Of a stretch of DNA of 64,000 nt, positions 1 to 64,000 are shown piece after piece. The position numbers and the translations under genes were made by a program. The first letter of the stretch is position 1. Every line of letters begins with the position of its first letter. Location of the stretch: positions 992,001-1,056,000 of the forward strand of contig JANJGN010000052.1 of assembly GCA_026770705.1 (NCBI GenBank), given 5' to 3'. Source of the stretch: Isurus oxyrinchus. Taxonomy: Eukaryota. The notes beneath the pieces were generated by a model that had not been told where the DNA came from, did not search any database, and saw nothing but the letters and a program-made list of their open reading frames with translations.

Positions 1-145
1 CTGGAAGCTATCACCAGGTTATTGAGAATCAGACAGTGTGTTATAATAAGCTGTGTTTTGTGTTAATATGTAAATGTCACAGTTTGTGTTATTTCCCATT
101 GAGTGTTGAATGTGAATTGTTGAGTAATTATAACACAGCACTTAC

Positions 146-514
146 CAGAAACGTGAAGCTGGGTTACAGGATAGTAGTTGTAACTATTACTGCTGTCAAA
201 TTCTATTCTGAAAAAATAAGGTCCTGCATCTTCCCGTCTGATGTTCTTTATAATCAGGGAACAGTCGCCATCTTTCAGGTCTCCAGACAGCCGGGTCCGA
301 TGGCGGAACCGTGGTAACTCGTGACTGTGATCCTTGGAGTGAAAGGCAATAGGAGCCCAGGGAATCTGTTTCTCATTATTAAACCAGACTCCACCTCGCG
401 GTTGGTTTTCCAGACACGATGGATAACTGTAATGACAAGGAATCTGTACACACGAACCTTCCTGCGCTGTCACCTCTCGTGGAGTGTCACCTTTCCACTC
501 TTGTGAGGGTTCAA
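146..514 (-). CDS. Siglec-like gene A, second V-set Ig exon (V2)
   Basis: Acceptor tttctctccccag| and donor TCTG|gtaag; 369 nt, phase 1-1, open. Siglec V-set pattern: GSCVQIPC, GDCSL (B-E strand Cys pair) and F-strand YFFRIE with the sialic-acid-binding Arg. Confidence 0.9.
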
Positions 515-579
515 CTGGGGAGAGAAATCTCAATATTTAACTCTGGATGGTTTGTGGATCCACTAGACTCAACTTTACA

Positions 580-1400
580 GATGAGGCTGAATTGGGGGGA
601 TGGTTAATACTGAGGAGAATGGCAACAAATTATTTTGGCAGGATGAATAGAAAAACAGAATATTATTTAAATGGAGACAGGCTGCAGAATGCAGGACAGA
701 GGGATCTGGGTGTCCTTGTACATGAATCACAGAAAGTCAGCATTCAGGAACACCACGGAATGAGGAAGGCAAGTGGAATGTTGGCCTTTATTGCAAAGGG
801 ATGGAGTATAAAAGGAGGGACGTCTTGCAACAGCTGCACAGGGTGAGATTGTATCAGGAGCAGTGTGTACAGTTCTGGTCTCCTTACTTAGGGAGGGATA
901 GACTCTGCATTGGAGGCAGTTCAGAGGAGGTTCACTGGGCTGATTCCTGGGATTAAAGGGTTTGTCCTGTGAGGAAATGGTGAGCAGGTTGGGCCTGTAT
1001 CCATTGGAGTTTAGAAGAATGAGGGGTGACCTTATTGAAACATATCCGATTCCGAGGGGGCTTGACAGGGTGGATGCTGGGAGGATGTTTGCCCCTCGTG
1101 GGGGAATCTAGAACCAGGGAGCACAGTTTCGGAATGAGGACTCTCCCATTTAAGACTGAGATGAGGAGGAATTTCCTCTCTCAGAGGGGCGCTAGCCTGT
1201 GGAATTCTCTTCCCCAGAGAGCAGTGGAGGCTGGGCCATTGAATAGACTCAAGGCTGAGTGAGGCAGGTTTTTGATCGACAAGGGAGTCAAGGGTTTGGG
1301 GGACAGGCAGGAAAATGGAGTTAAGGCCACAACCAGATCTGCGAGAGTAGGCTCGGGGGGCCGAATGGCCTGCTCAAGTCCCTATTTCTTATGTTCCTAC
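580..1400 (+). mobile_element. CR1-like LINE 3' fragment (copy at ~34378-35200)
   Basis: Degenerate RT C-terminus (YYLNG..QRDLGVLVHESQK..ASGMLAFI; RRNFLSQR..LWNSLP) and CR1-type tail. Confidence 0.8.
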
Positions 1401-1959
1401 ATTCTTACCTTCTTGAAATATTAAAGCTGCAGAATAAACATGCAAGTGACTGACCTGCTCGACCCACCTTCCATCTGGGGGTCCCATGGGGAGGACCCTT
1501 CCTGAGCCAGATCCACCAGCCAACATGGTCTGGATCTGAGCACAGGAGACACGGGGGGGTGTGACTAACAGGCTCCTTGTGACAGGCCCCGTCTGTCCAA
1601 TGGCTGGCTTTCAGCTGCCAAGGCCAGAGTGGTCCTTGCTAAAACCGGCTCAGGACAGGTCAGGACACCTGTGCAGATCCCCTCCAGCGCTGCAGCCTCT
1701 GTACAAACCCCTCATGCGCTTGTGGAGAGACACAAACAAGGCTGCACATTACCGAGGAGAATCCCCTCTACGGACTAAGGGGCTGACTCATCACCTTAAA
1801 CTCAGCAAATGAGGAGGCTCTCACTCGGTATCGGGACTTGGCATTCACTCAATAAAAATAATCAAATGACATTTTGGTCAGAAATCTAAGGAGGTTGTAC
1901 ATTCCCTCAAAAATAAGACTCAAGCTGGGGTCGAGGGTCAAAGGGCAACAACTTATATT

Positions 1960-3570
1960 TACACAACAACTTGAACATGACAAATCACCCCAAGGTGCTA
2001 CACAGGAGCGTCATAAAACAAAGTATGTCACCCAGACACATGTGGAGATATTAGCGACAGCTGGCCAGAAGAGGACGGTGTTATGGAGAATCTTCAAAGA
2101 GGGATGAAATGGATAGTGAGAGAGAGAGAGATAGAGATAGAGAGAGAGAGAGAGAGGGACGGAGAGGGGTTGAGGGAGGGTATTACAGAGCTCGGGCCCC
2201 AGGCAGCTGAAGGCACGGCCGCCGATGTTGGAGTGATGGGACCGGGGGATGGTCAAGAGGCTGGAATTGGAGGAGAGCAGAGACCTCAGAGGGTTGGAGG
2301 GGCTGGAGGAGGTTACAGAGATAGGGAGGGTTGTAGTGATTGGAGGAGTTACAGAGATAGGGAGGGTTGTAGAGGCTGGAAAATTGAAGAGAGATTGGGA
2401 GAGTGTAGGGTATGGAGGAGTTTGCAGAGCTAGAGAGGTTTGTAGTGGCTGGAGGAGTTTGCAGAGATTGGTAGGTTTGTTGGGCAGGATGATTTTACAG
2501 ATATAGGGAAGCGGTGGAGGCTTGAAGAGGTTACAGAGAATGGGATGGTTGTAGGTACTGGAGGAGGATGAGGAGATTACAGGGATAATGAGGAAACAAA
2601 GATGAAAATTGTGACATTGAGACTTTGCTTGACCAGGAGCCAGTCTCGGTCATCGAGCAGAGCGGGTGATGAGGGAACGGGACTTGGTGTGAGTAAGGAC
2701 GTGGTCAGCAGTTTTGGATGGCCTCAAGTTTATGGAGTGTAGAGCGTGTTGTTGGAACAGTCGAGTCTGGAGGTAATGAAGGCGTGGATGAGGGTTTCAG
2801 CAGCAGATGAGCTGAGACAGGGTGATGTCGTGCGATGTTACGGAGGTGGAAATAGACGGTGTTAGTGAGGGCGCAGATGTGAGGCCGGAAGCTCATCTCA
2901 GGATCAAATGGGACAACAAAGCTGTGAACAGATTGGCTTCAATCTCAGAGAGCTGCCAGGGAGAGGAATGGAGTTGGTAGCGAGGGAACAGAGTTTGGAG
3001 TGGGGAATGAAGACAATGGCTTCAGTCTTTCCAATATTTAATTGGAGGGAATTTCTGCCCATCCAGTACTGGATGTCGGATAAGCAGCCTGATAATTTAG
3101 CAGCAGTGGAGGAGTCGAGAGAGGTGGTGGTGAGGTAGAGCTGGGGATCCTCAGTGGACAGGTGAAAACTAACAGTGTTCAGATGATGCTGCAAAGCCAT
3201 TGCAAGTGATTCTCTGGCTACGATGAGATGGATAAGAATGGAGCCAGGGGAGAGCAGTCCCACCCAGCTGGACAACAGTGGAGAGGTGTTGGAGGAGGAT
3301 GGTGTGGTCGAGCATGTCAAAGGCTGCAGACAGATCGAGAAGGACGAGGAGGGAAAGTTGACCTTTGTCACAGTCACACAGGATGCCATTTGTGACCTTG
3401 ATAAGAGTTGTTTCAGCACAGTGGCTGGGGTGGGAACCTGATTGGAGGGATTCAAACATGGAGTTCCGGGAAAGATGGGAACGGATTCGGGAGATGGAAA
3501 CACGTTCAAGGACTTTGCAGGGGAAAGAGAGGCTGGAGATGGGACGGGGGTTTACATGGACAGTGTGAGG
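1960..3570 (-). mobile_element. L2-like LINE fragment (copy at ~35780-37360)
   Basis: RT motifs LLDLSAAFDxLDH, LQLNIGKTE, GGRAFSCLGPEL; internal purine-rich repeat. Confidence 0.82.
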
Positions 3571-3823
3571 GGTGGAAGGTGTAGTGGGGAGGAGACACTT
3601 CACTCAGGGGGGAGGTGTCATCACCCCTCAACTCGGTTTACGTTACAGCTATGATGTGGATTCAATCACACACAATAAGCTCATGGATCTGGGAGTAGAA
3701 ATAGACAAATCATTAAAAATAGTGACGCTGGTTAACACGGCCAAAAAACAAGCAAATCAAACACTATTATTTCCCATTGAGTGTTGAATGTGAATTGTTG
3801 AGTAATTATAACACAGCACTTAC

Positions 3824-4198
3824 CAGAAACGTGAAGCTGGGTTTCAGGACGGTCGTTGTATCTATTCCTGTTGTCAAATTCTAGGCTGAATAAATAATAT
3901 CCTGCATCTTCCCGTCTGACATTGTTTATAATCAGGGAACAGTCACCATCTTTCAGGTCTCCAGACAGCCGGGTCCGATGGTGGAACCTTATTAACTTGC
4001 GATTGTGATTCTTGGAGTGAAAGGCTATAGACCGTTCATTCCATGTTTCCCAATTCCTTCTCATATACCAGAATCCGACTGGTGATCTCGCTACTAAATA
4101 TGATGGATAACTGTAATTACATGGAATCTGTACACACGAACCTTCCTGCGCTGTCACCTCTCCTGGAGTGTTGACTTTCCACACTTGTGATAGTCCAA
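3824..4198 (-). CDS. Siglec-like gene A, first V-set Ig exon (V1); essential Arg replaced by Ser
   Basis: Acceptor ttctctccgtag|, donor TCTG|gtaag; 375 nt, open. Cys pattern conserved, but the F strand reads YYLFSLE (AGC at 3885-3887). Confidence 0.88.
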
Positions 4199-4601
4199 CT
4201 ACGGAGAGAAATATCAATATTTAACTCTGAATGTTTTCTCAATCCACTGTACTCAATATCCACCCCCTCCATCACTGGGGCACAGTGGCTGCAGTCTGGA
4301 TAATCCACAGGTCACACAATGAATGCCCCAAGGTTTTACCACAGATCGAAGAGAATTCTGGACACAGGAGTGGACAAGTTCATTCTACATTGGCTCATGG
4401 CCCACAGGAACCTATTTAGTGAAGTCAGTCTGCCACCCAACACAGTGTCTACAAGACGCACTGATTGAAGTGAGTTCACTGCTGATTTACAATGTAGGAC
4501 AATGGATTTGGAGCCTTCAGAATTCCCCCATTATCACCATCATGAATCATGAATTGGCCTAGCTGTCCTAGATCCTCAGTGTCTAAGGCAGTGGTTCCTA
4601 T

Positions 4602-5526
4602 TGTGATGTAAGTATAATAATTTTCATAATATTTTATAGTATATTGTGAAGTAGGTTTATGGGGGTACGCATGATGGGTCTGCATGTGATTTAAGTACAT
4701 TTGGAGTTAATTAGATTGGAAGTTTAAAATGATCAAAAGGAGCTAGGTGCTTGACATGCTATTGAGGAAACATGGATGCTGCTTAGCATGGAAGGTATGA
4801 AGAGAATTTGCATTTTTATTTCAATGAAGGGGTTGTTGGATTTCAAAGGAATCTTAGCTTGTTTACAACTAGCCAGATAAGCAAGACTAAGGAATGTGCT
4901 TATTTTTCTCAAAGGCTCCTGGCAATATGGGCACCACGAAAGAATTTGTTATGAGGAAGAGACAGTTTCAAAAACATTTGGAACAATAGAATTTTCATGT
5001 TACAAAGAGACAAATATATATCTATCAGGGAGAATGAAAGGCTATGTGTCAGAATGCCATGTAAGATCTAACACGAGTGTGTGATATAGTCTTAATGAAA
5101 CCTCAAGCATTTGTGCACAAGCCTGCTATCCAACAGAACTGAAGTTGGGGAAAAGCCACTTGGAATTCCTCTGTGCAGGGTATTGCTATTGTATTGTGTT
5201 AACTTGCTGAGTTGTTTTAAATCTAACATCTATTTTTAGTCTGTTGCCTTAAAGGGAGTGTAACTGGGAGTCAGGTTAATTTGGAATTTTAAGAATTATT
5301 ATAGTGGTAATTGTAGAGTTATGTATGTGCTTGAAATCTTTTATTTTGAGAGCAAGAATATTAATTTAATTTTCAAATCTCTAAAGGTCTTGGTGTAATT
5401 ATTGCTTCTGAATTCAGTGCACACATCTCATAATAAATACAAATTGCAAAATCATTATGATAGTGTGACCACCTTTCTCTCATGGACTTGGTCTGCCTGG
5501 CACACATCACCTGCCAAGTGATAACA
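4602..5526 (+). mobile_element. Putative solo LTR, family 1
   Basis: TG...CA ends, CTAT duplicated on both sides, homologous to 45791-46686. Confidence 0.7.
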
Positions 5527-5530
5527 CTAT

Positions 5531-6834
5531 TGTAATATGCCTTTCAGGGACAGCAGCATGACATCACTCGAGGGGAAGTGTGTCATGTGATTTTAGAACT
5601 GGGGATAGCTTAAGTAAGTTCTATGTGTATTTGTGTGTGTTAGGGATAAGGTCTATCTTTAAGTTCAAGTTTAGTTTGTTTTCTGTATTTGTGTGTTAAG
5701 AAAGGGGGAAACTTCAGTTTCATTTAGCAATCTAATGGGGTTTGATGTCTCTTGAAGGAAAGTCAATACAAACACAAGGTGTAAGAAACTGTGCTGTTGC
5801 TAAGCAACAGTGATCCAGAGGGACGGACCCATAGAGACAGAGAAAAACAGAAATGTGCTTTCAGTTTGGTTGAAAGGAGTTGCCAGGAGAAGCAGCAAAG
5901 GAGCGGGACAGATAGTCAGTCCCAAAGTAAAGAAGAAGCCAAAACTATCGAGTGGAACAGGAGAAAGAGCCAAGAAGACCTTCTACTCCAAAGAAGATCA
6001 GGAATCTGAAAAAGGTCCTGTTAAGTCGAGATAAGATTGAGGAGCAGAGGAGGGATCCAAGCTAAAAGAGAAAAAGCAAAAGGACACAGACCTAAAGCAA
6101 AAAAGGCTGATTAGAAGCCAGAAGATCATAGGAGACAGCTAAATGTTGATGTCTTCTTACTATGACCATGTGAAGCCATGGTGTTCCATTGGCATGACTG
6201 AGCATTGGAAAGACAACGTGTAGAAGGAAGGCTGAATGCACGTGGCGATCCAGGGGGCAGGAACATGGGAAGGAGAGTTTGAAATCGTGGAAGTGGACCC
6301 TTGTGGAAGGTCTCTGAGTGAAAGTGTCATGTTAGAGAAGATTCCAAAGAGAGCACTTGACGAGTAGAGATTGGAAACTCTCATGTGAAAGATACAGTTT
6401 TGTAAGACCAGTTGCCTCATGGTGTAACAAGTGTCTGGAGTCAGTTGAGCTGAAACCCATAGCATTTGTTCCAATTGGGGTCTATCACTTGGATACAGAA
6501 TGTGGTGTCCCTGACGCCAGGTCGTCTATTGGTTTGCATGAACTGTGTACTTAGTGTTAACATGAGAGTATAAGATAGTTATTGTAACTTGTATTCTACT
6601 TATGAATCTGTAAATGTATAGGTCTGGGTGAAGGAGTAATGTAATATAATCAGTCTTTCCTAGTTTAATAAATGTTTTATTCTTTTGTTAGAAGGTCATC
6701 AGATGATTCCTGTGACTCTGTTCAGTAGCCGCACTCCACATTCCTAAATAAAAAATAAAAGTTAGGACCTATCAAGCTGAGTTCCACCCTGGGATCTGAC
6801 TTGCCCAGTAGTAACATCAGCTGGGATGATAACA
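5531..6834 (+). mobile_element. Putative solo LTR, family 2 (copy 38631-39939)
   Basis: TGTAAT...ATAACA ends, internal AATAAA, flanks CTAT/CCAT. Confidence 0.6.
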
Positions 6835-7029
6835 CCATCCAGTCCAAGTTTCACTTTGGCCTGTGAGCAGAACACAGCTCACACAGTTTGGCTGCAGGTG
6901 TCTCCCAGCTTTCTATCCTTGTATATCTGTTCTCATGTCCCTATTCTAAATAAATGAACGCACAATGTATTTACCCAATTCTGTATCAGTGGCTGGTGCC
7001 TTTATATCATTATAAAAACACAACATGGT

Positions 7030-10000
7030 GATCAGCGGTGGCCAAACATTCTGGCAGCAAGATTCAGTACAGGTATGACGTGGTGAACAGCCTTAGATCG
7101 AGCTACATGGCATGAGACAACCCTCGACGCTTTGGTCAGACCACAACAGAGACACAGCATCAGAGAGGGTTGAAATCGCAGTGTACTGACTGCTCAGGAA
7201 ACCTTTGAAGACACAGTGACGGGAAAGAGCTCAAGTAAAGAGCTGGGGAGCAGACGGATCCCTCGTGGTGAGATTACAGCACACGGCCTGTAGGTCAATG
7301 AGTGGGACAGTGTGTATCGCCAGGACCAGCAGCGGGTTAGCTCAGTCAGGGAAGGCGAGTGACCAGGGTGTGGGCTGGATCGATAGTGAGCAAGGGAGAG
7401 TCAAACACACAAAAACCATTATAAAAATCAGCCCAGAGAAGTTAGTGATTATAACGGGCGGCTTCGAGATTGCTGAACAGCAAATTGAATAAAAAACAAA
7501 GACTCCATTACTCCGTGGTGTGTTCCTGCCGCAACCCGTCTTCGTGGGCGGAGCTTCGGAAAAGCGTACGAAAGGGGCTAAAGCGACACTCATCCCAGGT
7601 CCTGTAGGAGAAGGAAGGTCAAAGGAATATTGTCAGAATGTCCACGAAATTCCCCAGTTTGAACTGGGATGTAGCTGACCGACTATCTGAATTCAGGATG
7701 TTTAAACAGCGTACAGAACTCTGGTTTCCTGATTCAGGTGTGACTGAACCAGACGAGCAAGCCATAAAAATTCACCTCACGATTGGGAATGAAGGTCTAC
7801 ACAGGCCGAACACGTCAGGATTAACAGCAGAAGAGTGAAAGGATCCCCAATAGATATGGACGACATTGGAAGACAGGTTCAGAATCAGGTGAAACTCCAT
7901 ATTCATCAACTAGAGTTTATGTCATTTCATCAGCCTACACAATCCATAGACCACTTCATCAGCCGATGTAGAGAAAAGGGTACGCACTGTGATTTCAAAC
8001 ACAGAGTCTGCAGACAGAGTTGTTGAGTTGGCGATCGCATCCACTCCCATGGAAGCCTTCCAGAAAGCTCTGCTAGATAAGACCAAAACCTATAGCATTG
8101 AAGAGCTACTCAAGGATAGACATAAATACGAATGGATCCTCACAGGTCAACGAAGATTACAGGTCCTCTGTACAACATCAATTGTTGACACACTCACTAG
8201 AACATCCAAACCTAGTGAGACGTGTGGAAGGTGTGGCCTTCTGCAGGCACCAAGGAAATGCCCAGCTTTCCAGCAATCCTGCAAGGCTTGTGGCAGAAAG
8301 GGCCATTGACAGCGGCAGGGCACTAGAGCAAAGGCTGATGCAGCTACAAAGAGCCGTGTGCTGATCCAAAATAACCCTACACAGCGGGGAAACTTCAAGC
8401 AATAAGAATGACCATCCGCTATCCCATCAGGAACATATACATGCGGTGACTGACAAACCAGGAAATGGCAATGATGTGCACGATGAGACGAGGAGCGGTG
8501 ATCGATATTCCACCTCTCACACATATCCTGACGTGGCTTGCCAATAAATTGTGGATTGTTGTCCTTAATGATATCTCTCAGCACATCAAATAAACTGAAA
8601 ATGTCCCATAGCAGTGGGATTTTCTGGCCCCACCCACTGCCAGGATTGTCCAGACCGGCCGAAAGCCAATGGATTTATATTTGTCCCAATCTCCCATGGC
8701 AGGTCCTACCATGACTGGGCCAGAAAACCCCAGCCTAGAGTTTGTGCAGCACTTGTGCTCAACGTATTGTGCAATTGTTGAACAATTTCACACCTTTTAC
8801 ACCATCAATCTCATGGAGAACAGATGCCGTCACATCACCTGCACTATTGGCCAAGATTCCAATTATCTGCCCTGAGAAAGTTGCTACCTCCCCTTTATTG
8901 GCCAAGATTGACACAGGGGCAAGTGCCAACATTCCCCTCCCCCAGCCCACTCCAGCAAATTTTCAAAGACATGTATCCAAGGATATGGAAGTCCATGGGG
9001 AAACCTATTGCTGTGTACAACACTTCACCAACTCCATGTGCAGAATCCATAGTCCTGGAGTGCAAGTACAATCAATCCTCCTGGGTGTCACAGATGTTCT
9101 ACATTGTGGAGACTAAACGCTGAGCAATTACAATCTACCCGCATGCGGTGACCTCACACTAGTGACTATCCATGGAATTTGTCAGACATCACATGGGTCA
9201 ACCTCAGAAACTACCCCATCACCTCAGTTCATGCCATAACATTGAAATATGCAGAAAGTTTCAACAGTATTGGCAGTTTCAAGGTAGCTGCAACATTACA
9301 CCTGCAGGAGAATGCAAGTCTGTCAATTGATCCAGTACATTTAGCACAACAGAAATGACAGCAGCTACAAGAGGGAACAGTGAAAAATTCTACAGGAACT
9401 GTGGAAATATCATTGAAGCGTGGCCTGATTCAATTTGACCTGATCGGCATAAGCGAGGCATCTCCCAGGGAACCATTTTTAAAGGCAGGCAGGGCATCAT
9501 ACCGGAACATTTGTGATCCTATATTCTTCAACAACTTCATCCCTCACACATGGACACAGATCAGACAAGGAGACTCACAAGAGATACAGTCACTGGCCGG
9601 GTATGAACAATGACCTTGAAGTCGTTTGTAGGGAAGTACAAGGCTTGTCAAGAGGCTTGTCAAAGAACCACTGATTCCACAGGAAATTCCTGCCCATTCT
9701 TAGTCCAAAATCTGAATCCTTTCATGTCCATGTCACTGACTTCATCGTCATTGTCAACAGCTTTACCAGATATCCCGTTATTCAAAAATAGCACAACACA
9801 CCGAGCACAACTTCTGCACACACTCTAAGCACTATTTTCAGTTTATTTGGTGAGCCTAGGGACATGATTACAGATAATCTGGAATATCAATCACACTACT
9901 TCTTCTCCTCATTACCCCAGATCTAACAGCCTAGCTGAATGAATGATTCACACAGTGAAATCCCTAATTCTCAAATGTAGACAGACCAAGCAAGATCCAC

Positions 10001-12130
10001 ACATTGCAATGTTACATCTGAGATCAACACCTACAACTGCAACTTTGTTAAATTCATTCATGGGATGTGGGAGTCACTGGCCAGGCCAGGATTTATTACC
10101 CATCCCTAATGTAAGAGATAACCACATTGACGTGGAGTCTGGAGTCACATGTCTGCCAGATAATTTTGTTCCCTAAAGGGCACTGGTGAGCCAGGTGGGA
10201 TTTCTAACAATGGTTTTGTGGTCATCACTAGACTTTGAATTTCATATTCTTATTAAATTCAAATTCCATCATCTATTATGGCCGGATTTGAACCCATATT
10301 CTCAGGATATTACCCTGGGTCTCTGAATTACTCGTCCAGCAACAATACCACTACACCATCACCTCACCTTATTCCATCACTGACAGAGATCATGTTTCGT
10401 GTGCCAGTAGTGACCAATTTCGCTACTCTTACCCATTCTACTCTCTCAGAAACCAGAGAGCAACTTTTAAAACTACAAGAGAAGATAAGGAATGTTCATG
10501 ATAAAAATGGAGGTGCAGAGTTGCCAAGTTTACAGTTGGGACAAGTTCACATCCAGGATCCCACAGAAGGTTCATGATCACCAGCCGAGGTGACAAGGAT
10601 TTGTTCAGAACCAAGGGGCTATGGAGTCAAACACACAAGGGCACAGCGGTGAGGTGGAACCGAGGATAACTCAGATCCATTCCCGCTCCTATTCCATCGA
10701 GGAGCAGATCCCACATGAAATCAGGATCAGCATCCAAGGGTGACAATCCCACAGATCACGGTGAGCAGTTAAAGACACCTCCAGACAAGGTAACCAGCAC
10801 AAGATCTGGGTGTACCAGAAGGTTAAATCCACACTTTAGAGACTCAAATATTCAACAGTTCCATGCACTTATGTAATTGCCAATAAACATGAACATGATA
10901 TGAGAAACCGCTTGTTCCCTGCCCTTCTGAAAGATCCATTCCTGCAGCAGGAGCCTGAAGAGTTATTGAAAAGGGACTTAATTTATCGGATTGTAGAATG
11001 ATTCGGAACAGAAGGAAGCCATTTGGCCCATCGAGCCTGTGCTGGGCCTTTGAAAGATCTGTCCAGTTAGTCCCACTCTAACCTCTGCTCTCTCCTCCAC
11101 AGCCCTGCAAAATGTCCCCTTCAAGTATTTATCCAGTTCCTGCAAGGCTTGTGGCAGAAAGGGCCATTGACAGCGGCAGGGCACTAGAGCAAAGGCTGAT
11201 GCCACTACAAAGAGCTGTGCGCTGATCCAAACTAACCCTACACAACGGGGAACCTTCAAGCAATAAGAATGACCATCCCCTATCCCATCAGGAACATAGA
11301 CATGTGGTGACTGACAAACCAGGAAATGGCGATGATGTGCATGGCGAGACGAGGAGCGGTGATCGATATTCCACCTCTCACACATATCCTGACGTGGCTT
11401 GCCAATAAATTGTGGATTGAGGTCTTTATTGATCTCTCTGGGCACATCAAATAAACTGAAAATGTCCCAAGGGGTGGGATTTGCTGGCCCCACCCACTGC
11501 CAGGATTGTCCGGACCAGCCGAAAGCCAAAGGATTTATGTCTGTCCCAGTCTCAGAAACTACTCCATCACCTCAGTTCATGACATAACATTGAAATATGC
11601 AGAAAGTTTCAACAATATTGGCAATTTCAAGGGAGCTGGAACATCACACCTGCAGGAGAATGCAAGTCTGTCAGACTCCTTGCATTAAAATAATTGCAAT
11701 CCAACTTTGCCATTCTATCTTCTGCCAATAATTTCTCTGCCTTCCAGGTTCATTTGCTCTCTCTTCTAATTTTGGCTGTGCATCTCCCTTTGGTCAACCT
11801 CTTTTTGGGATCCCATCCCCTGCCATGTTAGTTTAAAGCCTCCCCAGTTGCATCAAGGGTAAAATGCCAATTGAAACCAGGGACAACATCAAAGAATGAC
11901 AATCCCACAGATCAATGTGAGCAATTAAAGACACCTCCAGACAAGGTTCCCACCACAAGACCTGGGCGTAACAGCAGATTACCTCTATGCTTTAGAGACT
12001 TAAATATTCAACAGATCTATACATTTATGTAATTGTCAAGAATTATGAAAATGATACCAGAAACCTCTTGTTCTTTGTCCTTGTCAAAGATCCATCCCTG
12101 CAGCGGGAGCCTGAAGAGTTATTGATGTGG
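7030..12130 (+). mobile_element. Degenerate Ty3/Gypsy internal region with partial tandem duplication (shorter copy ~40130-42380)
   Basis: gag (PSLNWD..FRMFKQR; CGRCG..C..CKACGRKGH), protease KIDTGASAN and integrase SSPHYPRSN remnants; many stops and frameshifts. Confidence 0.82.
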
Positions 12131-13051
12131 GGCTTAATTTGTCAGATTGTAGAATGATCTGGAACAGAAGGAAGCCATTTGGTCCATCCAGCCTGTGCTG
12201 GGCCTTTGAAAGATCTGTCCAATTAGTCCCACTCTAACCTCTGCTCTCTCCTCCACAGCCCTGCAAAATGTCCCCTTCAAGTATTTATCCAGTTCCCCTT
12301 CTGAAAGTTCCTGTTGAATCTGCTTCCACCGCCCTTTCAGGCAGTGAGTCAATGGTCTCTCTCTGAGCTGCAAAGTGCTCAGATTCTGTGAAATTTAAAC
12401 TCTGCAGCAGGTCAGAGACAATTATGATAACTCAGAATATTTGACAGTTTTACACACGGACAGCTTTACCTTCCTTCTCTCTTTCAGTTATCTTGCTCCC
12501 TTATTGAAGTATCTAGCATGGTGAGAATGGACAGGAAGTGTGACACTGAACAGCCTGTCTATTCTAGGAGCTGCTGTGTTGTCTTCATGGGAAATTCTGA
12601 CAAAATCAGCAAAAGACACAAAATTTCAGGGCATTGTTATCCGTGTCCTAGCATCGGGATAGACCTCAACCCCCAGTTTTTATCCCTGATTCTCTATTCA
12701 GCCGATCGCTTCCCTGTCACTCACTGACCTACACTGACTCCCAGTACAGCAATGACTCAAATTTCAAATTCTCATCATCGATTTCTTACCACACCATCCC
12801 CCCTCTACACTCTCTATCTGTGTAACCTCCTCCAACCCTAAAACCCTCTGAGATCTCTGCTCTCCTCCAATTCTGCTGTCAGACATGGAGTCAGTGAATA
12901 TCAGTGAGCACAGGGGTGATGGGTGAATGGGACTTGGTGTGTGTTTGTACACTGGCTCACTGCTGAATCGTTTCCCAATCACAGCTCAATAAGAATGATC
13001 TTTTACAAAGACTATTAACCATAAATCTGTCCAAGCTGACGATGTTATTAC

Positions 13052-13091
13052 CTTGGAGAAGTGACAGGAGGAAGTAAGATTTCCCGATCAT
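13052..13091 (-). CDS. Gene A leader (signal peptide) exon MIGKSYFLLSLLQ
   Basis: ATG at 13091, 40 nt, donor CAAG|gtaat, phase 1. Joins either V exon in frame (LLQ-VGLSQ or LLQ-VEPSQ). Four conserved copies in the window. Confidence 0.8.
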
Positions 13092-13541
13092 TGTCCACTC
13101 CCAGATATTTCATTAGCTTCTGACTCTCAAACTCTGAAAGAGAAAGGAGTTAAATAGACCTCACCTCTTGTCCGACAGCTCTCAAGAGATCAGAACTGCT
13201 TTTGGACAATGTCTTGACAGACTAATTTAATTCTCTGTGGGATGATAGGTACTCTGCAGAGAGTTACAAGGCTTTAAGAAAGAAAAACATTGAAGGATTT
13301 GCATTTCTATTGCACCTTTCACCACCTCAAGACGTCCCAAAGCTCATGTCTCTGCAATTCCCTCATCCCTTGAGCTAGAAAGATGTTCTGTACAACAGAC
13401 TTGAGCCTCACACCCTGATCTCAATAATCAGTAGAAATCTTTCAAATGCATGAATCATTGGAATCTGTCTTTATAAAGTCACAACATCAACAAAGGACGG
13501 TGTTGGTCATGGATGTGTATTCCAATCGTTCCGTTACTTAC

Positions 13542-13626
13542 CCAGGACCCGTCCGACTGCTCGTCTGGAGAGGAACTGCCCACATGCTCTGCTTGAGCTG
13601 AATGACCTCTTCCTGTGCTGCTCCCT
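13542..13626 (-). pseudogene. Copy of cytoplasmic exon 1 lying upstream of the gene A leader
   Basis: 85-nt paralog of 25981-26065 with both splice sites retained. Confidence 0.7.
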
Positions 13627-13904
13627 CTGTGTGTTTAATTAGAAAGGGTGGATGTGTCACTGTGAGACAAAATGAGGAAGTGGGTAACCAGTGAGAAGAT
13701 CGAGGATGTTTTGTGCTCTCAGCAAAACGTTTACCATCTGATGATCTGTCAGCTCATATATGGGCATCTATAGTCATGAAGCTTCTCCATTGGCTCCGTG
13801 GGATTAGACTCCTCCCCCTCACCTCGGAGGCTGAAACTCAGGCGATAAGAGTTCCCAATACAGGTCTCTGGCCTTATGATTCATTTCAACGATCCCTGTT
13901 ATCA

Positions 13905-14920
13905 TTACGGAGGGAGTGCTGCACTGTCAGTGGGACAGTACTGTGGGAGTGCTGCACTGTGGGAGGGTCAGTACTGAGGGAGTGCTGCACTAGCAGAGGG
14001 TCAGTAATGTGGGGGTGCTGCAATATCAGAGGGTGAGCAATGTGGGAGTGCTGCATTGTCAGAGGTTCAGTAATGAGGGAGTGCTGCTATGTAGGAGGGA
14101 CAGTAGTGAGGGAGTGCTGCACTGTCAGAGGGTCAGTAATGTGGGAGTGCTGCACTGTCAGAGGGTCAGTAATGTGGGAGTGCTGCACTGTCAGAGGGTC
14201 ACTGATGAGGGAGTGCTGCACTATCAGATGGTCAGTAATGTGGGAGTGCTGAACAGTCAGCGTGTCTGTACTGAGTGAGTTCCACACAGTCGGAGGCTCA
14301 GTATTGAGGGGGTGCCGGACTGTGGGATGGTTAATACTGAGGTAGAGCGGAGTAAGAGCAGATATCCTTTCATGGCAAAGTTTAACTGGAATTTATTTAA
14401 ACAGAGATTCTTGTACTGTGTGTTATTGCAAAAGAAAGGATTTGAGGAACTAAGTCTTGTTCCCGTAAGCCTAAAAATAATTTTCACTGATTTCAATGAT
14501 GTAGCAATGGAACCTCCCTCTTTGGGCACCAATCTTGATTGAAACAACTTGCGCAGCACAGTGGGAGTACTGATAGAGTGCTGCACTGTGGGAGGTTGAG
14601 TACTGAGGGAGTGCTGCACTGTCAGAGAGTCTGTACCGCGGGAGTGCTGAACTGTCGGAAGGTCAGTAGTGAGGGAGGGATACAGTGTCAGAGAATCAGT
14701 ACTGAGGGAGTGCTGTACTGTGGGTGGGTGAGTACTGAGGGAGTGCTGCACTGTCAGATTGTCAGCCATGAGGGAATGCTGCACTGTCAGAAGGTTAGTG
14801 CTGACGGGGTGCTGCACTTGAAAAGGGTCAATAATGAGGTTGTGCAGCACTGTCAGAGGGACAGTAATGAGGGAGCGCTGCACTGACGGAGGGTCAGCAC
14901 TGAGGAAACGCTGCACTGTC
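13905..14920 (+). repeat. 33-bp tandem arrays (gtcagtactgagggagtgctgcactgtcagagg)
   Basis: Two arrays here; also at 20310-20540, 32370-32800, 43958-44286 and, inverted, at 52370-53160 and 57920-58130. Confidence 0.9.
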
Positions 14921-15279
14921 AGTTCTGATTGTGGTCCGCAATGTCCTAAGTGCATTCTAGGCACTGCCCAAGATTCCGCCTGATGTCTGTGTAACAACAA
15001 CATCATGTACAAGTCAAGAATAATTCTCACTGTGTCAGTGCAGCAAGACAGCTTTGGAATGGCACCACCACTGGCAGGAGTGTGCAACTACAATGTGACA
15101 TGTTTACATTGGAAATTTCTATTATAAAGATGGGCAATGGAATTCATATGATGGAGAAAATGTGACAACATGAAGTAATGTCTTTGAGCCAAGAATTTGG
15201 CTGCAAAATAAGAATCTTAATCTATAAATATCTACAGAACAGGCTGAGCATTTTAATCACTTGAGTTCATCAATGTAAT

Positions 15280-15285
15280 TTTATT
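15280..15285 (-). terminator. Candidate polyA signal of gene C
   Basis: AATAAA on the - strand just beyond the segment homologous to the ITIM exon 3' UTR. Confidence 0.35.
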
Positions 15286-15649
15286 CATAAGCCAAATGCT
15301 TCTTACAATCTATCGCAGCATGAAAAAGGTGCAGCATTCAGAAAGCACATTCCAATCAGAGAACAGAGTTTAGCAACGGCACATTTCTGTTCATTCCTAT
15401 TCGACCATGTTGGCTGCACACAGCCAGACAATGCCGTGGTTATGATGTGTCCACACAGCAGGACTGGGGAGCACCAGGTATAAGGAAAGGTTTCAGCTTG
15501 CTGAGGAGAAGAAGGAGAATCTCTCGTTCCAGGTTTCTCTCCGTACATTAAGAAGCAGGCATGCCGATGTTTCATTGCACTCTGTCTGCTGATGGGAGTC
15601 CGCTTGGAAATTGCTGTTTGTGCTGATGGAAAGAATAAGCTTTTCATAA

Positions 15650-16240
15650 ATCGAGGGACTGAGTACAAACACAGGGAGGTTATGCTGAACATTTATAAAG
15701 CTCTGGTTAGGTCACAACTAGAGTATTGTGTCCAGTTCTGGTCTCCTCACTTTGGGAAGGAAGTGAGGGTCCTTGAGAGGGTGGGGAGGAGATTGAGCAG
15801 AATGGGTCCAGGGATGAGGGATTTTAGCTACAAGGTTAGGTTGGAGAAGCTGGGGTTGTTCTCCTTGGAGCAAAGGAGATTGAGGGGGGATCTGATCGAG
15901 GTGTACAAGATGATGATGGGTTTAGATAAGGCAGACAAAGAGAAGCTGTTGCCATTAGCTGATGGGACAAGGACTGGGGGACACAGATTGAAGGTTTTGG
16001 GCAGAGGGGGATGTGAGGAGGAACTTTTTTACACAGCGAGTGGTAATGAGCTGGAACTCGCTGCCTACGAGGATGGTGGAAGTGGAGACGATGAACAATT
16101 TCAAAAGGAAATTGGACGGACACTTGGAACTAAACTCACAGGGATACGGGGATAGAGCGGGGGAATGGGACTGACTGGATTGCTCTACAGAGAGGCAGCA
16201 TGGACTCAATGGGCTGAATGGGCTCCCACTGTGCTGGAAT
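15650..16240 (+). mobile_element. CR1-like LINE 3' fragment (inverted copy ~63270-63865)
   Basis: YKALVRSQLEYCVQFWSP..LEQRRLRGDLIEVYK. Confidence 0.85.
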
Positions 16241-16357
16241 GCCTCTCTGATACGAAGGTGATTCTAACCAGGACACTAACCAGTTTCATTACAACTTAAC
16301 ACAACATCACACGTTATTTGTCCGCACTGACTAACCAGATTGTTGCTGTACAAAGCT

Positions 16358-16497
16358 TCAAACAGTCTGTCGACTTCCTTTCACTGTTTGTCTCTCCCAG
16401 ACACAGACTCCAGCGATAGTGATAACCACAGCCACAAGGAATATCACAGCTCGTATTCCCAGGATCAGGATCACGTGCAGAATCTCTCCTCCACTGT
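16358..16497 (-). CDS. Gene C TM exon with intramembrane Arg and short tail
   Basis: ttctctag|, phase 1; SGGEILHVILILGIRAVIFLVAVVITIAGVCVWERQTVKGSRQTV then TGA. Confidence 0.82.
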
Positions 16498-18171
16498 CTA
16501 GAGAACACACAGAAAGAAATCATCACTGACTCTCCGCTTTCAATCTCTCACTCTGGCTGAACAATCAAGCTTCATATCACTGCAACATTTGCTGTAATAT
16601 TGACCCATCCACTGGGATTCAATGTGGAATGAATGTTTTCATTGTAAACACTCTAAGAGTGGACAATCGGAACTTTCCCCTTAGCGTGGAACATTGGTGA
16701 GAATGGATCATTGTGCTGTTGGACTCCCTGTCCAATGTTTCTCTCCGTCGCTGTGTACAGGATTGTGCTGTAGAAAATTCTGGAAACGTTTAGTGCAGCG
16801 TGGAAATCCATCTCGGACGCGTGTGCGAATCGGGCATTTTCGAGATGGACTCCCCCACGGACTTACACCCCCCGCTTAATAAACAGTTCCAATCTTTACC
16901 CAGAGAGAGGGGAGAATGTGGAACTCGCTCCCACTGTGAGTGATTGAGGTGAACAGTATCGATGTATTTAAGGGGCAGGAGGGTCGGTAACCAGAGGGAC
17001 ACAGATTGATGAACCGGAGGGGGAGATGAGGAGAATTTGTTTTGACAGAGCGAGTTGTTGTGATCTGGAAGGTGCTGCCTGAAAGGGCGGTGGAAGCAGA
17101 TTCAATAGGAACTTTCAAAAGGGAAATTGGATAAACACTTGAAGGAGGAAGATGGGGGCAAAGTGGAGTGGTGGTTAGTGGATCTGATTGGATAGATCAT
17201 TGAAAGACCTGGCACAGGCACAATGGGCTGAATGGCCTCCTCCTGTGCTGTATCATTCTCTGCTTCCATTATCTCTCCCCCAGTCAGTAACCACTCCAGA
17301 TCCCTCTTGAAGGTGACAGAGAATCAGCAACCACCACACCCACTGACAGCACATTACCGAGGATCCCTACTCTCTGGGAAAAGATGAAGTCCCCAACATC
17401 CAGCCTATTCCTGCTTCCCAGAGAGTGTAACCCTTCAGGGAGGCGCTGAGGAAGTTTTCAATAAAATGAGTTATCAAATCTACCATTTGAGAAATAATTT
17501 AATTCTGATGATCTCAATGCTTGTGGAGCAAACTGGGAAGTAGATTTGCTTGAAAAGCTGGGAAACACAAGGATTAAGTGCTACAATGCCACCACTGGTG
17601 GAAGGCTGTAACTACAGCGTGACGTTTACATAGGCAGTCATCATTATAAACAGGGGCATTGGACATATTGGGAATTATGTGCACGGAAATAGTGAGAACA
17701 CGATGTAATCTTTTCACCAGCAAGAATTCTCGTACTAAACCTCTTCACCTCTGTTTTAATCTCAGATACACAAAAAAAATCACAGAATCAGATAAGGAGG
17801 AGTTGGGACTAGTTCTTCGTCAAAGGGTTAGGTTTCAGGTACCTCCTTAAAGGGAGAGAGAGAGAGTTGGAGAAGCAGATAGTATCTACGAGTGCCTCTA
17901 TGCATCTGAGTGTTTGTACGAGTAATTTCCATATTCTTCCATAAATATGAATGGGAACACGAATCCCAGAATTCAGCCCACTCTCCAGTGCAGTACTGAG
18001 GGAGGTCAGGTAACCCATGAGGGAGTCTTGTGCCAGTGTGTTTGTTTGTGAGTGTGTCTTTGTGTGTGGTCATATATGTGTGTCTACACGTGTCTATTTA
18101 GGTCTGTATGTTTGAGGGTGTTTGTGTAGTGTTCGAATCTGTGAGAGATGTTGAAGTCTGTGTACACTCAC

Positions 18172-18320
18172 ATTCCACAGTGATGGTTATGAACCCCTCC
18201 ACTGCTCCATGTTCATTCTCTGAACACATTGATAGTGTCCAGTGTCCCTGGATGTAACGTGAAGAATCACCAACCACAGCTCATTGTTGGAACTTGTTCT
18301 AATCATTGGGACGTTAAGAT
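18172..18320 (-). pseudogene. Gene C C2 exon remnant (5' half replaced by an unrelated ~180-bp segment)
   Basis: Homology to the 282-nt C2 exons ends at ~18320; upstream intron homology resumes at ~18505. Confidence 0.8.
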
Positions 18321-18646
18321 CTCAGGGCAGGAATCAAGAAGCCCGTTCGCACGATTACCAACAGAAAGTGAACAACAATTTATACTTAATGGGAAGAGAG
18401 TGCTGATTGGTTGGCAAGTGGTCTCTGATAGGTGGAGGTGTTGCCATGGAGAATACTGTGTGTGAGATGAAAAGTTTAGACAGCTTGTCTCTTCATTCAG
18501 CAATAATCATATAAAGATCAATTAACTTCTATCGACTGTGAAGCACTTAGAGATTACTGAGAATGTGGATACTGAGAACGGGCTGCACTGTCAGAGGGTC
18601 AGCGCTGAGGGAGTGCTGATGTAGAATGAAGAGTGTCCGTTCTTAC

Positions 18647-18943
18647 CTTGCACAGTTAGTACGAGGGTCCGCTCCGATGAAACAGATGGATATCTCACTC
18701 TGCAGCTGAGATTGTGTCCGTGGTGTTTGAGTGATGGGATCAGGGTCAGAACAGAAGTATAGGTCAGAGTGACACCATGCTGAGTTACAGTGTTTGAGAC
18801 TGATCCAGGTACGTCAGTGGGAGTGTCCCAGGTTAAGACAGGTGCTGCTGTTCCATTGCACGTTGCGTTGAAGGTGCAGCTTACATCCACACGCTTTCCT
18901 GCAATAATTTCAGCAGGGAATATCGTGGGTTTATCTGTGAAAT
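18647..18943 (-). CDS. Gene C Ig domain-2-like exon (intact frame; gene probably a pseudogene)
   Basis: 297-nt paralog of 32920-33216 with canonical splice sites. Confidence 0.8.
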
Positions 18944-19800
18944 CTAACAGACAGAGAATGGATCCTTTTAGAGAAATATAACGTGAAGCATCAGTTCAAA
19001 TAGAAATCACAGTCCCACAAGAGAAAGCACTTTTACAAGGATGATATCAGAACTGAGAGGTTACAATGATCAGGAAAGATTTTCTTGCTCTTTGGCAGTA
19101 GTGTTTCTGTCTCTCAGCTTAATACACGTTCACTCCGAGACATGTGAATTGAGAACACTGGATGAGAGAAGAGGCTCAGACCAGAGATTGGAGTTAAAAG
19201 CAGAATACTGCGGATGCTGGAAATCTGTAACCAAAACAAAAATTGCTGGAAAGACTCAGCAGGTCTGACAGTATCAGTGGAGAGGAAGACAGGGTTAACG
19301 TTTCGCGTCCGTATGACTCTTCATCAGACCAAAGGTTTGAGTTCACTGGCTTCTCATTTCCTCAGTGATCTGGGTGATTTATCACCTTGTGGTTTGTTGG
19401 ATCTTGCTGTGCACAAACTGCCTGCTGTGTTTAACATCTGTGACTACAATTCAGGAATAATTTCATTGGCTGTGAAGGGATTTGGATCCTCCTGAGGTGG
19501 TAAATTGCGCTGCAGAAATGCACATCTTTCTTTTATCGATACGTCAGACTTTTAAACAGGACAGGAGAGATTGATGGGTGTGGTAACCTGATAATACAGT
19601 TAATGCTTTTCATCATTGATATTAAAGTGAGTATTGGAGGTTGCTTTAGGACTGAACTGGAAGCTATCATCAGGTTATTGAGAATCAGACAGTGTGTTAT
19701 AATAAGCTGTGTTTTGTGTTAATATGTAAACGTCACAGTTTGTGTTATTTCCAATGAGTGTTGAATGTGAACTGTTGAGTAATTATAACACAGCACTTAC

Positions 19801-20012
19801 CAGAAACGTGAAGCTGGGTTACAGGATAGTAGCTGTAACTATTACTGCTGTCAAATTCTATTCTGAAAAAAATAAGGTCCTGCATCTTCCCGTCTGATGT
19901 TGTTTATAATCAGGGAACAGTCGCCATCTTTCAGGTCTCCAGACAGCCGGGTACGATGGCGGAATCTTTGATCCCTGTGACTGTGACCCTCGGAGTGAAA
20001 GGCTATAGACCA
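19801..20012 (-). pseudogene. Gene C 5'-truncated, frameshifted V-set exon
   Basis: 3' half of a V exon with intact donor; the A-run near 19866 has 7 nt versus 6 in gene A; the 5' end is fused to a cytoplasmic-exon-1 acceptor. Confidence 0.85.
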
Positions 20013-20819
20013 TTTAGGCTGCTCCCTCTGTGTATTTAATTAGAAAGGGCTGATGTGTCTCTGTGAGACAAAATGAGGAAGTTGGTTCAAAGTGACAGAG
20101 CAGCTCATGTTTTGAGATGTTGGTGAACTGTTAACCCTTTGTGTCCTGACCCTGTGATGATATTTCTGCTCACAGGTGGACAGTCATTGACCAGGAATTT
20201 CTCCTGTGGGTCAGTGGGTTTCACAGCCAAATTCAGGGGGTCAGAATGTTGTGGGGTTCAAGACCCCATTCAGGGGACGTCTGCCCCACAGAGTAGACTG
20301 AAACTCCCCAGTGTCAGTACTGAGCAAGTGCTGCACTGTCGGATGGTCATTACTGAGCGAGTGTTGCACTATTGTAAGGTCAGTATTGAGGGAGATCTCC
20401 ACTTTTGGAGGGTCAGTACTGAGTGAGTGCTGCACTGTCAGAGGGTCATTAATCAGGGAGTGCTGCACTGTTGGAGGGACATTAATCAGGGAGTGCTGCA
20501 ATGTTGGAGGATCAGTACTGAGGGAGTGCCGCACTGTATTAAGGTGCTGATTTAGAAGACAGGACAATGGATTAGGAGCCCTCAGAACTCCCCCCGTGAT
20601 TTCCAATCGATCCGTTACTTACCCAGGACCTGTCCGACTGCTCGCCTGGAGAGGAACTGCCCACACGCTCTGCTTGGGCTGAATGGGCCTCCTCCTGATC
20701 CTGTGTTATAGGCTCGAGGGGCTGAGTGGGCCTCCTCCTGTTCCTGTGTAAAAGGCTAAAGGGGCTGAATTGGCCTTCCCCAGTTCCTGTGTACCAGGCT
20801 CGAGTACATTAGGAGCATC

Positions 20820-21655
20820 ATTGGAAGCAGCATTTCACTTGCACTTCCCTCAATTTAATCTACTGCCTTCACTGCTCCCAATGTGGTCTCCTCTACATGG
20901 GACAGACCAAACACAGACTGGGTGATCGCTCTGATGAACACCTTCGGTCTGTCCACAAGCATGACCCAGACCTCCCTGTCGCTTGCCATTTTAACACCCC
21001 ACCCTGCTCTCATGCCCACATGTCCGTCCTTGGCCTGCTGCATTGTTCCAGTGAAGCCCAACACAAACTGGAGGAACAGCACCTCATCTTCCGACCAGGC
21101 ACTTTACAGTCTTCCGGACTGAATATTGAGTTCAACAATTTCAGATCATGAACTCTCTCCTCCATCCCCACCCCCTTTCCAATCTCCCTTTTTCCAATAA
21201 TTGATCATTTTTAATATTTATTTTATTTATATATTTTTCTTTTCCCACCTATTTCCATTATTTTTAAATGTTTTACATCTGTTGTTGTATCTCTACCTTT
21301 TAGCCTATTTCAATCCTTTCCCCCCACCCCACCCCCACTAGGACTATCTGTCTCTTGCTCGTCCTGCTTTCTACCCTTAATGTCCCCATTAGCACATTCC
21401 TCAGATAATATCACCACCGTCAACACCCCTTTGTCCTTTTGTCTATCACATCTTTGGCAACCTCTTCTTTACCTCCACCTATCACTGGCCCACAATCCAG
21501 CTCTACCTGTCCCACCCCCTCTACCAGCTAAAACGTCACCTCATTTCTCGATTCCCTTAGTTCTGATGAAGAGTCATACAGACCCAAAACGTCAAGTGTG
21601 TTCCTCTCCGCAGATCCTGTCAGACCTGCTGAGTTTTTCCAGCTATTTTTGTTTT
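20820..21655 (+). mobile_element. Penelope-like element fragment (GIY-YIG endonuclease end plus terminal region)
   Basis: LYMGQTKHRLGDR..EH..PVACHFN..KLEEQHLIFR..GLNIEFNNF. Confidence 0.82.
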
Positions 21656-22425
21656 TGCTCCTGTTCTTGTGGAACAGGCTTGAGTGGCTGAATGGAGCCC
21701 CTAAAGTTCCTGTGTAACAAGCTTGTGGAGGCTGAATGGGTCTCCTGTACCTGTGAAACAGGCTCAAGGGGACAGAATGGGCCTCCTCCTGTTCCTGTGT
21801 AACAGGCTCGAGGAGGGTGAATGGGCCTCCTCCTGTTCCTGTGTAACACGTTCAAGGGGACAGAATGGGCCTCCTCCTGTTCCTGTGTAACAGGCTCGAG
21901 GAGGGTGAATGGGCCTCCTCCTCTTCCTGTGTAACAGGCTCGAGGGGACAGAATGGGCCTCCTCCTGTTCCTGTGTAACAGGCTCGAGGGGGCTGAATGG
22001 GCCTCCTCCTCTTCCTGTGTAACAGGCTCAAGGGGCTGAATGGGTTTCCTATTCCTGTGTAAGAGGGTTGAGAGACTGAATGTGCTCTTCCTGTTCCTGG
22101 ATAACAGGCTAATGTGACTGAATGGCCTCCTCTTGTTCCTGTGTTACAGGCTCTATGGGGCTGAATAGGACTCCTCCTTTTCCTGTGTAACAGGCTCGAG
22201 GGGCTGAGAGTCTCTCCTGTTCCTGTTGAAGGGTGTTGAGAGACTGAATGGCCTCTTCCTGTTCCTGTGTAATAGGCTCATGAGGCTGATGGGCCTTCTC
22301 CTGTTCCTGTGTAACAGGCTCAGGTGCTGAATGGGCCTCCTGCTGTTCCTGTGTAACAGGCCCAAGGAGGCTGAATGGGCCTCCTCCTGTTCCTGTGTAA
22401 CAGGCTCAGGTGCTGAATGTCCTCC
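21655..22425 (+). repeat. ~41-42-bp tandem array (ggctcgaggggctgaatgggcctcctcctgttcctgtgtaaca)
   Basis: Direct inspection; also at 20675-20800 and 43640-43870; the unit resembles the CR1 3' tail. Confidence 0.88.
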
Positions 22426-22429
22426 TCTC

Positions 22430-22650
22430 ATTAAAAATAAATACTGCAGATGCTGTAAATCTGAAATAAAAACAGAAAATGCTGCATTAACTCAGCAGGT
22501 CTGGCAGCAGCTGTGGAGAGAGAAACAGAGTTTTTGCTTATAGACTCTGAAGAAGGGTCATACGGACTCGAAATGATTATTCTGTTTATCTCTGCACAGA
22601 TGCTGCCAGACCTACTCAGTTTCTCCAGCATTTTCTGTTTTTATTTCAGG
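22430..22650. mobile_element. Short inverted-repeat Penelope-derived element
   Basis: Arms ~22460-22530 and ~22580-22650 are reverse complements around ctgaagaagggtcatacggactcgaaa. Confidence 0.65.
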
Positions 22651-22985
22651 TGCTCTCTTGTTCCTGTGTAGCAGGCTCGAGGGGGCTGAATGACCTCCTC
22701 CTGTTCCTATTCAATGGGCAGTCAAAGCATGTGTCTGATTTTGGACATCGAACCCAATTCTGTCCTCAGGACACTGATAGAGGGAGAGACCAGTTATAGA
22801 TCAATGCAGGAGGATTATTTATTTTCCCAATCTTTGATCCAAGCATCTCATCAAACACAGAGCGGAATACTGATCAAGGATGTTGGTCTCTGTAATCTGT
22901 AACACATCGCACAGTCCACCCATCCACTCAGCCTTCAGAATGGATGCTAATTGTACTCTCCAAGTGTGAAAGACTAAAATGATGG

Positions 22986-22991
22986 TTTATT
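22986..22991 (-). terminator. Candidate polyadenylation signal AATAAA for gene B
   Basis: tttatt on the + strand about 760 nt past the stop codon; not verified. Confidence 0.3.
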
Positions 22992-23750
22992 GCAGCTATA
23001 TCTCATTCTGTTATCAAAGCTGTCTCATCCATCCATGACATATTGAAGAAGATAAACCTGCAACCAATTTTTCACATCATAATTTCCAATGTTCATTGGC
23101 TATATCAATGTCAACATGTCACGTTGTACTGATGAACTCCCATCATTGGTGGCACTGTAGCACATGTTATCCTCTAAGCTGCAGAGAATTTCTCAAATCT
23201 CCAATCAAATTGTATCCCAGATTGTTGTTCGTTTCGCTGTTTAACAATGAAGTGTAAAATCCAAATATATTTCTGAAAATACATTTGACGACAAAATGGT
23301 GTAAATTTTACCAATCTCCTCTGTTCCAATTATCCACCGATCCTGCATTTCCTGAAGTCTGCACTGGCTGATGAATATTCTAAACACTGACAGACAGGAA
23401 GGTGAATAACAGAATGAAAATTAACTCTTAATCGCGGACACGGGATTGAATTTGTCCGTTATGTCCTGGTACATCATCGAACGATATCTAAAGACATTTA
23501 CAATCAGAATGGAGAGAAGGATGTTTCCAACAGGGAGGGACAATTCTGAAGGAGGATGTTCGAATTGAAACCCACAGACAATCATCCTGGATAGATCATT
23601 CCGAAGAAATTCCATCAGATTGTAACAAGAGGTTTAAATCTATTTCCTGGGAGTGAGTTCCTGTGGATATTAGGAAGGTAAATTGGAGTTTTGAATGATT
23701 CTCCCGTTCTGTATTCTCCCCACACTGTGTGTGTCTCATTCTTGCTCAGT

Positions 23751-23867
23751 TTATAAATTCCCATAAACAGAATCCTTGGCAAAATCACAGTTTGCGTAAA
23801 GATCATCATCTGTATCAGGATTGACTCCGCGGTTAGATTTCATTTCCAGATCCTTCTCATCTTTCTT
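23751..23867 (-). CDS. Gene B terminal coding exon (LYANC, SVYGNL)
   Basis: tttctattacag|, phase 0; KKDEKDLEMKSNRGVNPDTDDDLYANCDFAKDSVYGNL then TAA. Confidence 0.8.
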   Translation of the reverse strand, partial: KKDEKDLEMKSNRGVNPDTDDDLYANCDFAKDSVYGNL

Positions 23868-23964
23868 CTGTAATAGAAACAGAAATGATCAGAGTGACAA
23901 TCAGAGTGATCAGTGTTTAGTATTATTGATCCAAATCGAAAATTGCACCCACAATACATACATT

Positions 23965-25228
23965 AATTATTGACACTGAACAGGGTTTGATTATTGATAC
24001 TGAACGGGGTTTGATTATTGATTCTGAACGGGGTTTGATTATTGATACTGAATGGGGTTCGATTATTGATACTGAACGGGGTTTGATTATTGATACTGAA
24101 CGGGGTTTGATTATTGATACTGATGGGATTTGTTTATTGATTCTGAACGGGGTTCGATTATTGATACTGAACGGGGTTTGATTATTGATACTGAATGGGG
24201 TTTGATTATTGATACTGAACGGGGTTTGATTATTGTTACTGAACGGGGTTTGATTATTGACACTGAACGGGGGTTGATTATTGATACTGAACGGGGTTTG
24301 ATTATTGATACTGAACGGGGTTTGATTATTGATACTGAATGGGGTTTGATTATTGATTGTGAATGGTGTTTGATTATTGATACTGAACGGGGTTTGATTA
24401 TTGTTACTGAACGGGGGTTGATTATTGACACTGAACGGGGGTTGATTATTGATACTGAACGGGGTTTGAATATTGATACTGAACGGGGGTTGATTATTGA
24501 TACTGATCGGGGGTTGATTATTGATACTGAACGGGGGTTGATTATTGACACTGAACGGGGTTTGATTATTGATTCTGAACGGGGTTTGATTATTGAAACT
24601 GTACGGGGTTTGATTATTGATTATGAACGGGTTTTGATTATTGATACTGAACGGGGTTTGATTATTGACACTGAACGGGGTTTGATTATTGATTCTGAAC
24701 GGGGTTTGATTATTGATACTGTACGGGGTTTGATTATTGATTATGAACGGGTTTTGATTATTGATACTGAACGGGGTTTGATTATTGATTATGAACAGGT
24801 TTTGATTATTGACACTGAACAGGGTTTGATTATTTATACTGAACGGTGTTTGATTATTGATCCTGAACGGAGTTTGATTATTGATCCTGAAAGGGGTTTG
24901 ATTATTGATACTGAACTGGGTTTGATTATTGATACTGAACTGGGTTTGATTATTGATTCTGAAAGGAGTTTGATTATTGATACTGAATGGAGTTTGATTA
25001 TTGACATTGAACGGGGTTTGATTATTGATTCTAAACGGTGTTTGATTATTGAACCTCAACGCAGTTTGATTATTGATACTGAACGGGGTTTGTTTATTGA
25101 TTCTGAACAGTGTTTGATTATTGATTCTGAAAGGGGTTTGATTATTGATACTGAACGGGGTTTGATTATTGATTCTGAATGGGGTTTGATTATTGATACT
25201 GAACGGGGTTTGATTATTGATTCTGAAC
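23965..25228. repeat. 24-bp minisatellite (tgattattgatactgaacggggtt), about 50 copies
   Basis: Direct inspection; lies in the last intron of gene B. Confidence 0.95.
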
Positions 25229-25363
25229 TGTGTTGGGTGTGAGTTTGGTTGGGTTTGGGAGTGACTGTATAAAACATTGCAGATACAGGACTGGAGCAGC
25301 CATATCAATAACCAGGCTACTGGAGCAGCTGAGAGGCTGGGGATCCTGTGGTGTGTGACTCAC

Positions 25364-25468
25364 CTGATTCCTCAAAGCCCAACCACGCTCACAGTTTTCA
25401 TAAACAGGACCTCGATATTCATCAACACGGTGGTTCGATTTGATTCCTGCTTTCCCCTTGCCTCTCTT
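25364..25468 (-). CDS. Gene B cytoplasmic exon 2 (VYEN motif)
   Basis: tctctattacag| and CAG|gtgagt; 105 nt, phase 0-0; KRGKGKAGIKSNHRVDEYRGPVYENCERGWALRNQ. Confidence 0.7.
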
Positions 25469-25980
25469 CTGTAATAGAGATGGAAATGGACAGAGTGACA
25501 ATCAACATGATGTGTATTCGGTGTTGGGTTTGATTATTGGGGAGAGAGTTCCAGATTTCCACTCCCCTTTGTGTGAAGAAGTGCTTCCTGACATCACCCC
25601 TGAACGGCCTGGCTCCAATCTGAAGTTCCAGCCCCCTTGTTCTGGACTCCACCCGACCCCCACCACCCACCCCCACCCGAGGGAATAGCTTCTCTCTATC
25701 GACCCTATCGAGTGTTTAATCAGTTTGAACCCCTGAGTTACATCACTCCTTTAATCTTCTAGACCTGAGGGAATATAATCGTAGACTGTGTGTAACCTGT
25801 CTGCATAATTTAACCAGAAAGATGTTCTGTACAACAGACCTGAGCCTCACACCCAGATCTCAATAATCTGTAGAAATCTTTCAAAGGCATCAATCATTGG
25901 AATCTGTCTTTATAAAGTCACAACATTAACAAAGGACGGTGTTGGTGGTGGAAGTGAATTCCAATCGTTCCGTTACTTAC

Positions 25981-26065
25981 CCAGGACCTGTCCGACTGCT
26001 CGCCTGGGGAGGAACTGCCCATACGCTCTGCTTGGGCTGAATGACCTCTTCCTGTGCTGCTCCCT
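25981..26065 (-). CDS. Gene B cytoplasmic exon 1
   Basis: acacacag| and CTGG|gtaagt; 85 nt, phase 2-0, which exactly bridges the TM exon and the next exon; GSSTGRGHSAQAERMGSSSPGEQSDRSW. Confidence 0.72.
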
Positions 26066-26717
26066 CTGTGTGTTTAATGAGAAAGGGTTGATGTGTCTCT
26101 GTGAATCAAATCAGGAATTGGGGAACAATTGTGAAAACCCTTTCATTGAAACGTAGGGCCTTAGTGTTGTGTTGTAAGCAAACTGTTAACCCTTTGTGTC
26201 CTGACTCTGTGTCGTGATTCCTGTGTAAAGCTGAGCAGTCGTTGAGCGAGTTTCAATTCACTGCTCAATCCAGCTGTTGAGGTGGATCTTCTGAAGGAGC
26301 AGATGTTGCTCAGCGCTCCTTAAAAATGTGAGAGACTGAACAACGTGTAGGAGGATGAGAGAGAGAATGAGAAGGAGAGCATTAGTGGAGATAAGAGAGA
26401 GTGAATGAAACATGGAAAGAGGAAAGAGATTGCATTCACTAACAAAAGAAAGGTTTTCATTTATATAGCTCCTTTCACATCCTCAGTAGGTCACAAGGTA
26501 TCTTATGGTCCGGGTCAACACTGCCAGTTACAGGACTGAGTTGTGAAACAGTGAGTGTTGGATGAGATGTTAAACAGTAGGTGAACATCAAAACTCTTCA
26601 GGGGCTGTGAAGGGTTTTGGGTTGTGAAAGGTGCTATAGAAATGCAAGTTCTTTCTATAAGGAGAGAAGTTTGAAGAAAACATTTTCAAAAACAACCAAT
26701 TAAACCTTCACACTTAC

Positions 26718-26814
26718 TTTCTCACACACTTGAAGATGAAGAATCCACTCAGTCCAACACTCAAACAGATTCCAGCTCCAAGCAATCCTGCTTTCCATTC
26801 ATTGGAATCTCGCC
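26718..26814 (-). CDS. Gene B transmembrane exon
   Basis: gattttacag| and GAAA|gtaagt; phase 1-2; (W)RDSNEWKAGLLGAGICLSVGLSGFFIFKCVRK, a 20-aa hydrophobic run followed by basic residues. Not shown in this frame by the ORF track. Confidence 0.85.
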
Positions 26815-27139
26815 CTGTAAAATCAGCCAATGAATGACTCCGGTACAGTTTGAGAATGGTTCCCTATGTACATGTAGTAATTCTGAACTTGTGAAGTGAT
26901 ATTGTCTATGCATGAAAGGTCTATACAAATAACATTTATCTATGTAATATTTATTGATAATATCCATATACATGCAGGTTTCTATAAGGAGGATTCACAT
27001 ATAACAGAGGTGCCAAGCTGCTGAGGTGACACACAGGACTACATACACACCAAACAGCGGAAACATCATGCTATAGACAGAGCAAAGCGATCCCACAACC
27101 AACGGGTCAGATCTAAGCTCTGCAGTCCTGCCACATCCA

Positions 27140-28040
27140 GTCATGAATGGTGATGGACAACTAAAGATCTAACAGGAGGAGGATGTTCCACAAATATCCC
27201 CATCCTTAATGATGGGGGAGCTCAGCACATCAGTGCAAACGACAAGGCTGAAGCATTGGCAACCATGTTCAGCCAGAAGTGCTGAGTGGATGATCCATCT
27301 CGGCCTCCTCCAGAGGGTCCGAGCATCACAGATGTCAGCTTTCAGACAATTCGATTGACTCCACGTGACATCAGGAATCAGCTGATGATACTGGATACAG
27401 CAAAGGCTATTGGCCCTGGCAACAACCCGGCAACAGGAAATAATGTGGCTACAAGAGCGGGTAAGAGGCTGGGAACTCTGCAGTGAGTAACTCACCTCCT
27501 GACTCCCCAAAGCCTGTCCACCATCGACAAGGCACAAGTCAGGAGTGTGATGGAATAATCTCCAAATTCCTGAATAAGTGCAGCTCCAACAACACTCAAG
27601 AAGCTCGACACCATCCAGGAGCAGCTTGTTTGATCGACAGCCCATCCACCAGCATAAACATTCATACCCTCCACCACTGGCACACAATGGCAGCAGTGTG
27701 CACCATCTACAAGATGCACTGCAGCAACACACCAAGGCTCCTTCGACAGCACCTTCCAAACCCTTAACCTCTTCCACCAAGACAGTTCCAAGTCAGTGTG
27801 GTGTGTGACTTGGAGGTGAACTTGAGGTGTTGATCTTCTATGAGACTTGGAACTATATCGGCCGTTCCTTCACCGTTGCTGGGTCAAAATCCTGGAACTC
27901 CCTCCCTAACAGCACTGTGGGTGTGCCTACACCACATGGACTGCAGTGGTTAAAGAAGGCAGCTCACCACCACCTTCTCAAGGGGCAGTTACAGATGGGC
28001 AATAATTTCTGGCCTTGTCAACAATGCCCACATCCCATGA
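27140..28040 (+). mobile_element. Non-LTR retrotransposon fragment (inverted copy ~54125-55040)
   Basis: Same family as 46687-47750 (VATRAGxRLG.., KAQVRSVME, TTLKKLDTIQ, GSKSWNSLP). Confidence 0.75.
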
Positions 28041-28078
28041 GCTAATAACAAGAGAACGTTCAACTCTGTGTAACTCAC

Positions 28079-28360
28079 ATTCCACAGTGATGGTTATGAA
28101 CCCCTGCACTGCTCCATGTTCATTCTCTGCCACACACTGATAGTCTCCCGTGTCCCTGGATGTAACGTGAGGAATCACCAACCGCAGCTCATTGTTGGAA
28201 CTTGTTCTGTTCATTGGGACATTAAGATGTCGCCACGTCAGGTTAGAAGCTGGGAAGCTCTCGACAGAGCAGATTATCACTGCAGAATTCCCCTCAATTA
28301 TATTGATCGATGAAGCGTTAATCAAATCAAGAGAAGTAAATGAGAGATTCTGTGGTGCGT
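28079..28360 (-). CDS. Gene B Ig C2 exon, copy 3
   Basis: 282 nt, canonical splice sites, near-identical to copies 1 and 2. Confidence 0.9.
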
Positions 28361-29263
28361 CTGAAAATAAATAAAGGTTTCATTGTGAGCAAACACAGTG
28401 CACAGCAAGACTCCAGGTATCATCTCTCTCCATCTGGTGTCTATGTGCATGTCAAGGCTTCTTTCTCCATTATAAGTTTCTATGTCACCATTTGTAACAG
28501 ACACTGCCAGTGTGTTCCTTTTTGCATATTCATGGGAAGTGGATGTATCTATCTAGACCAGCATTTATTACCCATCCCTAATTGCCCTTGAGGAGGTGGT
28601 GGTGAGTTTTTCACCTCCAGAGGATTCCCAGCCTCTGACCGGCTCCTGTAGCCACAGTATTTATGGCCGGTCCAGTTCGGTGTTTGGTTAACATCCCCCA
28701 GGATGTTGATTGTGGGGGATTCAGTGATAGTAAACTCACTGAACATCAAGGGGAGATGGTTAGATTCTCTCTTGTTGGACATGATCACTGCCTGGTGCTT
28801 GTGATGCATTAATTCTCATTTCTCAGCCCAAGCTGAGTGTTATTCAGCTCTTGCTGCATGTGGATATGTAAACTGTCACGCTGTAATTACAGCCTTCCAC
28901 CAGAGGAGACACTGTCAGGCTAGAAGAAAACAAAATGTCTTTCACATCATCAGGAGGTTCACAGGGATTTGACAGTGGAGGAATTGCTTTAGAATAATGG
29001 GGTATTGAGTGATAAACCTACAATTCTCTGTGCAGGTGACTGCTCGTCCAATACAGGGTCTTGTTCAGCTGATATTGTCAGTGTTTCAGAGCAGAATCTG
29101 CAGCAACACTCCAGTGCAGCACAGGGAGAACAGACAACTCACACATGTCTGTGTGTGTGTGAGCAAGCACACGTGTGATTCTGTATGTATGCTTCTGTGT
29201 GTGAGCATGCAGGCGTGCACACCTGTGCACATGTGGGATTGCACATGAATGCTTGTTTGTATG

Positions 29264-29308
<45 letters not shown>

Positions 29309-29343
29309 GTATGTGAGTGATGTTGAAGTTTGCTTTAACTCAC

Positions 29344-29625
29344 ATTCCACAGTGATGGTTATGAAACCCTCCACTGCTCCATGTTCATTCTCTGCCACAC
29401 ACTGATAGTCTCCAGTGTCCCTGGATGTAACGTGAGGAATCACCAACCACAGCTCATTGTTGGAACTTGTTCTGTTCATTGGGACATTAAGATGTCGCCA
29501 CGTCAGGTTAGAAGCTGGGAAGCTCTCGACAGAGCAGATTATCACTGCAGAATTCCCCTCAATTATATTGATCGATGAAGTGTTAATCATATCAAGAGAA
29601 GTAATTGAGAGATTCCGTGGTGCAT
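29344..29625 (-). CDS. Gene B Ig C2 exon, copy 2
   Basis: 282 nt, canonical splice sites, near-identical to copy 1. Confidence 0.9.
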
Positions 29626-30408
29626 CTGAAAACATATAAAGATTTCATTGTGAACAAGGCTCCACGCTTCATTTCTCTCTATCTGGTATCTGCTTTCATT
29701 TCAAGGTATCTTACCCATTATAAGTTACTATGTCAACATCTATAATGGTCACGGCTGGTGTGTTTCTTTAGGGACATTCATGGGAAGTGGGTGTCACTGG
29801 TTAGGCCAACATGTATTACCCATCCCTAATTGTCCTTGAGAAGCTGGTGGTGAGTTTTTCACCCCAACAGATTTCCCAGCTTCTGACCTGCTCCTAAAGC
29901 CACAGTTATTATGGCCGGTCCAGTTAGTTGTTTTGTTAACATCCTCCAGGATGTTGATGGTAGGGGATTCAGCAATGGTAAAGTGATTGAATATCAAGGG
30001 GAGATGGTTAGATTGCCTCTTGTTGGAGATGTTCACTGCCTGGTACTTGTGTGGCATGAACATTACTTGTCATTTCTCAGCCCAAGCTGAAAGTTGCTCA
30101 GCTCTTGCTGCATGTGGATATGTAAACTGTCACGCTGTAATTACAGTCTTCCACCAGAGGAGACACTGTCAGGCTAGAAGAAAAGAAAGTGAATATCACA
30201 TCATCAGGATGTTCACAGGGATTTGACAGTGGAGGAATTGCTTTAGAATAATGGCGTATTGAGTGATAAACCTACAATTCTTTGTGCAGGGGGCTGCTCG
30301 TCCAATACAGGGTCTTGTTCAGCTGATGTCGTCAGTGTTTCAGAGCAGAATCTGGATCAACACTCCAGTGCAGGACAGGGAGAACAGACAACTCACACAT
30401 GTCTGTGT

Positions 30409-31651
30409 CAAAAAAAAAATAGCTGGAAAAACTCAGCAGCTCTGGCTGCATCTGCAGAGAGGAACTCAGTTAACGTTTCGAGTCCGTATGACTCATCAAC
30501 AGAACGAAGGAAAAATGGAAAAGAGGTGAAATGTAAGCTGGTTTAAGGGGGAGGGGAGTTGGACAGGTAGAACTGCATAGAGGGCCAGTGATAGGTGGAG
30601 ATTTCCAAAAGATGTCATAGACAAACGGACAAAGAGGTGTTGACGTTGGTGATATGAGTTAAGAAATGTACTAATTGTGAGATGAAGGGTAGAAAGCTGG
30701 ACGAGCAAGTGACAGATAGCCCTAGTGCGGTGGGGTAGGGGGAAGGGATTGAAGAAGGTTAAAAGGTAAAACAAGGGATGTAATTAAATTTAAAAATAAG
30801 AATAGAAATGGCTGGGAAAAGAAAAATATATTTTAAAAATCTGTAACTTATTAGAAAAAATTGAATCGGAAAGAGGGTGGGGATGGAGGAGGGAGTTCAT
30901 GATCTAAAGTTGTTGAACTCAATATTCAGTCCGGAAGTCTGTAAAGTGCCTGTTCGGAAGATGAGGTGCTGTTCCTCCAGTTTGTGTTGGGCTTCACTGG
31001 AACAATGCAGCAGGCCAAGGACGGACATGTGGGCATGAGAGCAGGGTGGGGTGTTAAAATGGCAAGCGACAGGGAGGTCTGGGTCATGCTTGTGGACAGA
31101 CCGAAGGTGTTCATCAGAGCGATCACCCAGTCTGTGTTTGGTCTGTCCCATGTACAGGAGACCACATTGGGAGCAGTGAATGCAGTAGATTAAATTGAGG
31201 GAAGTGCAAGTGAAATGCTGCTTCACCTGGAAGGAGTGTTTGGGCCCTTGGACGGTGAGGAGGGGGGAAGTAAAGGGGCAGGTGTTGCACCTTCTACAAT
31301 TACATGGGAAGATGCTATAGGGGGGTGTTGAGGTGATGGGGGTGAGGGAGGAGTGGACCAGGGTTTCCTGGAAGGAATGGTCCCTATGGAATGCCGACAG
31401 GGGGGGTGAAGGGAAGATGTGGTTGGTGGTGGCATCATGCTGGAGTTGGCAGAAATGGCGGAGGATGATCCTTTGAACGCGGAGGCTGGTGGGGTGAAAA
31501 GTGACGACAAAGGGGACCCTACCATGGTTCTGGGAGGGAGAAGAAGGTGTGAGGGCAGATGCGTGGGAGATGGGCCGGACACGGGTGAGGGCCCTGTCGG
31601 TTAAGGAAGAAGGAAGACATGTCAGAAGAATGATTATCAGTTTTGTGACAG
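30409..31651 (-). mobile_element. Penelope-like insertion in a gene B intron
   Basis: RVPFVVTFHP..CRRCNTC..FTCTSLNLIYCIHCSQCGLLYMGQT (GIY-YIG); atgtctgtgt repeated on both flanks. Confidence 0.85.
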
Positions 31652-31779
31652 ATGTCTGTGTGTGAGCACGCACCAGTGTGAATCTGTGTATGTACGCTTC
31701 TGTGTGTGAGCATGCCGGTGTGCACACGTGTACACATGTGGGCTTGTACATGAATGCTTGTTTGTGGGCACGTGTATGT

Positions 31780-31947
31780 NNNNNNNNNNNNNNNNNNNNN
31801 NNNNNNNNNNNNNNNNNNNNNNNNNNNNNNNNNNNNNNNNNNNNNNNNNNNNNNNNNNNNNNNNNNNNNNNNNNNNNNNNNNNNNNNNNNNNNNNNNNNN
31901 NNNNNNNNNNNNNNNNNNNNNNNNNNNNNNNNNNNNNNNNNNNNNNN
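31780..31947. other. Assembly gap (N); others at 51886-52178 and 53734-53877
   Basis: Runs of n. Confidence 1.
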
Positions 31948-31958
31948 TGTACACTCAC

Positions 31959-32240
31959 ATTCCACAGTGATGGTTATGAACCCCTCCACTGCTCCATGTT
32001 CATTCTCTGCCACACACTGATAGTCTCCAGTGTCCCTGGATGTAACGTGAGGAATCACCAACCACAGCTCATTGTTGGAACTTGTTCTGTTCATTGGGAC
32101 ATTAAGATGTCGCCACGTCAGGTTAGAAGCTGGGAAGCTCTCGACAGAGCAGATTATCACTGCAGAATTCCCCTCAATTATATTGATCGATGAAGCATTA
32201 ATCATATCAAGAGAAGTAATTGAGAGATTCTGTGGTGCAT
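31959..32240 (-). CDS. Gene B Ig C2 exon, copy 1
   Basis: 282 nt, phase 1-1; APQNLSI...ICSVESFPASNLTW...DTGDYQCVAENEHG. Confidence 0.9.
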
Positions 32241-32919
32241 CTAAAAACAAATAAAGATCAGTTACTTACTCTGACTGTGAAGCACTTTGAGAGACCCTGA
32301 GAATGTGAAAGGTGTGATATCAATGGTGGTTCCATCACCACAAAGCACGTTATCGAGGCAGACGCTTCAGTCCTGTACTAAGGGAGTGATGAACATTTGG
32401 AGGGTCAGTTCTGAGGGAGTGCTGCACTGTCAGAGGGTCAGTACTGATATTGTGCTGCACTGTTGGAGGGTCAGTACTGAAGGAGCGCTGTGCTGTCAGA
32501 GGGTCAGTGCTGAGGGAGTGCTGCACTGTCAGAGGGTCAGTACTGAGGGAGTGCTGCACAGTCAGAGGGTCAGTACTGAGGGAGTACCACGGTTTCAGAG
32601 GTTCAGGACTGAGGGAGTGCTGCACTGTCGGAGGGTCAGTACTGAGGGAGTGCTGCACAGTCAGAGGGTCAGTACTGAGGGAGTGCTGCACAGTCAGAGG
32701 TTCAGTATAGAGGGAGTGTTGCACATTCGGAGAATCAATATTGAGGGAGTGCTGCAGCGTCAGAGAATCAGTATTGAGGGACTGCTGCAGTGTCAGAATT
32801 GAATTTCTATCAGTTAAAGACTACTGACTTGTTGTTAAGCACAGTGCAGTTGTGGGATCTTGTTGTGTATGATGTTAGGCCTTTCAAGATAATGTAGAAT
32901 GAAGGAAGTCCGTTCTTAC

Positions 32920-33216
32920 CTTGCACAGTTAGTATGAGGGTCCGCTCCGATGAAACAGATGGATATCTCACTCTGCAGCTGAGAGTGTGTCCGTGGTGTT
33001 TGAGTGATGGGATCAGGGTCAGAACAGAAGTATAGGTCAGAGTGACACCATGCTGAGTTACAGTGTTTGAGACTGATCCACGTACGTCAGTGGGAGTGTC
33101 CCAGGTTAAGACAGGTGCTGCTGTTCCATTGCACGTTGTGTTGAAGGTGCAGCTTACATCCACAGGCTTTCCTGCAATAATTTCAGCAGGGAATATCGTG
33201 GGTTTATCTGTGAAAT
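32920..33216 (-). CDS. Gene B Ig C2-type exon (Siglec domain-2-like)
   Basis: ctgttag| and CAAG|gtaag; 297 nt; DFTDKPTIFPAEIIAGKPVDVSCTFNTTCNG...LTW...LSCRV, with the extra Cys typical of Siglec domain 2. Confidence 0.9.
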
Positions 33217-33944
33217 CTAACAGACAGAGAAGGGATCCTTTTAGAAAAATATAACGTGAAGCATCAGTTCAAATAGAAGTCACAGTCCCACAAGAGAAAG
33301 CACTTTTACAAGGATGATATCAGATCTGAGAGATTACAATGATCAGGAGAGAATTTCCTGCTTTGAGACTTTGGTGTTTCTGTCTCTCAGCTTAATACAC
33401 GTTCACTCCGAGACACTTGAACTGATAATAGTGGGTGAGGGTGAAGGAGCAGACCAGAGTTTGGAGTGCACTACCCCATCACTCACTCAGCGATCTGGGC
33501 CATTTATTACTTTGCAATTTGTGGGAGCTTGCTGTGCGCAAATTGGCTGCTGTGTTTCTCACATTACAACAGTAACTACAATTCAGGAATCAGCTCATTG
33601 GCTGTGAAGTGATTTGTTCCATGCTGAGGTGGTGAACGGTGCTACAGAAATGTGAATATTTCTTCTGTCGATATGTCAGACTTCGAGACAGGATTAGAGA
33701 GATCGATGGGAGTGGATAACCTGATAATATTGATAGACACAGTCAACACATTTAATCATTGATATTAAAGTGAGTATTAGACATTGCTTTAGGACTGAAC
33801 TGGAATCTATCACCCGGTTATTGAGAATCAGACAGTCTGTTATAATAAACTGTGTTTTGTGTTAATATGTAAACGTCACAGATTGTGTTATTTCCCATTG
33901 AGTGTTGAATGTGAATTGTTGAGTAATTATAACACAGCACTTAC

Positions 33945-34313
33945 CAGAAACATGAAGCTGGGTTACAGGGTAATAGTTATGGCTCGGACCATTGTCAAAT
34001 TCTATTCTGAAAAAATAAGGTCCTTCATCTTCCCGTATGATGTTGTTTATAATCAGGGAACAGTCGCCATCTTTCAGGTCTCCAGACAGCCGGGTCCGAT
34101 GGTGGAACCGTGGTAACTCGTGACTGTGATCCTTGGAGTGAAAGGCAATGGGAGCCCAGGGAATCTGTTCCTCATTATTAAACCAGACTCCACCTCGCAG
34201 TTGGTTTTCCAGACACGATGGATAACTGTAATGACATGGAATCTGTACACACGAACCTTCCTGCGCAGTCACCTCTCGTGGATTGTCACCTTTCCACTCT
34301 TGTGAGGGTTCAA
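33945..34313 (-). CDS. Gene B V-set exon V2; open frame but acceptor mutated AG>GG
   Basis: Near copy of 146-514; acceptor reads tctccccgg| at 34314-34315; donor intact. Possibly skipped or spliced at a cryptic site. Confidence 0.65.
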
Positions 34314-37300
34314 CCGGGGAGAGAAATCTCAATATTTAACTCTGGATGGTTTGTGGATCCACTAGACTCAAATTTACAGATGAGGCTGAATTGGGGGGAT
34401 GGTCAATACTGAGGAGAATGGCAACAAATTATTTTGGCAGGAAGAATAGAAAAACAGGATATTATTTAAATGGAGACAGGCTGCAGAATGCAGTACAGAG
34501 GGATCTGGGTGTCCTTGTACATGAATCACAGAAAGTCAGCTTTCAGGAACACCACGGAATGAGGAAGGCAAGTGGAATGTTGGCCTTTATTGCAAAGGGA
34601 TGGAGTATAAAAGGAGGGAAGTCTTGCAACAGCTGCACAGGGTGAGATTGTATCAGGAGCAGTGTGTACAGTTCTGGTCTCCTTACTTAGGGAGGGATAG
34701 ACTCTGCATTGAAGGCAGTTCAGAGGAGGTTCACTGGGCTGATTCCTGGGATTAAAGGGTTTGTCCTGTGAGGAAATGTTGAGCAGGTTGGGCCTGTATC
34801 CATTGGAGTTTAGAAGAATGAGGGGTGACCTTATTGAAACATATCCGATTCCGAGGGGGCTTGACAGGGTGGATGCTGGGAGGATGTTTCCCCCTTGTGG
34901 GGGAATCTAGAACCAGGGAGCACAGTTTCGGAATGAGGGCTCCCCATTTAAGACTGAGATGAGGAGGAATTTCCTCTCTCAGAGGGGCGCTAGCCTGTGG
35001 AATTCTCTTCCCCAGAGAGCAGTGGAGGCTGGGCCATTGAATAGACTCAAGGCTGAGTGAGGCAGGTTTTTGATCGACAAGGGAGTCAAGGGTTTGGGGG
35101 ACAGGCAGGAAAATGGAGTTAAGGCCACAACCAGATCAGTGAGAGTAGGCTCGAGGGGCCGAATGACCTGCTCCTGTCCCTATTTCTTATGTTCCTACAT
35201 TCTTACCTTCTTAAAATATTAAAGCTGCAGAATAAACATGCAAGTGACTGACCCGCTCGACCCACCTTCCATCTGGGGGTCCCATGGGGAGGACCCTTCC
35301 TGAGCCAGATCCACCAGCCAACATGGTCTGGATCCGAGCACAGGAGACACGGCGGGGAGTGATTAACAGGCTCCTTGTGACAGGCCCCGTCTGTCCAATG
35401 GCTGGCTTTCAGCTGCCAAGTCCAGAGTGGTCCTTGCTAAAACCGGCTCAGGACAGGCCAGGACCCCTGTGCAGACCCCCTCCAGCGCTGCAGCCTCTGT
35501 ACAAACCCCTCATGCGCTTGTGGAGAGACACAAACAAGGCTGCACATTACCGAGGAGAATCCCCTCTACGGACTAAGGGGCTGACTCATCACCTTAAACT
35601 CAGCAAATGAGGAGGCTCTCGCTCGGTATCGGGGCTTGGCATTGGCTCAATAAAAATAATCAAATGACATTTTGGTCAGAAATCTAAGGAGGTTGTACAT
35701 TCCCTCAAAAATAAGACTCAATCTGGGGTCGAGGGCCAAAGGGCAACAACTTATATTTACACAACAACTTGAACATGACAAATCACTCCAAGGTGCTACA
35801 CAGGAGCGTCATAAAACAAAATATGTCACCCAGACACATGTGGAGATATTAGCGACAGCTGGCCAGAAGAGGTCGGTGTTATGGAGAATCTTAAAAGGGG
35901 GATGAAATGGATAGTGAGAGAGAGACAGAGTGATAGAGAGAGTGAGAGAGAGGCACGGAGAGGGGTTGAGGGAGGGTATTACAGAGCTCGGGTCCCAGGC
36001 AGCTGAAGGCATGGCCGCCGATGTTGGAGTGATGGGATCGGGGGATGGTCAAGAGGCTGGAATTGGAGGAGAGCAGAGACCTCAGAGGGTTGGAGGGGCT
36101 GGAGGAGGTTACAGAGAGAAGGAAGGTTGTAGTGATTTGAGGAGTTACAGAGATAGGGAGGGTTGTAGGGGCTGGAAAATTTAAGAGAGATTGGGAGAGT
36201 GTAGGGTATGGAGGAGTTTGCAGAGCTAGCGAGGTTTGTAGTGGCTGGAGGAGGTTGCAGAGATTGGTAGGTTTGTTGGGCAGGATGATTTTACAGATAT
36301 AGGGAAGCGGTAGAGGCTTGAAGAGGTAACAGAGATAGGAATGGTTGTAGGTACTGGAGGAGGACGAGGAGATTACAGAGATAGTGAGGAAACAAAGATG
36401 AAAATTTGGACATTGAGACTTTGCTTGACCAGGAGCCAGTCTCGGTCATCGAGCAGAGCGGGTGATAAGGGAACAGGACTTGGTGTGAGTAAGGACGTGG
36501 TCAGCAGTTTTGGATGGCCTCAAGTTTATGGAGTGTAGAGCGTGTGTTGGAACAGTCGAGTCTGGAGGTAATGAAGGCGTGGATGAGGGTTTCAGCAGCA
36601 GATGAGCTGAGACAGGGTGATGTCGTGCGATGTTACGGAGGTGGAAATAGACGGTGTTAGTGAGGGCGCAGATATGAGGCCGGAAGCTCATCTCAGGATC
36701 AAATGGGACAACAAAGCTGTGAACAGATTGGCTTCAATCTCAGAGAGCTGCCAGGGAGAGGAATGGAGTTGGTAGCGAGGGAACAGAGTTTGGAGCGGGG
36801 AATGAAGACAATGGCTTCAGTCTTTCCAATATTTAATTGGAGGGAATTTCTGCCCATCCAGTACTGGATGTCGGATAAGCAGCCTGATAATTTAGCAGCA
36901 GTGGAGGAGTCGAGAGAGGTGGTGGTGAGGTAGAGCTGGGGATCCTCAGTGGACAGGTGAAAACTAACACTGTTCAGATGATGCTGCAAAGCCATTGCAA
37001 GTGATTCTCTGGCTACGATGAGATGGATAAGAATGGAGCCAGGGGAGAGCAGTCCCACCCAGCTGGACCACAGTGGAGAGGTGTTGGAGGAGGATGGTGT
37101 GGTCGAGCGTGTCAAAGGCTGCAGACAGATCGAGAAGGACGAGGAGGGAAAGTTGACCTTTGTCACAGTCACACAGGATGCCATTTGTGACCTTGATAAG
37201 AGCTGTTTCAGCACAGTGGCTGGGGTGGGAACCTGATTGGAGGGATTCAAACATGGAGTTCCGGGAAAGATGGGAACGGATTCGGGAGATGGAAACACGT

Positions 37301-37618
37301 TCAAGGACTTTGGAGAGGAATGAGAGGCTGGAGATGGGACGGGGGTTTACACGGACAGTGTGAGGGGTGGAAGGTGTAGTGGGGAGGAGACACTTCACTC
37401 AGGGGGGAGGTGTCATCACCCCTCAGCTCGGTTTATGTTACAGCTATGATGTGGATTCAATCACACACAATAATCTAATGGATCTGGGAGCAGAAATAGA
37501 CAAATCATTAAAAATAGTGACGCTGGTTAACACGGCCAAAAAACAAGCAAATCAAACACTATTATTTCCCATTGAGTGTTGGATGTGAATTGTTGAGTAA
37601 TTATAACACAGCACTTAC

Positions 37619-38005
37619 CAGAAACGTGAAGCTGGGTTACAGGATAGTAGCTATAACTATTTCTGCTGTCAAATTCTATTCTGAAATAATAATATCCTGC
37701 ATCTTCCCGTCTGATGTTGTTTATAATCAGGGAACAGTCGCCATCTTTCAGTTCTCCAGACAGCCGGGTCCGATGGCGGAACCGTGGTAACTCGCGATTG
37801 TGATCCTTGGAGTGAAAAGCTATGGTCCCTCTAGACCTTGTATTCCATGTATTCCATGTGTACCATTTCACGTACCAGATTCCGACACGTGCTCTCCCTA
37901 CTACACGTGCTGGATAACTGTAGTTACATGGAATCTGTACACACGAACATTCCTGCGCTGTCACCTCTCGTGGAGTTTCACCTTTCCACTCTTGTGACAG
38001 TCCAA
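37619..38005 (-). CDS. Gene B V-set exon V1 (Arg intact, YYYFRIE)
   Basis: Canonical ag/gt, 387 nt, phase 1-1, open; Siglec Cys pattern plus an extra Cys (ECSC). Confidence 0.9.
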
Positions 38006-41000
38006 CTGGGGAGAGAAATATCAATATTTAACTCTGGATGGTTTGTAGATCCACTAGACTCGATATCCACCCCCTCCTTCACGGGGTCAGGGTGGCTGCA
38101 GTGTGGACCATCTACAGGACACACAGGGATCTCCCCAATGTTTCACAATGGATAGAAGAGAATCCTGGACACAAAAGCAGAAATATTCATGCTACATTGG
38201 CTCATGGTCCTCAGGACCCTGTTTGTGTACAAACCTGCTCTGCAACAGAACTGAAGTTGGGGACAATGCATTTGGAATTCCACTGTCCAGGACATTGGGT
38301 TAACTTGCTAAGTTTGTTTTAAATCTAACATCTATTTTTGGTCTGTTGCCTTAAAGGAAGTGTAACTGGGAGTCAGGTTAATTAGGAATTTTAGGAGTTA
38401 TTATAGCAGTCATTGTAGTCTTATGTATGTGCTTGAAATCTTTTATTTTGATGACAAATATTTTAATTTATTGTTTTAAATCTCTAAATGTCTTGATGGA
38501 GTTATTGCTTCTGAATTCAGTGCACAATCATAACAAATACAAATTGCAAAATCATTATGATAGTGTGACCAAGTTTCTCTCATGGACTTGGTCTGCCTGG
38601 CACACATCACCTGCCAAGTGATAACACTGTTGTAATATGCCTTTCAGGGACAGCAGCATGACATCACTCGAGGGGAAGTGTGTCATGTGATTTTTAGGAA
38701 CTGGAGTTGGCTTAAGTAAGTTCGATGTGTATTTGTGTGTGTTAGGCATAAGGTCTATCTTTAAGTTCAAGTTTAGTTTGTATTTCTGTATTTGGGTGTT
38801 TAGAAAAGGGGGAACTTGATGTAAAAAGAAGCCAGCATTCCATTGAGGTTTTATGTCTGTTGAAGGGAAGTCAAAACAAATACAAGGTGTAAGAAACTGT
38901 GCTGTTGCCTAGCAACAGTGATGCAGAGGGAAGGACCCACAGAGACAGAGAAAAACAGAAAAGTACTTTCAGTTCTGTTGAAAGGAGTTGCCAGGAGAAG
39001 CAGCAAAGGAGCGGGACAGATAGTCAGTCCCAAAGTAAAGATGGAGCCAAAACCATCGAGTGGAACAGGAGAAAGGGCCCAAGAAAACCTTCTAGTCAAA
39101 TCTGGAAAAGGCCCTGTTAAGTGAAGTTAAGAGTGAGGAGCAGAAGAAGGCTTCAAGCATAAAGGGAGAAAGCAGCAGGACACAGACCTAAAGCAAAATA
39201 GGCTTGCGAGAAGCCAGAAGATCCTAGGAGACACCACAGGTTGGTGACTCATTACTACGGCCATGTGAAGCCATGGTGTTCCATTGACACGGCTGAGCAT
39301 TGGAGAGACAGGGCGTGGACGGAAGGCTGAATGCACGTGGCGATCCAGGGGGCAGGAACATGGGAAGGAGAGTTTGAAATAGTGAAAGTGGACCCTTGTG
39401 GAAGGTGTCTGAGTGAAAGTGTCATGTTGGAGAAGATTCCAAAGTGTGTTCTTGGAGAGTGGGGATTGGAAACCCTCATATGGATATCTCAGTTCAGTGA
39501 GACTGGTTGGCTCACAGTGTAACAAGCGTCTGGGGACAGCTGAGGAGAGAACCATAGCATTTGTTTCAAGTGGGCTCTGTCACTTGGTTTAAGAGTGTGG
39601 TGTCCCTGACCACAGGTCGTCTATTGGTTTACATGGACTGTGTACTTAGTGTGAACATGATAGTATAAGATAGTTATTGTAACTTGTGTTATCTTTGTGA
39701 ATCTGTATATATCTGCAAAGATATAGGTCTGGGTGAAGGAGTAATGTAATATAGTTTGTCTTTCCTAGTTTAATAAATGTTTTATTCTTTTGTTAGAAGT
39801 TCATCAGATGATTCCTGTGACTCTGTTCAGTAGCCGCACTCCACATTCCAAAATAAAAAATAAAAGTTAGGACCTATCAAGCTGAGTTCCACCCTGGGAT
39901 CTGACTTGCCCAGTAGTAACATCAGCTGGGATGATAACAACATCCAGTCCAAGTCTCACTTTGGCCTGTGAGCAGAACACAGCTCACACAGTTTGGCTGC
40001 AGGTGTCTCCCAGCTTTCTATCCTTGTATATCTGTTCTCATGTCCCTATTCAAAATAAATGAAGCCACAATGTGTTTACCCAATTCCGAATCAGTGGCTG
40101 GTGCCTTTATATCATTATAAAAACACAGCATAGTGATCAGCGGTGGCCAAACATTCTGGCAGCAAGATTCAGTACAGGAATGATGTGGTGAACAACCTTA
40201 GATCGAGCTACATGACATGAGACGACCCTCGACGCTTTGGTCAGACCACAACAGAGACACAGCATCAGAGAGGGTTGAAATCGCAGTGTACTGACTGCTC
40301 AGGAATCCTTTGAAGACACAGTGACGGGAAAGAGCTCAAGTAAAGAGCTGGGGAGCAGACGGATCCCTCGTGGTGAGATTACAGCACACGGCCTGTAGGT
40401 CAGTGAGTGGGACAGTGTGTATCGCCAGGACCAGCAGCGGGTTAGCTCAGTCAGGGAAGGCGAGTGACCAGGGTGTGGGCTGGATCGATAGTGAGCGAGG
40501 GAGAGTCAAACACACAAAAACCATTATAAAAATCAGGCCAGAGAAGTTAGTGATTATAACGGGCGGCTTCGAGATTGCTGAACAGCAAATTGAATAAAAA
40601 ACAAAGACTCCATTACTCCGTGGTGTGTTCCTGCCACAACCCGTCTTCGTGGGCGGAGCTTCGGAAAAGCGCACGAAAGGGGCTAAAGCGACACTCATCC
40701 CAGGTCCTGTAGGAGAAGGAAGGTCAAAGGAATATTGTCAGAATGTCCACGAAATTCCCCAGTTTGAACTGGGATGTAGCTGACCGACTATCTGAATTCA
40801 GAATGTTTAAACAGCGTACAGAGCTCTGGTTTCCTGATTCAGGTGTGACTGAACCAGACGAGCCACCCATAAAAATTCACCTCGCGATTGGGAATGAAGG
40901 TCTACACAGGCTGAACACGTCAGGATTAACAGCAGAAGAGCGAAAGGATCTCCAATAGATATGGACGATATTGGAAGACAGGTTCAGAATCAAGTTAAAC

Positions 41001-43306
41001 TCCATATTCATCAACTAGAGTTTATGTCATTTCATCAGCCTACACGATCCATAGACCACTTCATCAGCCGATGTAGAGAAAAGGGTACGCGCTGTGATTT
41101 CAAACACAGAGCCTGCAGACACAGTTGTTGAGTTGGTGATCGCATCCACTCCCATGGAAGCCTTCCAGAAAGATCTGCTAGATAAGACCAAAACCTATAG
41201 CATTGAAGAGCTACTCAAGGATGGACATAAATACGAAGTGATCCTCGCAGGTCAATGAAGCTTTCAGGTCCTCAGTACAACATCAATTGTTGACACACTC
41301 ACTAGAACATCCAAACCTAGTGAGACGTGTGGAAGGTGTGGCCTTCTGCAGGCACCAAGGAAATGCTCAGCTTTCCACCAATCCTGCAAGGCTTGTGGCA
41401 GAAAGGGCCATTGACAGCGGCAGGGCACTAGAGCAAAGGCTGATGCAGCTACAAAGAGCCGTGTGCTGATCCAAACAGACCCTACACAATGGGGAACCTT
41501 CAAGCAATAAGAATGACCATCCGCTATCCCATCAGGAACATATACATGTGGTGATTGACAAACCAGGAAATGGCGATGATGTGCATGGCGAGACGAGGAG
41601 CAGTGATCAATATTCCACCTCTCACACATATCCTGACGTGGCTTGCCAATAAATTGTGAATTGTGGTCTTTATTGATCTTTCTGGGCACATCGAATAAAC
41701 TGAAAATGTCCCATAGGGGTGGGATTTTCTGGCCCCACCCACTGCCAGGATTGTCCGGTCCGGCCGAAAGCCAATGGATTTATGTCTGTCCCAGTCTCAG
41801 AAACTATCCCATCAGCTCAGTTCATGACATAACATTGAAATATGCAGAAAGATTCAACAATATTGGCAGTTTCAAGGGAGCTGCATCATTACACCTGCAG
41901 GAGAATGCAAGTCTGTCAGACTCCTTGCATTCAAATAAATACAATCCAACTTTGTCACACTATACTGTGCCTTAACTGGCCAATAATTTCTATGCCTTCC
42001 GGCTTCACTTTCTCTCTCTTCTAATTTTGGCTGTGCATCTCCCTCTGCTGAACCTACTCTCAGGATCCCATCCCCTGCCATGTTAGTTTAAAACCTCCCC
42101 AATTGCATCAAGGGTAAAATGCCAATTGAAACCAGGGACAACATCCAAGAATGACAATCCCACAGATCACTGTGAGCATTTAAAGACACCTCCAGACAAG
42201 GTTACCACCACAAGATCTGGGCGTAACAGCAGATCACGTCAATGCGTTAGAGACTCAAATATTAGCAGATCTAAACACTTATGTAATTGTCAAGAAATTT
42301 GAAAATGATACCTGAAACCTCTTGTTCCCTGTCCTTCTCAAAGATCCATCCCTGCAGCAGGAGCCTGAAGAGTTACTGATGTGGGGCTCAATTTATCAGA
42401 TTGTAGAATGATCCGGAAATGAAGGATGCCATTTGGCCCATGGAGTCTGTGCTGGGCCTTTGAAAGTTCTGTCCAATTAGTCCCACTCTAACCTCTGCTC
42501 TCTCCTCCACAGCCCTGCAAAATGTCTCCTTCAAGTATTTATCCAGTTCCCCTTCTGAAAGTTCCTGTTGAATCTGCTTCCACCGCCCTTTCAGGCAGTG
42601 ACTCAATGGTCTCTCTCTGAGCTGCAAAGTGCTAATATTCTGTGAATTTAAAATTCTGCAGCAGGTCAGAGACACTCATGATAACTCAGAATATTTGACA
42701 ACTTTACACACGGACAGCTTTGCCTTTCTTCTCTCTTTCAGTTATCTTGCTCCCTTATTGAAGTATCTAGCATGGTGAGAATGGACAGGAAGTGTGACAC
42801 TGAACAGCCTGTCTATTCTAGGAGCTGCTGTGTTGTCTTCATGGGAAATTCTGACTAAAATCAGCAATGGACACAAAATTACAGCGCATTGTTATCCGTG
42901 TCCTAGAATCGGGATAGACCTCAACCCTCAGTTTTTATCCCTGATTCTCTATTCAGCCGATCGCTCCCCTGTCACTGGCTGAACTACACTGACTCCCAGT
43001 CCAGCAATGACTCAAATTTCAAATTCTCATCATCGATTTCTTACCCCACCATCCCCCCTCTACACTCCCGATCCCTGTAACCTCCTCCAACCCTAAAACC
43101 CTCTGAGATCTCTGCTCTCCTCCAATTCTGCTGTCAGACAGGGAGTCAGTGTATATCAGTGAGCACAGGGTTGATGGGTGAATGGGACTTGGTGTGAATT
43201 TGTACACTGGCTCACTGCTGAATCAGTTCCCTATCACAGCTCAATAAGAATGATCTTTTACAAAGACTATTAACCATAAATCTGTCCGAGCTGACGATGA
43301 TATTAC

Positions 43307-43346
43307 CTTGGAGAAGTGACAGGAGGAAGTAAGATTTCCCGATCAT
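43307..43346 (-). CDS. Gene B leader exon MIGKSYFLLSLLQ
   Basis: Paralog of 13052-13091 with the same donor; upstream acceptor ctttctctttcag| near 43389 implies a 5' non-coding exon. Confidence 0.8.
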
Positions 43347-45252
43347 CGTCTACTCCCAGATATTTCCTCAGCATCTAACTCTGAAATTCTGAAAGAGAAA
43401 GGAGTTAATGAGACTTCACCTCTTGTCCTACAGCTCTCGAGAGATCAGAACTGCTTTTAGACAATGTCTTCACAGACTAATTTGATTCTCTGTGGGATGA
43501 TAGGTGCTCTGCAGAGAGTTACAAGGCTTTAAGAAAGAAAAGCAAGGAAGGACTTGCATTTCCATAGCACCTTTCACCTCCTCAGGGTGTCCCAATGCTC
43601 ATGTCTCTGCAATTCCTCATCCCTTTGGTGCCAAGACTGTGGTTGAATGGCCTCATCCTGTTACTGTGTAACAGATTCAAGGCGGCTAAATAGGCCTCTT
43701 CCTTTTCCTGTGTGACAGGCCTGAGGGGGCTGAATGGCCTCCTCCTGTTCCTGTGTAACAGGCTCGAGGGGCTGAATGGCCTCCTCCTGTTCCTGTGTAA
43801 CAGGCTCGAGGGATTGTATGGCCTCCTTCTGTTCCTGTGTAACAGGCTCGAGGGACTGAATGGCCTCCTTCTGTACTGTAAACTTGTTGCTGTAACTGCC
43901 TCTTTTGTTTCATTCAGCTGAATCTTCAGCTCTTTAGGCTATTCCTTTTATCTCTTGGGTCAGTACTGAGGGAGTGCTGCACTGTCGGAGGGTCAGTACT
44001 GAGGGAGTGCTGCACTGACAGAGGGTCAGTACTGAGGGAGTGCTGCACTGTCAGAGTGTCAGTACTGAGGGAGTGCTGCACTTTCAGAGGTTCAGTACTG
44101 TGGGAGTGCTGCACTGTCAGAGGGTCAGTACTGAGGGAGTGCTGCACTGTCGGACGGTCAGTACTAAGGGAGTGCTGCGCTGTCAGAGGGTCAGTACTGA
44201 GGGAGTGCTGCACTGTTGGAGGGTCAGTACTGAGTGAGTGCTGCACTGTCGGAGGGTCAGTATTGAGGGAGTGCTGCACTGTCAGAACTGCCGTAATTCA
44301 GATGATGTTTGAAATTAGCAACATGCCTCGTGTAACATTCTATATCATCAGCTCAATATAAATAGATTAGTCCTGTACGTTTCACTTTACTGCAAATTGT
44401 TCATGGTTTCATTTCCTTGTTAACCAGGCTCGTGTGATGACTATTTTTAAATAATGTTTGTTATTTGGAACAAGGGGCCATGCCTGAACAGATAACTGTC
44501 GGATCAAGCAGCTGGGTTTTTTCTTGAACCTGGCTTCATTCAGATGTTTGCTGCTGGACATGAGATCATTAATGTGTGAATGTAGAATCGGAGTCACCTC
44601 AGTGAACAGCAGCATTGGTTGAACAGCCTGATCTGCAATAAGAACTGCTGAACACAATGTCCGTTCAGAACAGCTCGGTCCCCGATCAGAGAAACAGCCT
44701 CAGACAGAACCAACTGACGCTGGAATCCATACAATTCATCAACGTGTTGGGAGTTAGTTTGATGTCGGAGTTGGAGTGTTACTGGGAAGGATGGAACCCG
44801 TCAGGATGAACAGCTCGATGTATGACAAGGAAAGGATGAGCTAAGAGGGGTTGGTCACGGACAGACGGAGCGTGTGAAGACTCAACAAGCTAATGGCAGG
44901 TGAAGAGCTGGAAAGGTGTCTTTTCAACACAAGGTTTAGACACAGAACTCGATGTTTGATCGGGTATTTCAAACCAGAGAAACTCTTTACAGGGTGAATG
45001 GACCTTGTCAATAATCCATCCAGCCAACCTCGCCTGGAGATTAGTCCAATATTAGACACTAAACCGAGTCCCCCGTCTGCCCTCTCGGGCGGGTGACAAG
45101 AGAGAGAAAGAGAAAGAGAGACAGAGAAAGAGAGTGAAAAAAGGGTTAAACCCACTGAGACACGACTGACACTAATGAGGCTGCACAATAATTTAACCCT
45201 ATCAGTGCCAGTAAATGATGTGAGGATGTCTTCTGTTTCCATTTCTCTGTAG

Positions 45253-45501
45253 GGTAAACAGAACGTGCTGATTACTGAGCCCCGGAACACAACCAGAGAC
45301 ACAACTAGTGAGGGGGAGACCCCAGCTCCCCGGGGTCTCTCTGAAGGTCCAGTGGGAGGCGATGTTGGACATGGGAACCCCGACAATACCGACGAGCTTC
45401 TCTACGCCAACATCAACTTTTCAAAGCTGCCCGGCGGTGACAGGACTGTGCACAGGAGCGAGGACACGGAATACGCACAGATCAGGTTCCAGAAAAACTG
45501 A
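45253..45501 (+). CDS. Orphan terminal cytoplasmic exon with ITIM (LLYANI) and ITSM-like (TEYAQI) motifs
   Basis: Acceptor tttctctgtag|, phase 0, open to TGA; motif pair and spacing as in CD33-related Siglec tails (xLxYAxL ... TEYxxI). Confidence 0.85.
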   Translation, partial: GKQNVLITEPRNTTRDTTSEGETPAPRGLSEGPVGGDVGHGNPDNTDELLYANINFSKLPGGDRTVHRSEDTEYAQIRFQKN

Positions 45502-45689
45502 GTGTGAAACAGGGAGCGGGGCTGTGGGGTGTGTGCAGCCAACATGGCCAAATAGTAATGAACACAAATATGAGTTGCTCAACTTTTTTTATTGGTTCTG
45601 AGTGAGCTTTCTGAATGCTGCACCTTTTTCCATGCTGTAAAAGATTGCGAGAAGCTTATGGGTTATGTATAATTTTACATCTGTTAATA

Positions 45690-47755
45690 CAAGGTGAGGT
45701 GAGAGTGACTGCCCTTAACATTAAGGCTGCATTTGACCGAGTGTGGCATCTAGGAGCCCGAGCATAACTGGAGTCAATGAGAATCAGGGGTGGTACGAAA
45801 GTATAATAATTTGCTTAATATTTTCCTGGTTTGTTGTAAACTAGGTTTATGGGTGTGAGTGTAGATGGGTCTGTCTGTGTGGTTTAATTACATCTGGAGA
45901 CAGGTAGACTGCAAGTTTGAGATTATCAAAAGAAGCTAGATGTAGAAATGTACTTGAAATGCTAATGAGAACACATGGAGGCTGTGTTAACATGTAAGGT
46001 GTGAAGGGGTTGTTTAGATTTCAAAGGGATGTTGGTCTGTTTAGGACAAGCCCAATAAGCAAAGCTAAGGAGTTTTTTTTTTAATTTTACCCAAACTTCA
46101 TTGACAATATTGGCAACATGAAAGTTTATATTATGGGAAAGGTACAGTTCCAAAGAATTTACACATCAAAGAGAGAGAAACATGTATAAAGGAGAATGAA
46201 AGGCTATGTTGGGGGCCATGTAAGATCTAACAGGAGTGTGTGAAACAGGCTTGAAGAAGCCTCCAGGCATTTGTGCATAAGTCTGTTATGTTCAGTAAAT
46301 AAAGTTGGAGAAATCCATTTAGAATTCCAGTGTCAGGTGTGTGCTGTGTTAACTCGCTGGTTTTGTTTTTAATCTAAAATCTTATTTTGGACTGTTGCCT
46401 TAAACGGGCTCTGTAACTGGGAGTCAGGTTAATTAGGAATTTGAGAATATATTTTAGTTGTAACTAACTGTGGTATTATGTCTGTGCTTGAAATCTTTTA
46501 TTTTGTTAATAAATATCTTAATCGAATTTTTTAAATCTCTGAAGGTTGTGGTCAACTCATTACTCCTGAATTCAGTGCACGCTTCTTGTAATAAATACAA
46601 ATTACAAAACTATTGTGATAGCATGACCAATTTTCCCTTGTGGATTTGGAGCACCAAGCACACATCATCTGCCATGTCATGTCACAGGGAAAACTCTCCA
46701 CTCGTTGGATTCATACCAAGTACAAAGGAAGGTGGTTGTGGTTGTTGGAGGTCAGTCATCTCAGTTCCAGGACATCACTGCAGGAGTTGCTCAGTGTAGT
46801 GTCCTAGGCCCAACCATCTTCAGCTGCTTCATCAATGACATTCATTCTATCAGATGGTCAGAATTATGGAAGGTCGCTGATGATTGCACAATGTTCAACA
46901 TCATTCATGACTCATCAGATACTGAAGCAGTCTATGTCCAAATGCAGCAAGACCTGGACAATATCCAGGCTTGGCCTGACAAGTGGCAAGTAACATTCAT
47001 GCCACACAAGTGCCAGGCAATGACCATCTCCAACCAGAGAGAATATATCCATCTCCCCTTAATGTCAAATAGCATCACCATTGCTGAATCCCCCACTATC
47101 AACACTCTGGGGGTTACCATTGACTAGAAACTGAACTGGACTATCCATATAAAAACTGTGACTATAAGAGCAGGCCAGAGCCTGGGAATCCTGAGGTGAG
47201 TAACTCGCCTCCTGACTCCCCAAAGCCTGTCCACCAACCTCAAGGCACAGGTCAGGAGTGTGATGGAATACTCTCCAGCAGCCTGGATGAGTACAGCTCC
47301 AACAACACTCAAGAAGCTCGACACCGTCCAGGACAAAGCAGCCCCGCTTGATTTGCACCCCATCCACAAACATTCTCTCCCTCCACAACTGATGCACAGT
47401 GGCAGCAGTGTGTGTACCATCTACAAGATGCAACGCAGGGATTCACCAAGCCTCCTTAGACAGCACCTTCCAAACACATGATCACTACCATCTAGAAGGA
47501 CAAGGGCAGCAGACACATGGGAACACCACCACCTGGAAGTTCCCCTCCAAGTCACTTACCATCCTGACTTGCAAATATATCACCGTTCCTTCACTGTCGC
47601 TGGGTCAGAATCCTGCAACACCCTCCCAAACAGTTCTGTGGGTGTACATACACAACAGGGACTGCAGCAGCTCAACAAGGCAGCTCACCCCCATATTCTC
47701 AAGGACAATTAGGGATGGGCAATAAATTCTGGCCTAGCCAGTGTCAGTGAATGAA
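45690..47755 (+). mobile_element. Non-LTR retrotransposon RT fragment interrupted by an LTR
   Basis: AAFDRVWH, GVAQCSVLGPTIFSCFIND, VADDC, QQDLDNIQAW motifs. Confidence 0.85.
45791..46686 (+). mobile_element. Solo LTR (family 1) inserted into a LINE
   Basis: TG..CA ends; splits gaatcagggg / gggaaaactctcc of the LINE; homologous to 4602-5526. Confidence 0.7.
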
Positions 47756-48199
47756 TACAAAAAAGAAGCAATTAAAATGCCCTGACATTTCTGTACATTT
47801 TTATCAAATTAAATACGTACTCTAGTGAATAATTCCATTCTCCAAGGCACCACTTCCTGTTGCCACATGTCCTTCTGATTATTTAAGTTCCTGTGTCATT
47901 GGTAATGGAACATTCCCATGTAAACATGTCACACTGTAATTACAGCCTCCTACCAGTGGTGGTGCTCTAGTGTCCTACCTTTGCTTCTCAGAGACTGGAG
48001 GAGCTGTATAATTTGTGTTTACAATATTAGTAACACTCAGGAGTGACCAGGGAGATTCTTTTGGCCAAGTTTACGATGTTGCTAAGATACAATGGCCCCG
48101 TAGGATTTTTCCTACTGCGTTTACAAGGTTGAATTGAAGAGATTTTTGAAGTGTCTGGCACAGTTTTATGAAGGTCCCCTCACACCCAATCTGGAGTCA

Positions 48200-48712
48200 C
48201 TGGGTTCAGTCCAGAACACCGCACCTCAGGGAGGATATATTGTCCTTAGAGGGGGTGCTGTGCAGAGTCACCAGAACGATCCCGGGGCTGAAAGGGTTAA
48301 ATCCCGAGGACAGGTTGCACAGACCAGGCTTGTGTTCCCTGAAGTCTCGAAGATTAAGGGGTGATCTAATCGAGGGGTTTAAGATGATTAAAGGCTTTGT
48401 TACGGGCAATAGAGAGAAACTATTTCCTCTGATGGGGTTGAGGTGAGGAGGGTTCAGAACAAGGGAGCAGAACATTAACATTGGAGCCAGGCCGTTCAGG
48501 GGGTGATGTCAGGAAGCACTTCTTCACACAAAGCGGGGGTGGAAATCTGGAACTCTCTCCCCCAGAAAAAGCTGTCGAGACTGGGCGGGGTCAATTGTAA
48601 ATTTCAAAACTGAGATTGGGAGATTGTTGTTGGGTCGGGGGTTAAGGGTTACAGAACCGAGGCGGGTGGATGGGGTTAAGATACAGATCGGACGTGATCC
48701 AATCAAATGTTA
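48200..48712 (+). mobile_element. CR1-like LINE 3' fragment
   Basis: RRLRGDLIEGFKMIKG..KHFFTQ. Confidence 0.8.
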
Positions 48713-49414
48713 GAACGGTGAGTCTCAGGGAGGCTGGACCAACCCCAGACGCAGCCGTCTCTGTGACCTGCTTCAACCCTGTTGGTCAGCAATGACAACA
48801 TGAGTTGATGTTAGCCTGATATGTAGTGCATGGAGGGATATTACTCTCCAGGGTGTGTGTGCATCACAGTGCTCATTCACATGTGTTCCATGTGCACCTA
48901 CATCAGCTGTGTAGACATACAAGCCTCAATGCTGCATCCGGGGAATGTGCCATGTCTCACACCTTAGCTGCAGCACGACCCTTCCCTTGGAGCTCTGTGT
49001 GCTCGAGACATATTTTGTTATTTTTTCCTGCCGTCTCTGTGTCCCCCGACCCGGGAGTGAAAATCCGGCCTTAACTTCCACTTTCTAGTGTCTGAGACAA
49101 GAGGCAATGAGTGAGTGGGCTGACGGTCAGGATTAATGCTGTTAATCTGTGTTTGAGGGGCTGTGAATTCTCGGGGGACTAGTTACTCTCTGAGCAGCAG
49201 CTTCCAAATTCTTATTTGATGCCGTGCATGTGGGGTTGGAAGATTATTTTTAAAACCACAGGCAGTTCACAGAAACCCACAGGAAACCCACAGAGAGACA
49301 GTCACTGAGAAAGTCACTCACTCCTTGTGGTTTCACCTTTTAACCACATCCTGTCTGTGTGGCTTAAATGTTAAACACAGTGGCCAGACTCAGGGAGGTA
49401 TCACTCTGTGAAAT

Positions 49415-49710
49415 GCTCTCTCTCTCTCACAAACACACACACAAACACACACACACGTACAGACGCACACAGACACACACATACACACATACATACACAC
49501 ATACACAGAGACACACAGGCACGCACACACACACACTCTCACTCACACACACACACACACACACTCTCACTCACACACATACAGACACGCACACACACAT
49601 ACACAAACACACATACACACGATCACACACTTACAGACAGACACACATACACACATAGACACATACTTACACACACACACTCACTCACACACAGGCAAAC
49701 ACACACACAA
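49415..49710. repeat. (CA)n-rich microsatellite; others at 29265-29310, 50580-50775 and 53230-53733
   Basis: Direct inspection. Confidence 0.95.
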
Positions 49711-52700
49711 ATATCCTGACAGCAAACTGCGATTAAGAGCTTCCTGCAACTTAACTAACAGACCAAAGACATATTGAACTGTCTGAAAGTGACTTGTTTT
49801 TCAAAGAAATACAAGATTGTACACAGATCAAAAATGGCTGACACAAGTCATCTGATTGCTGATACTGTGAAGTTGATCACTTCTCTGGAAAGGTTCAAAT
49901 GAATTGCAATGCAGACCTGTCGCATGGAAGTTCATGCCTGGTGTGTGTCAGGGTTCACTTCAAACAGGGACACTCTTAAAAAGAAGGCATTAAAATGCAA
50001 AGTGCTGGACTTTGATCAGCTGTAGTTCTATCAAAACAGTAGGAACTGCTCACCAAGCGGATAATCATCAGCCATTCAAAACCCCTGTGGAGGATACAAT
50101 ACCCCCATCTCCTGTTGATTTATATCTTGAAATGCATCAAATGTTTTGGAGATGCAAAGATAAAAAATGGGAATACTTGGTCTATAACAATGAATGCAAA
50201 ACATGCTGATTGAATTCCCTTCAGGAATATACAGACAGGAGTCAAACAAATGGTTCTGCCAAGCAGATATAAGAGAAAGGAGGAGGAAAAAGAAATATGA
50301 CAGTCTTCCACAAACACTGCTGGAAAAGAGCAGAAATGATTTCTCCCTCCCTGTCGTTCTGTCCATCTCTGTCTCTCTCTCTGTCTCTCTCTCTCTCTCT
50401 CTGTCTGAAGCTAACAGAGAGTCTTCAACAACGTGCAAGTCTGTGCCAGATGAAATACAGGAATCTGCCGAAAACCAACTAATTTAAAACAGCTTCAAAC
50501 TTCACAGCCGACGCTGCAGTACAAGCAAATGACTCTTAATTTTTTATTGGTCTCTATAATTATTTTACCTCTGATATCTGTGTGTATGTTTATGTGTGTG
50601 TCAGTTTGTGTGTGCCTGTGTGTCTGTTTGTGTGTGTGTGTGTGCCTGTCTGTGTGTGTGTGTGTTGTGTCTGTGTGAGCATGTCTGTGTGTGTGCATTT
50701 GCCTGTGTGTGCGTGTGAGCCTGTCTGTGTGTGTGTCTGTGCACCTGTCTGTGTGAGTGTGTGTATGTGTGTGTAATTAAAAAATTAAAATGTGTCCCAT
50801 TTTTATTATTTTTCCTCCAGTTAGGTAACTAATAAACTGACTCTTTCTTTGACTCAACCAAACGTGGTTTAATTGGTTCATTCTTAACAACCAAAGACAC
50901 TTGTTTTGGAAATTGCATTTGGGGGAAAATATATTTTAAACTCTTTCTTTCAACCAACCATAATTACCTGTTAAACCTCTTAACCTCATTACTACTGAAT
51001 TCAAAGCCCACATCTCAAAACATACAAGTTGGAAATTGGTTGTGACAGTTGTTTCAAGTTTCCCTCCAGGATTTGAACAGCTCAGCATTTACCATCTGTT
51101 ATGTCATAACAGAGCTTCCTTCAACTTAACCAATGAGCCAAAAATGTATTGAACTGTTTAAAGGAGACCTGTTTTTTAAAAGTACTAGATTAGGCACTGA
51201 TCAAAAATGGCTGTCACGAGTCACCTGATTGCTGATACTGCTAACTTGATCACTTCTCTGGAAAGCTTCAAATGAATTGCACTACAGACATGTTGCATGA
51301 AAGTTCTCACTGAGGTGTGTCAGGGTCCACTTGAAACAGGGGCTCCCTTAAAAATGCAAAGTGCTGGGCTTTGATCACTGTAGGTCTATCAAGGTAATGG
51401 GAACTGCTCACCATGCAGATATTCATCAGTCATTCAAAACCCCTTGTGGAGGATGAAATGCCTCCATCTCCTGTAGATTTATATCTTGAAAAGCATCAAA
51501 TGTTTCAGAGATGCAAAGTTCAAAAAAGGGATTACTTGGTCTGCAACAATGAATGCAAGACATGCTGATCGAATTCCCTTTGGGAATATACAGACAGGAG
51601 TTTAACAACAGGTTCTGTCAAGCAGATATAAGAGAAAGTAGGAGGAAAAAGAAAGATGGTAGTCACTCAAATACACTGCTGGAAAAAAGCAGAAATTCTC
51701 CCTCTCTCTCTCTTTCTGAAGCTAACAGAGCATCTTCAACAAAGTGCAAATCTGAATCAAATCACCACCAGGATGCCACAGGAAACCAATCAACCTTGAA
51801 CAGCTGCTAATGTCAACAATGTATTTCTCAAAGACAAGCAAAGGTATTAATCATATATTCTTTTACATTTTTATTGGACTCTAACNNNNNNNNNNNNNNN
51901 NNNNNNNNNNNNNNNNNNNNNNNNNNNNNNNNNNNNNNNNNNNNNNNNNNNNNNNNNNNNNNNNNNNNNNNNNNNNNNNNNNNNNNNNNNNNNNNNNNNN
52001 NNNNNNNNNNNNNNNNNNNNNNNNNNNNNNNNNNNNNNNNNNNNNNNNNNNNNNNNNNNNNNNNNNNNNNNNNNNNNNNNNNNNNNNNNNNNNNNNNNNN
52101 NNNNNNNNNNNNNNNNNNNNNNNNNNNNNNNNNNNNNNNNNNNNNNNNNNNNNNNNNNNNNNNNNNNNNNNNNNNNNNTGTATTGTTGCATCTTTATTAT
52201 AAATGTTATTTAAAAATAGTGATCACACAAGCCTGGTTTCTAAGGAACTGAAACTGCAAACAATTTACAGCATAGTGAAACGTACAGGAATAATCTATTT
52301 TGAGCTGATGATATATAATTATACATGAGGCATGTTGCTAATTTCAAACATCATCTGAAATATGGCAGGTCTGACAGTGCAGCATTCCCTCAGCGCCCAC
52401 CCTCTGACAGTGCAGCACTCCCTCATCACTGACCGTCTGACAGTGCAGCACTCTCTCAGTGCTCACCCTCTGACAGTGCAGCACTCCCGCATCACTGACC
52501 GTCTGACAGTGCAGCATTCCCTCAGTGCTCACCCTCCGACAGTGCAGCACTCCCTCATCACTGATCCTCTGACAATGCAGCATTCCCTCAGTACTGACCC
52601 TCTGACAGTGCAGCACTCCCTCAGTGCTCACCCTCTGACAGTGCAGCACTCCCTTAGCACTGACCGTCTGACAGTGCAGCAATTCCTCAATGCTCACCCT

Positions 52701-54022
52701 CCAACAGTGCAGCACTCCCTCAGTACCGTCCCTCTGGGAGTGCAGCACTCCCTCAGTACTGACCCTCTGGGAGTGCAGCAATCCCTCAGTGCTGACCCTC
52801 CAACAGTGCAGCACTCCCTCAGTACTGACCCTCTAACAGTGCAGCACTCCCTCAGTGCTCACCCTCTGACAGTGCAGCACTCCCTCAGTGCTCACCCTCT
52901 GACAGTGCAGCACTCCCTTAGCACTGACCGTCTGACAGTGCAGCAATTCCTCAACACTCACCCTCCAACAGTGCAGCACTCCCTCAGCACTGACCCTTTG
53001 ACAGCGTGGCACTCCCTCAGCATTGACCCTCTGGGAGTGCAGCACTCCCTCAGTACTGACCCTCTGGGAGTGAAGCACTCCCTCAGTACTGACCCTCCGA
53101 CAGTGAGCACTCCCTCAGTACTGATCTTCCAACAGTGCAGCACTCCCTCAGCACTCCCTCACTGGGGCGAGTCCATCCACATTTTGAGCTGAAACCTTGA
53201 GATTGTCTCAAAATCCCAACCTTCCATCTCAGAGAGAGAGAGTGCGTTTGTGTGAGAGAGAGAGACAATGTATGTGTGAGAGACTGAGAGTGTGTATGTG
53301 TGAGGGAGCAAAAGAGAGTTAGAGAGTGTGTGCAAGAGAGAGGGAGGTAGCTTGTGTGTGTGAGAGAGAGAGTGTGTGTGAGAGAAAGAGAATGTCTGTG
53401 TGAGAGTGAGAGTGAGTTTATCTGTGAGAGATAAAGATAATGAGAGAATGTGTGTGTGAGATAGTGTGTTTGTGAAAGAGCGTGTGTGTGATAGTGTGTT
53501 TGTGTATGTGAGAGTGTGTGTGTGAGATCGTGTGTGTGTGTGTGTGTGTGTGTTTGAGAGAGAGGGTGTGTGTTTGAGAGGGAGTGTGCGAGAGAGAGAG
53601 GGTGTGCGTGTTTGAGAGAGAGGGTGATTGTGCGTTTGAGAGAGGGAGTGAGAGAGAACATGTGTGTGAGAGAGAGAGTGTGTGTGTGTATGTGTGTGCG
53701 TGAAAGAGAAAGTGTTTGTGCAAAAGAGTGTGTNNNNNNNNNNNNNNNNNNNNNNNNNNNNNNNNNNNNNNNNNNNNNNNNNNNNNNNNNNNNNNNNNNN
53801 NNNNNNNNNNNNNNNNNNNNNNNNNNNNNNNNNNNNNNNNNNNNNNNNNNNNNNNNNNNNNNNNNNNNNNNNNNNNNACAGTTTCACACGTTGCTAGGGA
53901 CCACTTTTCCACCTCTCTGTCAGACTGTGTGTATCTGACAGCAGGTCAGGCAGAAATAGTCCAGAATGCGCTGTGGTTTTGTAGCATTGAAACAACGACA
54001 TGAACTAAATGAGTGCTGCACT

Positions 54023-54088
54023 ACTATCAGTGTGTGGCAGAGAATGAACGTGGAGCAGTGGAGGGATTTATAACCATCTCTGTAGAAC
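54023..54088 (+). pseudogene. 3' remnant of a C2 exon (YQCVAENERGAVEGFITISVE)
   Basis: Homologous to the end of 28079-28360; donor gtgagt retained; 5' part absent. Confidence 0.75.
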
Positions 54089-55353
54089 GTGAGTTACACA
54101 GAATTGAACATTCTCTTGTTGTTAGCTCATGGGATGTGAGTATTGTTGACAAGGCCAGAAATTATTGCCCATTTGTAACTGCCCCTTGAGAAGGTGGTGG
54201 TGAGTTGCCTTCTTTAACCACTACATTCCCTGTGGTGTAGGCACACCCACAGTGCTGTTAGGGAGGGAGTTCCAGGATTTTGACCCAGCGACGGTGAAGG
54301 AACGGCCGATATAGTTCCAAGTCCCAGGGCAGACCACCACCACAAGTTAACCTCCAAGTCACACACCTCACTGACTTGGAACTGTCTTGGTGGAAGAGGT
54401 TAAGCGTTTGGAAGGTGCTGTCGAAGGAGCCTTGGTGAGTTGCTGCAGCGCATCTTGTAGATGGTGCACACTGCTGCCATTGTGTGCCAGTGGTGGAGGG
54501 TATGAATGTTTATGCTGATGGCTGGGCTGTCGATCAAACAAGCTGCTCCTGGATGGTGTCGAGGTTCTTGAGTGTTGTTGGAGCTGCACTCATCCAGCCA
54601 AGTGGAGATTATTCCATCACACTCCTGACTTGTGCCTTGTTCGATGGTGGACAGGCTTTGGGGAGTCAGGAGGTGAGTTACTCACCACAGAGTACCCAGT
54701 CTCTGACCCGCTCTTGTAGCCACATTATTTCCTGTTGCCGGGTTGTTGCCAGGGCCAATAGCCTTTGCTGTATCCAGTATCATCAGCTGATTCCTGATGT
54801 CACGTGGAGTCAATCGAATTGTCTGAAAGCTGACATCTGTGATGCTGGGACCCTCTGGAGGAGGCCGAGATGGAGCATCCACTCAGCACTTCTGGCTGAA
54901 CATGGTTGCCAATGCTTCAGCCTTGTCATTTGCACTGATGTGCTGAGCTCCCCCATCATTAAGGATGGGGATATTTGTGGAACATCCTCCTCCTGTTAGA
55001 TCTTTAATTGTCCATCACCATTCATGACTGGATGTGGCAGGACTGCAGAGCTTAGATCTGACCCGTTGGTTGTGGGATCGCTTTGCTCTGTCTATAGCAT
55101 GTTGTTTCCGCTGTTTGGTGTGTATGTAGTCCTGTGTGTCACCTCAGCAGCTTGGCACCTCTGTTATATGTGAATCCTCCTTATAGAAACCTGCATGTAC
55201 ATGGATATTATCAATAAATATTACATAGATAAATGTTATTTGTATAGACCTTTCATGCATAGACAATGTCACTTCACAAGTTCAGAATTACTACATGTAC
55301 ATAGGGAACCATTCTCAAACTGTACCGGAGTCATTCATTGGCTGATTTTACAG

Positions 55354-55450
55354 GGCGAGATTCCAATGAATGGAAAGCAGGATTGCTTGGAGCTGGAATC
55401 TGTTTGAGTGTTGGACTGAGTGGATTCTTCATCTTCAAGTGTGTGAGAAA
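55354..55450 (+). pseudogene. Inverted duplicate of the gene B TM exon
   Basis: Matches 26718-26814 with intact splice sites; no intact ectodomain exons seen upstream. Confidence 0.75.
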
Positions 55451-55777
55451 GTAAGTGTGAAGGTTTAATTGGTTGTTTTCGAAAATGTTTTCTTCAAACT
55501 TCTCCCCTTATAGAAAGAACTTTCATTTCTATAGCACCTTTCACAACCCAAAACCCTTCACAGCCCCTGAAGAATTTTGATGTTCACCTACTGTTTAACA
55601 TCTCATCCAACACTCACTGTTTCACAACTCAGTCCTGTAACAGGCAGTGTTGACCCGGACCATAAGATACCTTGTGACCTACTGAGGATGTGAAAGGTGC
55701 TATACAAATGAAAACCTTTCTTTTGTTAGTGAATGCAATCTCTTTCCTTTTTCCATGTTTCATTCACTCTCTCTTAT

Positions 55778-55965
55778 CTCCACTAATGCTCTCTTCTCAT
55801 TCTCTCTCTCATTCACTCTCTCTCCAATCTCCACTAATGCTCTCCTTCTCATTCTCTCTCTCATTCACTCTCTCTCCAATCTCCACTAATGCTCTCCTTC
55901 TCATTCTCTCTCTCATTCACTCTCTCTCCAATCTCCACTAATGCTCTCCTTCTCATTCTCTCTCT
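55778..55965. repeat. 52-bp tandem repeat, about 4 copies (single copy in the paralog near 26355-26400)
   Basis: ctccactaatgctc starts at 55778, 55829, 55881 and 55933. Confidence 0.85.
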
Positions 55966-56256
55966 CGTCCTCTTACACAATGTTCAGTATCTCACATTTT
56001 TAAGGAGCGCTGAGCAACATCTGCTCCTTCAGAAGATCCACCTCAACACCTGGAGTGAGCAGTGATTTGCAACTCGCTCACCAACTGCTCAGCTTTACAC
56101 AGGAATCACGTCACAGAGTCAGGACACAAAGGGTTAACAGTTTGCTTACAACACAACACTAAGGCCTACGTTTCAGTGAAAGGGTTTTCACAATTGTTCC
56201 CCAATTCCTGATTTTACTCACAGAGACACATCAACCCTTTCTCATTAAATACACAG

Positions 56257-56341
56257 AGGGAGCAGCACAGGAAGAGGTCATTCAGCCCAAGCAGAGCGTG
56301 TGGGCAGTTCCTCCCCAGGCGAGCAGTCGGACAGGTCCTGG
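56257..56341 (+). pseudogene. Inverted duplicate of cytoplasmic exon 1
   Basis: 85-nt paralog; splice sites intact. Confidence 0.7.
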
Positions 56342-56784
56342 GTAAGTAACGGAACGATTGGAATTCACTTCCACGACCAACACCATCCTTTGTTGATGTT
56401 GTGACTTTATAAAGACAGATTCCAATAACTGATGCCTTTGAAAGATTTCTACTGATTATTGAGATCTGGGTGTGAGGCTCAAGTCTGTTGTACAGAACAT
56501 CTTTCTAGCTCAAGGGATGAGGGAAGAGCAGGGACATGAGCTTTGGGGTGTCCTGAGCAGGTGAAAGGCGATATAGAAATGCAAGTCCTTCATTGTTTTA
56601 CTTTCTTAAAGCCTTGTAACTCTCTGCAGAGCACATATCATCCCACAGAGAATGAAATTAGTCTGTGAAGACATTGTCTAAAAGCGGTTCTGATCTCTCG
56701 AGAGGTGTCGGACAAGAGGTGAGGTCTCATTAACTCATTTCTCTTTCACAGCTTGAGAACCAATGAAATACCTGGGAGTGGACA

Positions 56785-56824
56785 ATGATCAGGAAATCTT
56801 ACTTCCTCCTGTCACTTCTCCAAG
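56785..56824 (+). pseudogene. Leader exon copy MIRKSYFLLSLLQ
   Basis: Paralog of 13052-13091; no V exon follows. Confidence 0.7.
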
Positions 56825-57611
56825 GTAATATCATTGTCAGCTCGGACAGATTTATGGCTAATCATCTTTGTAAAACATAATTCTTATTGAGCTGTGATTG
56901 GGAACAGATTCAGCAGTGAGCCAGTGTACAATCTCACACCAAGTCCCATTCACCCATCACCCCTGTGCTCACTGATATACACTGACTCCCTGTCTGACAG
57001 CAGAATTGGAGGAGAGCAGAGGACTTTGAGGTTTGCATGGTTGGAGGAGAAAGTGATTGGAGAAGAGGAATGGAGGGAATGGAAATTGAGGATGAGAATC
57101 TTAAACTCGAGGCTCTGCTGGACTGGGAGCCAGTGCAGGTCAGCGAGTGGCGGAGGGCGTGAGGTGTTGAGTTGAGAAACAGTGATAAATACTGGGGGAT
57201 GAAGTCTATCCTGATGCTTGGACTCCGATAGCAAAGGAATGAAATTTGTGTCTTTTGTTGATTTTAATCAGAATTTCCCATGAAGACAACACAGCAGCTC
57301 CTAGAATAGACAGGCTGTTCAGTGTCACACTTCCTGTCCATTCTCACCTTGCTAGATACTTCAATAAGGGAGCAAGATAACTGAAAGAGAGAAGGAAGGT
57401 AAAGCTGTCCGTGTGTAAAGGTGTCAATATTCAGTTTGCATATTTGTCTTTCTCTCGACACATGCAGAGCTCAGGCTAGAGGCACTTTGTTAGTGTGTTT
57501 CACAGTGTCTGCTGGAGTAGGGTCAGTGCTGAGCTTGGGGACAAGTCAGTCTACAATGCTGCATCGGAATCAACAATACAACAATATGGGGTTTGGATCA
57601 GAAATAATCCC

Positions 57612-57762
57612 TCAGACAATGAGGATCCAAAGAGATTCCATAGACAATGAGGATCCAAAGAGATTCCTTAGACAATGAGGATCCAAAAAGATTCCTTAGA
57701 CATGAGGATCCAAAGAGATTCCTCAGACAATGAGGATCCAAAGAGATTCCTTAGACAATGAA
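57612..57762. repeat. 27-28-bp tandem repeat (agacaatgaggatccaaagagattcc)
   Basis: About 5 copies by inspection. Confidence 0.85.
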
Positions 57763-58402
57763 CATACAAAGTGCACCAATGATAGTGAATCAGATTAGCC
57801 AATCAGCTGTGTTGAAGAGCAGACAGGAATGTTAGGCTAATTAGTGATTCATGACGGTGATAATGGGGGGAGTTCTGAGGGCTCCTAATCCATTGTCCTG
57901 TCTTGTAAATCAGCACCTTAATACTGACCCTCCAACAGTGCAGCACTCCCTCAGTACTGATCCTCCAACATTGCAGCACTCCCTGATTAATGTCCCTCTG
58001 ACAGTGCAGCACTCCCTCAGTACTGACCCTCAAACAGTGGAGATCTCCCTCAGTACTGACCTTACAATAGTGCAACACTCGCTCAGTAATGACCATCCGA
58101 CAGTGCAGCACTTGCTCAGTACTGACACTGGGGAGTTTCAGTCTACTCTGTGGGGCAGACGTCCCCTGAATCGGGTCTTGAATCCCACAACATTCTGACC
58201 CCCTGAATTTGGCTGTGAAACCCACTGACCCACAGGAGAAACTCCTGGTCATTGACTGTCCACCTGTGAGCAGAAATATCACCACAGGGTCAGGACACAA
58301 AGTTCACCAACATCTCAAAACATGAGCTGCTCTGTCACTTTGATCCAACTTCCTCATTTTGTCTCACAGAGACACATCAACCCTTTCTCACTAAATACAC
58401 AG

Positions 58403-58487
58403 AGGGGGCAGCACAGGAAGAGGTCATTCAGCCCAAGCAGAGCGTGTGGGCAGTTCCTCCCCAGGCGAGCAGTCGGACAGGTCCTGG
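58403..58487 (+). pseudogene. Further copy of cytoplasmic exon 1
   Basis: 85-nt paralog about 450 nt upstream of the gene D leader. Confidence 0.7.
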
Positions 58488-58937
58488 GTAAGTAACGGAA
58501 CGATTGGAATTCACTTCCACCACCAACACAGTCCTTTGTTGATGTTGTGACTTTATAAAGACAGATTCCAATGATTGATGCCTTTGAAAGATTTCTACTG
58601 ATTATTGAGATCTGGGTGTGAGGCTCAAGTCTGTTGTACAGAACATCTTTCTGGATCAAAGGATGAGGGAAGTGCAGAGACATGAGCTTTGGGACATCCT
58701 GAGGAGGTGAAAGGTGCTATAGAAATGCAAATCCTTCATTGTTTTTCTTTCTTAAAGTCTTGTAACTCTCTGCAGAGCACCTATCATCCCACAGAGAATC
58801 AAATTAGTCTGTGAAGACATTGTCTAAAAGCAGTTCTGATCTCTCGAGAGCTGTCGGACAAGAGGTGAGGTCTCATTAACTCCTTTCTCTTTCACAGCTT
58901 GAGAGTGAGAAGTGGATGGAATATCTGGGAGTGGACG

Positions 58938-58977
58938 ATGGTCGGGAAATCTTACTTCCTCCTGTCACTTCTCCAAG
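58938..58977 (+). CDS. Gene D leader exon MVGKSYFLLSLLQ
   Basis: ATG, 40 nt, CAAG|gtaat donor. Confidence 0.72.
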
Positions 58978-59668
58978 GTAATATCATCGTCAGTATGGAC
59001 AGATTTATGTTTAACAGTTTTTGTAAAAGATCATTCTTATCTCTTTAATCTGTAACGTCCTGCAACGCAACCAAACAACTTCCCAGATCTCTGTGTTACT
59101 CCAATTCCGGCCTCTTGACCATCCCCCGATTCCCATCACTCCAATTGTGGCGGCCGGGCCTTCAGCTGCCTGGTGCCTGAGCTCTGGAATTCACTCCCTA
59201 AACCTCGGTGATGGAGGAGATCAGAGGGTTTCATTTTACTGAGAATCACCACGACCACATCACAGCTGCAGTCAGAATAGACAGAGAGTCCAGCCCTCGC
59301 ACTTCCTGCACAGTTTCACCATAGCAACCACAATAAGGAAGTAAAATAACTGAAAGTTAAACCGAAGCCAAACCAGTCGGTGTAGAGAGATGAGATGTTT
59401 ACACAGTTTCCCTGTGTATCTTGTAGACACTGTGTTGGGTGGAAGACTGGCTTCACTAAACAGGGTCCTGAGGACCATGAGCCAATGTAGAATGAACTTG
59501 TTCACTCCTGTGTCCAGGATTCTCTTCCATCCATTGTGAAACCTTGGGGAGTTCCTTGTGTGTCCTGTAGTTAGTCCACACTGCAGCCACTGTGCCCCAG
59601 TGATGGAGGGAGTGGATATCAAGTCTAGTGGATTGACAAACCATCCAGAGTTAAATATTGACATTTCT

Positions 59669-59698
59669 ATTACCCTGTAACCCGGCTTCACGTTTCTG
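59669..59698 (+). pseudogene. Gene D V-exon remnant (last ~30 nt only)
   Basis: Pre-acceptor intron ttaaatattgacatttct is joined directly to attaccctgtaacccggcttcacgtttctg|gtaag. Confidence 0.85.
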
Positions 59699-60170
59699 GT
59701 AAGTGCTGCGTTATAATTACTCAACAATTCACATTCAACACTCAATGGGAAATAACACTAACTGTGACGTTTACATATTAACACAAAACACAGCTTATTA
59801 TAACACACTGTCTGATTCTCAATAACCTGGTGATCGCTTCCAGTTCAGTCCTAAAGCAACCTCTAATACTCACTTTAATATCAATGATGAAAAGCATTAA
59901 CTGTATTATCAGGTTATCCACTCCCATCAATCTCTCCTGTCCTGTTTAAAAGTCTGACGTATCGATAAAAGAAAGATGTGCATTTCTGCAGCGCAATTTA
60001 CCACCTCAGGAGGATCCAAATCCCTTCACAGCCATTGAAATTATTCCTGAATTGTAGTCACAGATGTAAAACACAGCAGGCAGTTTGTGCACAGCAAGAT
60101 CCAACAAACCACAATGTAATAAATCACCCAGATCACTGAGGAAATGAGAAGCCAGTGAACTCAAACCTCT

Positions 60171-60208
60171 GGTCTGATGAAGAGTCATACGGACTCGAAA
60201 CGTTAACT
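60171..60208 (+). ncRNA. Hammerhead-ribozyme-like motif in a Penelope-derived repeat
   Basis: CTGATGA-a-GAGTC atacg GACTC-GAAAC-GTT; core and stem II intact, stem I weak. Confidence 0.5.
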
Positions 60209-60557
60209 CTGTCTTCCTCTCCACTGATACTGTCAGACCTGCTGAGTCTTTCCAGCAATTTTTGTTTTGGTTTCAGATTTCCAGCATCCGCAGTATTCTG
60301 CTTTTAACTCCAATCTCTGGTCTGAGCCTCTTCTCTCATCCAGTGTTCTCAATTCACATGTCTCGGAGTGAACGTGTATTAAGCTGAGAGACAGAAACAC
60401 TACTGCCAAAGAGCAAGAAAATCTTTCCTGATCATTGTAACCTCTCAGTTCTGATATCATCCTTGTAAAAGTGCTTTCTCTTGTGGGACTGTGGTTTCTA
60501 TTTGAACTGATGCTTCACGTTATATTTCTCTAAAAGGATCCATTCTCTGTCTGTTAG

Positions 60558-60854
60558 ATTTCACAGATAAACCCATGATATTCCCTGCTGAAATTATTGC
60601 AGGAAAGCGCGTCAATGTAAGCTGCACCTTCAACACAACGTGCAATGGAACAGCAGCACCTGTCTTAACCTGGGACACTCCCACTGACGTACGTGGATCA
60701 GTCTCAAACACTGTAACTCAGCATGGTGTCACTCTGACCTATACTTCTGTTCTGACCCTGATCCCATCACTCAAACACCACGGACACACTCTCAGCTGCA
60801 GAGTGAGATATCCATCTGTTTCATCGGAGCGGACCCTCGTACTAACTGTGCAAG
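60558..60854 (+). CDS. Gene D Ig domain-2-like exon
   Basis: 297 nt, canonical sites, open frame. Confidence 0.8.
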
Positions 60855-61185
60855 GTAATTACATACACTTTCATTCTACATCAGCACTCCCTCAGCGCTG
60901 ACCCTCTGACAGTGCAGCCCGTTCTCAGTATCCACATTCTAAGGCCTCTCTAAGTGCTTCACAGTCGATAGAAGTTAATTGATCTTTATTTGATTATTGC
61001 TGAATGAAGAGACAAGCTGTCTAAACTTTACATCTCGCACATACCATTCTCCATGGCAACACCTCCACCTATCAGAGACCACTTGCCAACCAATCAGCAC
61101 TCTCTTCCCATTAAGTATAAATTGTTGTTCACTTTCTGTTGGTAATCCTGTGAACGGGCTTCTTGATTCCTGCCCTGAGATCTGA

Positions 61186-61329
61186 ATGTCCAAATGAACA
61201 GAACAAGTTCCAACAATGAGCTGTGGTTTGTGATTCCTCACGTTACATCCAGGGACACTAGAGACTATCAGTGTGTGGCAGAGAATGAACATGGAGCAGT
61301 GGAGGGATTCATAACCATCACTGTGGAAC
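61186..61329 (+). pseudogene. Gene D C2 exon remnant
   Basis: Same 5' replacement as 18172-18320. Confidence 0.8.
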
Positions 61330-63007
61330 GTGAGTGTACACAGACTTCAACATCTCTCTCAGATTCGAACACTACACAAACACCCTCAAACATACACATC
61401 TAAGTAGACACATGCAGACACACATATATGACCACACAGAAAGACACACTCACACACAAACACACTAACACACACTCCCCTGTGGGCTACCTGACCTCCC
61501 TCAGTACTGCCCTGGAGAGTTGGCCTGAATTCTGGGATTTGTGTTCCCATTCATATTTATGCAAGAATATGGAAATTACAAAGTCTATTACAGACACTCA
61601 GATGCATAGAGACACTCACAGATACTCTCTGCCTCTCCAACTCTCTCTCTCCCTTTAAGAAGCTTCCTGAAAGCTCACCCTTCGAACAATCACCAGTCCC
61701 AAATCCTCCTTATCTGATTTGTGTGATTTTCTTTGTGTATTTGAGAGTAAGAGAGAGGTGGAGAGGTTTAGGAGGAGAATTCCTGTTGGTGAAAAGCTTA
61801 CATCATGTTCCCACCTTTCCAGTGCCCATATTTCACATGATGTCCAATGTCCTTGTTCATAATGGGAATTGCCTATGTAAACATCACGCTGTAGTTACAG
61901 TCTCCTACCAGTGGTGGCATTGTAGCACTTAATCCTTGTGTTTCCCAGCTTTTCAAGCAACACCACTTCCCAGTTTGCTCCACAAGCTGTGAGTTCATTG
62001 GAATTCAATTATTTCTCAAACGGTAGATTTGATGTCATTTTATTGAAAACTTCCTCAGTGCCTCCCTGAAGGGTTTACACTCTCTGGGAAGCAGGAATAG
62101 GCTGGATGTTGGGGAGTTCATCTTTTCCCAGAGAGTAGTGATCCTCGGGAATGTGCTGTCAGTGGGAGTGGTGGTTGCTGATTCTCTGTCGCCTTCAAGA
62201 GGGATCTGGAGTCGTTACTGACTGGGGGAGAGATCATGGAAACGGAGAATGATACAGCACAGGAGGAGGCCATTCAGTCCATTGTGCCTGTGCCAGGTCT
62301 TTCAATGTTCTATCCAATCAGATCCACTAACCACCATTCCAATTTGCCCCCATCTTCCTCCTTTAAGTATTTATCCAATTTCCCTTTTGAAAGTTCCTAT
62401 TGAATCTGCTTCCACCGCCCTTTCAGGCAGCACCTTCCAGACCACAACAACTCGCTCTGTCAAAACAAATTCTCCTCATCTCCCCCTCCGGTTCGTCAAT
62501 CTGTGTCCCTCTGGTTACCGACCCTCCTGCCCCTTAAGTACATTGATACTGTTCACCTCAACCACTCCCTGTGGGAGCGAGTTCCACATTCTCCCGTCTC
62601 TCTGGGTAAAGATTGGAACTGTTTATTAAGCGGGGGGTGTAAGTCCGTGAGGGAGTCCATCTCGATCCTGCCCGATTCGCACACGCGTCCGAGATGGATT
62701 TCCACCCTGCACTAAACGTTTCCAGAATTTTCTACAGCACAATCCTGTACACAGCGATGGAGAGAAACATTGGACAGGGAGTCCAACAGCACAATGATCC
62801 ATTCTCACCAATGTTCCACGCTAAGGGGAAAGTTCCGATTGTCCACTCTTAGAGTGTTTACAATGAAAACATTCATTCCACATTGAATCCCAGTAAATGG
62901 CTCAATATTACAGCAAATGTTGCAGTGATATGAAGCTTGATTGTTCAGCCAGAGTGAGAGATTGAAAGCGGAGAGTCAGTGATGATTTCTTTCTGTGTGT
63001 TCTCTAG

Positions 63008-63147
63008 ACAGTGGAGGAGAGATTCTGCACGTGATCCTGATCCTGGGAATACGAGCTGTGATATTCCTTGTGGCTGTGGTTATCACTATCGCTGGAGTCT
63101 GTGTCTGGGAGAGACAAACACTGAAAGGAAGTCGACAGACTGTTTGA
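63008..63147 (+). CDS. Gene D TM exon with intramembrane Arg and short tail
   Basis: Inverted paralog of 16358-16497; CGA at 63052-63054; TGA at 63145-63147. Confidence 0.82.
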
Positions 63148-64000
63148 AGCTTTGTACAGCAACAATCTGGTCAGTCAGTGCGGACAAATAACGTGTGATG
63201 TTGGGTTAAGTTGTAAAGAAACTGGTCAGTGTCCTGGTTAGAATCACCTTCGTATCAGAGAGGCATTCCAGCACAGTAGGAGTCCATTCAGCCCATTGAG
63301 TCCATGCTGTCTCTGTGTAGAGCAATCCACTCAGTCCCATTTCCCCCTCTCTATCCCCGTATCTCTGCAAGTTTATTTCCCCTCAAGTGTCCAACCAATT
63401 TCTGTTTGATATCGTTCATCGTCTCCACTTCCACCATCCTCGTAGGCAGCGAGTTCCAGCTCATTACCACTCGCTGTGTAAAAAAGTTCCTCCTCACATC
63501 CCCCCTCTGCCCAAAACCTTCAATCTGTGTCCCCCAGTCCTTGTACCATCAGCTAATGGCAACAGCTTCTCTTTGTCTGCCTTATCTAAACCCATCATCA
63601 TCTTGTACACCTCGATCTGATCCCCCCTCAATCTCCTTTGCTCCAAGGAGAACAACCCCAGCTTCTCCAACCCAACCTTGTAGCTAAAATCCCTCATCCC
63701 TGGACCCATTCTGCTCAATCTCCTTCCCACCCTCTCAAGGACCCTCACTTCCTTCCCAAAGTGAGGAGACCAGAACTGGGCCCAATACTCTAGTTGTGAC
63801 CTAACCAGTGCTTTATAAATGTTCAGCATAACCTCCCTGTGTTTGTACTCAATCCCTCGATTTATGAAAAGCTTATTCTTTCCATCAGCACAAACAGCAA
63901 TTTCCAAGCGGACTCCCATCAGCAGACAGTGCAATGAAACATCGGCATGCCTGCTTCTTAATGTACGGAGAGAAACCTGCAACGAGAGATTCTCCTTCTT

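Follow-up and report, generated by a model that had tools for sequence, protein, structure and literature searches.

The two V-set exons nearest the start of the window (the whole 64,000-nucleotide stretch of Isurus oxyrinchus DNA analysed here) belong to a receptor gene, gene A, that is best understood as a tandem, co-included and likely disulfide-chained multi-V variant of a Siglec, with a variable tip carried on conserved inner domains. We put the probability of this reading at about 0.7. First and inner V exons of the family are not interchangeable; they differ systematically in an extra cysteine, in their starting residues and in the arginine essential to Siglecs. A preliminary description had taken the two exons for alternative ligand-binding cassettes. 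That reading is mostly superseded: tandem inclusion is the better-supported main form, with any cassette use secondary to it.

Gene A, gene B and broken copies in the window

Gene A runs on the reverse strand, and a single leader, 8.9 kb upstream, serves both V exons. Its features in the window are as follows.

13542..13622 (-): probable upstream exon, with tblastn homology to the family's first cytoplasmic exon
13052..13133 (-): gene A leader exon, phase 1, with its ATG at 13091; MIGKSYFLLSLLQ and one further base; donor after 13052 (5' boundary putative, from the upstream acceptor; basis includes leader-to-VGLSQ joints in RNA-type contigs of paralogues)
3824..4198 (-): V1 exon, tip V-set domain, 375 nt; acceptor ...ccgtag, donor gtaagt; start VGLSQ; BC-loop Cys absent; Ser in place of the essential Arg (sequence, Pfam)
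3885..3887 (-): Ser codon of V1 at the F-strand site of the Siglec essential Arg (sequence; alignment to CD33/MAG)
515..3823 (-): V1-V2 intron, 3309 nt, GT-AG, holding repeat-derived sequence (sequence)
146..514 (-): V2 exon of 369 nt, encoding the inner V-set domain; acceptor ...ccccag, donor gtaagt; start VEPSQ; extra BC-loop Cys; essential Arg present (sequence, Pfam)
414..416 (-): codon of the extra Cys34, the fourth Cys of V2; putative acceptor for the free Cys of V1 (sequence; positional counts; homologue loop assignment)
207..209 (-): essential Arg codon of V2 (sequence; alignment to CD33/MAG)

Both V exons are open and carry Pfam V-set plus Ig_CD22 matches, so the pair is not a product of chance; both are phase 1-1 by their sequence borders, as the preliminary description had read them. 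The motif EGSCVQIPC places the same Cys pair in V1 and V2, and one of its cysteines aligns, on the white-shark homologue P0133, to the region of the CD33/MAG inter-domain Cys, which bears out the earlier remark that both exons keep this Siglec residue. The preliminary description overlooked the fourth Cys of V2 and the loss of the essential Arg from V1.

Past V2 the gene leaves the window. Domain 2 lies about 0.86 kb on, followed by two further Ig exons, a transmembrane (TM) exon and Tyr-motif tails, the TM and tail exons (with LYAN/EYAQI endings) standing 9-15 kb beyond the window start. Two tail cassettes are arranged in tandem, each with a terminal EYAQI motif and stop (L019, C52:977000-982000), and are possible alternative tails; other genes in the cluster appear to hold more. 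Domain 2 of gene A (L020, C52:990986-991285, reverse strand) has an additional Cys beside its F-strand Cys, reading TLCCR versus TLSCR. About 450 nt 5' of nearly every leader there is an exon-like stretch that shares homology with one receptor type's first cytoplasmic exon, which suggests that the 5' end of these genes may derive from a tail exon.

A 95%-identical paralogue, gene B, lies at 33.8-38.2 kb of the window, with these features:

43307..43346 (-): coding part of the leader, gene B (sequence; RNA-type contigs)
37619..38005 (-): first V exon, gene B; VGLSQ; Arg present; no BC-loop Cys (sequence)
33945..34313 (-): inner V exon, gene B; VEPSQ; BC-loop Cys; acceptor GG, not AG (sequence)
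32920..33216 (-): domain-2 (C2-set) exon, gene B; canonical acceptor Cys (Pfam, sequence)
28086..32241 (-): three more Ig exons, gene B, at 32241-31966, 29626-29351 and 28361-28086 (tblastn limits)
23754..26809 (-): TM exon (26809-26717) plus three Tyr-motif cytoplasmic exons, gene B (tblastn limits)

The GG acceptor of the gene B inner V exon occupies 34314-34315 on the reverse strand, and an in-frame AG lies 14 nt downstream; to judge from these letters the exon may be skipped, or spliced at that AG. Skipping would leave an ordinary single-V receptor. The window also holds an inverted duplication with broken partial copies, at 19802-20039 (-) and 59667-64000 (+), comprising a frameshifted V and a leader and domain 2 without a V.

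A Siglec-type family in a large cluster

Matches among longer proteins number 109, every named one from a shark or ray, and white-shark and basking-shark models reach up to 93% identity. An N-terminal V-set domain is followed by C2-type Ig domains (Pfam V-set/Ig_CD22, C2-set_2 and Ig_3; exon order). The cysteines form the two sets expected of Siglecs, a B-E intra-domain pair and a V-to-domain-2 pair, placed by aligning P0133 with CD33 and MAG, and the same residues occur in V1, V2 and domain 2. The TM and tail exons of gene A supply a type I anchor with a Tyr-motif tail. The essential F-strand Arg of the N-terminal V domain is missing, V1 having Ser and V2 having Arg. As far as sequence can tell, gene A is Siglec-like in the manner of Siglec-XII, its architecture being that of a Siglec save for the tip Arg.

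About 500 assembled copies of Siglec-type genes are found in the cluster, with 1-10 V exons per leader. Exact 18-mers gave 698 V-exon and 507 domain-2 matches genome-wide, figures that count assembly copies, pseudogenes and possibly duplicated haplotypes included; their local recall was 72/77 for V exons and 46/49 for domain 2, and the V-exon matches are spread over more than 12 contigs. A leader count of 501 was rejected as a measure of gene number, being inflated by tandem leader repeats, and the domain-2 count was preferred. Among 44 leader-to-domain-2 arrays, 25 hold one V exon, 11 two, 3 three, 1 four, 1 five, 2 six and 1 ten; the arrays come from five blocks (1.26 Mb), four of them chosen near known V arrays or the window, so these proportions are not those of a random sample. 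Two tandem V exons per gene, as in the preliminary description, thus fit gene A but not the family, with 25/44 arrays single-V and 8 holding three to ten.

The ten-V array (L046-L048, C52:2280276-2301000) has one leader, then V exons spaced at 2-3 kb, then domain 2; nine of the ten V exons are complete and open, and all nine inner ones have the extra Cys. Elsewhere (L075-L080, C150:1002000-1051000) more than 20 tandem 1.8-kb units, each an upstream exon plus a leader, precede a single V exon; these are possibly alternative first exons or promoters, or an assembly artefact. Three types of TM exon share the same ectodomains in the mapped blocks, two with Tyr-motif tails and one short with an intramembrane Arg, a mixture that resembles receptor pairs with an activating and an inhibitory member. 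Scattered through the cluster, at L017 (C52:959400-962800) and other sites, is a second, distant V-set family (about 30% identity), for which the N-terminal domain of P0017 and P0034, both database models, is a match.

First and inner V exons are not interchangeable

One difference is an extra Cys in the BC loop. In the Isurus genome, where 87 of 88 V exons in the five blocks (1.26 Mb) were scored, 42 of 43 inner exons have it against 3 of 44 first exons, the latter comprising 0/19 at the head of multi-V arrays and 3/25 single ones. Two of the three exceptions have stop codons, and the third sits behind a leader with ATA for ATG. A sixth block, scored later, gave 3/3 inner and 0/7 first or single exons. 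Across 124 proteins modelled in databases for other sharks and rays, with 18 domains unscored, the Cys occurs in 45/56 inner, 0/32 first-of-array and 6/84 single domains; the 11 inner domains without it include 3/6 of basking-shark P0001 and 4/6 of two rays. The residue is conserved in lamnid, carcharhinid and orectolobid sharks and in a sawshark, and partly in rays. Fisher's p of 5e-20 for its position is overstated, because the arrays are related by recent duplication and the counts are not independent.

Exon starts follow the same division. xEPSQ or DKPSQ opens 30/43 inner exons and 0/44 first exons, and xGLSQ opens 10/43 inner ones; genome-wide, 117 of 150 xEPSQ exons fit the strict Cys pattern. 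The von Heijne rule for signal-peptide cleavage was used to judge the two starts. xEPSQ is, by its residues, a poor signal-peptide end, since, relative to the VGLS/Q site, VEPSQ would have Glu at -3 and Pro at -2; of the two exon starts said to complete the signal peptide, VEPSQ is therefore no equal of VGLSQ. The essential Arg is kept in all 43 inner exons and in 11 of 19 first-of-array exons, the eight losses including V1 of gene A.

Mean identity is 0.91 among inner exons versus 0.76 among first-of-array exons; the variation sits in the BC/CC' region of first domains, and inner exons are homogeneous. One gene has a pair of V exons with only 11 differences in 369 nt and five in residues (VGL/AEP, position 32 and His/Cys34), four of the five being position marks, and first exons that match inner ones almost completely in all else still have no extra Cys. 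A quick tree over 123 columns mostly clusters the inner exons, with 7 label changes versus 32 when labels are shuffled. Conversion tracts could carry position marks along without selection. Pairwise pN/pS is 0.90 for first, 0.57 for single and 0.68 for inner V exons and does not show positive selection in them. The first V of four long arrays (C52:2299575 and 2417015; C150:963388; C71:2378906) has Phe where the B-strand Cys would stand (CVQIPFNY), with loss of the intra-domain disulfide.

The extra cysteine as a putative inter-domain link

Cys34 of V2 lies 7 residues past the B-strand Cys and 10 ahead of the C-strand Trp; for the domain-2 acceptor Cys, here as in CD33, the distances are 6 and 10. 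The AlphaFold model of a white-shark homologue (mean pLDDT 73.5; V1-V2 linker below 50) sets the extra Cys within the loop joining strands B and C, and AlphaFold with Foldseek confirmed the domain layout. In the Ig topology the B-C loop faces the preceding domain. The free Cys of V1 has, by position, a candidate partner in V2 Cys34, and a disulfide between the two is likely. The preliminary description had supposed that only one V could adjoin a partner Cys; that premise falls, since each inner V exon brings its own acceptor-position Cys. The pattern suggests that the Siglec inter-domain disulfide may have been reused as a repeatable staple. In MAG, a disulfide between C37 (Ig1) and C165 (Ig2) limits flexibility, and R118 binds sialic acid (PMC5150538, in excerpt).

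The main transcript of gene A would run leader-V1-V2-domain 2, making V1 the tip and V2 the inner domain of one receptor. The free Cys of V1 would pair with the extra loop Cys of V2, and the free Cys of V2 with domain 2, locking the domains in line, with xEPSQ presumably acting as a linker. From their retained Arg, inner domains would bind sialic acid and supply reach and avidity, and the Arg-less tip of gene A may bind something else or nothing. Most diversity would arise through the number of genes, the variation of their tips and the length of arrays rather than through a choice of exons; skipping may be a minor form.

Splicing evidence and competing readings

Junction contigs were compared in two sets drawn from six different runs among X1-X7 (X1 and X3 are the same sample); the runs are only guessed to be RNA, GT-AG joints were seen in them, and the contigs represent paralogues, not gene A. 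Leader-to-VGLSQ joints occur in 3/4 runs of one set and 4/4 of the other, as do V-to-domain-2 joints (with two placements in the second set). Three contigs of run X1 that reach the start of an AEPSQ exon continue for 11 letters matching a V 3' end and not the leader, and in run X3 a V donor is joined to an out-of-frame cryptic acceptor 88 nt within an inner V. Splicing of V to inner V in the family is thereby weakly shown, the short side of these junctions measuring 11-20 letters in one sample. Among the joints listed, RNA-type junctions at inner V exons come from another V only; no leader-to-xEPSQ joint is among the 15 listed per set (455 and 32 more being unlisted), which is not evidence of absence. 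An apparent skip from V1 to domain 2 (joint 329-2712) was rejected, the two V exons concerned being identical over that 3' stretch and single-V genes making the same join. Of the junctions proposed for counting in the preliminary description, leader to VGLSQ, V to domain 2 and, weakly, V to inner V were thus seen, in RNA-type contigs of paralogues.

Tandem inclusion could be combined with regulated skipping, in which leader-V2 joining or omission of inner V exons gives shorter receptors and exchanges an Arg-less tip for an Arg-bearing one. The exons would permit it: all 77 complete V exons are 3n in length, their GT-AG sites are near-identical apart from two broken exceptions, and V2 of gene A has the Arg that V1 is without. 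The white-shark RefSeq isoform P0128 equals its sister P0013 minus V1, and P0130, P0134 and P0138 likewise join the leader to a Cys-bearing V; yet in all four that exon starts with VGLSQ and in none with xEPSQ, whereas V2 of gene A starts with VEPSQ, and such automated models may reflect mis-mapping or fragmented assembly. Skipping would also expose an unpaired Cys, which is avoided in 19/19 first-of-array exons. Human CD33 does skip its V exon, and the short isoform is functional, acting from inside the cell (PMC7992807, in excerpt), so an orphaned Cys does not forbid skipping; a literature search found no statement on the unpaired Cys of that short form, and nothing on splicing of the two-V-set Siglec type. 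We consider regulated skipping rather unlikely. The original proposal that one leader could splice to V1, V2 or both survives as far as splice geometry and P0128 allow it, and is weakened by the position-specialised exons and the lack of an exclusion feature. It is less probable still that the extra Cys is something other than a V1-V2 staple, serving inter-chain dimers or persisting as a duplication-borne mark of an ancestral inner exon, with the domains still co-included. Several inner domains do without it, and the clustering of inner exons in the quick tree means that the mark may have few origins; but its spacing resembles that of the domain-2 acceptor, it is conserved from lamnid sharks to a sawshark and partly in rays, and first exons otherwise near-identical to inner ones are without it.

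Dscam1 carries tandem duplicated same-phase Ig exons in one gene, in mutually exclusive clusters. Shark arrays resemble it in having up to ten similar same-phase exons, duplicated and of similar length, between one leader and one domain 2, as would suit cassettes of which each transcript takes exactly one. Such use is nevertheless very improbable. Of the exclusion mechanisms looked for (short intron, U2/U12 mix, frame or NMD, docking-selector pairing) none was detected: successive V exons are separated by introns of some 1.5 kb or more (3309 nt in gene A) with ordinary GT-AG sites, the 3n exons put no frame penalty on co-inclusion, and complementarity between the leader-V1 intron and the 300 nt upstream of each V did not rise above shuffles in 17 arrays (scores 18-28 versus shuffled maxima of 20-38). 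Alternates in a mutually exclusive cluster would be interchangeable and never co-included, whereas shark V exons are position-specific in Cys, start and Arg, and V-V junctions, though weak, were seen in contigs. Near-identical inner exons would also add little diversity.

Relation to known receptors

Primate Siglec-12/XII, like gene A, has two N-terminal V-set domains, and the precedent cited in the preliminary description is sound: a 2020 paper describes Siglec-12 as the only Siglec with two V-set domains and its Arg as lost in human (PMC7876704, in excerpt), splice variants are reported and exon 1 of SIGLEC12 encodes the signal peptide plus residues 1-142 (PMC12779560, in excerpt), and the two-V arrangement appears again in PMC13358205 (in excerpt). 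The shark genes differ in using a separate leader exon for 1-10 V exons, and in numbering hundreds; their inner V domains keep the Arg, and the extra Cys that they carry may be a further difference. CD33 and MAG (Siglec-3 and Siglec-4) are the best solved-structure matches of the white-shark homologue, with scores alike (E 2.7e-25 and 6.7e-25), and share with the shark family the arrangement of V-C2 cysteines, the Arg of strand F and tails with Tyr motifs. Theirs is one V domain with one inter-domain disulfide, whereas the shark link appears, from the residues present, to be repeated from V to V. The polymeric Ig receptor, a tandem V-type chain, is the top Foldseek match by E-value (TM-score 0.26), but at about 17% identity it is matched far less well by sequence than Siglec V domains. 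In the excerpted text of the whale-shark genome paper, Siglecs are mentioned once in passing (PMC8455134). No paper on a shark or elasmobranch Siglec expansion like this family was found in literature coverage that omits most subscription journals.

Significance

A more speculative extension, which we hold to be rather doubtful, is that sharks possess several hundred Siglec genes whose products are modular rods, each with a fast-varying, often Arg-less tip. Behind the tip, as many as nine Arg-bearing V domains, chained by disulfides, would sense the density of sialic acid multivalently, and regulated skipping of 3n exons would tune rod length or uncover a sialic-acid-binding tip.

Sharks and rays commonly have multi-V Siglecs, holding as many as ten V domains, where the 2020 paper had Siglec-12 as the sole two-V case. 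Their arrangement offers a design rule in which a conserved, multivalent stem bears a variable tip, and it indicates a very large cluster of innate receptors.

What the first reader, a model, noticed from the sequence alone, without database searches (positions are those of the whole stretch)
146..63147. Paired-receptor Siglec-like cluster: one ectodomain kit, three signalling back-ends
Seen: near-identical leader/V/C2 exons sit with (i) an Arg-containing TM and short tail (genes C and D) and (ii) an uncharged TM with a multi-tyrosine YxN tail (gene B); a third tail type, an ITIM+ITSM-like exon, lies at 45253 without linked ectodomain exons. Established: mammalian CD33-related Siglecs form inhibitory/activating pairs (Siglec-5/14, Siglec-11/16) that share ectodomains through gene conversion. 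Inference: this is an independently or anciently expanded paired sialic-acid receptor system in a probable cartilaginous fish. I cannot search the literature to confirm novelty. The TM and short tail exons are invisible in the ORF track and could be missed by automated annotation.
Basis: partly seen in the sequence, partly recalled or inferred. Interest (0 to 1): 0.88.

Follow-up and report, generated by a model that had tools for sequence, protein, structure and literature searches.

The report
Shark Siglec cluster, mostly broken copies
This stretch of a shark genome belongs to a large family of Siglec-type immune receptor genes that come with three kinds of signalling end, but here only one gene is whole and the two "activating" copies have lost their sugar-binding exon.

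Summary
The V-set exons are Siglec-like: the 17 best solved-structure matches are all Siglecs (E about 1e-15), and the sialic-acid arginine and cysteine pattern are kept. All three tail modules are real and occur in RefSeq models of many sharks: an Arg-containing TM with a 12-residue tail, an uncharged TM with a YxN tail, and an ITIM+ITSM exon. RNA-type contigs show spliced C2-to-Arg-TM and Ig3-to-Arg-TM joints.

In this window only gene B is complete (YxN tail), and it matches a basking-shark model exon by exon. Gene A runs off the window. Both Arg-TM copies lack a working V exon:
- C has no leader, half a V exon and a frameshift.
- D has a roughly 340-bp deletion inside its V exon.
- Both share an Ig3 exon cut short by a repeat.

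The ITIM/ITSM exon stands alone on the opposite strand. No exon crosses an assembly gap, but gene B spans one, and the orientation of the B'-D block rests on scaffolding.

So the paired design holds for the family, not as a working pair here. Automatic annotation already predicts these genes, and this scan found the same design many times elsewhere in this genome. I found no paper on it.

The parts
13052..13091 (-). Gene A leader exon (MIGKSYFLLSLLQ, phase-1 donor)
   Evidence: Pattern search with GT donor. tblastn P0011 residues 1-20 at 100%. Translation.
3824..4198 (-). Gene A first V-set exon (V'). Splice sites are intact, but the essential Arg is replaced by Ser (YLFSLEF).
   Evidence: Pfam V-set 3e-13.
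146..514 (-). Gene A second V-set exon (V). It is intact, with FFRIE. The rest of gene A lies beyond the window start.
   Evidence: PDB phmmer gives Siglec-5, MAG, Siglec-8, Siglec-7 and CD33 at about 1e-15.
43307..43346 (-). Gene B leader exon
37619..38005 (-). Gene B first V-set exon (V'). It is intact, with AG and GT splice sites and YYFRIE.
   Evidence: Pfam Ig_CD22 8e-12 and V-set 7e-10.
33945..34313 (-). Gene B second V-set exon (V). The reading frame is open, but the acceptor is GG instead of AG, so it is probably skipped.
32920..33216 (-). Gene B C2-set exon (domain 2)
   Evidence: Pfam C2-set_2. It aligns to domain 2 of MAG, CD33, Siglec-10 and Siglec-5.
31959..32240 (-). Gene B Ig3a exon. 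The assembly gap 31780-31947 begins 11 nt after its donor.
29344..29625 (-). Gene B Ig3b exon
   Evidence: PDB matches are I-set/C2 domains, including MAG d4 at 2e-15.
28079..28360 (-). Gene B Ig3c exon
26718..26814 (-). Gene B uncharged transmembrane exon (WKAGLLGAGICLSVGLSGFFIFKCVRK)
   Evidence: 94% identical to Cetorhinus P0201 residues 425-456.
25981..26065 (-). Gene B cytoplasmic exon 1 (GSSTGRGHSAQAERMGSSSPGEQSDRSW)
25364..25468 (-). Gene B cytoplasmic exon 2 (…VDEYRGPVYENCERGWALRNQ)
   Evidence: 89% identical to P0201 residues 485-519. Splice sites.
23751..23867 (-). Gene B last exon (…DDLYANCDFAKDSVYGNL, then stop). It carries two YxN motifs, and the last one also fits the ITIM pattern SxYxxL.
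   Evidence: 82% identical to P0201 residues 519-557..
19800..20010 (-). Gene C V-exon remnant. The 5' half is replaced by a copy of the cytoplasmic-exon repeat, there is a +1 T frameshift in PYFF(F)RIE, the donor is kept, and no leader lies upstream.
18647..18943 (-). Gene C C2 exon, intact
18134..18318 (-). Gene C Ig3 remnant. The 5' half is replaced by repeat sequence, and there is also a 1-bp deletion.
16358..16497 (-). Gene C Arg-TM and short-tail exon (…ILHVILILGIRAVIFLVAVVITIAGVCVWERQTVKGSRQTV, then stop)
   Evidence: 85% identical to P0139 residues 174-219.
45253..45501 (+). Orphan terminal exon with an ITIM (LLYANI) and an ITSM-like motif (TEYAQI). The acceptor and stop are intact. 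No TM or ectodomain exon lies upstream on the + strand.
   Evidence: 82% identical to Cetorhinus P0003 residues 314-403.
54025..55450 (+). B' fragment: the last part of an Ig3 exon plus an uncharged TM exon (55354-55450, 100% amino-acid identity to gene B). It has no tail exons. Upstream it ends 146 nt from gap 53734-53877.
56785..56824 (+). Extra leader exon (MIRKSYFLLSLLQ) in a duplicated 0.7-kb unit
58938..58977 (+). Gene D leader exon (MVGKSYFLLSLLQ), intact
59668..59697 (+). Gene D V-exon remnant. Only the last 30 nt and the donor are left, and the acceptor is deleted.
60558..60854 (+). Gene D C2 exon, intact
   Evidence: RNA-type contigs join 59697 to it and join it to 63008.
61182..61329 (+). 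Gene D Ig3 remnant, with the same repeat breakpoint as gene C and the donor kept
   Evidence: The joint 61329 to 63008 appears in one contig.
63008..63147 (+). Gene D Arg-TM and short-tail exon, differing from gene C by 1 nt in 140

Best explanation
The window is a piece of a very large, fast-duplicating cluster of Siglec-type receptor genes in a shark. These genes are the elasmobranch counterpart of CD33-related Siglecs.

The family is built from exon modules: a leader, one or more V-set exons, a C2 exon, a variable number of Ig3 exons, and one of three ends.
1. An uncharged TM plus an ITIM/ITSM tail. By analogy with CD33-related Siglecs this would recruit SHP-type phosphatases and inhibit (inferred).
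2. A TM with a central arginine and a 12-residue tail. By analogy with Siglec-14/-15/-16 this would pair with an acidic residue of an ITAM adaptor and activate (inferred).
3. An uncharged TM plus a tail with YENC, YANC and a terminal SVYGNL. The last exon is a diverged relative of the ITIM exon. I infer Grb2-type SH2 docking with a terminal ITIM-like site.

In this window, birth-and-death evolution has left one complete gene: B, with end type 3. It uses its first V exon, because the second has lost its acceptor. Also present are the 5' part of its tandem twin A, and debris. The debris consists of two Arg-TM copies (C and D) without a usable V exon, a truncated copy of B's 3' part (B'), and a lone ITIM/ITSM exon on the opposite strand.

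The three-back-end design is therefore a property of the family. This window does not contain a working inhibitory/activating pair.
For: Siglec identity:
- The V exon's 17 best PDB matches are all Siglecs at 1e-15 to 8e-14. The next non-Siglec match is at 3e-7.
- YFFRIE aligns with YFFRVE of Siglec-5, and all three V cysteines align.
- Pfam finds V-set, Ig_CD22 and C2-set_2.
- The C2 exon aligns to domain 2 of MAG, CD33, Siglec-10 and Siglec-5.

Family:
- 1409 relatives were found. [quoted passage not shown]
- All three tails occur in those models.

Gene B:
- Every exon has AG/GT splice sites and compatible phases.
- It matches Cetorhinus P0201 exon by exon.

Decay of C and D. Their identity to each other is mosaic (80-100% per 100 nt), and the exons are no better kept than the flanking introns. 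C2 differences are 5 nonsynonymous to 2 synonymous.

Expression of the module: GT..AG joints V-end to C2, C2 to Arg-TM and Ig3 to Arg-TM appear in contigs of 3, 3 and 1 of the 4 runs laid.

Tree: the window's V domains fall in a clade of 143 domains from 84 named shark or ray proteins and 16 unnamed ones. This clade is sister (SH-like support 0.88) to tetrapod and lungfish CD33-related Siglecs.

Tail homology: TDDDLYANCDFAK in tail exon 3 against TEDILYANINFSK in the ITIM exon of P0017.
Against: - The runs laid are only guessed to be RNA and are contigs. Their letters match gene C in the C2 exon (4 of 4 positions) but match neither C nor D in the TM exon. They show that the module is spliced somewhere in a close relative's transcriptome, not which locus is expressed.
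- Gene B is joined across an assembly gap. The number of Ig3 exons, and even the unity of the gene, rests on scaffolding.
- D keeps an intact leader, C2 exon and Arg-TM exon that would splice in frame, so 'debris' may be too harsh for D.
- No binding or signalling was tested.
- Akula et al. 2014 (PMC4016189) found no FcR gamma chain in the shark genome data then available, so the adaptor for the Arg-TM form is unknown.
- The tree is a FastTree of about 120 columns and lacks labelled tetrapod MAG, CD22, Siglec-1 and Siglec-15.
Confidence: 0.75

Rival explanations
1. D, and similar loci, are working genes for a V-less chain of about 150 residues: leader, C2 domain and Arg-TM. Such a chain could be a ligand-independent partner or competitor for the ITAM adaptor, comparable in outline to V-less CD33 isoforms.
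For: D's leader (58938-58977), C2 exon (60558-60854) and Arg-TM exon (63008-63147) are all intact, and their phases (1, 1-1, 1) would splice in frame. The C2-to-TM joint is seen in contigs. A third transcribed copy with the same repeat-truncated Ig3 exists (record 21).
Against: No leader-to-C2 joint (58977 to 60558) is among the joints listed. The leader contigs carry letters of other copies at 58937 and 58941. C has no leader at all. The exons are no better conserved than the introns between C and D, and C2 changes are 5 nonsynonymous to 2 synonymous.
Confidence: 0.12
2. The broken and inverted copies are products of misassembly of a highly repetitive cluster. In the real genome C and D would be intact V-C2-TM genes, and the pair would be functional.
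For: Three gaps cut the window into four contigs. The B'-D block is tied in only by scaffolding. Copies are 93-98% alike. The +1 T in C's V exon lies in a T homopolymer.
Against: The lesions lie inside contigs, not at gaps. C's V exon is fused to another repeat. D has a clean internal deletion that keeps both flanks. The Ig3 breakpoint is shared by C and D, which differ by about 5% elsewhere. A transcript contig from a third copy has the same truncated Ig3.
Confidence: 0.08
3. One gene has alternative 3' ends. On this reading the Arg-TM exon at 16.4 kb is an alternative last exon of gene B, so a single ectodomain is joined to two back-ends by splicing rather than by separate genes.
For: C has no leader of its own and lies 3.7 kb downstream of B's last exon on the same strand. 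An Ig3-to-Arg-TM joint exists in one contig.
Against: That contig carries the repeat-truncated Ig3 of the C/D type, not B's Ig3. RefSeq models with the Arg-TM end have their own leaders. The transcript would have to read through B's terminal exon and 11 kb of sequence.
Confidence: 0.05

Closest known systems
Mammalian CD33-related Siglecs, including the paired receptors Siglec-5/14 and Siglec-11/16
   Same: - An N-terminal V-set domain with the FRxE arginine and the Siglec cysteine pattern, followed by a C2-set domain 2.
- A terminal exon with an ITIM followed about 20 residues later by TxYxxI.
- Activating relatives with a basic TM residue and a very short tail.
- Clustered, fast-duplicating genes, with frequent loss of the essential Arg (here gene A's first V; also P0139 and P0024).
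   Different: - The shark and ray genes form a separate clade.
- There are often two or more tandem V exons.
- There is a third tail type with YxN motifs.
- An earlier, untested note of this scan places hepcidin copies just beyond this window. In humans, from my own knowledge, hepcidin lies beside MAG and CD22 rather than in the CD33-related cluster.
- In this window the activating copies have no V exon, so there is no working pair.
RefSeq models of shark Siglec-like genes, for example Cetorhinus maximus 'Siglec-13 isoform X1' (P0201), Carcharodon carcharias 'CD33-like' (P0157) and Scyliorhinus torazame 'Siglec-12' (P0006)
   Same: - Gene B matches P0201 exon by exon at 63-97%.
- The ITIM exon is 82% identical to the tail of P0003.
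- The Arg-TM exon is 80-85% identical to the ends of P0006 and P0139.
   Different: - Gene B has three Ig3 exons against two in P0201, and carries a second V exon that is disabled.
- C and D are truncated versions of the P0139 and P0024 type.
CD22 and Siglec-10/G tails (from my own knowledge: they carry a Grb2-binding YxN site beside ITIMs)
   Same: Gene B's tail has three YxN motifs, and its last tyrosine fits the ITIM pattern.
   Different: - The V domain is far from CD22 (E 7e-4 against 1e-15 for CD33-related Siglecs and MAG).
- There is no canonical ITIM+ITSM pair in gene B's tail.
- Function was not tested.

Membership tests
Siglec (I-type lectin) family | N-terminal V-set Ig domain closest to Siglec V-sets | tested here: met
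   The top 17 PDB sequences are all Siglecs, at 1.2e-15 to 7.8e-14. The first non-Siglec is at 2.7e-7. Pfam finds V-set and Ig_CD22.
Siglec (I-type lectin) family | Essential arginine on strand F (FRxE) that binds the sialic acid carboxylate | tested here: met
   It is present in A_V, B_V' and B_V, where FFRIE or YYFRIE aligns to YFFRVE of Siglec-5. It is replaced by Ser in A_V'.
Siglec (I-type lectin) family | Three cysteines in the V domain (two on strand B, one on strand E) and an extra cysteine in domain 2 | tested here: met
   SCVQIPC and GDCSL align with LCVLVPC and KNCSL of Siglec-5. The C2 exon has three cysteines (SC…TC…SC) and aligns to domain 2 of CD33 and MAG.
Siglec (I-type lectin) family | Binding of sialylated glycans | not testable with these tools
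   This needs recombinant V-C2-Fc protein on a glycan array, with an Arg-to-Ala control.
CD33-related Siglec subgroup | Cytoplasmic ITIM followed by a membrane-distal ITIM-like or ITSM motif | tested here: met
   Exon 45253-45501 encodes LLYANI, then 22 residues, then TEYAQI. In this window the exon is linked to no TM or ectodomain exon.
CD33-related Siglec subgroup | V domain groups with CD33-related Siglecs rather than MAG, CD22, Siglec-1 or Siglec-15 | tested here: inconclusive
   The shark/ray clade is sister (0.88) to a clade holding primate, bat, tree-shrew, turtle, frog and lungfish CD33-related models, but also a Heptranchias MAG-like protein. PDB scores for Siglec-5 and MAG are equal. 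There were no labelled tetrapod MAG, CD22, Siglec-1 or Siglec-15 sequences in the tree.
Paired activating/inhibitory receptors (Siglec-5/14 type) | Two linked genes with near-identical ligand-binding domains | tested here: not met
   In this window both Arg-TM copies lack a usable V exon. Only the C2 exons are near-identical.
Paired activating/inhibitory receptors (Siglec-5/14 type) | One partner with a basic TM residue and a short tail, the other with ITIMs | tested here: met
   At exon level both are present: GIR in the TM with a 12-residue tail, and the ITIM/ITSM exon. At protein level both occur in RefSeq models of other sharks.
Paired activating/inhibitory receptors (Siglec-5/14 type) | Association of the basic TM residue with a DAP12, DAP10 or FcR-gamma type adaptor | not testable with these tools
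   No adaptor sequence was at hand. PMC4016189 reported no FcR gamma in the shark data of 2014.
Paired activating/inhibitory receptors (Siglec-5/14 type) | Ectodomain homogenised by gene conversion | tested here: inconclusive
   C against D identity is mosaic, with tracts of 97-100% that include introns next to tracts of 80-93%. This is compatible with conversion, but no donor was identified.

The most novel reading that the evidence does not exclude
C/D-type loci may be a maintained sub-family rather than debris. At least three copies share the same repeat-truncated Ig3 exon and one of them is transcribed. D could encode a V-less chain of leader, C2 and Arg-TM that engages the ITAM adaptor without binding sialic acid, which would make it a built-in modulator of the activating arm. 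Separately, the YxN tail of gene B, which derives from the ITIM exon, may be a third signalling class of Siglec not described in mammals.
Probability: 0.12. Interest if true: 0.6.

Novelty: new member of a known kind. Interest (0 to 1): 0.45.

Why it matters
Published work states that fish genomes lack CD33-related Siglecs (PMC7226832, on teleosts). Paired inhibitory/activating Siglecs are described for mammals (PMC4042635, PMC13358205).

A large shark family with CD33-type ITIM/ITSM tails, an Arg-TM activating form and a third YxN tail would push this receptor logic back to early jawed vertebrates. It also gives an independent case of modular tail swapping.

This window adds the birth-and-death side of that picture: V-less activating copies, an orphan inhibitory exon, and reciprocal disabling of tandem V exons. 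It is a weak place to demonstrate the pair itself. Better examples were already noted by this scan elsewhere in the same genome, and RefSeq already predicts such genes in other sharks.

Tried and rejected
1. Exon-specific constraint between C and D. At first the Arg-TM exon (1 difference in 140 nt) and the C2 exon (7 in 297) looked better kept than the intron (93%). A 100-nt sliding comparison showed that the high-identity tracts include flanking introns, so I dropped the claim.
2. Search for an ITIM-type TM exon or the membrane-proximal exon upstream of 45253 on the + strand. A relaxed tblastn found none.
3. Pfam on the repeat ORFs at 30900-31778, 38382-38618, 15592-16152, 36702-37304, 10981-11529 and 27172-27780. 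There was no hit. Only 46705-47124 is a reverse-transcriptase fragment.
4. Three paper searches for shark or cartilaginous-fish Siglecs. They found only a passing mention in the whale shark genome paper.
5. The look-up of encoding contigs for P0139, to see gene neighbours in another shark.
6. Species identity. Run names are coded, and no run held more than 0.42 of the words.
Gene models were judged through tblastn of database proteins against the window.
8. No structure or complex prediction was run, because sequence evidence for the fold was sufficient and no adaptor sequence was available.

Full report
**Layout and gaps**

The window has three runs of N: 31780-31947, 51886-52178 and 53734-53877. 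No exon or reading frame that matters crosses any of them.
- The first gap starts 11 nt after the GT donor of exon 32240-31959 and sits in CA-rich intron sequence.
- The other two lie in satellite or low-complexity DNA, with no Siglec exon within 140 nt.

The gaps cut the window into four contigs, with two consequences.
- Gene B is joined across the first gap. Its number of Ig3 exons is therefore uncertain, and strictly its unity rests on scaffolding.
- The block 53878-64000 is tied to the rest only by scaffolding, so its inverted orientation is not secure.

Self-comparison shows the following duplications:
- 1-13.4 kb is a tandem duplicate of 33.8-43.6 kb (92-95% identity).
- 15.5-19.8 kb is an inverted duplicate of 59.7-64.0 kb (94.8%).
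- 26.4-28.1 kb is an inverted duplicate of 54.0-55.8 kb (96.6%).

**What the exons are**

The V-set exon 514-146 was searched by reference against all solved structures. The 17 best sequences are all Siglecs: Siglec-5, MAG, Siglec-8, Siglec-7, CD33, Siglec-10 and sialoadhesin, at E 1e-15 to 8e-14. The first non-Siglec is at 3e-7. CD22 and Siglec-15 are much further off.

In the printed alignment to Siglec-5, YFFRIE lies on YFFRVE (the sialic-acid arginine). SCVQIPC and GDCSL lie on the Siglec cysteines. Pfam gives V-set and Ig_CD22 for the four V exons, C2-set_2 for the next exon, and Ig_3/I-set for the repeated third type. The C2 exon aligns to domain 2 of MAG, CD33, Siglec-10 and Siglec-5. 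The Ig3 exon matches generic I-set domains, including MAG domain 4.

**Relatives**

A full HMMER scan found 1409 relatives. [quoted passage not shown] The window's V exon is 91% identical to a Carcharodon model and 89% to a Cetorhinus model, so the source is a shark.

The three tails all occur in these models:
- ITIM/ITSM tails: P0003, P0157, P0017 and P0014.
- Arg-TM ends of the '…ILILGIRAVIF…KGSRQTV' type: P0006, P0139, P0024 and P0178.
- YxN tails: P0007, P0018, P0183, P0199, P0201, P0204, P0215 and P0233.

**Gene models in the window**

Models rest on tblastn of database proteins against the window and on splice sites.

*Gene B (- strand) is complete.* Its parts, in order, are:
- leader 43346-43307;
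- first V 38005-37619 (intact, YYFRIE);
- second V 34313-33945, whose acceptor is GG instead of AG;
- C2 33216-32920;
- three Ig3 exons;
- uncharged TM 26814-26718;
- three cytoplasmic exons ending at 23751.

All other sites are AG/GT with matching phases. The gene matches Cetorhinus P0201 exon by exon.

Its tail carries DEYRGP, VYENC, LYANC and a terminal SVYGNL. That makes three YxN motifs, and the last tyrosine also fits SxYxxL. The last exon is a diverged relative of the ITIM exon: TDDDLYANCDFAK against TEDILYANINFSK. The two last tail exons look like duplicates of each other.

*Gene A* shows only its leader and two V exons before the window ends. Its first V has Ser in place of the essential Arg.

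**The Arg-TM copies**

The exon at 16497-16358 (C) and at 63008-63147 (D) encodes SGGEILHVILILGIRAVIFLVAVVITIAGVCVWERQT(V/L)KGSRQTV followed by a stop. But the genes around it are damaged.

- Gene C: the V exon has lost its 5' half, including the acceptor and the CVQIPC strand. That half is replaced by a copy of the cytoplasmic-exon repeat. The remainder has an extra T that shifts the frame. No leader lies between C and the end of gene B.
- Gene D: the leader 58938-58977 is intact, but only the last 30 nt of the V exon remain, fused to the intron just upstream of the former acceptor.
- Both: the 5' half of the Ig3 exon is replaced by unrelated, high-copy sequence at the same breakpoint. C has a further 1-bp deletion.

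The Ig3 lesion therefore predates the C/D duplication, and the V lesions are independent.

C and D differ by 1 nt in 140 in the TM exon and by 7 in 297 in C2 (5 nonsynonymous, 2 synonymous). The high-identity tracts also cover the flanking introns, so this is no evidence of exon-specific selection.

The statement that near-identical leader, V and C2 exons sit with the Arg-TM exon is thus true only for C2.

**The ITIM/ITSM exon**

45253-45501 (+) has an AG acceptor and an open frame of 82 codons. It carries LLYANI and TEYAQI 22 residues apart, then a stop. It is 82% identical to the end of Cetorhinus P0003.

A relaxed search found no matching TM exon, membrane-proximal exon or ectodomain exon upstream on the + strand. 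The exon lies 1.9 kb beyond gene B's leader, on the same contig and in the opposite orientation.

The fragment B' (54025-55450, +) has the end of an Ig3 exon and a TM exon 100% identical in protein to B's. It has no tail exons. Its upstream part ends near a gap.

**Transcript evidence**

Four runs were laid on 58900-63400 at 90% likeness. They are kept as Logan contigs, are only guessed to be RNA, and their organism is coded. Contigs skip canonical GT..AG introns as follows:
- from the V donor (59697) to the C2 acceptor, in 3 runs;
- from the C2 donor to the Arg-TM acceptor, in 3 runs;
- from the Ig3 donor (61329) to the Arg-TM acceptor (63008), in one 674-nt contig that runs on into the 3' flank.

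The Arg-TM exon is therefore a spliced terminal exon, in both V-C2-TM and Ig3-TM contexts.

The letters do not pin the transcripts to this locus:
- C2 contigs carry gene C's letters at 4 of 4 listed sites.
- TM contigs differ from both C and D at 2 of 3 listed sites.
- The 674-nt contig has the same repeat-truncated Ig3 but differs from both, so it comes from a third copy of that type.
- Leader contigs carry letters of other copies.
- A leader-to-C2 joint was not among the joints listed.

**Phylogeny**

I extracted 365 V-like domains from the 243 proteins fetched, added the four window V exons, and built a FastTree on 120 columns.
- The window's V domains lie in a clade of 143 domains from 100 proteins. 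Of these, 84 are named shark or ray proteins, none is a named non-chondrichthyan, and 16 are unnamed.
- The sister clade (SH-like support 0.88) holds primate, bat, tree-shrew, rhino, marmot, elephant, turtle, frog and lungfish CD33-related models. It also holds a Heptranchias MAG-like protein.
- Gar, paddlefish, sturgeon and goby 'MAG-like' or 'CD22-like' proteins lie further out.
- The window's first V exons group with the first V of multi-V RefSeq models. The second V exons group with their later V domains. The tandem V layout is therefore old.

This fits a lineage-specific expansion of a CD33-related-like gene. The tree lacks labelled MAG, CD22, Siglec-1 and Siglec-15 anchors, so subgroup membership stays open.

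**Literature and earlier notes**

- Bornhöfft et al. (PMC7226832) write that fish genomes lack CD33-related Siglecs; their data are from teleosts.
- Reviews place paired Siglecs in mammals (PMC13358205, PMC4042635).
- I found no paper on shark Siglecs.
- Akula et al. (PMC4016189) found no FcR gamma in the shark data then available, so the adaptor for the Arg-TM form is unknown.
- This scan has already noted and followed up the same paired design at many other places of this genome, some with intact activating genes. I did not test those.
- One note places hepcidin copies 6 kb beyond this window. In humans, from my own knowledge, hepcidin lies next to MAG and CD22, which would be a synteny lead.

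**Verdict**

The family-level idea holds: Siglec-type receptors in sharks with inhibitory, activating and YxN ends. This window shows one intact gene and the wreckage of others, not a working pair.

Noticed in passing
window 34313-34315 and 3885-3887: Each of the two tandem genes has one of its two V exons disabled, in a different way. Gene B's second V has acceptor GG instead of AG. Gene A's first V has Ser for the essential Arg. In the V tree the first and second V exons group with the first and later V domains of multi-V RefSeq models, so the tandem layout is old.
   Followed up: partly
window 23966-25228: A 24-bp minisatellite of about 53 copies (89% matches) fills most of the intron between gene B's last two exons. 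In one frame it reads as a long NNQTPFSI repeat ORF, which is not an exon.
   Followed up: partly
window 13912-14922, 32375-32797, 43957-44286, 52370-53155 (also 20.2-20.6 kb and 57.8-58.2 kb): A 33-bp satellite recurs throughout the cluster on both strands, including in the intron between gene B's C2 and Ig3a exons.
   Followed up: partly
window 13542-13634 (-), 20623-20688 (-), 56249-56341 (+), 58395-58487 (+): Copies of gene B's first cytoplasmic exon (the type at 26065-25981) lie about 450 bp upstream of leader exons, inside a 0.7-kb repeat unit. The same unit replaces the 5' half of gene C's V exon. This suggests that duplication breakpoints fall between that exon and the next gene's leader.
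   Followed up: partly
proteins P0139 and P0024: Two of the four RefSeq-type models that end in the Arg-TM exon have lost the essential V-domain arginine (YHFSIE and YYFKVE). P0006 keeps it.
   Followed up: no
window 5280-5366, 38382-38618, 46464-46796 (+): A repeated ORF with a TM-like stretch (…GILGVIIAVIVVLCMCLKSFIL…) lies just upstream of the first V exons, on the opposite strand. It has no Pfam hit and no match to any Siglec model.
   Followed up: partly
window 61014-61181 and 18319-18460: The sequence that replaces the 5' half of the Ig3 exon in C and D has very high contig depth in all four runs laid, as expected of a high-copy repeat. One transcript contig starts in it and splices on to the Arg-TM exon.
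   Followed up: partly
window 20897-21151 (+) and 30897-31600 (-): There are two copies (86% identity) of an ORF reading '…CSQCGLLYMGQTKHRLGDRSDEHLRSV…'. One lies inside gene B's Ig3a-Ig3b intron next to the gap. It has no Pfam hit and is probably part of a mobile element.
   Followed up: partly

Follow-up and report, generated by a model that had tools for sequence, protein, structure and literature searches.

Gene B and its tail exons

The window analysed here is a 64,000-nucleotide stretch of the Isurus oxyrinchus genome (assembly GCA_026770705.1, contig JANJGN010000052.1, positions 992,001 to 1,056,000), to which all coordinates below refer. On its minus strand lies gene B, an intact Siglec-like receptor gene described by a 10-exon model in which every intron is GT-AG and the frame stays open for 657 amino acids; this frame omits the second V exon, whose acceptor reads GG, and joins the remaining exons at GT-AG sites. 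Upstream of the tail exons lie the first cytoplasmic exon, a transmembrane (TM) exon, three Ig exons, a C2-set exon, two V-set exons and a signal exon. The features, with the evidence for each, are:

43307..43346, minus strand: signal-peptide exon (N-terminus matches relatives; in frame with V1)
37619..38005, minus strand: V1, V-set Siglec domain with the F-strand arginine in YYFRIE (Pfam V-set and Ig_CD22; AG/GT sites, open frame)
33945..34313, minus strand: second V-set exon (V2), acceptor GG (Pfam V-set and Ig_CD22; predicted to be skipped in frame)
32920..33216, minus strand: C2-set exon (Pfam C2-set_2)
31959..32240, minus strand: Ig exon a (Pfam domain search and exon model)
29344..29625, minus strand: Ig exon b (Pfam domain search and exon model)
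28079..28360, minus strand: Ig exon c (exon model; RNA contig joint to the TM exon, 26814/28080)
26718..26814, minus strand: TM exon, membrane segment uncharged, cysteine at the inner membrane edge (sequence; aligned tails)
25981..26065, minus strand: first cytoplasmic exon, 85 nt, phase 2 to 0, no tyrosine (model; RNA joints on paralogue L033)
25364..25468, minus strand: second cytoplasmic exon with VYENC (25405-25391), a partial duplicate of the last exon (DNA alignment; RNA joints on L033)
25280..25386, minus strand: old LINE fragment forming the end of the second cytoplasmic exon and its splice donor (identity to LINE copies)
23966..25228, no strand: intronic 24-bp minisatellite, 52.7 copies (sequence)
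23751..23867, minus strand: last exon, with acidic run, LYANC, SVYGNL and stop (139 genome matches; RNA joint on L033)

The ectodomain carries the features by which Siglecs are recognised. An N-terminal V-set domain related to those of MAG, CD33 and sialoadhesin is represented by both V1 and V2, each of which matches Pfam V-set and Ig_CD22, and the best solved-structure relatives of V2 are MAG, Siglec-5, -8 and -10, and CD33. The F-strand arginine by which Siglecs hold sialic acid is present in V1, and V2 has a position that aligns with the MAG arginine; the Siglec cysteine pairing, between the strand B region and strand E, appears as a pattern in V1, and V2 aligns with MAG. A C2-set_2 domain comes next after the V domain, as the Siglec definition asks. 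The V1 domain would be expected to bind sialylated ligands, and V2, with its GG acceptor, is probably skipped in frame. A V exon at window positions 63-536 shows the same translated pattern as the GG-acceptor exon at 33945-34313 and is likely skipped in frame as well. The nearest annotated proteins to gene B come from white and basking shark, mostly at 82-95% identity.

Gene B shares with MAG and the CD33-related Siglecs (including the paired Siglec-5/14 and -11/16) the V-set domain with F-strand arginine, the Siglec cysteines and the C2-set stalk, and its cluster shares with them a grouping of genes with common ectodomains and differing signalling ends, a likeness in sequence features that implies no orthology to the mammalian CD33 group. 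Reviewed mammalian CD33-related Siglecs have either ITIM and ITIM-like tails or a charged TM segment used with DAP10/12 (PMC8710542, in part), whereas the tail class of gene B has neither an ITIM pair nor a charged TM segment as a conserved feature.

The first-pass annotation had reported three YxN motifs in the tail, and we found each of them where it had been placed: VYENC at 25405-25391, LYANC at 23801-23787, directly preceded by DTDDD at 23816-23802, and SVYGNL at 23771-23754 (to 23751 with the stop), which ends the protein, all on the minus strand. The span 23751..25468 thus comprises two exons (25364-25468 and 23751-23867) and a 1.5-kb intron with the 24-bp minisatellite, and the length of this intron differs widely among paralogues. 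The tyrosines of LYANC and SVYGNL lie 11 residues apart; a fourth tail tyrosine, in DEYRG, is not a YxN site and is replaced by histidine in 3 of 55 paralogous exons. Searches of the two tyrosine-bearing tail exons against Pfam found no family. In shuffled sequences, three or more YxN motifs occur in the 106-residue tail with P=0.0006, a figure that is overstated because one motif duplicates another, and two in the last exon with P=0.008; the stronger evidence is the conservation of the motifs seen in alignments across species. Adaptor-coupled Siglecs have a charged membrane segment and a short tail, and gene B has an uncharged segment and a tail of about 100 residues. CD33-type tails pair a proximal ITIM with a distal ITIM-like motif or ITSM, and in gene B the proximal tyrosine has Asp/Asn at -2 and Cys at +3.

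Conservation across sharks, rays and skates

Among 168 proteins there were 27 distinct ends with a tyrosine four residues from the C-terminus, 23 of which carry a second tyrosine 9-11 residues upstream (21 identified by script, and two skate tails with a spacing of 10 by eye). Represented among the 23 tails are lamniform, carpet, ground, sevengill and saw sharks as well as a sawfish, a devil ray and two skates. The last tyrosine has Asn at +2 in all 23, with positions +1, +3 and -2 variable, and the first has Asn at +2 in 21. Conservation in other species, which the first-pass annotation had named as a check, was therefore found from sharks to skates, and the YxN character that it assigned to all three motifs proved to be the conserved element. 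At +3 of the first tyrosine, 20 tails have Cys, three have Trp, Tyr or Phe, and none has Leu, Ile, Val or Met; at +3 of the last, Leu or Ile occurs in 8 and a hydrophobic residue of any kind in 21, with Lys or Thr in two. The spacing of the two tyrosines is 11 in 20 tails, 10 in two and 9 in one (spacers of 7, 6 and 5 residues). Two lamniform paralogue types have lost the Asn at the first tyrosine and kept the Cys (YKSC, YETC).

Selecting proteins on their first cytoplasmic exon gave 21, of which 17 ended in the motif and four models ended otherwise. The cysteine at the membrane edge is present in 14/14 aligned tails of the YxN class, as against 10/23 tails of the ITIM class. As judged from these alignments, YxN is the signal that the tail class has kept, and the ITAM and the ITIM are not. 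The class is as old as the shark-ray split, which dates to about 250-300 million years ago. A profile search for the tail beyond elasmobranchs gave seven hits, the five looked up being sharks or rays, and every one of the 120 relatives listed for P0061 was either elasmobranch or unnamed; a short motif may drop below the threshold of such a search, and chimaeras or bony fish may still carry the tail. Since YAN is found within the ITIM of the inhibitory class too, YxN is a common element of the Siglec-like family. In two stingray proteins, P0089 and P0152, tails like those of the inhibitory class stop right after the first tyrosine motif (YANI, YANV), a truncation that leaves a terminal YxN.

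Copies, splicing and the origin of the VYENC exon

The tail that the first-pass annotation described as unusual in gene B turned out to be family-wide. Genome-wide, 139 matches to the last exon were found: 137 lie on a group of contigs of 0.15-4 Mb, and two divergent ones lie on contig C34. The second cytoplasmic exon has 95, and the same group of contigs holds at least 150 matches each to an ITIM-type last exon (407 candidates, 150 scored) and to an Arg-containing membrane exon (237 candidates), all of these being counts of exons, not genes, that may include both haplotypes. The YxN tail, by its sequence, is the third tail class of a large paired-receptor cluster; the earlier proposal that it is neither of the ITIM/ITSM kind nor adaptor-coupled holds. 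The three types of end occur on the same contigs with near-identical ectodomains, as paired receptors require. In a quick tree of V and C2 domains (63 rows, SH-aLRT support only, rows without a classed tail left out), the sequences group by lineage with the tail classes mixed (support 100 for sevengill, 99 for carpet sharks, 99 for rays and 92 for lamniforms). Ectodomains that sort by lineage and not by tail class correspond to the paired-receptor pattern of shared ectodomains.

A sample of 100 last exons, weighted towards variants, was taken from the 139, and 79 had enough upstream DNA for scoring. A full chain from the TM exon precedes 47 of these, 34 intact and 13 broken as scored from TM through last exon; in four the second exon is present and the full chain is not within the stretch, and 28 have no second exon upstream. 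Among the 34 intact chains, 32 carry three YxN sites and two carry two. Upstream of two orphan last exons lie the signal and V exons of another gene, on the opposite strand. Within the genome's own copies SVYGNL is unchanged in 97/97 last exons and YENC in 55/55 second exons, and the middle tyrosine is His in two copies. Tests for purifying selection on the tail exons within the genome gave no significant result among these very young copies, with pN/pS of 0.35 for the TM exon (p=0.08), 0.66 for the second exon (p=0.28) and 0.76 for the last exon (p=0.51); the values for intact copies only (1.56) and for orphans (1.41) were likewise not significant.

Several other members of the cluster were seen along the way. 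L031 and L032 (G000:C34, ~15.13 and ~15.18 Mb) are divergent members without the second exon, in which the first tyrosine has lost its Asn and kept its Cys (YETC, YKSC) and the last site is YGNV or YVNV. In the window, 45253-45501 (plus strand) is a last exon of the inhibitory class with ITIM and ITSM-like motifs; no matching TM or first cytoplasmic exon was found within the window, and it may be an orphan. Arg-containing membrane exons of the adaptor-coupled class lie at 16361-16498 (minus strand) and 63007-63144 (plus strand), and the Arg-class gene at 16-20 kb has a frameshifted V exon and one partial Ig exon. An inverted partial copy of gene B at 54023-58526 (plus strand) contains the end of an Ig exon, an identical TM exon and two first cytoplasmic exons, and is devoid of tyrosine exons. 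In the inhibitory-class genes L111:234-5146, P0024 and P0048 the cytoplasmic exon pair is duplicated, so that tail-exon duplication recurs in the cluster. P0115, P0116 and P0120 bear the YxN tail on another type of V domain, with a MAG-like N-terminus, which suggests that tails and heads have been shuffled among receptors.

The tail exons and frame assumed by the first-pass annotation agree with RNA contigs (from runs presumed to be RNA) aligned to paralogue L033, which show the predicted joints; with paralogues 96-100% alike, such contigs report splicing of the gene family, not of the gene B copy. GT-AG joints were found from the TM to the first cytoplasmic exon in run X5, and from the first to the second and from the second to the last in X2 and X5. 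Contigs of X1, which is one sample with X2, have loose ends that match the predicted tail joints, and those of X13 gave none of the predicted tail joints on L033. The same three-exon tail in the same frame occurs in basking shark P0039 and white shark P0115. In X1 and X2 there is also a joint from the TM exon (26718-26814) to the second cytoplasmic exon (25364-25468), possibly with letters between; if it is direct, the frame shifts and all tyrosines are lost, and such an isoform seems to exist. With the first cytoplasmic exon skipped, the frame-shifted tail stops 8 nt before the last junction, and under the 50-nt rule a stop so placed would escape decay. The white shark model P0146 skips the second cytoplasmic exon and keeps two sites, and in several paralogues the acceptor of the VYENC exon reads GG. 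Exon choice would set the number of sites at three, two or none.

The second cytoplasmic exon aligns to the last exon from the 3' end of the intron through the Y-x-N-C codons, where the alignment stops; with flanks it scores 112 against a shuffle maximum of 48, and the exons alone score 47, a value reached by 0/1000 shuffles. From about 25386 downward, the DNA is 72-75% identical, in antisense, to LINE copies at 27439-27521, 54647-54729 and 28617-28686, and the splice donor of the second exon falls inside this fragment. Near 47.1 kb, a related LINE copy immediately follows a reverse-transcriptase reading frame, whose match scored 29.4 bits, just under the cut-off of 29.6. We infer that the VYENC exon is an old duplicate of the last exon that was cut by a LINE, which made it internal and supplied its donor. 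The exon, mostly with a WALRNQ-like end, is found in whale, zebra, bamboo, smooth-hound, basking and white shark models, and is absent from the sevengill and sawshark models examined; across 9 distinct copies, the tyrosine is kept in 8, YxN in 7 and the Cys in all 9. We also considered whether the first tyrosine of the conserved pair is a remodelled ITIM of the inhibitory class, and found no support for it, as a profile comparison aligned only 10 membrane-proximal columns (probability 24%); the phases of the two exons agree and their local sequence is similar.

Readings of the YxN tail

The reading that we prefer, at a probability of about 0.55, is that the three-YxN tail would dock Grb2-family adaptors in the manner of immunoglobulin-tail tyrosine (ITT)-like motifs, and not SHP phosphatases, Syk or a partner chain. 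Vertebrate ITTs bind Grb2 and keep the YxN core, the only part of the motif that is strictly conserved (PMC4263166, in part); the ITT-like motifs of DNAM-1 and TIGIT recruit Grb2 (PMC7226588, in part), and CD22 uses a YEN motif with Grb2 (PMC5302901, in part). The shark tails have the Asn at Tyr+2 (last tyrosine 23/23, first 21/23), and they depart from the YxNM/YvNy consensus at +3, where Cys or Val/Ile/Leu dominates in place of Met or Tyr. On receptor clustering, a Src- or Syk-family kinase would phosphorylate the tyrosines behind the acidic run, the SH2 domains of Grb2, GRAP or Gads would read pY-x-N, and these adaptors would recruit SOS, Vav or SLP-type scaffolds to the membrane, so that the tail would act as a built-in adaptor of the LAT/NTAL type. 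LAT and NTAL/LAB themselves combine a membrane-edge cysteine, palmitoylated in LAT-type adaptors, with several YxN sites that follow acidic residues; they have almost no ectodomain and more sites, and the likeness to the shark tail is one of features alone. The membrane-edge cysteine of the shark tail may be palmitoylated too, which fits its presence in every aligned YxN-class tail and in fewer than half of the ITIM-class tails. As for output, we lean slightly towards co-stimulation over inhibition, a weak preference because motifs of the ITT-like kind can drive either outcome, activation in DNAM-1 and inhibition in TIGIT.

Grb2 alone does not explain the Cys at +3 (20/23) or the fixed spacing of 11 (20/23). 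The cysteine would be accounted for if the YxxC sites docked STAT3, for which the G-CSF receptor and TLT2 are precedents, either by themselves or in combination with Grb2 at the last tyrosine, and the cysteine persists in all 9 distinct second-exon copies, even those that have lost the Asn or the Tyr; TLT2, moreover, signals to STAT3 through YxxC and YxxV without a charged TM segment, an ITAM or an ITIM (PMC7516513, in part). We consider this unlikely, however, since the Asn at +2, of which STAT3 has no need, is kept as well as the Cys, three tails have Trp, Tyr or Phe instead, and the tail of P0021 keeps its Cys after loss of the Tyr, a hint of some other role for the residue. The spacing would follow if the last two tyrosines formed an atypical ITAM for the tandem SH2 domains of Syk/ZAP-70, with Cys as the hydrophobic +3 residue, an idea to which the acidic residues upstream also lend themselves. 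The spacing that the first-pass annotation pointed out indeed stands, and the spacers, all but the one of 5 residues, lie within the 6-8 residues (up to 12 in one consensus) of an ITAM, but the ITAM itself does not: YxxL/I is found at the first tyrosine in 0/23 tails and at the last in 8/23, Lys or Thr stands at the last +3 in two, and an ITAM needs no Asn at +2. Pfam ITAM (PF02189) matched none of six YxN-class proteins and did match, below the curated cut-off, two of three ray Siglec-like proteins with a true ITAM. We regard an ITAM as distinctly improbable.

Two further readings turn on the end of the protein. YxxL/V motifs have an established sorting role, and the terminal YxN-hydrophobic sequence might serve mainly in endocytosis, the receptor clearing sialylated cargo or acting as a decoy; a hydrophobic +3 residue at 21/23 last tyrosines and the apparent tyrosine-free isoform would suit this, yet the invariant Asn, the first tyrosine and the duplication of a YxN exon would be left unexplained, and we hold it to be very doubtful. 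We give least credence to the suggestion that SVYGNL, which the first-pass annotation saw to fit the ITIM consensus, is an ITIM that would make the receptor inhibitory via SHP-1/2 or SHIP. Gene B and 9/23 homologues fit the consensus S/I/V/L-x-Y-x-x-I/V/L (PMC7226588, in part), but the other 14 do not, many having Ala or Pro at -2, and ITIM and ITSM-like motifs are already provided by another class, of at least 150 tails.

The proposed docking of Grb2-family adaptors has partial precedents. CD22 (Siglec-2) is a Siglec whose tail has a Grb2-binding YEN motif (PMC5302901, in part), but there it sits among several ITIMs, whereas the conserved content of the shark tail is two or three YxN sites. 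The ITT and ITT-like receptors (membrane IgG/IgE, DNAM-1, TIGIT, DAP10, CD28) share the Grb2-read YxN core and differ in having one motif each, YxNM or YvNy (PMC4263166 and PMC7226588, in part), where the shark motifs are YxNC, in tandem, with the last at the protein end. TLT2 (TREML2) likewise represents a third signalling type in an Ig receptor cluster, with YxxC followed by YxxV; it is not a Siglec, has a single V domain, and the available part of PMC7516513 describes no Asn at +2. Our literature search found no description of shark Siglec tails, including in the available parts of PMC7226832, PMC8455134 and bioRxiv 10.64898/2026.08.25.746757; subscription journals and supplements, which lay outside its scope, may cover the cluster. 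Grb2 sites in Siglecs and receptors that signal through YxN are thus already known, and what is new, within the literature searched, is a Siglec class with two or three YxN sites as its conserved tail content.

Siglec signalling is usually described as having two modes, ITIM or adaptor-coupled. In this shark the Siglec-like tail exons number in the hundreds and fall into three kinds, one seemingly with Grb2-type sites only; inhibitory CD33-type Siglecs are said to be absent from fish (PMC7226832, in part). If our reading is true, the YxN class would offer an uncomplicated natural receptor in which to study Grb2 sites in the absence of ITIMs, paired sialic-acid receptors would have diversified early and independently, and the VYENC exon would clearly illustrate how a piece of a retrotransposon can contribute a signalling site. 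A broader proposal, which we put forward tentatively and think rather unlikely as a whole, treats the tandem Y-x-N-C-(x)7-Y-x-N-hydrophobic C-terminal motif as making the Siglec its own adaptor, docking Grb2 together with a second reader (STAT3 or Syk), with the number of sites tuned by the LINE-enabled exon and by skipping; the cluster would then combine interchangeable ectodomains with four signalling modes: ITIM, Arg-coupled, YxN and, in rays, an ITAM within the receptor's own tail. The sawfish and skate proteins P0053, P0131, P0137-P0139 and P0156 carry a C-terminal YxxL-x7-YxxL ITAM in their own tails, with a longer spacer in P0156, which we take to resemble the ITAM of DAP12; these proteins may represent a fourth class of signalling or a fusion of receptor and adaptor.
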